Counted from the first letter of the stretch, positions 1-34,569 are shown. The stretch: DNA of 34,569 nt from Asterionella formosa (GCA_002256025.1 NKIB01000204.1:1-34569), one strand, 5' to 3'. Notes: a model not told the origin generated them from the sequence alone. Numbers and translations: made by a program.

Positions 1-47
1 GCCTTCCCCATGTGTGGAATTTCATAATTGTTGTCTCCATTCACCAG

Positions 48-135
48 CAAGAAGTGGTAATTTTGCTGAAACTTAAGATTTAGCTGTCTTTATCCCAGAT
101 TGAAATGTTAGTTTAAGCAAAATGACCGCAACTTG
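48..135. mobile_element. 88-bp MITE, copy 1 (PIF/Harbinger-like, CAG target-site duplication)
   Basis: ~28-bp TIRs (CAAG..GGTAATTTTGCTGAAACT / AGTTTAAGCAAAATGACCGCAACTTG). Flanked by direct CAG at 45-47 and 136-138, giving an empty site CACCAGGTA. Homologous to 8526-8601 and 27576-27663. Confidence 0.85.
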
Positions 136-647
136 CAGGTACCTGAATGCATGTACATAAATTATGAATTCTTATTTCGGAATTTAGTCCTCCAAATGTA
201 CATGGTAAGTATAGGTGATTTTTTAGTTTTATACATACTAGCTCCTCATCACTAGGCCTACATATGATGGTAGGTCTAGTAAAAAATCCCAAAAATATGA
301 GACAACCATACATACTTGGCTGTAGTGATAACACCGAGCAAACCACAGTGACAACCAATCAATGACAAGCAATAGGAACTTACATTTTCCAACAAGGACG
401 TTCCTGTGCTCATTCAACTTGTGTCAAAGCAAAACTTAAAACTTTCTGAATTGACACCTACTGGGAACTTTCTTCTCCTCCATTTATGAAATAACACAAG
501 AACGTAGATTGCGAAGAAATACCCAGTGTGTGGGTGCAAAATTTGGTAGTACTAAGTCGCTCACATTTTCTGGGGCTGTCTGAAACGATATTGCCGATGG
601 CTGCCACTGGATATCTCGTGAGATTCTATATACCCATTCAAATTTGT

Positions 648-2681
648 CTATCGCAAAATGGACCGGAATGGAGCAAGATCCTGCATTTGAATTCGATCTT
701 GATGTTCTTGACGCTCACGCTCACGACGTATTTCTTTGAGACGAGTAGCTAAATCAACCGGATGTAGCGTGAGTGCTACCCGTTGTTGCTGATTTCGCAA
801 TACGATCACCGTCAGTTCATTGCCAACAGCTGCAGAATCAATCAACCTTCGGGCATCATCTGATGATGTTACCTTTTTCCCTCCAATTTCAATCACGACG
901 TCCCCTTCTTGTAAACCTCCCAGCTGGGCAGGTGTACGGGGAAAGACCCTGGTGATGACCGAGCCTTGCACTTCAGCAATTGGACTCTTCTTGTTATCTT
1001 CGTTCCACTGCCGAGCGTATTCTGGTGTACATGTCGACATGGAGATACCAAGATAGCCGTGATGAACATGCTTGCCCTCAGACAAGTCTGCGATTATTTC
1101 GCGAACGCGATTGATCGGAATAGCAAAACTGGTTCCTTCCATGTTGGCTCGTATACAGGCATTGATCCCGATCACTTTTCCGGTTTCAACGTCGACTAAG
1201 GGACCACCTGAGTTGCCTAAATTAATCGCAGCGTCAGTTTGGATGTAATCCACTTTCTTATGGGGTATTCCAACGACAGTAGAAGAACGCTCGAGTCCGG
1301 ATACAATCCCCATTGTCACAGTATTATCCAGGCCTCCTGGAGTGCCGACTGCTATAACAATCTGACCCACCTCCAACTCATCACTGTCACCTAATTCTGC
1401 GACAGGCAAGTTCTTCAAAGAGGCGTTGTCCCTCTCGCCAGACACAATTTTCAATACAGCAATATCGACTATCTCGTCTGTTCCCTTGACTTCTGCTTTA
1501 AAGATTCTGCCATCGGTTAATGTTACTGATACCTTCGTTGCGTCCTCCACTACGTGTGCGTTGGTCAAAATGAGCCCGTCGGACGAAAAAATAAAGCCAG
1601 ATCCTTGCCCTTGCTGAATCCAAGCAGGAGGATGTGGAGTTACCATTTCTTCTTGCATGTGTGTTTCTGTATCAATCCTCAAGACCGAAGGGCCCACTTT
1701 TTGAACAGCGTGCTTCACGAATGAAAGCACCGACGCTCCCCACATAGGCACCAAAGTTTCACTCCTTATAGACGTTGATGAGTCTTCCGATAAACGGCTT
1801 GATGCAATTGATTCTTCAATTTGAGGTAGATTTCGCTGATGAATTTGAAGAAGGCCACTTGCACTCGATGTTATCCAGTCTTGAAGCATGCGATCGACTA
1901 TCGGGTACACAATGAAACCATATGCTATAGCAGCAACTGTAAATGAAGCCAAGGTAGCCCGTCGAATAAATGGCAATATACCACCTCCCTTCTTCTCTTG
2001 CACTTTTAGTGCGTTGCCAGAAAAACCAGTAGCGGGTTTCTTTCCTATTAATGGAGGCTTTGGGGTCAAAGGCGGTAAAGGCCGCACAATTCCGTCTTTC
2101 AACTGTTTCGGTCCACGAAAGAAAAAAGGTACGTTTCTTCGACGCTTATTATTTGTCTTTTCAAGAGGTGAATTCGGATATTCAATACCTTTAGTGTTAT
2201 TTTCCTCCGAAGTAGCAGGGCGTTCAAATAATTGTATGGTTTCATTGTCCATTTTAGAGTGGTCAGATTCAAAGTCATAGTTTTCCTCATTTTGTGTCAC
2301 GCTGTCATTGATTGCTTGGACAGTTGAATTGAAAGGTAATGCGATGAACAGACTTGCTTCAGTGTCGTTAGTCGATGTCAAGAAATTAGTTTTATAGTTT
2401 GTTTTATTCATTGTCGCGCCCACGTCAGCAGTCGCCTCCTTCCAGTCTCTCCTTCGCCACCAGATCCATTTGCGCTTCTTCGATTCTCTAGAATTCTCTT
2501 CTAAATTTGTTGTTTTCTTGAGGAAATGTGTTTCTAAGTAATAATCTCGCTTGGATAAAGTAGAAATAAAAGGGGATAGACTCGGTTGAAAGCTTACAAC
2601 GGATCTCGGACTGCATACAAGCAAGTGTATCAAAACAGTTTGAATACACTGACGGAGTGTCATCACTTGGCGTTTGCTCAT
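648..2681 (-). CDS. HtrA/DegP-family (S1C) serine protease with C-terminal PDZ domain and long N-terminal extension; probably plastid-targeted
   Basis: Uninterrupted 677-aa frame from ATG 2681 (alternative ATG 2663). Motifs GQGSGFI, LTNAHVV (His), DIAVLKI (Asp), IQTDAAINLGNSGGPL (Ser), and PDZ GYLGISM..GDVVIEIGG. The hydrophobic N-terminus followed by VVS-FQP resembles a diatom bipartite signal. TM-like segment ATLASFTVAAIAYGFIVYPIV. Confidence 0.92.
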   Translation of the reverse strand: MSKRQVMTLRQCIQTVLIHLLVCSPRSVVSFQPSLSPFISTLSKRDYYLETHFLKKTTNLEENSRESKKRKWIWWRRRDWKEATADVGATMNKTNYKTNFLTSTNDTEASLFIALPFNSTVQAINDSVTQNEENYDFESDHSKMDNETIQLFERPATSEENNTKGIEYPNSPLEKTNNKRRRNVPFFFRGPKQLKDGIVRPLPPLTPKPPLIGKKPATGFSGNALKVQEKKGGGILPFIRRATLASFTVAAIAYGFIVYPIVDRMLQDWITSSASGLLQIHQRNLPQIEESIASSRLSEDSSTSIRSETLVPMWGASVLSFVKHAVQKVGPSVLRIDTETHMQEEMVTPHPPAWIQQGQGSGFIFSSDGLILTNAHVVEDATKVSVTLTDGRIFKAEVKGTDEIVDIAVLKIVSGERDNASLKNLPVAELGDSDELEVGQIVIAVGTPGGLDNTVTMGIVSGLERSSTVVGIPHKKVDYIQTDAAINLGNSGGPLVDVETGKVIGINACIRANMEGTSFAIPINRVREIIADLSEGKHVHHGYLGISMSTCTPEYARQWNEDNKKSPIAEVQGSVITRVFPRTPAQLGGLQEGDVVIEIGGKKVTSSDDARRLIDSAAVGNELTVIVLRNQQQRVALTLHPVDLATRLKEIRRERERQEHQDRIQMQDLAPFRSILR

Positions 2682-2756
2682 CCTTTGACTTTCGCAATGT
2701 TCATTGAGTATCTTTTTATCCAACCTGCGATGGTCATCCCTTGATCCTTGAAATAA

Positions 2757-3170
2757 NNNNNNNNNNNNNNNNNNNNNNNNNNNNNNNNNNNNNNNNNNNN
2801 NNNNNNNNNNNNNNNNNNNNNNNNNNNNNNNNNNNNNNNNNNNNNNNNNNNNNNNNNNNNNNNNNNNNNNNNNNNNNNNNNNNNNNNNNNNNNNNNNNNN
2901 NNNNNNNNNNNNNNNNNNNNNNNNNNNNNNNNNNNNNNNNNNNNNNNNNNNNNNNNNNNNNNNNNNNNNNNNNNNNNNNNNNNNNNNNNNNNNNNNNNNN
3001 NNNNNNNNNNNNNNNNNNNNNNNNNNNNNNNNNNNNNNNNNNNNNNNNNNNNNNNNNNNNNNNNNNNNNNNNNNNNNNNNNNNNNNNNNNNNNNNNNNNN
3101 NNNNNNNNNNNNNNNNNNNNNNNNNNNNNNNNNNNNNNNNNNNNNNNNNNNNNNNNNNNNNNNNNNNNNN
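2757..3170. other. Assembly gap (414 N)
   Basis: Run of N. Confidence 1.
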
Positions 3171-3830
3171 ATAACCGCCAAACAATTGTCCCAATCCGTT
3201 CCTCCCACTCTGAAGTTGTTGTCATGCTCAACTGCTCTTACCACCTGATGCTGCAGCTCCCCAATGCACTAAGTCACGAATTGCATCATTCATCGCTGTG
3301 GATGTCAACTTCCTTGCCAGCAGCAGGATATCACTCAAGGAGAAAGTTCAGTGCGTCCTTCCTCCCTTTGGCACATACATGGTGCAAGGGATACCAGCCA
3401 GCTACGTTTGCTTTTGATGGCTAACAAGTCAGGATAAGTGTCCGCCATGTGCACCACAACAGGCATGTTCGCAGTCAAACATGCTTCCCCAAATGGAGTA
3501 CAGTGTTGATGAGACTTCATGTGGAGTACTTCTAGGCTCAAGGCGAGCAGCACCTTAACTTTCTCCAGGTCGGAACAAGCACACACCACATGCACAGGGG
3601 TGAGTCCTTTCTTGTCCAATTCAATCAGGATAGATAGATTCTTCATGGTCAGAATTTTCACCAATTCCGCTCGATCCATTAAGGCGGACGCAATATGTAA
3701 TGTGGTGTGACCATTTCCTCATTTGGTAGCCTTGGCCATCAAGGTCATTTTGTCCCAAGTCACGAGAAATTCAATCAGCTCCAATGCAGCATTTGACTTT
3801 ATCAGTGGATAGGTTCAATCGATTGCCTAC
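3171..3830 (-). pseudogene. Ankyrin-repeat protein remnant
   Basis: Successive ankyrin-like units: ALELIEFLV..*GNGHTTLHIA, GLTPVHVVC, CTPFGEAC and a frameshifted GWYPLHHVC. Contains an in-frame stop and a frameshift, and runs into the gap. Confidence 0.7.
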
Positions 3831-4149
3831 TGGAGAAGGGCAAGCAAAGCCTGTACTTGGTGTTTTGTCTGCCAGAAAAATGCGTGGCATTGCATCAGCC
3901 CAATACCAAACAGATCCAAAATTTGCTAAATCCATTGTCATTGACAATTCCTGCAAAGACATCCAAGTTCGCTTCATTTCTCATACCTTCTTGTTATTTC
4001 AACATATTTCTTTGAGCAATTGATAAAGTTAAATTCCTCTCCTGAAGTTAAAGCAGAAGAAAGGAACTATTTCTTGAGAGAAAAATCACAGCATCAAATG
4101 ATAAAGAACTCAAAAAACGATGTGATAGCTGTACAGTGACTTGGTATGC

Positions 4150-4841
4150 AATGACACTTAACAACAATGCGATTTCGATAAGGAAGGATGTTTTGAGTAC
4201 TGAGATTACCAAAATGTTTTAGTGAACAACTAGTGACATTAAGCAAAATGCTATTCAAAGGTAGAAATGGCACAGTATTCACATTTGTCAAAGCTCCTGA
4301 TTGGGATTTGGATCTCTTTCTATGTTCTATTAGTTGTAAAATAAAATATGTCCCCTTACTTCTAATTCATCTAGGTTTTTTCATCCAATTCGACATTTTA
4401 TTAATAATCTTCATCAAATTCAAAGTTTTTACTGTTGTCATGACAATTAGAGCACATTGCTCCTTCCCTGTATCCTTTAAAACAGCCTTCAAATTGATTG
4501 CCTGATGCTTTAATGCCACTAAGTGGTTGAAATTTTTCTAAGCAAATGATACAATGATGATTCAGGTGAATGGTGCCCCCAACCCCCCAACACACACACA
4601 AGACACAGACTGGCTGGCTGGTTGTCATCAATGTTGAATTGCATAAATTATCAACTTTGGCTACTTCAATTGCTTCAGTACTGGTTCCAAATGTAGTTTG
4701 TGAGACATGATCATTGTGTGCATGTGTTTTAGCTAGCAATACAACTGCAACTGCAGGTTTGATGACAGTTTTTGACTCACCTGCAGGAATGATGTAAGTG
4801 GTTGATGGTGAAGATGTCAAACCTTTATCAGAAATTTTCAA
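4150..4841 (-). pseudogene. Degraded Cys/His-rich (zinc-finger-like) ORF, probably transposon-derived
   Basis: ORF 4401-4841 has CVLCVC..HHCIIC..CSNC. A downstream broken frame reads KCEYC...SKSH. It lies just inside the CACTA-like end at 5424. Confidence 0.4.
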
Positions 4842-4931
4842 TGCTAGATAATCGAATTATGTTTTCAGATGCTGCTCAATGTTGGTTATGTTAAAAAATG
4901 TCATATTCAAACTACAAAGAAGACGAAAGTA

Positions 4932-5424
4932 CCCTGAATTGGCAATTTTTGGTACGTTTTCAACTGGTTTTCGTCCTCCAAATCCAGGCATTCCTTGTAT
5001 TGGGCGTCACAACATTTTCCAATAAAAGATATTGGTCATTTGATATTTTTTCCAATAGAAGGTTCACCTTGTATTTGCGAAAGGTCGGTACGCCAAGTCC
5101 AAATACAAAGTGGAAACATATCCGGGTGTCACTCCAATTCAAGGTGTTCCTTTATTTGCAATGAGAATATCATCCAATACAAGGCCTTCCCTGTATCGGG
5201 CTCTGTTTATTTCCTAATACAAGGCGGAGATATTTTGTAATTAACGGTTGCCCCTGTATTTGGTTTTGGCTGGTGTACCATGTCATGTCCCAATACAAGA
5301 AGGTGAAAATATTTTCCAATTCAAGGTAGCCCCTTTATTGGGTTTAGGTGGTACAAGGTCATAAGTCCCAATACAAGTAACAATATTTTGCAATTTAAGG
5401 TTGATCTTGTATTGGTCTATAGTG
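4932..5424 (-). repeat. CACTA-like transposon end: array of ~19 CCAATACAAGG-like motifs in both orientations, ending in a CACTATAG terminus
   Basis: Exact CCTTGTATTGG at 4993 and CCAATACAAGG at 5174, with many variants. The array ends ...TATTGGTCTATAGTG at 5424, which reads CACTATAGACCAATACAAG on the minus strand. Confidence 0.7.
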
Positions 5425-6173
5425 TTAGTAAAGTATATAAACGATGTCATAAATTATGATGCATATTGATAAAACGGTTTTTTATTTATATGATCATTCA
5501 GTAATGTATACTTTCAACATTTCAAAAACTTTTTGGCTGTGTCTCTGCTATGCATATTGATCATATACAACTGTTACTTTGTGTTTCATATCATTATTCA
5601 GTAATGTATAGCTTCAAATTTTTAATATGTCTGGCTGGCTATGATATATTCTTGCTCAAATTATTTCGTACTGACTATTTATAATACTAGCATAGCGTAT
5701 ATATACCGGGAAATCATCACTGAGTCGACGCTATTTATAGTGAGATCACAAAAATAATACTACCAAGTTATATTTCTTATCCTTTACAAAGATGTGCGGA
5801 AAACATTGTCTCAGTGTTTCACTCATCTCCAGCCACCAGTTGAACATGGAATTCTCATAATATTAGGTAAGGTGCCATGCTTAAGGAATCGAAATTGTTT
5901 AATGCCATAGCATGTAGGTCCTGCAGCTTTCTTGGACATACCAAAAAATTGCCAGTGCATTATTTCTCACCTTTCATCGTGATTCTGTTCATTTCAGGAG
6001 TGCTACAGAAAACAATCCCTGTCTCAATGCTCCTTTCGATGCAATTGAAGGATCAGTGAATTGTTGAGTGATAGGAAAGGAAACAGTCAGCTCCGGTTAT
6101 TTCATGCAAAATGATTTAAGTAGTCCAAAGTGTTGAAGGGTTTTTTGTTGTTGTATTGTTTGTGCATGCAATT

Positions 6174-7130
6174 TCTGAGTATGGGAGATAACGAAGCTTT
6201 AGCTTAGTACTCCCCAGTATCAAAGGCAGCCTAAATTTCTAGTCACGCCTTTGAGGCTCGAAAACTCGGACTTGCAGGGAGGGTGCGATGGAAAAGAAAG
6301 AAATAAGTTTGAGGAACCAGAAGGAAACATCATGACTACAATTGGATCTTTGCGACCTGATAAACATAAATTTACGAGCGCAAGACAAGAAAGTGGGCAC
6401 TGGATGTGAATAATTTCGACTGCTGTCTTTGGCTTGAGTAGCCGACCTGAGCTATTGCTCCAGCAATGCTTCATCATGACTCGGGACATTCGGTCGACTC
6501 ACAGAAGTATGTTCACACACCTGTAGTACAGTTGGTTCAAATTGGTCATCTTGCAAGAATCGTGAATTCATGGGAATTCAAATCAATTGACTTCAATCCT
6601 CACGCTTGTACAAACAGGACAAAGTATAGAGCAGTACGGTAATTTGTACTAGACTAGTAGAAATTGGCTAGTAAGAGGAGGCAAAAGCTATATCTGAGCA
6701 TGGGAGAAAACGAAGATTTAGCTTATTACTAACCAATATCAAAGGCAGGCTAAATTTCTAGTCGCTCGTCGCCCCATTGAGACTCAAAAACTTGTCCATG
6801 TAATAATGCGGGCAAGCAATATGTTCGAGTTTAGGGAGGACTCAATGCTGGGTGATGGTACCAGGGATGGTGTATGCATCATACAAGCACTGGCAGCTGT
6901 CCCAAGTAAGCGTAGCATGATGGTTGGCCGCTTAGTGATATTTGTGTGTGTGATGGGGTATGGCGTGGTTCGAAGGTAAATAGTTGATTGCACCATAGGA
7001 TTATCGCAACATGAGTATCTGTGGTTGAACCAAATCCCCTCCAGCCTTCGTGATGGCCTTTAAAACATATGCATGTGTGCATGGTATCTAAATGGAGAAA
7101 GTGTTTGTATTCTTTCTACCAAGGTGTATA
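6174..7130 (-). mobile_element. Possible 3' end of a Ngaro-like tyrosine-recombinase retroelement (split direct repeats)
   Basis: Direct repeats at 6174-6244 and 6693-6763 (63/71 identical, weakly extending to 6276/6802), starts 519 bp apart. They lie downstream of a minus-strand IYLRTTPY remnant (~6960-6980) resembling the catalytic-Tyr end of a YR. The protein evidence is weak. Confidence 0.4.
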
Positions 7131-8525
7131 CGATGCATATGGTGGTGGGTATGATTTCTCAACCAATACGTAACCACATGTATGAGGCAGGTGTGTGCCT
7201 TGGTATATCATACCGGAGTTAGAAATCAACTCGGTGAGTAGTATGAGTACGGAGTACAATTTACGATTTTAATATTCTATTGACAATCTTAGTAGTTTCA
7301 CTTGTGTGTTTTCTAAAAGAGTGAGCTTAAACTAAAAGTAATTTTGAAATGTAGTTTCGATTGAAACATGGCAACTCCTACATGTCTCTGAAATGAATTT
7401 GTTCTTTGTTCCTTGGAGGCGAGGTTCTTCGTAGTTCCTACAGCTGTAGCAGAGTAGATTACATCCTCTTCCTTGTAACAATATATATCCATCTAGCCTA
7501 GATAGATTCTAGGACATAGATGTTCCTCTACTGAGATGCTTCTTTCAGGTATCTGCAATATGATGATTGGATTGTTCCTCAATCCTTTAATAGGATGAAT
7601 CGATTGTTCTTCAATCCTTTAGACAGAACTGATTTGTCTCTCCAATTTTTGTTTGCCAAACATAGGGAAAACTTGATAGAATTCGCCCTTCAACATTGTT
7701 CTATCAAATGTCTGAAGGTTATCAACCTTGGTATCTAATTGTGCGTTGTTCCATCAAACACAACGACTAGTAGGGAAATGTTGTCTTCACGCAAAGTGGA
7801 GACCTAACTGGGAATCAGGAATCAAGAATTCTTCTGTGTTTCAACTACCAGTAGCAAAGTATGTATATCAAATATTAGATACATATCTTTTGTCAATAAA
7901 ATATATCATATTTATAAGATCATGGGTATCGTACAATATGTGATACAGAATTTTGTTGTCAGCATAGCCTTTTTTGATATACTCCAGTATGTATGATAAA
8001 TGTACAGAATACTACTGTTCTTATGTCACAAAACTTGGCCATAAAATCCAGCAAACTGGAAAAATCGGTTGGTGATAAGCAGCCCCGCCTTGGCGCCTAT
8101 TTCCAACGTCAGCCATCTTGCTCCCCATTTCCCGCTCCTCTTTCGCTCCGACGACCGCAACTCTCTCTACTACAATCTCCATGCCTCTTAAACAGCTGCA
8201 ACGGCACACAACGTAAAAAAGACGCTCCTCCAACTTCATGGCCTTAGTTACAAGATCCTCTCAATAACCCTCCGGAAGTTCCTGTTGCAAAAAATCTACT
8301 GCCTCTAGTAATGTTCCTGTCCTGGAACCCCTGCTACTAGCTGGCTCGCTCCCCCGCTATATCTCCGATCCCACCTCAACTTCCGCTGCAGGCTTCCAAC
8401 AAATCTGGCTGTTTTTTTCAACATGGTGCTAGTTGATTGCTAGTTCACTACTGTAGATTTTACTACGGTCATATAAAATTGCACTGGAGGTTGCATTTTT
8501 GCATATACCATGATCCTGGTACCTG

Positions 8526-8601
8526 CAATTCTGCTGAAACTAAATATTTAGCTATTTTATTCCATATTAAATTGTTTTTTAACCACAATGACTGCAACTT
8601 G
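8526..8601. mobile_element. MITE copy 2 (76 bp, deletion in left TIR; CTG TSD)
   Basis: Homologous to 48-135 and 27576-27663. CTG at 8523-8525 and 8602-8604, giving an empty site TACCTGGTG. Confidence 0.8.
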
Positions 8602-8613
8602 CTGGTGCCCTGG

Positions 8614-8961
8614 TGAGCAATCCTGCTCAACAACACATAGGGTTCGGGTTACATAGATTATATCAGAACTATATCAGGAAAGAACTTGACCAACACCTAT
8701 TGAATACTTAGTGTCAACCTAGGGGAATGAGTTGCACACAAGGATTCACTTAATACTACTACTTCTAGTTAGAAACAGAACTCCATTAGGAGAGAACTTG
8801 AAAGGTTTTTCCTTACATTATATCAAAACTCTATGAGGAGAGAACGTAACAAACACATATTAAATACTTTAATGTCAACCTAGGAGAACAAGTTGCACAC
8901 TTGGATTAACTAATAAGCTCATACAATAAACAAATACTAATACTTCTAGTTAGATACTTCA
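8614..8961 (+). mobile_element. Solo LTR of the Gypsy family (with internal duplication), CCTGG TSD
   Basis: Begins TGAGCAATCC and ends GATACTTCA (TG..CA). CCTGG at 8609-8613 and 8962-8966. Homologous to 14008-14203 and to the LTR at 33237-33400. Confidence 0.85.
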
Positions 8962-9279
8962 CCTGGTAGTACTCCCTCTACTTTGGTATAGTTGTAACAC
9001 TCTCAGCAAATAACCTGGCTCAATCCACGTCATTCAAAAAAGCCCTCTGTAAGATTGAACATACATTTTCTACACAAGACAAGCAATGCAGGCTACTGGT
9101 GCTGGTTAGATTTGTATATTAAGGCAAGTATATTGCTAAATAGCGACACATGTAGATCATTTAGGGCTATTGAATTTACCTGAATTTTGCTAGCCAGCAT
9201 AGTTGTTTTACTCTACATGGATTGGTATACGATATTCAAGATTGGCTTAGAACAAATTTAACAAACAAGAGTAAAAATG

Positions 9280-9736
9280 CCTCTCTATATTTTTCCAGGA
9301 CATTGATTTGTAGGATCCACTATCTTCGTTGGTGAATGATTTGAGCACGCACTTCCAGATACATTAAAATTGTGATTCTACTGACACCAAAGGAATTGTT
9401 CAGCCAACTGAAGGTGAACACATGTTGTCCCTTTCGAGGTTGCAAAGTGAGCAATCAACAATGCATTGTCGCTGTTCTGATGTTAAATCCCTCTTCTTAT
9501 GCCTGTTGACTAACGAAGGTTCAACAAAAAAAAGGGGGGGGGNNNNNNNNNNCCCCCACCCCTCCACCCTCCCCCCCCCCCCCCCCCCCCCCCCCCCCAG
9601 AGCAAACATTTCAATCGAAGCATGATTTTACAAAAAAGCGCAAAAAACCCTAAGTCAGGTTCACCTAATTCTAGACTACTTAGAACATCTATTATGTCAA
9701 CCAATATGTTCGGAATAATTTTTAAATTGGAGGGGC
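9280..9736 (-). mobile_element. 5' fragment of a Tc1/mariner element (resembles the plant/stramenopile DD39D-type N-terminus)
   Basis: TIR GCCCCTCCAATTTAAAAATTATTCCGAA (9709-9736, minus) abuts TA. Broken minus-strand translation KKRDLTSEQRQCIV..FGVSRITI..IWK resembles the mariner HTH region. No catalytic domain is present. Confidence 0.65.
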
Positions 9737-11281
9737 TACTAGACGGAGAATTATTGGAGGTTGTGCTTCATGTGAGGCAGTGACCTAATGGGAGGTTGCA
9801 ACTATAACGGAACAGAGGCAGTACCTGGTACCTCATACGGAGTACCTGAGGAAGCAGTGTGGCATACTTGGACGGAAGCTTGGTATGCTGACTATGAATG
9901 CTTTGGGTGAGACGATCAGCGAATCGCTTGTGCAAAAATATTTACTAGATTTCACAAAGCTCGCATCATTGCACATAAAGTAAAAAGTTCAACAACGGAA
10001 GTGACGTAACAGAGCCACGAATTTGATTGGGCAAAGCAAACGACGAACACAGAGTTGTTACAGTTCCACAGTTGAAGGACAATTCAGTCCCGAGTCTTGC
10101 TTACCTGAAGGGCCAGAGTGTTTCGGATGGTACGACATAATCATAATCCATTTATCGTAGAGTAATCACTACTGTGACTTGCGCAATAGTTAGTCGACCG
10201 GGGTAACTCTTTTTAATGTCCTGAACGTGCAAACTAACAGGTAACTGATGCTACTTTCAAATTTACTTATTGATTCATGTCCTAGTACATGAATGTACGT
10301 TGTCACTCAGTGCCCCCTGGGGAAGTTTCGGTAAATGAGCAATTTTCTTTGCTTCCTCATTAGTGAGAACCGTCTTTTCTGCAATTTCCTCTGTTGGCAA
10401 CGCGTGAAATTAGGGGTACACGTAGAAACTATGATATTTAAACCAAAGACCATCCAAACGGTTGCTCGTGATCAATACCAAGTACCATTGTATCTATTGG
10501 ATGGCCACCTGGCAGCAGCTACGCTGATCCCGCACCTTCGTCTTTTGTTGTCGTTTAACAAATTTCTTTGGTATCCATGCAACCAATCAAATCGAATCGA
10601 GTATCGAGAACGGATGTTTCAGATTTCTCCCAATATACGTACTTCATCATGCGACAGTTCGAATGAACTTGCGCGGTATAACCAAGACTTTTAAGCGACG
10701 CCGTTTCGATCGGCCCTTTGTATGCGCCAATGAAAAGTGGTGTGTTAGTCCAATGAGGGAAATTGCTCCTCCGTAGTATCACGTTAAATGAATCGTTGCT
10801 TTGAAATTAGTGCTGTAGATTGGACCGCTACTCGTAATGAGAAAAGACGGTCAATAGGATTTCGAGTGACTCGGACGACTTTTCTGCAAGGGCAGGTAGC
10901 CAATATTGCATACGGTTCGGTACATGGTCCACCTGTACCAGCTTCACTGAAAAAATGTTTGTTGAAATGACCATTCGAGATCGGTTACAAGCTGTACTGA
11001 TTCCTCATCTTCAAGAAACATTCGCAGATACCCAAGCAATTACTGTCAGCGCCCTGGACACTTTCACTTGCAAAATCGCACATAAATCCCGGTTCTGCTC
11101 TCTAAGTTTAACCATTAGTAAGTCTCCCGTATCTATTGAAACGTAATCACAATAGCATAGTGTCCGCCATGACCATCGGCCTCTTCACTCTCATCCAGTA
11201 CAAAGTCCCTCTTTCTAACCGATCTCTTGCTTTTCCTCAGCTATTACCAAATCTTGGAAGCTATCATTCGTCAGTGAAAAA

Positions 11282-12274
11282 ATGGAGAAACTCAGTGTCA
11301 TCCTTGAAGAAGCCCAAAGCATAGCTTCCGACGACGGTTACAATTTCCTGAATAACAACAGAGTGAAGCCATTCACTTTCCCGGATAACATTTCTATGCC
11401 TTATGAGACTGTTAGTCTCGACTTCTCAACTAAACCTATGGCGCATAAGGGGGTCAAAGCTCAGAAGAAGCGCACTTGGAAAAAGCCTTTTGACAAGCCC
11501 AAGCGCCCGCTTTCCGCTTACAACTTGTTCTTCAAGGAAGAGCGGGAGCGAATTCTTTCCTCAATCTCCGATGATATGGCGACGGTTGATGTCAGCGACG
11601 GTCTCACCGAAGAGATGAGACGACGACGTCATCGCAAGACGCATGGAAAAATTGGTTTTGCAGATCTTGCCCGAAGTATCGCAGACCAATGGAAGTTGAT
11701 CGATAAATTCTCACGTTCTACGTATGAAACACAAGCTGATGTCGAGAAAGTCCGTTACAAGGCGGAACTTGAAGTATGGATGAAGAGTCGAAAAAATGAT
11801 GAGTCAAAGGTTCCCAAGGGAATAATGTCTGCTAAGATACAGAGTGCCACCCACCCCTCGCTCGCTTCCATGATGGCTGCAAGTCGAATGCGAAACCAAT
11901 TGCTTCATCAACAGTTGATGCTGCAACATCAGGCCCTCATGAGCCAGCAACAAATGCAAACCTTGATGGGACTTCCCAGCATGATTCAACAACAACAGCA
12001 GCACATCATGATTTTGCAACAGCAAGTCTTCTCCGGCCCTACTTTGCCATCTATGACCCAGTTATCTGTTAGCATTCCAAACTGTGTAGATATGCGATCC
12101 ATAACTGGAGAGCAATATGTTGCCCCTGATGTTTCCTTCTCATCGTTTGATTTCTTCGATGACGAGCCACTTCCAATGGAGCACGAATCGGTTGTGACGG
12201 TAGAGTCAGATCTATCGTCACTTGAAGATGACCTTACAAATTTCATGAACGATTTTGAAGCTGAGCTTTTATAG
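11282..12274 (+). CDS. HMG-box DNA-binding protein (330 aa) with Q/M-rich region and acidic C-terminus
   Basis: Intact single ORF. KPKRPLSAYNLFFKEER...RRRHRKTHGKIGFADLARSIADQWK...EKVRYKAELEVW is an HMG box with the insertion typical of diatom proteins. Confidence 0.93.
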   Translation: MEKLSVILEEAQSIASDDGYNFLNNNRVKPFTFPDNISMPYETVSLDFSTKPMAHKGVKAQKKRTWKKPFDKPKRPLSAYNLFFKEERERILSSISDDMATVDVSDGLTEEMRRRRHRKTHGKIGFADLARSIADQWKLIDKFSRSTYETQADVEKVRYKAELEVWMKSRKNDESKVPKGIMSAKIQSATHPSLASMMAASRMRNQLLHQQLMLQHQALMSQQQMQTLMGLPSMIQQQQQHIMILQQQVFSGPTLPSMTQLSVSIPNCVDMRSITGEQYVAPDVSFSSFDFFDDEPLPMEHESVVTVESDLSSLEDDLTNFMNDFEAELL

Positions 12275-12491
12275 TATATTAATCGATTAAATACGACATG
12301 TTGGGTTTTTTCCAGAACTTTTTCAAATGGGTACTCGTAACTATCTTCCTGTATGTCCTGGGTATCATCGCTGGAGTTGTAACAATAGACTACTCCCACG
12401 GTTCTGGTATGTGTGTACCGGTAGTTGCAATCAAACTCTACCGTGTAAGCTTTCATGAAGTGCAAGCTCTGATAGATCCCTGGTAACATTA

Positions 12492-12519
12492 GCCCCTCCT
12501 ATTAAAAAATTATTCCGAA
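12492..12519 (+). repeat. Isolated mariner-type TIR
   Basis: GCCCCTCCTATTAAAAAATTATTCCGAA preceded by TA. 26/28 identical to the TIR at 9709-9736 in inverted orientation. Confidence 0.8.
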
Positions 12520-12890
12520 TCGAATGGTGTATATGACAAGACCAAATTGAAACTGTTTACAGTGCAATGGGTAAGAAAGTTGTTGTAGACTCTGCATTTA
12601 CATCAAAGACGTCACATGCAATGATCAAATCACACCAAAACAATGTTAAAAAGAATGGTAACCCTCGTCAAAGATTTGACTTAAATGTTCAAGCAACATC
12701 AGTCAGACAGTTGTCTGAATGGGGAAAGAGGTATCTTCAGGGGCTGTTTCCCAGGTTGAAAGATAATTTTGGTTATGACGAGAATGGTGAAAGGATACTA
12801 ATACTCCAAAATGATTGTTTTACTATAGAAATTTCATGCCAGTAAAGTCAGCCAGAATCAAGTTGCTTCGGTCTAGTACATGCCTTATTT
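12520..12890 (+). pseudogene. PIF/Harbinger (DDE_Tnp_4-like) transposase, C-terminal remnant
   Basis: GKKVVVDSAF...ATSVRQLSEWG..LQGLFPRLKD contains the last D and E of the Harbinger-type DDE motif. Frameshifted and 5'-truncated. Confidence 0.75.
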
Positions 12891-12943
12891 GCATAAGTCT
12901 TAGAATTATGTTTAAAGTCTTAGATTAACTTTATTTATTAAAC

Positions 12944-13750
12944 TTATTCATCATCACTACCGCTTTCATTGTCACCATCATCATCATTTGGTGTTCGAAA
13001 TTTTTTGGATACAGACAAAGATTGTTGTACATTTTTACTCATTGGCATTGTTGTGGTTGGAGATTGCAATGATTGCTGCATTGATAACATATTAGAAGCT
13101 ATCATTGAATTCATTATTTCCTGAATGGTTTCTACATTGGCAGTTAAGTTGGTTGTTTGAGATGCCCAACACTTCAACATTATTGCCATGAGTGACATCA
13201 TCATCCTGTTCATCATGTTGCATTTCTGCGGAATTTACTGTTGCTGCATTTGCATCTGATTTTTGTCATTCTAGTTCACTTTTTGAAGCAATTGTGCGTG
13301 TTGAAACTAGAGCCAACTTTTTTTCAAGATTGTTCGATTCAGGTTCATCCCTGAGTCGAGGGGATACCATAGGACAAGGAAATCTTGTACTAGTAGTGAA
13401 TCTTGCAGAAGTTTCTCCAGCGGAAACAGCAGGAGTTGCTCCAATGAAATCAGAAGAAATTGCAGCATAAGTTTCCGACATTTGAGTCGCATCATCATTT
13501 TCTTGACTGTCCTCAATTTCCATGAATTCATCATTGACAATGTTGCCCTCTTCTATCCAAAGGTCTGCATGATCAACTTCACCGCTAGCATCTGGTCTTT
13601 CCTCTATTTTTCGGAATACTTGCTTAGCATATTGGACCTCAGCAGGACATGTTGGTTTACCAGTTGGTTCTTTTACCTTATGTATACTGACACAACTAAC
13701 CCTGTTCATGTTTTCTGCAAATCCATCGGTTAAACCTATGACAATTTCTG
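12944..13750 (-). pseudogene. Harbinger accessory ORF remnant (Myb/SANT-like, PTG-x-P-x-CP motif), convergent with the transposase
   Basis: KEPTGKPTCPAEVQYAKQVFRKIEER resembles the PTGDPxCPxxVxxAK motif (DUF6818-like). Met-rich C-terminus in ORF 12944-13216; split by stops and frameshifts. Confidence 0.6.
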
Positions 13751-13915
13751 GTTAGTGTACTGTGCCAAGGGCCATACCTGCTGACTATTATGAATCTTCC
13801 CAGGAAATTATAGTGGTCACGAATCCTTCTGTTGGTCAGCTAGTGACCTTAGTGCCAAAAACGCCAACAGAATGCAGAACAGATTGCACATGTGCAACAG
13901 TAGCAATGATATTTC

Positions 13916-13995
13916 AGGAGAATGAGTTGCACCCAAGGATTAACTAATAAGCTCATATATTTAACAAATACTACTACTTCTAATAAGATACTTCA
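13916..13995 (+). mobile_element. 3' half of an LTR of the same Gypsy family
   Basis: AGGAGAATGAGTTGCAC..AAGATACTTCA matches the 3' part of the other LTRs. Followed by CCTGT. Confidence 0.8.
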
Positions 13996-14007
13996 CCTGT
14001 TACCTGG

Positions 14008-14203
14008 TGAGCAATCCCGTGTAACTACACATACATCTATAGGGTTAGGGTTACATAGATTATATCAGAACTCTATCAGGAGAGAACTCGACTAACAACT
14101 ATTGAATACTTTAGTGTCAACCTAGGAGAACAAGTTTCACACAAGGATTAACTAATAAAATCATATATTCAAATAGCACTACTACTTCTAGGTAGGTACT
14201 TTA
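14008..14203 (+). mobile_element. Solo LTR (196 bp), CCTGG TSD
   Basis: TGAGCAATCC...GGTACTTTA, where the terminal CA has become TA. CCTGG at 14003-14007 and 14204-14208. Confidence 0.85.
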
Positions 14204-15004
14204 CCTGGTGCACAAGCTCTAATATACTACAAAAAATGTCAATCAAATTTTATAGTACATTAGCTATCCTCACAATTTTGTCAAAGCACCAAAATGTAAT
14301 TAGGAGAAACTAAGCTAGTACTATCACTGTCTGCAAATAAAAACTATCATATTTCCATGATGCATCATAAGATTGTGATCATCTGATCATAATTTTTCGT
14401 AATATCATCTAATAATTTTGATAAATGCCAATGCCCTTGTAATTTCAATAGGAACCCTTTTGACTACATTTATTTAATTATTACCTGTATTGTTTCTATT
14501 AGATTCCTGTATTCGAATTTCTTGGTAGGATAATGTACCAGCTAGTAAAGTAATGTAATTTGGCTTGTCATTTCCATCCGTCATCACTCCGATTTTTGCA
14601 ACAACAACGAAATACTAGAGATGACATGTGGAATGATTGTTTGCGATAACAACGTCTTCAATTGTTGGTCAAGTGATCATTATATCTTTGAGTAATTGTC
14701 ATGTGCAGTGAACCTTTGTTCATAATCATTCAATTAAGAGTTTACAGAGAAGAAATCATTCGAACTCGTAATTGTTCTGCACACAGCGCACATTATAAAT
14801 CCGTTTATCCGTTTCGTCAACCACATTCTACTTGTTCTCGTTGACACTTTCAATTCTCACATGATACTACATCAACTATTGAGATTCAGCATAGAATTAG
14901 ATACGAAATGTAACAGACTACTGTTCACATAGCTATAGTTATAGAATGATTCTGATTACAATTTCTTTTTCATGTCGCTCGTTTCTGCATTTGGCATGCT
15001 GTAA

Positions 15005-15475
15005 TTGTATTTACTATTGAACTTGTCTGCATCTTTGATACCATCAAGAGAGCGAAAGCAAGTGGCTCTCTTCATTGTTGTTTGCTTGTAGGAAATATTT
15101 GATATCTGTATCGTCATTTGCTTGTTGGAACTGTCCGGTGCCTCAAACCTGCTTGGCGTCTTGGCGTGTGCCTACACACACTGCCGACTTGTTTTCATTG
15201 GTATGTTGTTCTTGTATTCACTGTTGAACTTTTCCGCATCTTCCTTTGTTACCATCAATAGAGCGACAAGTGGGTCTCTTCATTGTTGTTTGCTTCTGGA
15301 AAAGTCGGTGTCCATGTCATCCTCATCAATAGAGGGACAAGTGTCCTTCATCATTGCGATTTGCCGCTGGAAAAATTGGTACCCGTGGTATCGTCATTCG
15401 CTCGTTGGAACCACTGTCCGTTGCCTCAAACCTGATTAACATGTGTGTACGTGTGTTCGTGCACTGTCGACTTGT
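15005..15475. repeat. Imperfect tandem duplication (~200-260 bp units)
   Basis: Blocks ACCATCAA.AGAGCGA, CTCTTCATTGTTGTTTGCTT, GTATCGTCATT.GCT.GTTGGAAC and TGCCTCAAACCTG occur twice, with a third partial sub-unit near 15325. Confidence 0.8.
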
Positions 15476-16061
15476 GTACATTACAGGAGTGACTTAGCTA
15501 CTAATGTGCATGTTATAATATCATACTCCGTAGTGCGATGAAGAATACTACAGTTCCCAATCATCTCATCATGATTGATAAGATGATAATGTGATATCAC
15601 AATAGGGTTACATCGATTCATACATCACTAAAGTATGATACATAATATTGAATAAAGCATATCACATAGAGATGATGCATTAATCATAGAACTATGATGA
15701 TTTCTTAAAATGTTTGTGATATAATTTTGATCAAAATATGATCTTGTTAAAATAATACAATGACAATAAAATGCGATAAAATATGTACACAAGTGTTATC
15801 GATACATCATAGAAAATAAATAAATAAATCATAATTATGTTACTTAATATATAAATTCGACTTTTAATGTACACAGTAAAAGCCAACATTTAATATGATA
15901 GTATTATATGGTGGATTGGATCTAAGTATACGGATGCGTTGATATGTACATCACTATAATATGATTTGTGATATGGATTGATGCATATCACCTACCGGTA
16001 TCCTCAACAACCAGCCATCACATTCATTGTCGTCTTGTTTTCCCTTGTTATAGCTGTATTT

Positions 16062-18286
16062 ATGCCGGCATGTGTATTGTGTAAACATGACGCTGGCGGA
16101 ACATGCATAGTACACTGCTGTGCTCTGTTCAACAATTACTACACTCAGTTACCATCACCCCAGCTGCACCTCCACAAGCGCCGCAAAAAGCTCCGCGTTT
16201 CCTTCCACTGTTTTACATCATAGTCTTCTGGCCCTTTGACAACTTGCTTTCCAAATGGCATTTCATGGATTTCATGCAAAGGATCAGTCAAACAAGAAAC
16301 AAATGTGACTTACTTCCATTGTTTACACTACACGACTTTATGTTTTCGGAAAAGAAGATGAAGAAACTTATGAAATCAATCGAAGATTTACTCCTTTGAA
16401 TACACTCATATAACAGATGGCTTTGAACAGATTCAGAATACTCCAGAAAAAATAAAGAAGCAAGTATGCCGATACAATAGTTGCAGAGGTTGAAAAGAAG
16501 GAAAGATTGCTTTCGAAGAGCCAAGGAAACCCAAACAGTTGTTCTTCGTGGATCGGATGAAGACTCTATTCCCACAGAGTCATAGTTCCATCCAGTGTCG
16601 TATTTCGCTCCTCATTCTCCTGAAATCGCTGATAATGAAGAAGAACTCAGTGATTCTCATTCATTTGATGAACGAATTCATGCGATGAATGAAAATACCG
16701 GCGGAAATGTGGGAGACATCACTTCTGAAGTAGAAATGGTTGAAAAGATGCAAAACCAAGAAATATGTCTCACTATTCGTCCAGAACGCACATCAAGATA
16801 AACATCATGAAAGCAGAGAAACTATTGCATTTCTAAAAGAAAAGATATTCAAGAAAAATTCTGAGCAAGCTAGATCAAGACCTCGAGTTCAAGAAGATCA
16901 ATGCAGACAGAGATGTGATGACCATGCTGGCTAAGGCAGTTGATGCACTGAGCGAGTCGGGAACGAAGTTTGAAGAACAAAATTGAATCTTTTTCCAAAT
17001 CATACATGGACGAAAAAGAGTTTCTCTGTAAAATCATCGAGAACAATCCCGAAGGCAGCTACTTTTGTGAAGAGTCAGCATGTGAAATGTGTAGAGTTAT
17101 TATCCCAAAGCAAACTGAATTTCCTTGAGTTTGCCGAAAACGCATGGACAACTAAAATTGTGGAAATATTTGTACACACGTACCCCACAAGAAATATTTC
17201 TACGCCTCTGTATTTTATGGAGTCAAAGGCATCAAAAAATCATCTTCAGATTTTAAAGATCTTGCATATTGGAACCTTGAAACAATTACCTTGCTCTATG
17301 ATCGATGATATAATTTATGAACTTCATCCAACTGAAGTTAAGGTTATATTTGATCTGGATGAGAACCCAGAAAAGGGTAATAACAATCCATATATATATA
17401 CCAAAGTGATTGTCATCCACTTCATCATGACAGTAACTACTGTCTGTGCTAATGGTTTATTGCAAAAGATCAGATGAGGAGGAAAACAACCATTTTGTGC
17501 ATTATCTTCTTGCTATAAATGATAGATTATGTCATGTATTTCACCTTGCCCGTAAGTACTGCATCATCCCTGGATGCACGAAACAATTGGAATTGTTATG
17601 CACCGATACAAGATATCTCCCACAAGAATACCATACACCTGAAGAAATTGGTTTATCGGAATCTTTCTATACTGGCACCATGGAAAGTTTTAAAACGTCA
17701 TGTGGTAGCAACTGATCGAACAGACGATTTGTTATCTGTTACATCTGACCCACCAACCAAGTCAACATACTTTCATCTTGAAACATTTTGGCCTCAAGTG
17801 ACAATGACAAACATTCGTGAGGATATGTTTCAGTTGGAAATAACTGTTCTTCAAGTTTTTATCGACAAAATTTTGAGCTCCTATTTAGATTTAAAAATGT
17901 TGAACGAAGTATTTGGACGACTTCCTTGCAATTCATCTTTCAAGAAGGATAATGTTGTCAACGTTAAATCCATGATCCAACAAATGAATGAAAAAGTTGC
18001 TTCCTTCAAATGGTATAATCATGCACCTCTTGACCAAATTTCTGGATGCATCAAAATTGATAAAAATTTGAAAAAATATTTTGTAACTAATGATAGTAGC
18101 TCTTTTTCTGGAATCAAATTGAAAAAGTTTACAGACTCATATCGAACTGCAATTGAAAAGTGGAGAAGAAAAATTTCGGACGAAACGAGAAGGACCATCT
18201 TAGGTTCTTTGGGAGTGAAAAAGGACAAAAAATGGACCATTGGTATCATCCAATCTCATCATTCCTCAGGACAATTTAGTTTGTGA
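16062..18286 (+). pseudogene. Frameshifted accessory gene of the Plavaka-like element; possibly Ulp1/C48-peptidase-like
   Basis: Chain of overlapping plus-strand ORFs (16103, 16595, 16983, 17446, 17519) convergent with the transposase. Ordered weak motifs NNHFVHYL..TSCG..FWPQVTMTNIREDM. Confidence 0.45.
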
Positions 18287-18384
18287 AAACCTTCTAATAA
18301 CTAAACTAGTATGTGAAACTATATTATCACTTTTATTTTTATTTTTCTTCTGTATTTATCAACGTTCGCTTGTTAGTTTTTGGT

Positions 18385-21300
18385 CCCACCCGATTGATTT
18401 CCATAAATGACGTGGAGGCATGGTAACATAAAAATTATCTTTCCGTGTCTGTTCCAAAACTTCTTACGGTTTCGGAGATTTTCTTGATTCCTGTGGTTTC
18501 AAAGCAGGAACAACAAATGCTGCCGAAAGTATGTTATGAAATTCAACAACGCTCAATTCAGTTGTATCATTGCATAAGGTGTCTCCTCTTGCAAAAAAGC
18601 AGCATACGTTTATGAATTTTCATTTCAGTTGAACTTTTCAAGGAACGAATACACGCTAAGAGAATGGTTGTTGTTTTGGAGAAAATAACATTTCCCCAAA
18701 GAAGTAGTTTTGCCGGAACTGTGTAGGAACTTGTTCCATTTCCTTTCTCCCAGTTCACTTCCACTTCGACCCAGTCAAACCATTCACGACCAGAGATTCC
18801 TGCATTTGAATCATTATTCCATTTCGGATGGCATCTGAGAATGGTAGTTTGGCCGGGAAAGTTACTTTTAATTTTAGCATAATAATAAATGTCAATTCTT
18901 ACAATGGAAATAGGAACAACCCAATCTTCAAGACTTTTTATTTTTGCTATTTCTATTGCTGAATTCGCAATGCTCTTTACGGAGTTGGCCCCCTTTGGTA
19001 AATCAGGATGAACCAATTGAGACCACAAGAAGGGTGCATCCTTTCTCTGTGATACATGCCCAATCTTATTACGGACACTTGCTATAGTCCATAGACCGCC
19101 CATTTGATGATGAAGCAGAGAATTGAACTTTGACAGGAAGGGATGGTGAATGGATCTTGGTAGGCGAGATTCCCAAATTATCAGGCGACATACTAGGCAA
19201 AATCCTTGTATCCTGAATCATTCCCTCGAAATCAATTTCGGTTGAAATACCTTCTGTTACATTCATATGCACTACTTTACTCATCTTCTTTTGTTTGTTT
19301 TCTTTACGTAATGTATCACTTGCAAAATCAATTTTTCGTGCCAAGGAAAACTGCCTTGTTTCATATGACCTTGTTCAAATGTCATGCTTTAATCGATGTA
19401 ATTGTCCTTCCATTGACACGCTTACTGGGTTGATCGTTTCAATTTGTCTTTCAAAAAAGACTCCAAATATCCACCAAAGAAATTAAGAGGAGATCCGAAC
19501 TTCCTAATCAGATGAGGGTAATGTTTCCTTCCATGACGTTTTTCCATTCGTAAGCCAATTTGAGATATCATTTCCCGTTGGGGACCAATCATAATCTTAG
19601 TAACTGACATAAATCTCTTAACCCTTTCCTCTAAAATATCAATACATGTTGATGTATACTGCGGTATGAATAAAGGGTCATTGATAGATATACATTACCA
19701 TAACAGCAATGTGAAATCCTTTTCTAGGTGCATGTTCTCTGAACCCATCATTCCACCAATTGGAAAAATAGTTAACAGAAATAATCCGGGAATTTCTTGC
19801 CTTGCCCTGACATTTTTGACAAAGCTGTCATCCCAGATCTGTATGACAATTTTGGAATATCACGATCGCTTTGCCTTGCTATCCAAATGACTATTGATAT
19901 ATCTAGCAGCCACTTTGTTCGAAGTATAGTTTCAAAAATACATTTCTGGTGCTGGTACAAGTGTTGGGTCTTGATTTTTGCCAGTGTAGATATTTTTGAT
20001 AACTGGTGCGTGTGTCCTTTTTGGTCTTTGCCCGTTTCTTCGGTTGCTCTTGATCAAGAAAAGCAGTGTCTGTTGTTTCAGTGACACGTTTCTGATCAGA
20101 GATGTTCTCTGGAATATCTGGAGATTTACTTTCTTTAAAAAACCTGTCCATTCTTCAGGGACAGTCCGATAATTGTACAATGATTCCAAAATGTACTTAA
20201 ATATTCGAAGTAGTAATTGATGAAGAACCTCAAATGGAGTTGCACCAAATAATCCTTCTGAGTCACCACCAAAAAATGATTTATTAGTGCAGGCATCATA
20301 GGATTATGCGATATATCGCGGCATCATTCGTTTGCTGTTGTGTATTTGCCATTAGATTGGGAGACACAATGATACTCAGGTGGGATACATGATAAGTTTC
20401 CATCAAGATATGCATTTTTGTCAAGAAACTTGTTTAAAAACTTTTTAACATCTGACACTTTACGACTTTCACATCCAACATCGGGATTATCAGTCAGCAT
20501 CTTCAGTTGAAACCAGGCAATCACGACAAACATATCGAAGATATAATCCATTACTACCCCTGAAGCCACAAATTTTGTTGTGCTCTTCTGTATCACCAAT
20601 GATCATTCCAAGCTGGAAATAAACTTTTGTCATACCAAGACCATGAACCTAAATATCGTACTTGTTTGGATCGCTCTTCGAAAGGCGACAATTGAAATCC
20701 TGTAACAGAATGGTATAATTTGAGTCGACATTAGGACAAGCGTCACCAGATAAGCAACTTATTATTCATTTGTTTCTCCAGATCACTGACTTCAATGTCT
20801 GGCAAAAGAGATACCAATTGCCATCCATCAACTTTTTACAATCCTTCCTTCTAACGTTAAGTTTAACATTGTCAACAAAAACGGATGCTCGGAATGTTTC
20901 ATTTGTTTATCAGTAGGTGAACCATCACTGAAAACTGCTAGGGCAACAAATAAACACCCTGTCTTCAGCTTTGGCCTTGAACAGCCATTTCATTAGATGA
21001 TCAAAGTAAGCTGGTGGAAGGTATTTTTCGTTAAGGAATAACATGAGTTCTAATTCGATTGGATGCGCGCATGTTTAGGGAATGTTTACTTGGAAGTTGA
21101 AATTGAGAAGGAAGGGGCATTTCCATTGCATTTTCAGGGAGAAAGCCGGTGTGATCTTGGAAATCTGAATATTGCATGGTCTCTGAATTCAACCCTTGGA
21201 GAGTTTTTAGTTTCAATTGTTCGTCTTGTTGTGACTGAATATTGTTATAAACTGAATCGTCGCTGTTGTCAAGAAATGGATGATTGTGGCCACTTGATTC

Positions 21301-21597
21301 AAGGATAGGACACATAATCTCTTCTTGTTGTCTACTCTCCCTGAATGCTGCAGTAGTTACACTGCCATTAACTTCTTTGCTTGAATGATTCGATGCACTA
21401 CCGCAATACATAGTTTCATTATATAATCCAGGAACTCGATGTTCTTGCATGCAATGTCGACTGTGACCATATGCATAAAAAACACGGTTGCTACAATTTC
21501 GGTTGTGAGACTCCTCAGATGGGGATTTGTTCTTCCGAAATTTGTAGTTACACAGATAACTCCATTGCAATGTCCGCAAAGACATTGCAAATTTCAA
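18385..21597 (-). pseudogene. Plavaka-family transposase pseudogene
   Basis: Ordered motifs across frames: LAVFSDG, IIGDTEEHNKICG (~20566-20605), CRDC..DNP, FGGDSEGLFGATPFEVLH (~20220-20275), RQSDRDIP (~19850-19875), HYPHLIRKFGSPLNF..E, LRCHP..WFDWV..VPAKLL, PPRHLW. Many stops and frameshifts. Confidence 0.75.
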
Positions 21598-22102
21598 ATG
21601 ATGACAAAGTCAGGATATGAATAGGATAGAATGAAAATGAATTATTAGTAATAAATTGAGCATCACTCCGATCATGCTGTGCTGGACAATGCAGAGATGT
21701 GAAATTATCACTCCACCATAGTAGTAAAAATGGAGGTATACCGCTACATACAGTACAGTCGCCACTACTAGTAGTATAGAGCAGCATCACTGTTCTCCTA
21801 ACATCTATGATATGGTTTGTGCATTGTAGAAGTCTCACACTTACTATATTTATTATGTAACTACTAAGTATGCATTGGATTCTATTAGATCCATTCAAAA
21901 TCAACGTCGTCATCAATTTCCCGTTGATTAATGCGTTCATTGTAATCCATATTCTTCTCAGGAACATTTGGTTGAAGTGGTTCAACATATTGATGCATAC
22001 CCTATTCACTTACATTGGGAAATGAGAAGTATGAGTGTGGGTAGATGATATTTGAGGTGGAAGTAGGGGGTAGCAATTCCACTACTAGGATTCCTTCCAC
22101 AT

Positions 22103-23783
22103 TCAGATCGATTCTTTTGTGAAAGTCCAGTGTAGATTTCTTTGTACTAATATACGAGTAAATCGTTCATCAGTCCATTGATCAGTGAGACCATTTGAAA
22201 ATGAACTTTCTTCCCTCAAACTTTTTTTGATTAGTGGTTTCCCACCAATGTCGACAAACTCAGTAGAATGACGAATATCGTTCGCTGAAATTTCCTGCTT
22301 ATCTGGATTGAAACCCAAATATTTTTGTTGCAATCGGAATTTTACTTTCAGCACCAAGAAGCAAAATGCTTCTGTACTGGCATTGATCAGCGAACCAACA
22401 AAACGTGATTGCAATTCACACTGTGCCCGAAGACTGAGTTGAAATTTGTTCAGACCAGATTTGTCTCCTGTTAGAAATGGTTCTCCATGGCTTGTCCTCC
22501 CTATAAAATACACTGGAGTAATAACGCACATCACGCCAGACTTGGTATCCATGGATTCCCCTGTCAATGTCCTTTGACTGCGCAAAACGATAAAGCGTGA
22601 ACGCCCACCTAACTAAGTCATCAATATCCGTAGTCTGGAAGTTAGCTATATTCTGTTAGACCAGCTGGTGTGTCATGAATTATGTTAGCATTTTTAAATT
22701 CAAACATATTTGATAAGAATATAATCACCAACTCAAAACATCATGCTTTCAGAGCATCTCCCGCCCTGCAAGAACTTACCTAAGATTTTTTTAAATTGAT
22801 TATTCAATACATTCTGACATTCTCTCGCTCAACTTTTTAATGCACATGCCATCAAATGTTGATTTGATATAATCTAAACGTGCCTTGTTGGTACATTTAA
22901 TGGTCTGATTCATCGGAAGTAGTGCATCAGAAAGCTCTGGGTCACTCTTGCTCCAATTCTTTGCCTAACTCCAGTTTCACTATGTATAGCCGAGTTAGGC
23001 AACATTCGGCAAACCAATCCTGTTTGTGATTGTAAATGCCTTTCATACTACTTGGACCAGATAGGGCGGGATGGTTGATTCTCTTTTGGGACCAGAAAAA
23101 AACACATTAGATTGATATTCTTTTTTACAGTACCTGCAATTCACAAACTATAACCTCAAACTTACATGTTCACAGCAAAACTTCTTGTTCTTGAAAGCAA
23201 TCAAAACTCACAGCCATTATGACAATTGATGGATCGGTTCAATTTTAGCTAAGCAGTAAGGAGGAACGACGTTCTGATGTGGCAGCTGAAATTGAAGATT
23301 CTTGATAACCTTGTATGGACGAGTTTTGAACCGAATTACGACCTTTGTAGTGATTAAGTTCATTGACCAATTGAAAGAATCCTTTGGAAAGTGCAAAATG
23401 TTTTTCCCTCAGTTTTTCATGTACTTGTTGGTCCGTGCGATTAGAAAATTTATGATAAGGTACCATGTTGTCCATCTGCATCCGGGAGTTATTAATGGTA
23501 TCATTGACAGGAGCCATTTTTCTTGTATCAACAACTGAAAAAGAAACATCATCATCGCTTTCAGTAATACGGGAGCCTTTGTACTAGTAGCTGATGGTGT
23601 CCCCATCAACGATGGGGTAGTACCCCAACTAACTCCCTGTCGCCGATTGGGTTCCTTTGGATAATTGCCTATTCGCTTTTTCTTTTTTAACTCATTTTGG
23701 TACTTGATTCTTTGTTCCATACCGGCAGTATTTGCCACATGTCGCTTGTTTCCATGAAACTCTTTATGGTTTTTTGAAGACAT
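22103..23783 (-). pseudogene. Degraded uncharacterised ORF upstream of the Plavaka-like transposase
   Basis: Co-oriented fragments at 23409-23783 (basic, NLS-like KKKKR), 23245-23517 and 22103-22585. No recognisable domain. Confidence 0.4.
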
Positions 23784-25261
23784 TGTACTACTAGATAAAT
23801 GTTGTCGTTCTCTTCCTTAAAATTCGATGATCTTAAAATCTTGCTAGTTACAATGAAATGAATCATTAGCCACTACATATAATATTTCACGCTGTCTAGA
23901 TATGATACCATAAAACCAACAGTGCTATTTACATTAGCTATCATATACAAAATCAGAACATCATCTCAACAATACCAGACGTTCCATATTGAGAGTGCCT
24001 TTGATTTTTATAAATGTACGACACTTGATACATTTATATATTTGTAAACTTTATAACTATATACATGGTAAATAAATTTGAAATCGTTCTGTCATGTTAA
24101 CAAACAATGCCTGCTTCATGAAAAGAAATATGCAAAGTAGTAAAGCACATGACAAGAAAGGAAAGTTTACACAATAACGAAAAACATTGTGGCTTCGACA
24201 CATTGCGCCTTCGAAGGATGGAGTATGTTTAAGAAGGTAATGAAGCCATCAATGTGGTACTTGGATGACAATCGTCGGGAGGCAGGATAACAACAAATTG
24301 TAAACTAAACGCACATTTCCTTTTTTCTCAATTGATTCAATGGCTCGTTTTGCTTGTTGGGGAGCACCAATGTAAAACAAAACAAAATTGGTAAGTGCTC
24401 TTGTCGTTGGACTTATTCACTTCTGATGGAACATAACTGACGGACACGCCACTTTAAGTTCTCTCAAAGTTAAGCTAACGAAAATGAATTGGTAAGTTTT
24501 ATTTGGCAACATTGGAAACCTGAAACTTACTTATTCAAGAATTTACTGACAATTTACTATTACAGACTTATGCATCACTTGCTTTGATTTGGCTGTGGTA
24601 AGTGAAGCAAGCAAGAGGATACGATGGAATGGCGTGATGTTGTGTCAGTGTAACATGTCTAGCTAACAAGTCATTCCTTCTCATTGTTACTGTAACTGCA
24701 TAGGAAAATAAAATCGATCAAACAACAGAATAGTCGGCAAGTTCAGAATGACACTAACAGCAGGGAGAGAGACACAACATTAGTAAGGCATTGCTTGGCA
24801 CAAGATTCAGAAAAGAGGAAGAAAAGGGCGAGACAGGAACAATGTACATTGAGCCGAGTAGAGAGAGAAACGTTGGGTTGCTGGCATGTAGAATAATAGA
24901 TAGCATTGCTAAATTTGATAGTTAAATTACGATCCATTTCAATCTATTTTGAACAATGCTTGTGATTAGAATTATGATCATGTTTACGATAGTTTTGCGA
25001 TGAAACAATTTACATGATAGCATAGAGTTGAGCTGATTTTAGGATGCGTTGTAGTAAAAATATACATCGGGCAATAACGAGGTAGTACAGGGGGTAGAAT
25101 TTTTTTCACATTTTGGTGGAATATTCTTACCAGGGTACGACTCGTACCTGTACCTGTGTACCTGGTGCACTGGCTGTGTTATGTTATGTTGAGGGATTAT
25201 ACTACTGATAAAACATCATAAATTAAAATAAACTTAAACATCAGTACAATTAAACATCAGC

Positions 25262-27383
25262 ATGGCAACAAGCAATGTTGACCAGGAGAGTAAATGAACT
25301 GACACATTCCCATGCTTACAAAAATGTACTTATTTCTATGATGTAGTACAGAGGTTATGGCAAATAGCCAATGATGGTACTAAAAGCTGTGAGTTTAGTG
25401 TAGAGGAGCCTGGGGAAAACAAGGATGATAACCAAACATTTGGCCAGTATTCTTCCATTAACTATAACTGCAAAAAAGGCATTGTAGTATTTTATTCCAC
25501 ATTTTCTTTTCACTTGGAATGTAATTACCCACAGTGGAAATCCAACAATGGTATGTGCCTGTCAATGACTTTGTCATCAAAAGGCCATAAAACAGAACAA
25601 GTCTACAGATAAGACAAGGGAAACATTAGAAGCAAGGCAGCCTCTAGAGTCTCACATTTAGCAAGATTTCAATCATGATGGTCATCCTTTTCTCATTCAA
25701 GTATAAAATATCCAATTCATCAATGGTATAAGCTGCTGCCTGTGCGTGTGTGTTGTGTCTGTCAGTTCCATGTGGTCCGCCAAATTGACAATTGCCCCCA
25801 ACTCACAAGAAAACTAACTGCAAATATTCGACTCCTTGTCGCTCTGATGGCCATGCTGCGTCTGTGTTGAACGAAAATTCTAAGGACGACAGGTATGCGC
25901 CAAGCCAGGTTCTCATTGTTTGCATCCCTGTCAAAAGGCAGTTGTTTTCTCCTTTCCTTGGCCATTATCTTGAGACGGAGTGGATGGACCAATGCACTAA
26001 CCCAAAAAACCGTGGGTTTTCCGCTATGAACTGACAATCCAGGAAATGATCAAGAAAGACTTAAACAATTCTGCAAGATGATGTGCATGCAGGAAAATCA
26101 TGAGTTTTGACAATTGAATAATGGTAAATTGTCAAAACAGGATCTCTAAGAACTCATTAACACATAAAAGTTGAAATGAATGCTCCTGAGATGATATTGT
26201 TTGAATGAGGGTGGCACATATCGTGGTGGTCAGCGCTGGGTAGTGTTCCTGACAAAGTTGCTTTTGCTGCAACAAATGCCAATAGCAACCCAAAATGGAA
26301 ATATCAGCCATATACTATCAAGGCGATCAATCCTAAACAAGTTCAGAGGTAACAAAGTTGAACGATTAAAACAAGTGAGCTAAAAGTTTTTAAAAAATAT
26401 TTTCGATCACTTGGTTGAGCTGGGCTTGGAAAAATGATGATGTGAGCCCTGTATGTCATTGTGAACCTTTCTGGTCACCTAGCCAGAGTACCCATGATGA
26501 TGTGCAAGACATTGGGGATTATAAACCATTCTTAGTTTATTTATTTCAGGTTCAATGCTGACTTTGAGACTGACTAAGTATATATTACTCGCTCATGAAT
26601 TCCTGGTTAATAGAGCATAAATTCTACTTTCTTCGTAGAGGTGACCGTTTAACCATAAGGAAATCACTGTATCATGATATTCTACTTCGAATTCAAACAT
26701 TGTAATAAGTGTTCTGAAATGTGTGGTTATGCCATTTACTAGGCTAAATGTTAGTAGAGCATGTCTATAACTGATGAACCATGTATCTGGGTTGGTTTAC
26801 ATAGCCGCACTATCCCTATATGTCAGATCCATTCTTGAGCTAGCTGAAGTTCTACTTTAGTAGAGCTTGTGGAATGGTCAACATTTGCTATATTTGTTGT
26901 AACTATTTAAATAGCCTTAATTTTAGGCTACCCAGCCGAGCAATATACCATAGGTCCACGTCACACAGCTTGCTCTAGGAACCAACAAACCAACAATCAA
27001 GCAGGTATTGCGGACAAACAAGCAAACATGGATGTGGATCCTGATAATGAAAGTAACCTTCCAAGACACCAAAACTATATTTGTTCTTTGGTAAGAATAG
27101 GAAGTTGGAATCACTAAACAAAAAACCAGAAAGGCTACTATTTACAAGCAGCAGGGCAGGCAGGGAGCAGGATGAGGAAAGATGCATCTACTATTGGCAG
27201 CGCAAGGTTGTCTGGGATGCAGTGGCAACTCTAGCTAGTTTGAGTGGGTACATGGCACATGTAGTAGCCCTGAATTAAATCTATGAGACATATGGTCAGG
27301 ATAAGACTGTTAATCACATTCTCGTCAACCAAATGTTGAAAGGTTGCAGTGGTGGTGGGCATCCACAACTACAGCCGTGTTAA
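25262..27383 (+). mobile_element. Crypton-like tyrosine-recombinase DNA transposon pseudogene with GCR1_C-like C-terminus
   Basis: Ordered decayed motifs: KKAL.YFIP, WNVITHSGNPT..VNDF..RQGK..ARQPL, DDRYAPSQVL..LGHYLE, LRTH*HIK (cf. GTHSIRK), CS*DDI, then SKTP/KTIFVLW*E*EVGI..KKPERLLFT..RKVVWDAV..IYETYGQ..GGHPQL. Confidence 0.7.
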
Positions 27384-27575
27384 GCTAGATAAATGTGTAT
27401 ACTACTAAATAATAACATAATTACTTACTATATGAAATTCAAATTTCATTTTCAATGAACTGTACCTTGTTATTTCATTGCCTGCTTCTTACCCAGTATA
27501 AACACCAGACCAGTTGAATCAGCATTACACACAACGAAGCTAGCAAAATCCGGCAACACCAGGTGCTGGTACCTG

Positions 27576-27663
27576 CAAGTTGCGGTAATTTTGCTGAAAC
27601 TAAAAGTTTAGCTATCTTTATCCCATATTAAATTGTTAGTTTAAGCAAATTTACCGCAACTTG
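27576..27663. mobile_element. MITE copy 3 (88 bp, best preserved; CTG TSD)
   Basis: TIRs CAAGTTGCGGTAATTTTGCTGAAACTAA / TTAGTTTAAGCAAATTTACCGCAACTTG (26/28). CTG at 27573-27575 and 27664-27666. Confidence 0.9.
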
Positions 27664-27899
27664 CTGGTGCATACCGTAGTAATCGGTACCAGGGTACTTC
27701 ATGCATTGTAACAGCATCGCCCCAGGTGACACGAGGTACCGGTACCTGGTTCCAGGCACCAGCAACGGTGGCACTGCCCACTCACACACAGTGCATGCTT
27801 TGTACATGCATCATGATAGTTAACTAGTGCACTAGCTTTCACTACGACAAAAAATGGTAGTATTGGGGGTAGAATTAATTGTCAATACTGGCACAGTAT

Positions 27900-29400
27900 A
27901 CAACGCACTACAAGCAGATGCAAGAACCACAGAAATTGACAAGAAACTCATGGAGATAGACCAAAATGACTGACATCCACCCAACAGCATCATTAAATTG
28001 AGTAAGGCATTGATGATGTTTATACATCCAAATCCGATCCAGACAGACCGTTTCCATCACACCGTACCTACACAGTATACAACACACTACAATCAAATGA
28101 AAGAATCGAAAAGAAACTCGTGGTGACAGACCAATCACAAAAAAGAAACCAACACCAGAGAAATAGCACCAAGGAGTGGGACACAAAGACAATCCTTTAC
28201 CCAATCACCACTTGCAATCCAATTCTCTGGCTGACATTAATAGTGCACCGGTCTATGAGAACCAATCCAAGAACAATGCTACCTTTTAACCCTACTTCTG
28301 CATGAGGAAGTGACTACCTATCCAAAATTCCACTGCCCCACATTCAATGTGGGGCAGTGGATATAAGTTATATGGGCCATGGAGTGCAACGACTACAAAC
28401 CTAGAAATAAACTATTAAGAATGCGCAATAAAAGTGATTATCATATACATTCGTTATCCAATAATTGCATTCAGACCCAAATAAATGGACATCATTTTTA
28501 TTTGTCTGTACGGTACAATGGGACCTGTTTTTGCATCAGTCGCACCCCTGGAACCCTAGAGACTACATGAAAAGGAAAGGTGGAAAATGCAGGAATCGGA
28601 CCCACCACCGCAGAAGGGTGTGCTCAACAAGCCATTCCCCTACACAACCTATAAAATACTACACAGTACCGGTACAGCATGGTGTATGATCAAAGTACAT
28701 TTACCAGTAGCTATACGCTATACTTATGTATTTCATATACCCCTGAAGGTCCGGTAGCCTATGGTTTAAGCACACCTTTTCAGTTTCGACTCATGATTTT
28801 TTCCATGCCTGCCAGACAAGTCTGGCTTTCCATTTCAACTCTATTCAGGTTGCGGCCACGGCTTAACCCTCGTTTGGAGCAAAACTTCGCTAGGGTTGTA
28901 AAATCGCATGGAACAGGGAGTTCATTGCAGTGAATTTCCATGATTCAAGTGTCTGTTCGAATATTTATATTGAATAGTAATTGACACCAGATTTATAGAG
29001 TTTCATTTCAAACAAACAAAAATGATATTTACAAGTTTATATTATATCCTCGTTGGTGAAATTAGATAGAATATTACTCCATGCCAAAACACACATATAA
29101 ATCAGTAGTATGCTGGTATGTAATGAGCAATGATTACAAAATTCATTCATGGATGGTTACCAAAGGGTTCCACTAGAGCTCTCATATCCAAAGGGAGTAC
29201 ATCCATTCCTCATTGCAAGGATTTGGAAACCACAGAGCACATCCTCACCTGTAATAATCCCAAAACCCGGATTTGCTATGGGCCAGATTGGACAAAAAGA
29301 CAGGTCCTGTTGTACCGTACTACGGACGAATAAAACCGGTACTAATTGTGTCCATCTATTTGGTGGGCCCGAGTGCAATTATTGGATAGCTTTAATGTAC
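27900..29400 (+). mobile_element. Degraded non-LTR retrotransposon (LINE) 3' fragment, probably interrupted around 28670-29070
   Basis: ITKFIHGWLP..PHCKDLETTEHILTC (29130-29250) matches the C-terminal zinc knuckle of LINE ORF2. The upstream extent is poorly supported. Confidence 0.5.
28329..28361. repeat. Perfect 16-bp inverted repeat with 1-nt spacer
   Basis: TCCACTGCCCCACATT-C-AATGTGGGGCAGTGGA. Confidence 0.95.
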
Positions 29401-32400
29401 CATAAAATTTAATTGACATTTTAAGAATAGCAATCGCCAAGTATCCCCTGGATTCTTCACAAAGCATAGTAATGTATATCATTACAATTGATAGAGGGAA
29501 ATTATATAGGATGTGTTTGTTGACTGAGAATAAATTGTATATCATCATGTAGGCCTATTAAATTACAATCTTGTCTGCTAAAACTGGATGATTGACGAAA
29601 AAGGTAAGGATGAGTTCATCATCCAATTCAATTGAGAGAGTAGAAGTGGAAGTTGATGCTGAAGATTTCGGCCCAATATCATCCCCCACCAAAGACTCAA
29701 GTCTCGGGAGGCGAGAGATGGAATCTGCTACAGCATTATCAAGCTCTTCACCTCGTGAAAGTAGGATTATATTCTCCAATACAAATCCTCCAATGTAGCA
29801 CACGTTGCTTGAGTGTGTAAGGTATTATAAATAAATTTATGATGATCAGTGTGAACGTGTAGAACCGCACCCAATAGCATAGAGAGAAATTATTTGGAAG
29901 TTTCTACAATAGTAGATAATTCATTTTCAATAATGTTATAATTTTTCTGAGTAGCAGACAATTTGCGAGAATAATAAGAAACAGGGAGAGTATTTTGCAT
30001 AATGGCTGACCCTAATTGATAATCAGAAACATCAGAAAAAATATGGAATGTAAAATTATGATCAGGATAACGCATGAGTGTACCTGCAACTAACTATGCT
30101 TTCGTTGATTCAAAAACTTATTGATGTGTAAGAACAGGTAACGAAACAAAGGGACCAGTTCCAATTTAATCCGTGAGTGGTTCGAGAGCATGAAGGCGTC
30201 GAGGAAATAATTTCTCGACAGTAGTAGGTAACCGCACCTAGAAAAGATCTGACGTGTTTGAGATTGGTAGGTGAAGACATATTAATCAATACTAGGCTGG
30301 AACTTATAAGTCCAAGGTTCCAGTCCATTAAAAGTTAACCAATACCCTAACCAATCTGTCTCTTGGACTGCCCATTCACAGTTGGATGGATTAAGTGTGA
30401 AACCATTTGCCTGTATGCGATTTAAAGTAGTATCCAACGAATGTAGGTGATCTTGAAATTCATAGAAAAACAACCCACATCATCAATATAACTTTACACG
30501 TAATCTAAATCAAAAGTATAATATTGCATAGACTCATCCAATTTTGTGAAAAATGCATAGCCAACACGTTTAGTGAGAATATTTTGTATTCGAGGTAAAG
30601 GATAAATATTGCGATTGATGACTTTATTTAAGAAACGAAAAATTTGACACCCATCGAAAACTTCCAACCTTTTTGGGAATAATAAAAGTAGGATATGCCA
30701 TTTGGAAGCACCACATTTTTGTAAGACTCAAATATCACCTAACAATTGTAATTCGGTTTTAAAAACTTCTAAATGAATATGGGCGACCGTATAGTATGCT
30801 CGTTGATGGCCGGGAGTAGCATCTGATAATAATTCCAAATGAACCTGTTTATGAGGAGGATAAACTTTAAATTTGCCATCAAATCATGTTTGATATTTAG
30901 ACAATTTAGTTTGTCTAGTACGTGACCATTGAACTGTTGTCAAATGCACTTTTTTATTCACCACTGCATTGATACTATTCCCGTAATTTATTCAGCAGTT
31001 TTAATTTCCAGAGCATATGAGGATTCCGTAACAAGAGATGCATCAAAAAATAAAAATATATCATGTAAACGTTCAAAAAATCTGAGAGGATGCATAGAAA
31101 CAATCATATCCATACATGACATGGTGTTGTCAACAAATTCAATGGTTAAACCAACATGACGAAGGAAATCACGTCCAAAAATAGCATCAAATGTATATAA
31201 GCCATTGAAAACTTGCATTTTTGTTGTAAATACGAGCAGACCGATTAAATTTGGGAAGAATTGTTGGATCATGTCAAATAACACTGGCATGAGATGAATA
31301 AGTACCACCTATGTTATGTTTAATTGGGATGTCTTGTTAGACAGAGAAATACCTTGAGGCATAACCCATTCATGTATTAAAGATAGGGATCCTGTACTAT
31401 TTAATAGTACCCATTATTTTTTGCATAAGAATAACATCCACCAATCGTGGGGCTAATAGCAGAGACATCGGAGGAACTAAATCAATACATACAAACATGT
31501 CTTTATTTGTGAAACAGGAATCCGGAATCGGACCCTGGTATTTATATGGAACATCAGGTCCATCGCTCTATACATTTATATATGTCCCGTGGTACAGCAA
31601 CAGCGGTATCCATTGTAAGTTCAACCTGTAAATGAACATTATCCAGGTGATGATTGATGTGAGAATGCTCAATGAGTCATTATAAATGGCATCGCTATTT
31701 TTGCACGTACCTCTGTGATGGCAATAAGCATTCTGCTATTATATAGTAGGGAAAAAAGCCACTAACTGACCGGCAGGAGGGTTCATGACCGCTGAAATCT
31801 ACATATTGCTTCTTGTTAGGATCGGCACATGGCATGGTACCAGGTACCAGGTACCCCAACCGGATGGATGATTATTACGACCCCATGCATTTAACATAGT
31901 ACGAGCAAGGAACAGGCACAGGGTTAACAGTGTCAGTATGATAGCTTTCCGTACTAGGGTTACTGTGTGCTCTGCCCTCCTCATGATCACTAAAATTTCC
32001 GTGGCCATTATGACAACCTGCTCGACCGCCTTGAGTATGAGGGTTCTGAAAGCAATTGCCTCAAGTATATGTACCTTCAGGGTGTACCGGGCAAGGGCCA
32101 CAATAATCATGTGAGGTACAAATGGCTTGTAGAGCTTGATGATGGACGGTCGCTTGTCAATCCCAGGCATGACCAGCCGTGTTCACAAAAGCACGCACCC
32201 TTCCACGACCACTTGGAGTAAAATTGTTTTGGTATAACTGACGACTGACGCGCTCGTTCTCTTGATACGTCACATGATTACCTTCAGCAATACAAAGACG
32301 ATTTTGCGTGATATTCTAAAAAGCGTTCTTAGGAACTTGCTTATTTCGATCCTTAAATGACTGTTTACTCTCGAAGTAAGTAAGAACTGAGCGAATCGAT

Positions 32401-32795
32401 TGGTCTGAGGTCCTTCTTGGCATGATTCAATTTAAACTCTTGTTGCCACTCATTGGGCATTGATCGGATCATGATGATATGCATGTCTACTTTCGAAAAT
32501 CCAGTTCGATCTTCTAGATGAGGGAATAATTGGAGTACCGGTAGCCTGTTTTAATTTTTAAAATGAGCTCCGAAATCCATCACCAGCATTGAAAAGGTTT
32601 TTGATAGATAGCAAAGCATCCATTGACGTTGACATTGAAAATTATTGTTTTGAAGATGATCATCAAGCCATAAAACCATCGCTTCATCGAAACTATCATA
32701 GGATTGATCTTCTGGGTTAACTTCCACATTTAACCAATCCGATAAGGCAATATTGGTCAAAATCATTTTGAAATAGGAAAAGGTACCTGCAGGGG

Positions 32796-33023
32796 GGCTA
32801 AAAGCACATTGTCCATAAATAAAAAGTGTTGCACATATAAGATCAGGGGTATTGTACAATAAATGGCAAAGAATTTTTCTGTGCATGATACACATTTTGT
32901 TATTTGTGTGATAAGGTGATAAGTACATAACATACATATGAATATTTGATTAGCATGTTTATACTTATAATGTTTGATCACATTGTTCCAATATTGATCA
33001 ATATTGAGCATGTGCTAGTAGCC
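32796..33023. mobile_element. Possible MITE inserted in the Gypsy gag
   Basis: AT-rich block interrupting gag. Imperfect TIRs GGCTAAAAGCACATTGTCCATA vs the reverse complement of the right end, GGCTACTAGCACATGCTCAATA (17/22). No clear TSD. Confidence 0.45.
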
Positions 33024-33236
33024 ATGATGTCATGAACTTGACTCAATCTGATAAACAAGGCTTCCACAGAGCTTCCATCAATCACAAATTGGTCAAACAA
33101 TTAAGATCCTCCACCAGTCAAAGCAACTTGAAACGTTTAAGTTTTAATAGTAATCTTTGATCATAGGATTGACAGGAACTCTTGAATACATAGCTATGTT
33201 TGTTCTGGTCTAATCAGACTCTTTTTGAATTCAAAG

Positions 33237-33400
33237 TGAAGTATCTAACTAGAAGTATTAGTATTTGTTGAATATATGAGCTTATTATTTAATCTTGATA
33301 TGCAACTCATTATACAATATGTGTTAGTTGTGTTCTGATGTAAATGATATAACTATAACCCTATATACATCTGTATAGTGTACAGGATGACCATCGCTCA
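33237..33400 (-). repeat. 5' LTR of the Gypsy element (164 bp)
   Basis: Minus strand TGAGCGATGG...AGATACTTCA, homologous to the solo LTRs. Flanked by CCTGG at 33401-33405. Confidence 0.85.
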
Positions 33401-33415
33401 CCTGGTACCAGGGTA

Positions 33416-34569
33416 CCACTTAAAAACTGTAAGCCACCGCTATGACGACTTTTGAACTGTAAGCCACCGCTAAACGGAGTAAATGCACGGTTTGAACTTA
33501 GTTTGGAAGATACGTTAATTATTGTCACGAAGGAGTTGTTCAGATTTATATAGCGAGTAAATACGTACGTACTTGTATTCTTGCATTGTGTAAGTTGTTA
33601 TCTACTTATTACGGCCCAAAGGTTGCTGTCGACGCGAAAATGCGAAAAATGGAAAATTTCATGTTTACTCTATTGAGCTGGCATCGTCTTTCTACACGTG
33701 CACATGTATTTGGAGAAATTCTTGCCATAGAATTAATTTAGCATTATTAAATGTGTGTACGACGTCATTGTGCTTTCGAATACATTATGCGTCAGAAGAA
33801 TTCGGTGATGATGCAAGCGCAAAAAGCATACTGCATCGCGCAAAAAAGGTAAAGTAATACGAAAATAGTTTCTGTAGTATGAACGGAGTAAATATAATCA
33901 CGGTTTGGGGGGAAAATATAGTCATGTATGTATAGAAAAATATGCACTGTAAGCCACCGCTATACAACAATCTTAATGACTTTAAAAAAATTAGATCTTC
34001 ATGGATTTATACACTGAATCGAAACTGATTACTTATTCGTAGAAAAGAGTGCATCATGTAACATACACTTCGTACTTTTATCAGGTTTCGATTGTTACCG
34101 TAAAACCTGGTGTCTCGTATCCCCCCAGATACCTGTACCCCCCTTTGTACATCTGGCGCAACACTCCCAAATATTTCCTGTGTACAGAAAAAATCTTGAA
34201 TTGTCTCCTGATCCAGCCTTGTATTTTGGGCGACACGAGTCACACGCCTAATGACAATGTCCTCACGGGCAAGCCAGCGCTTGATCCGTTTTTCAATTGC
34301 CTTCAGCGACACATTTTCGTTCCCAGGTTGCCTCTTAAGCTCAACACTGAGCATCCTGGTGGTGCAGGCCCTATCTTGAAGCCGCAACTGGTCAAAAAGA
34401 GTCTTCAATCCTTCGAAATCAGCAGCACTTTTTGGAGAGCGGCCCGGGTGAGCGATTTTTTTCATCAACACCTTCCTCTGAATCACACCTTCTTCCTGCA
34501 GAGGAATCTCCGCCACCTCCGCCGGAACCACAACCATCGCACCATCCAGCATGGACTTCCAGCTCCGGA
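33416..34569 (-). mobile_element. pogo/Tc5-like transposon derivative (CENP-B-type HTH ORF, catalytic domain missing); runs off the window
   Basis: ORF 34007-34552 reads HPGR..LRLQDRACTTRML..IKRWLAREDIVIRRVTRVAQ and loses similarity after QETIQDF. TA|CCACTTAAAAACTG terminus. 17-mer ACTGTAAGCCACCGCTA at 33426, 33456 and 33946. Confidence 0.7.

Follow-up and report, generated by a model that had tools for sequence, protein, structure and literature searches.

The window, by which we mean the whole 34,569-nucleotide stretch analysed here, raises the question of whether unrelated mobile elements can settle on one and the same landing site. It is a transposon-rich piece of a raphid pennate diatom genome, in which two mechanistically unrelated elements, a MITE and a Gypsy-type LTR element, probably integrate at one palindrome. 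We consider it likely that the Gypsy family is real and sequence-specific, and that its target core is common to the MITE, which is CWG-duplicating and Harbinger3/NuwaI-like. The shared site most likely approximates GGTA-CCWGG-TACC, with YA-CCWGG-TR as the minimal core common to both elements, and the staggers of 3 bp (MITE) and 5 bp (LTR element) both centre on the same W. Such a landing site, a short palindrome with the core CCWGG, is unusually strict for a Gypsy-type retrotransposon. According to the initial annotation, a DNA transposon and a retroelement had converged on one landing motif; its sequence statements on MITEs, LTR flanks and motif clusters were all located where it had placed them, and the shared core stood, whereas convergence would be one of several possible causes of the shared target.

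MITE family

Three copies were delimited in the window:

45..138, MITE copy 1, element at 48-135, direct CAG at 45-47 and 136-138
27573..27666, MITE copy 2, element at 27576-27663, direct CTG at 27573-75 and 27664-66
8523..8604, MITE copy 3, element at 8526-8601 with a shortened left arm, direct CTG at 8523-25 and 8602-04

The elements measure 76-88 bp and their terminal inverted repeats (TIRs) begin CAAGTTGCGGTAATTTTGCTG. Copies 1 and 2 share 86% identity, BLAST matched copy 3 to both, and the arms of copy 2 span 40 nt and are 88% complementary. Reconstruction from the filled copies yielded the empty sites TTCAC-CAG-GTACC (copy 1), GGTAC-CTG-GTGCA (copy 2) and GGTAC-CTG-GTGCC (copy 3), that is, GGTAC-CWG-GTG and the same 11-mer GGTACCTGGTG in 3/3 when copy 1 is read on the reverse strand, which bears out the claim of CCWGG-type empty sites. 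ACCWGGT is found at 11 of 34,133 window positions, so that matches in all three copies, all from the window, would arise by chance with P ~3e-11. A gap of 4 nt separates copy 3 from the solo LTR 1 duplication, and the contigs of runs X2 and X4 spanning this pair carried the filled form only, among the matches listed; likewise, no empty allele was recovered for any insertion, MITE or LTR, among the contig matches listed.

The search for further MITE copies returned 0 matches in viral contigs, 44 matches in prokaryote genome contigs, none of them real, and none in the 17 metagenome LTR loci. No autonomous Harbinger-type element was found, and the window held no transposase or Myb-like ORF. The direct CWG in 3/3 reconstructed sites agrees with the duplication that characterizes NuwaI and Harbinger3_DR, while the TIRs start CAAG and not GGG, the usual NuwaI start. 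We place the MITE, by inference, in the CWG-duplicating Harbinger lineage; its unseen transposase would make a 3-bp staggered cut and thereby duplicate CWG, as in Harbinger3_DR and NuwaI elements.

Gypsy-type LTR family

Four loci of this family were located in the window:

8609..8966, plus strand, solo LTR 1, LTR at 8614-8961 (TGAGCAATCC...GATACTTCA), CCTGG at 8609-13 and 8962-66 as a 5-bp target site duplication (TSD)
13704..14000, plus strand, remnant of a deleted Gypsy-family element, in which 13704-13906 resembles internal sequence, a 3' LTR portion ends at 13995, and CCTGT follows
14003..14208, plus strand, solo LTR 2, LTR at 14008-14203, CCTGG at 14003-07 and 14204-08
29422..33405, minus strand, truncated and frameshifted Ty3/Gypsy copy, 5' LTR at 33237-33400, internal sequence from 33236 to 29422

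Both solo LTRs are flanked by CCTGG on either side, as had been claimed, a 5-bp TSD within the 4-6 bp expected of Ty3/Gypsy. Solo LTR 1 contains an internal 160-bp tandem duplication; solo LTR 2 terminates in TTTA (14203), unlike the TG...CA norm, and its left duplication begins 2 nt past the CCTGT of the partial LTR. The remnant is matched by L014 (1573-1763 against 13704-13887, 81%) and by L003 (1618-1755 against 13780-13906, 79%). On the minus strand, the 5' LTR of the Gypsy copy is preceded by GGTA-CCAGG, with CCAGG at 33401-33405 (CCTGGTACC at 33401 on the plus strand); this abutment and that of CCTGT on the partial LTR ending at 13995 were both confirmed. The internal sequence begins CTTTGAATTC at 33236 and breaks off inside the integrase at 29422. 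The 3' LTR of this copy is absent, and the two-sided duplication is that of the solo LTRs.

The window copy shares 78-81% DNA identity with L001 and L016 over 32809/32455-29422 and encodes RT_RNaseH_2 at 29893-30093 (Pfam, E 4e-14). In L001, the pol gene (198-3782, minus strand) encodes RVP (148-240), RVT_1 (394-551), RT_RNaseH (639-735) and Integrase_H2C2 (860-915), and this order of PR-RT-RNaseH-IN identifies the element as Ty3/Gypsy, in keeping with the original designation. Pfam rve was absent from the matches of this pol at E<=0.001; a DDE core was read by eye, as was a C-terminus of GPY type. The 1194-aa pol gave 6 Pfam hits, none of them a Chromo family, and ends shortly past the GPY-type motif; a non-chromoviral Ty3/Gypsy retrotransposon is the likely assignment. 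The purine run GGGAGAG stands immediately 5' of the LTR in 9 contigs, and no tRNA was matched to the sequence following the 5' LTR (CTTTGAATTCAAAAAGAGTC).

Metagenomes were scanned with a pattern that stops at the last LTR base and is hence free of flank, which yielded 17 contigs. In 9/17, the 3' end of the internal sequence runs with its purine tract into the LTR start (...GTGTGGGAGAG-TGAGC), and in 15/17 the LTR end ACTTCA is followed by CTTTGAA(T/A)TCAAAAAGAGTC, internal sequence identical to that of the window. Because CCWGG is absent between the parts at all these junctions, the LTR is TG...CA and CCWGG lies outside it. TGAGC...ACTTCA ends were found in four window copies and the 17 contigs, with LTRs of 164-348 bp.

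Target-site statistics and regeneration

Left flanks of the LTRs are CCTGG, CCTGG and CCAGG in the window and CTTGG, CCTGG, CCAGG and CAAGG in L003, L010, L014 and L015, respectively; right flanks are CCTGG, CCTGG and CCTGT in the window and CCAGG in L017. The left flank of L017 reads AGACG because a 10.7-kb repeat ends only 1 nt away from this LTR, and none of the 17 contigs held both flanks of one complete element. The use of CCWGG thus recurs beyond the window, as the independent genomic junctions from five contigs (CCTGG, CCAGG, CCAGG, CTTGG and CAAGG) are exact in three cases and one mismatch off in two. Overall, 6 of 9 independent LTR insertions are at exact CCWGG and the other 3 are one mismatch away; with a window CCWGG frequency of 0.0014, P for at least six exact sites is 7e-16. 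W differs among insertions, yet each of the two solo LTRs has the same W left and right. Next to the pentamer, A occupies position -1 in 10/11 half-sites and T occupies -2 in 8/11, and sub-families with LTRs only 76-85% alike retain the same site. The Gypsy integrase would be expected to make a 5-bp staggered cut that duplicates CCWGG.

The proposal that TSDs regenerate the motif applies to the LTR element, whose TG...CA ends supply the bases missing from YA/TR at either junction, so that each insertion converts one YA-CCWGG-TR site into two. It does not apply to the MITE, whose insertion destroys the site because the junctions left, CCWGC and GCWGG, are not CCWGG. Nested insertion could be self-reinforcing; no case of re-use of a regenerated junction site was seen, and the double occupancies lie in adjacent units of pre-existing CCTGGTR arrays.

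Other repeats in the window

Two further repeats were considered:

14329..25080, very high-copy repeat without class, ~10.7 kb, taken as negative control
25166..27558, so-called 'Crypton block', repeated sequence without class, CCTGG on the left and CCAGG on the right

The 10.7-kb repeat reaches a depth of 1-2.7 million, compared with ~1,000 in 10401-12401. Only its left end could be placed, the right end being known to within one depth bin; the left end is not at CCWGG, flanks in other copies are heterogeneous, and 113 loose ends at 14329 gave a flank agreement of 0.39. Residues 4868-6330 of L017 match 14324-15726 of this repeat.

As to the second repeat, the bordering motifs were present (CCTGG at 25161, CCAGG at 27559), but they differ at W and therefore are not a duplication, and the Crypton label was not sustained. 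A Pfam scan at E<=0.05 covered 13 ORFs in 25298-27275, each 55-104 aa long, and detected no recombinase and no other domain beyond two chance-level hits (E 0.03-0.04); three larger ORFs likewise contained no tyrosine recombinase. The block has no terminal repeats, and its summed contig depth is ~100-500x that of single-copy bins.

Motif arrays and alternative explanations

Five GTACCWG clusters had been noted (9821-9848, 25129-25167, 27721-27760, 31836-31855 and 33401-33417), and all are present. They include these arrays:

9821..9848, unoccupied palindrome GTACCTGGTAC, with a further GTACCTG nearby
25129..25167, unoccupied cluster TACCAGGGTAC...GTACCTGTACCTGTGTACCTGGTGCA
27686..27760, unoccupied cluster GGTACCAGGGTAC ... 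GGTACCGGTACCTGGTTCCAGG, with MITE copy 2 lying 20 nt upstream
31836..31855, (GGTACCA)x2.9 array, within the gag-like part of the Gypsy copy

The last array is longer by 14 bases, or two 7-bp units, than its homologous counterpart in L016 and L001. CCWGG itself is barely enriched in the window (49 observed vs 38.2 expected; 3/100 shuffles reach 49), whereas GTACCWGG is strongly over-represented there (13 vs 0.84; 0/100 shuffles reach 13). The 7-mers with the strongest over-representation include TACCGGT and GTACCGG, and since GTACC-based palindromes, GTACCGGTAC included, are over-represented in general, the shared context may partly be regional and not enzyme-read.

The apparent sharing would be a boundary artefact if CWG were part of the MITE TIR (ACCWGCAAG...CTTGCWGGT) and no defined target existed. 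C and G of CWG being self-complementary, W alone decides between duplication and inverted repeat; the copies number only three, and the ACC/GGT pair can be read as inverted repeat too. W, however, is direct-identical and not complementary in 3/3 copies (CAG/CAG, CTG/CTG and CTG/CTG), shifting the boundary outwards leaves no duplication of any length in any copy, and the outer bases GGTAC and GTG recur in all three despite being mutually non-complementary. As CWG duplications of NuwaI were, moreover, established via paralogous empty sites (PMC4482050), we deem this account very improbable. The equivalent for the LTR element, foreseen by the initial annotation as CCWGG being an invariant part of the termini, is suggested within the window alone by every LTR end touching CCTG(G/T) or CCAGG. 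It is refuted by the 9 purine-tract and 15 internal junctions described above and by the variation of W between insertions, as is its variant, copies being segmental duplicates that brought their flanks with them, by flanks that are unrelated past 9-11 nt in all nine insertions.

A less improbable, though still unlikely, explanation is that a common cause (host protein, DNA shape or flexibility, base modification) steers both machineries to arrays of GTACC palindromes, (CCWGGTA)n and GTACCGGTAC among them, only the innermost CWG or CCWGG reflecting the chemistry of each enzyme. This would fit the GTACCWGG excess, which is mostly unoccupied, and the enriched 7-mers; MITE copy 3 and solo LTR 1 lying 4 nt apart in CCTGGTA-CCTGGTG-CCCTGGTAG; the 2 nt separating the partial LTR from solo LTR 2; the GTACC arrays that adjoin the insertion in L015 and L010; and the array expanded within the Gypsy copy. 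Nevertheless, L003 (TCAA-CTTGG) and solo LTR 1 (GTGC-CCTGG) keep the pentamer without the full GTA context, enzyme-level recognition predicts the base-level precision seen in both duplications, and Harbinger3_DR in zebrafish has the same core with no such arrays reported in the accessible text (PMC3016246). Somewhat more doubtful still, GGTACC(W)GGTACC-type arrays might constitute a dedicated landing pad, to which at least two unrelated machineries are drawn by a host factor, DNA shape or CCWGG modification, and which grows by 7 bp at a time as a side effect of activity at the site, the two extra GGTACCW units in the Gypsy copy being an example. If so, since each LTR insertion leaves the site rebuilt on either side through its TG...CA ends, pads would increase in number along with the element, and transposons would be concentrated away from genes. 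Our own reading is that the palindrome itself is recognized by each of the two enzyme complexes, presumably via base-specific, twofold-symmetric contacts.

Comparison with known systems

Harbinger3_DR of zebrafish integrates into AAACACCWGGTCTTT, with the core ACCWGGT (PMC3016246), and the direct CWG of the MITE within ACCWGGT fits this target, so the precedent invoked initially, a CACCWGGT core with a CWG TSD, is apt. CWG TSDs also mark the NuwaI group of the PIF/Harbinger-ISL2EU-Spy (PHIS) superfamily, described therein only from 16 animal genomes and with TIRs usually starting GGG (PMC4482050). Harbinger3_DR and NuwaI share with the MITE the 3-bp CWG duplication, the palindromic ACCWGGT core, TIRs and short non-autonomous derivatives. 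Unlike NuwaI, the MITE resides in a diatom and its TIR starts CAAG, and its outer target bases are GGTAC/GTGC vs AAAC/GTCTTT in Harbinger3_DR.

Ty3/Gypsy (GyDi) and Harbinger-like elements have already been recorded in diatoms, with target duplications described as heterogeneous and no target specificity reported in the accessible text (PMC2806351). Retroviral and LTR-retrotransposon integrases display a weak palindromic target consensus, e.g. GT(A/T)AC for HIV-1, and also in plant LTR elements (PMC5408687; PMC6911290). They resemble the diatom Gypsy in a twofold-symmetric preference centred on the staggered cut and in a 5-bp duplication with central W, but theirs are weak statistical biases, whereas the diatom element is exact at five positions in 6/9 insertions and within one mismatch in 9/9.

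Within Ty3/Gypsy, the precedent for strict sequence specificity is provided by the errantiviruses (PMC5408687). In Drosophila, these and their two-ORF derivatives (gypsy, ZAM and Idefix subgroups) integrate sequence-specifically at short palindromes, which end up duplicated; the sites are of 4 bp (TATA, CGCG, ATAT) and the LTR ends AGT...AnT (PMC5408687). The diatom Gypsy shares the Ty3/Gypsy lineage and the short palindromic target turned duplication, but it has a 5-bp CCWGG within an 11-13-bp palindrome and TG...CA ends, and no env ORF was seen; it works like errantiviruses and is not a member. Sequence-specific integration has been called an exclusive property of errantiviruses (PMC5408687), and the diatom Gypsy family falls outside that statement.

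MITE copies and their target site

All the MITE evidence comes from three related copies of 76–88 bp in the window, and the metagenome contig scan covered the LTR family only. Their inverted termini read CAAGTTGCGGTAATTTTGCTG..., and the arms of copy 2 extend over 40 nt with 88% complementarity. The copies, with their flanking duplications and the reconstructed empty sites, are:

48–135: MITE copy 1, direct CAG/CAG, empty site TTCAC-CAG-GTACC
27576–27663: MITE copy 2, direct CTG/CTG, empty site GGTAC-CTG-GTGCA
8526–8601: MITE copy 3, direct CTG/CTG, empty site GGTAC-CTG-GTGCC

The empty sites proposed in the initial annotation proved correct, in that a direct CWG flanks 3/3 copies and removal of the element plus one CWG leaves GGTACCTGGTG in all of them, with copy 1 read on the opposite strand. 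ACCWGGT is found at 11 of 34,133 window positions. The MITE half-sites take the form YAC|CWG, with T or C followed by A in 6/6. No further copy was found within the 17 metagenome loci described below or by pattern scan of viral contigs (0), and none of the 44 matches in prokaryote genome contigs was real, all being only 22–24 nt of the pattern inside a Flavobacterium gene.

Three other readings of these sequences were considered and rejected. The element ends resemble GC-AG splice signals (GCAAGT...TTGCAG), which would fit an intron-generating element, but inspection revealed no rotation of the element plus 3 nt that both gives canonical ends and restores the original sequence. Were the Gypsy integrase to mobilise the element, TG...CA termini flanked by a 5-bp duplication would be required, but the ends are T...T or A...A and no 5-bp repeat was seen. 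Finally, the left flank of MITE copy 1 (window 1–44) has TTCA alone in common with an LTR end.

LTR copies and identity of the Gypsy element

BLAST searches of the window returned four LTR copies and no others:

8614–8961: solo LTR 1, with an internal 160-bp duplication, CCTGG on each side
3' piece ending at 13995: partial LTR, joined to an internal-like fragment (13704–13906), followed by CCTGT
14008–14203: solo LTR 2, CCTGG on each side
33237–33400, minus strand: Gypsy 5' LTR, preceded by GGTA-CCAGG

These flanks are those reported in the initial annotation, namely CCTGG on both sides of the two solo LTRs, CCAGG at the 5' LTR and CCTGT at the partial copy. A possible LTR start at 34449 (CCGGG|TGAGCGATTTT), situated in an open-reading region, matches at ~18/23 nt and has no BLAST match; it was left out of all counts. 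Three copies of the 17-mer ACTGTAAGCCACCGCTA are present within 540 nt (33425–33470 and 33945–33962), immediately beyond the Gypsy 5' LTR.

The internal region that follows the 33237–33400 LTR is a frameshifted Gypsy element with an RT_RNaseH_2 domain at 29893–30093 (E 4e-14) and, by eye, protease and reverse transcriptase fragments. It shares 78–81% DNA identity with metagenome contigs L001 and L016 as far as 29422, where it breaks off inside the integrase, and its 3' LTR is absent. Just past this break point, plus-strand ORFs at 29127–29409 are Cys/His-rich and, in our own reading, resemble a non-LTR reverse transcriptase C-terminus, for which Pfam gave no support. The pol of L001 encompasses 1194 aa in the order RVP, RVT_1, RT_RNaseH and Integrase_H2C2, and this order, together with the lack of a chromodomain and a C-terminus that we read as GPY-type, identifies the family as non-chromoviral Ty3/Gypsy.

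Independent copies in metagenome contigs

A scan of metagenome contigs with a degenerate 26-letter pattern, whose final position is the last base of the LTR and which therefore leaves the flanks free of preselection, retrieved 17 contigs (L001–L017). In 15/17, CTTTGAA(T/A)TCAAAAAGAGTC, the internal start seen in the window, comes directly after the LTR end; of the remaining two, one stops at the LTR end and the other, L017, goes on with CCAGGTACTCC. On the opposite side, the internal 3' end ...AAAGGTTTTCCC..GTGTGGGAGAG directly precedes the LTR start in 9/17 contigs, three are cut before the start, and four reach genomic flank. Neither the LTR-end pattern (0) nor pol (0) was found in viral contigs, and no complete Gypsy element with both flanks was present among the window copies and the 17 contigs.

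The initial annotation had considered that CCWGG might be an invariant part of the element ends. This does not apply to the retroelement, whose LTR|internal and internal|LTR junctions lack CCWGG; these junctions refute CCWGG as part of the LTR and thus delimit the latter as TGAGC...ACTTCA, with CCWGG outside. Left flanks obtained from the contigs are:

L003: TCAA-CTTGG
L010: GTTA-CCTGG
L014: GGTA-CCAGG
L015: GGTA-CAAGG

In L017, the left flank AGACG is disrupted by another repeat, a 10.7-kb repeat whose terminus lies 1 nt from the LTR, and the right flank is CCAGG.

Nine contigs (L001, L002, L004–L006, L008, L009, L011 and L013) run from an internal 3' end through an LTR into an internal 5' start, and represent tandem element-LTR-element arrays or, alternatively, an assembly that collapsed across the LTR. 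The last ~70 bases of L001 on the reverse strand, after a 3' LTR fragment, resemble a sequencing-library adapter, so that this contig end is probably not genomic.

Target-site statistics and common core

Nine independent LTR insertions, four from the window and five from the contigs, were evaluated against a background derived from the window itself, where the frequency of CCWGG is 0.0014 for exact matches and 0.020 within one mismatch. Exact CCWGG was present on at least one side in 6/9 insertions (P(≥6/9 exact) = 7e-16), and the other three carried one mismatch (CCTGT, CTTGG and CAAGG; P(9/9 within one mismatch) = 4e-16). Across the exact insertions W was T, T, A, T, A and A, and it was identical on both sides in the 2/2 LTR insertions with both sides visible. 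Outside the pentamer, the half-sites showed A at −1 (10/11), T at −2 (8/11), G at −3 (6/11) and G at −4 (7/11), which yields the extended LTR site GGTA|CCWGG|TACC. This site is common to LTR sub-families with merely 76–85% likeness.

The LTR half-sites TA|CCWGG and the MITE half-sites YAC|CWG thus both fit YA-CCWGG-TR. The initial annotation had written the motif in this form, and it accommodates both families, whose staggers of 3 bp (MITE) and 5 bp (LTR) are centred on one W.

GTACC arrays

GTACCWGG, whose possible excess had been raised beforehand, was indeed 15-fold over-represented in the window (13 observed vs 0.84 expected; 0/100 shuffles reach 13), and CCWGG alone was not (49 observed vs 38.2 expected; 3/100 shuffles reach 49). 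Among the 49 CCWGG of the window, nine are framed by YA on the left and TR on the right, compared with ~1 expected by our own arithmetic from base composition, and LTR junctions account for four of these nine. The W-less palindromes TACCGGT and GTACCGG also rank among the most over-represented 7-mers.

Similar arrays are found in contigs L003, L010 and L015. Inside the Gypsy copy, the array (GGTACCA)x2.9 at 31836–31855 contains 14 extra bases, corresponding to two 7-bp units (TGGTACC TGGTACC), relative to L016 (~2880) and L001 (~3760), both of which read GGGGTACC-G-TGCC; GGTACCW arrays can therefore grow or arise de novo. Excision footprints were considered as the source of the 7-bp arrays and rejected, as neither MITE-end nor LTR-end leftovers convincingly reproduce them.

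Other repeats and host sequence

The block at 25166–27558, which the initial annotation had called a Crypton bordered by CCWGG, does have CCTGG at 25161 and CCAGG at 27559. The W of the two pentamers is not the same, which means that they do not form a duplication, and the Crypton identity found no support: no terminal repeats were found in the block, and 13 scanned ORFs of 55–104 aa had no family match beyond chance in Pfam. The block is a repeated sequence of no recognised kind.

The 10.7-kb repeat at 14329–25080 served as a non-motif control. Its left end (14329) lacks the motif: 113 contigs of metagenome run X1 diverge there with a flank agreement of 0.39, and the window flank reads ...TATCACT. 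Not all repeat boundaries in the window thus carry the motif. The right end was placed only to a 667-nt depth bin, at ~25075–25100. Another copy occupies L017 4868–6330 and matches 14324–15726 at 82–86%. Seven ORFs, of up to 255 aa, gave chance-level matches only in Pfam at E≤10; two ORFs searched in the atlas gave, respectively, no usable match and a 0.80 lead to HTH_33/DDE_3 at chance level, and a word-based search among longer proteins returned 0 matches. The motif GGTAGTAnnGGGGGTAGAATT, which may mark where another repeat family ends, lies at 25081–25101 near the right end and recurs 2.8 kb on, at 27856–27876. The 31 nt at 27840–27870 are 100% identical to L003 745–775, an uninformative alignment.

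Most of 13.7–33.4 kb is repeated, with a summed contig depth, which does not equal copy number, 100 to >1000 times that of 10401–12401; for the 10.7-kb repeat in X1 this depth was 1–2.7 million versus ~1,000. Window DNA, with a GC content of 34–45%, occurs in freshwater and "algae" metagenome runs. The sole clear host protease domain, Trypsin_2 plus PDZ in Pfam, is encoded by ORF 648–3221 (minus strand), whose nearest named relatives are from the raphid pennate diatoms Cylindrotheca, Mayamaea, Nitzschia and Fistulifera (~60–67% identity). An N run at 2757–3170 (414 bases) lies inside this "857-aa" ORF and explains the overlapping ORFs in all frames at 2678–3424. A second N run, at 9543–9552 (10 bases), has poly-G and poly-C on either side and looks like an assembly join. 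Inverted repeats of 39 nt, 85% complementary, at 9700–9738 and 12490–12528 enclose an HMG-box ORF (11219–12274), around which the flanking depth bins are ~5–10 times deeper than the interior; they may represent a small repeat present twice in opposite orientations, or delimit a gene-carrying element.

Search for empty alleles

Contigs of four metagenome runs were aligned to 8400–28399 at 85% likeness, and the resulting list was dominated by the 14329–25080 repeat. Among the joints listed, none crosses a MITE or an LTR, so that an empty site was recovered for no insertion of either family and no evidence against empty alleles was obtained. The bridging contigs listed (X2 record 9 and X4 record 24) correspond to the filled form.

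Discussion

The best-supported reading is that two enzymes read one site. Its outcome is observed, in the boundaries, the duplications and their recurrence, and from it we infer the recognition step: the Gypsy integrase complex and the MITE transposase would each recognise a twofold-symmetric site, and their cuts would fall 5 bp and 3 bp apart, respectively, around the same dyad. That CWG instead belongs to the MITE terminus is very unlikely. CWG is palindromic except for W, which is thus the only informative base at the MITE flanks; W is direct rather than complementary in all three copies, and shifting the boundary outwards yields no duplication in any of them. We also regard as rather doubtful an external cause common to both families, whereby a host protein, DNA shape or modification would act at pre-existing GTACC arrays. 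Double occupancies (MITE copy 3 with solo LTR 1; the partial LTR with solo LTR 2) do lie in adjacent units of such arrays, e.g. CCTGGTA-CCTGGTG-CCCTGGTAG, rather than at junctions that a previous insertion had restored.

The notion of self-reinforcing nesting was partly correct. Each LTR junction regains YA-CCWGG-TR through the TG...CA ends, and one site becomes two; the MITE, however, splits its site, and no insertion into a regenerated site was seen. If an integrase and a Harbinger-type transposase truly pick the same dyad, the two families would provide a natural test of whether target choice resides in the enzymes or in the DNA and chromatin of the site. A Gypsy integrase that naturally recognises so long a site would be of interest for targeted insertion, and the motif is a useful marker for insertion boundaries in genome annotation of Asterionella formosa.

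Comparison with known systems

Both Gypsy (GyDi) and Harbinger-like elements have been recorded in diatoms, with target duplications described as heterogeneous (PMC2806351). Full-text searches within one literature library found no CCWGG-targeting LTR element and no CWG-duplicating diatom element. For NuwaI, a survey (PMC4482050) describes CWG duplications confirmed by paralogous empty sites, TIRs that usually start with GGG, a Myb/SANT ORF alongside the transposase, and a presence in 16 animal genomes only. Our MITE behaves like these elements, sharing the duplication and the core target with NuwaI/Harbinger3, but does not begin with the GGG that is usual there, and no autonomous partner was seen; a CWG-duplicating diatom MITE would take this lineage beyond animals.

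As to the retroelement, according to a Drosophila review (PMC5408687), integration is non-specific for most LTR retrotransposons, and only errantiviruses and elements derived from them are sequence-specific; these use the 4-bp palindromes TATA, CGCG and ATAT and have AGT...AnT LTR ends. Plant LTR elements favour palindromes only weakly (PMC6911290). Sequence-specific integration is rare among LTR retrotransposons, and a diatom Gypsy family with a long palindromic target would broaden it, differing from errantiviruses in its canonical TG...CA ends and its 11–13-bp palindrome.
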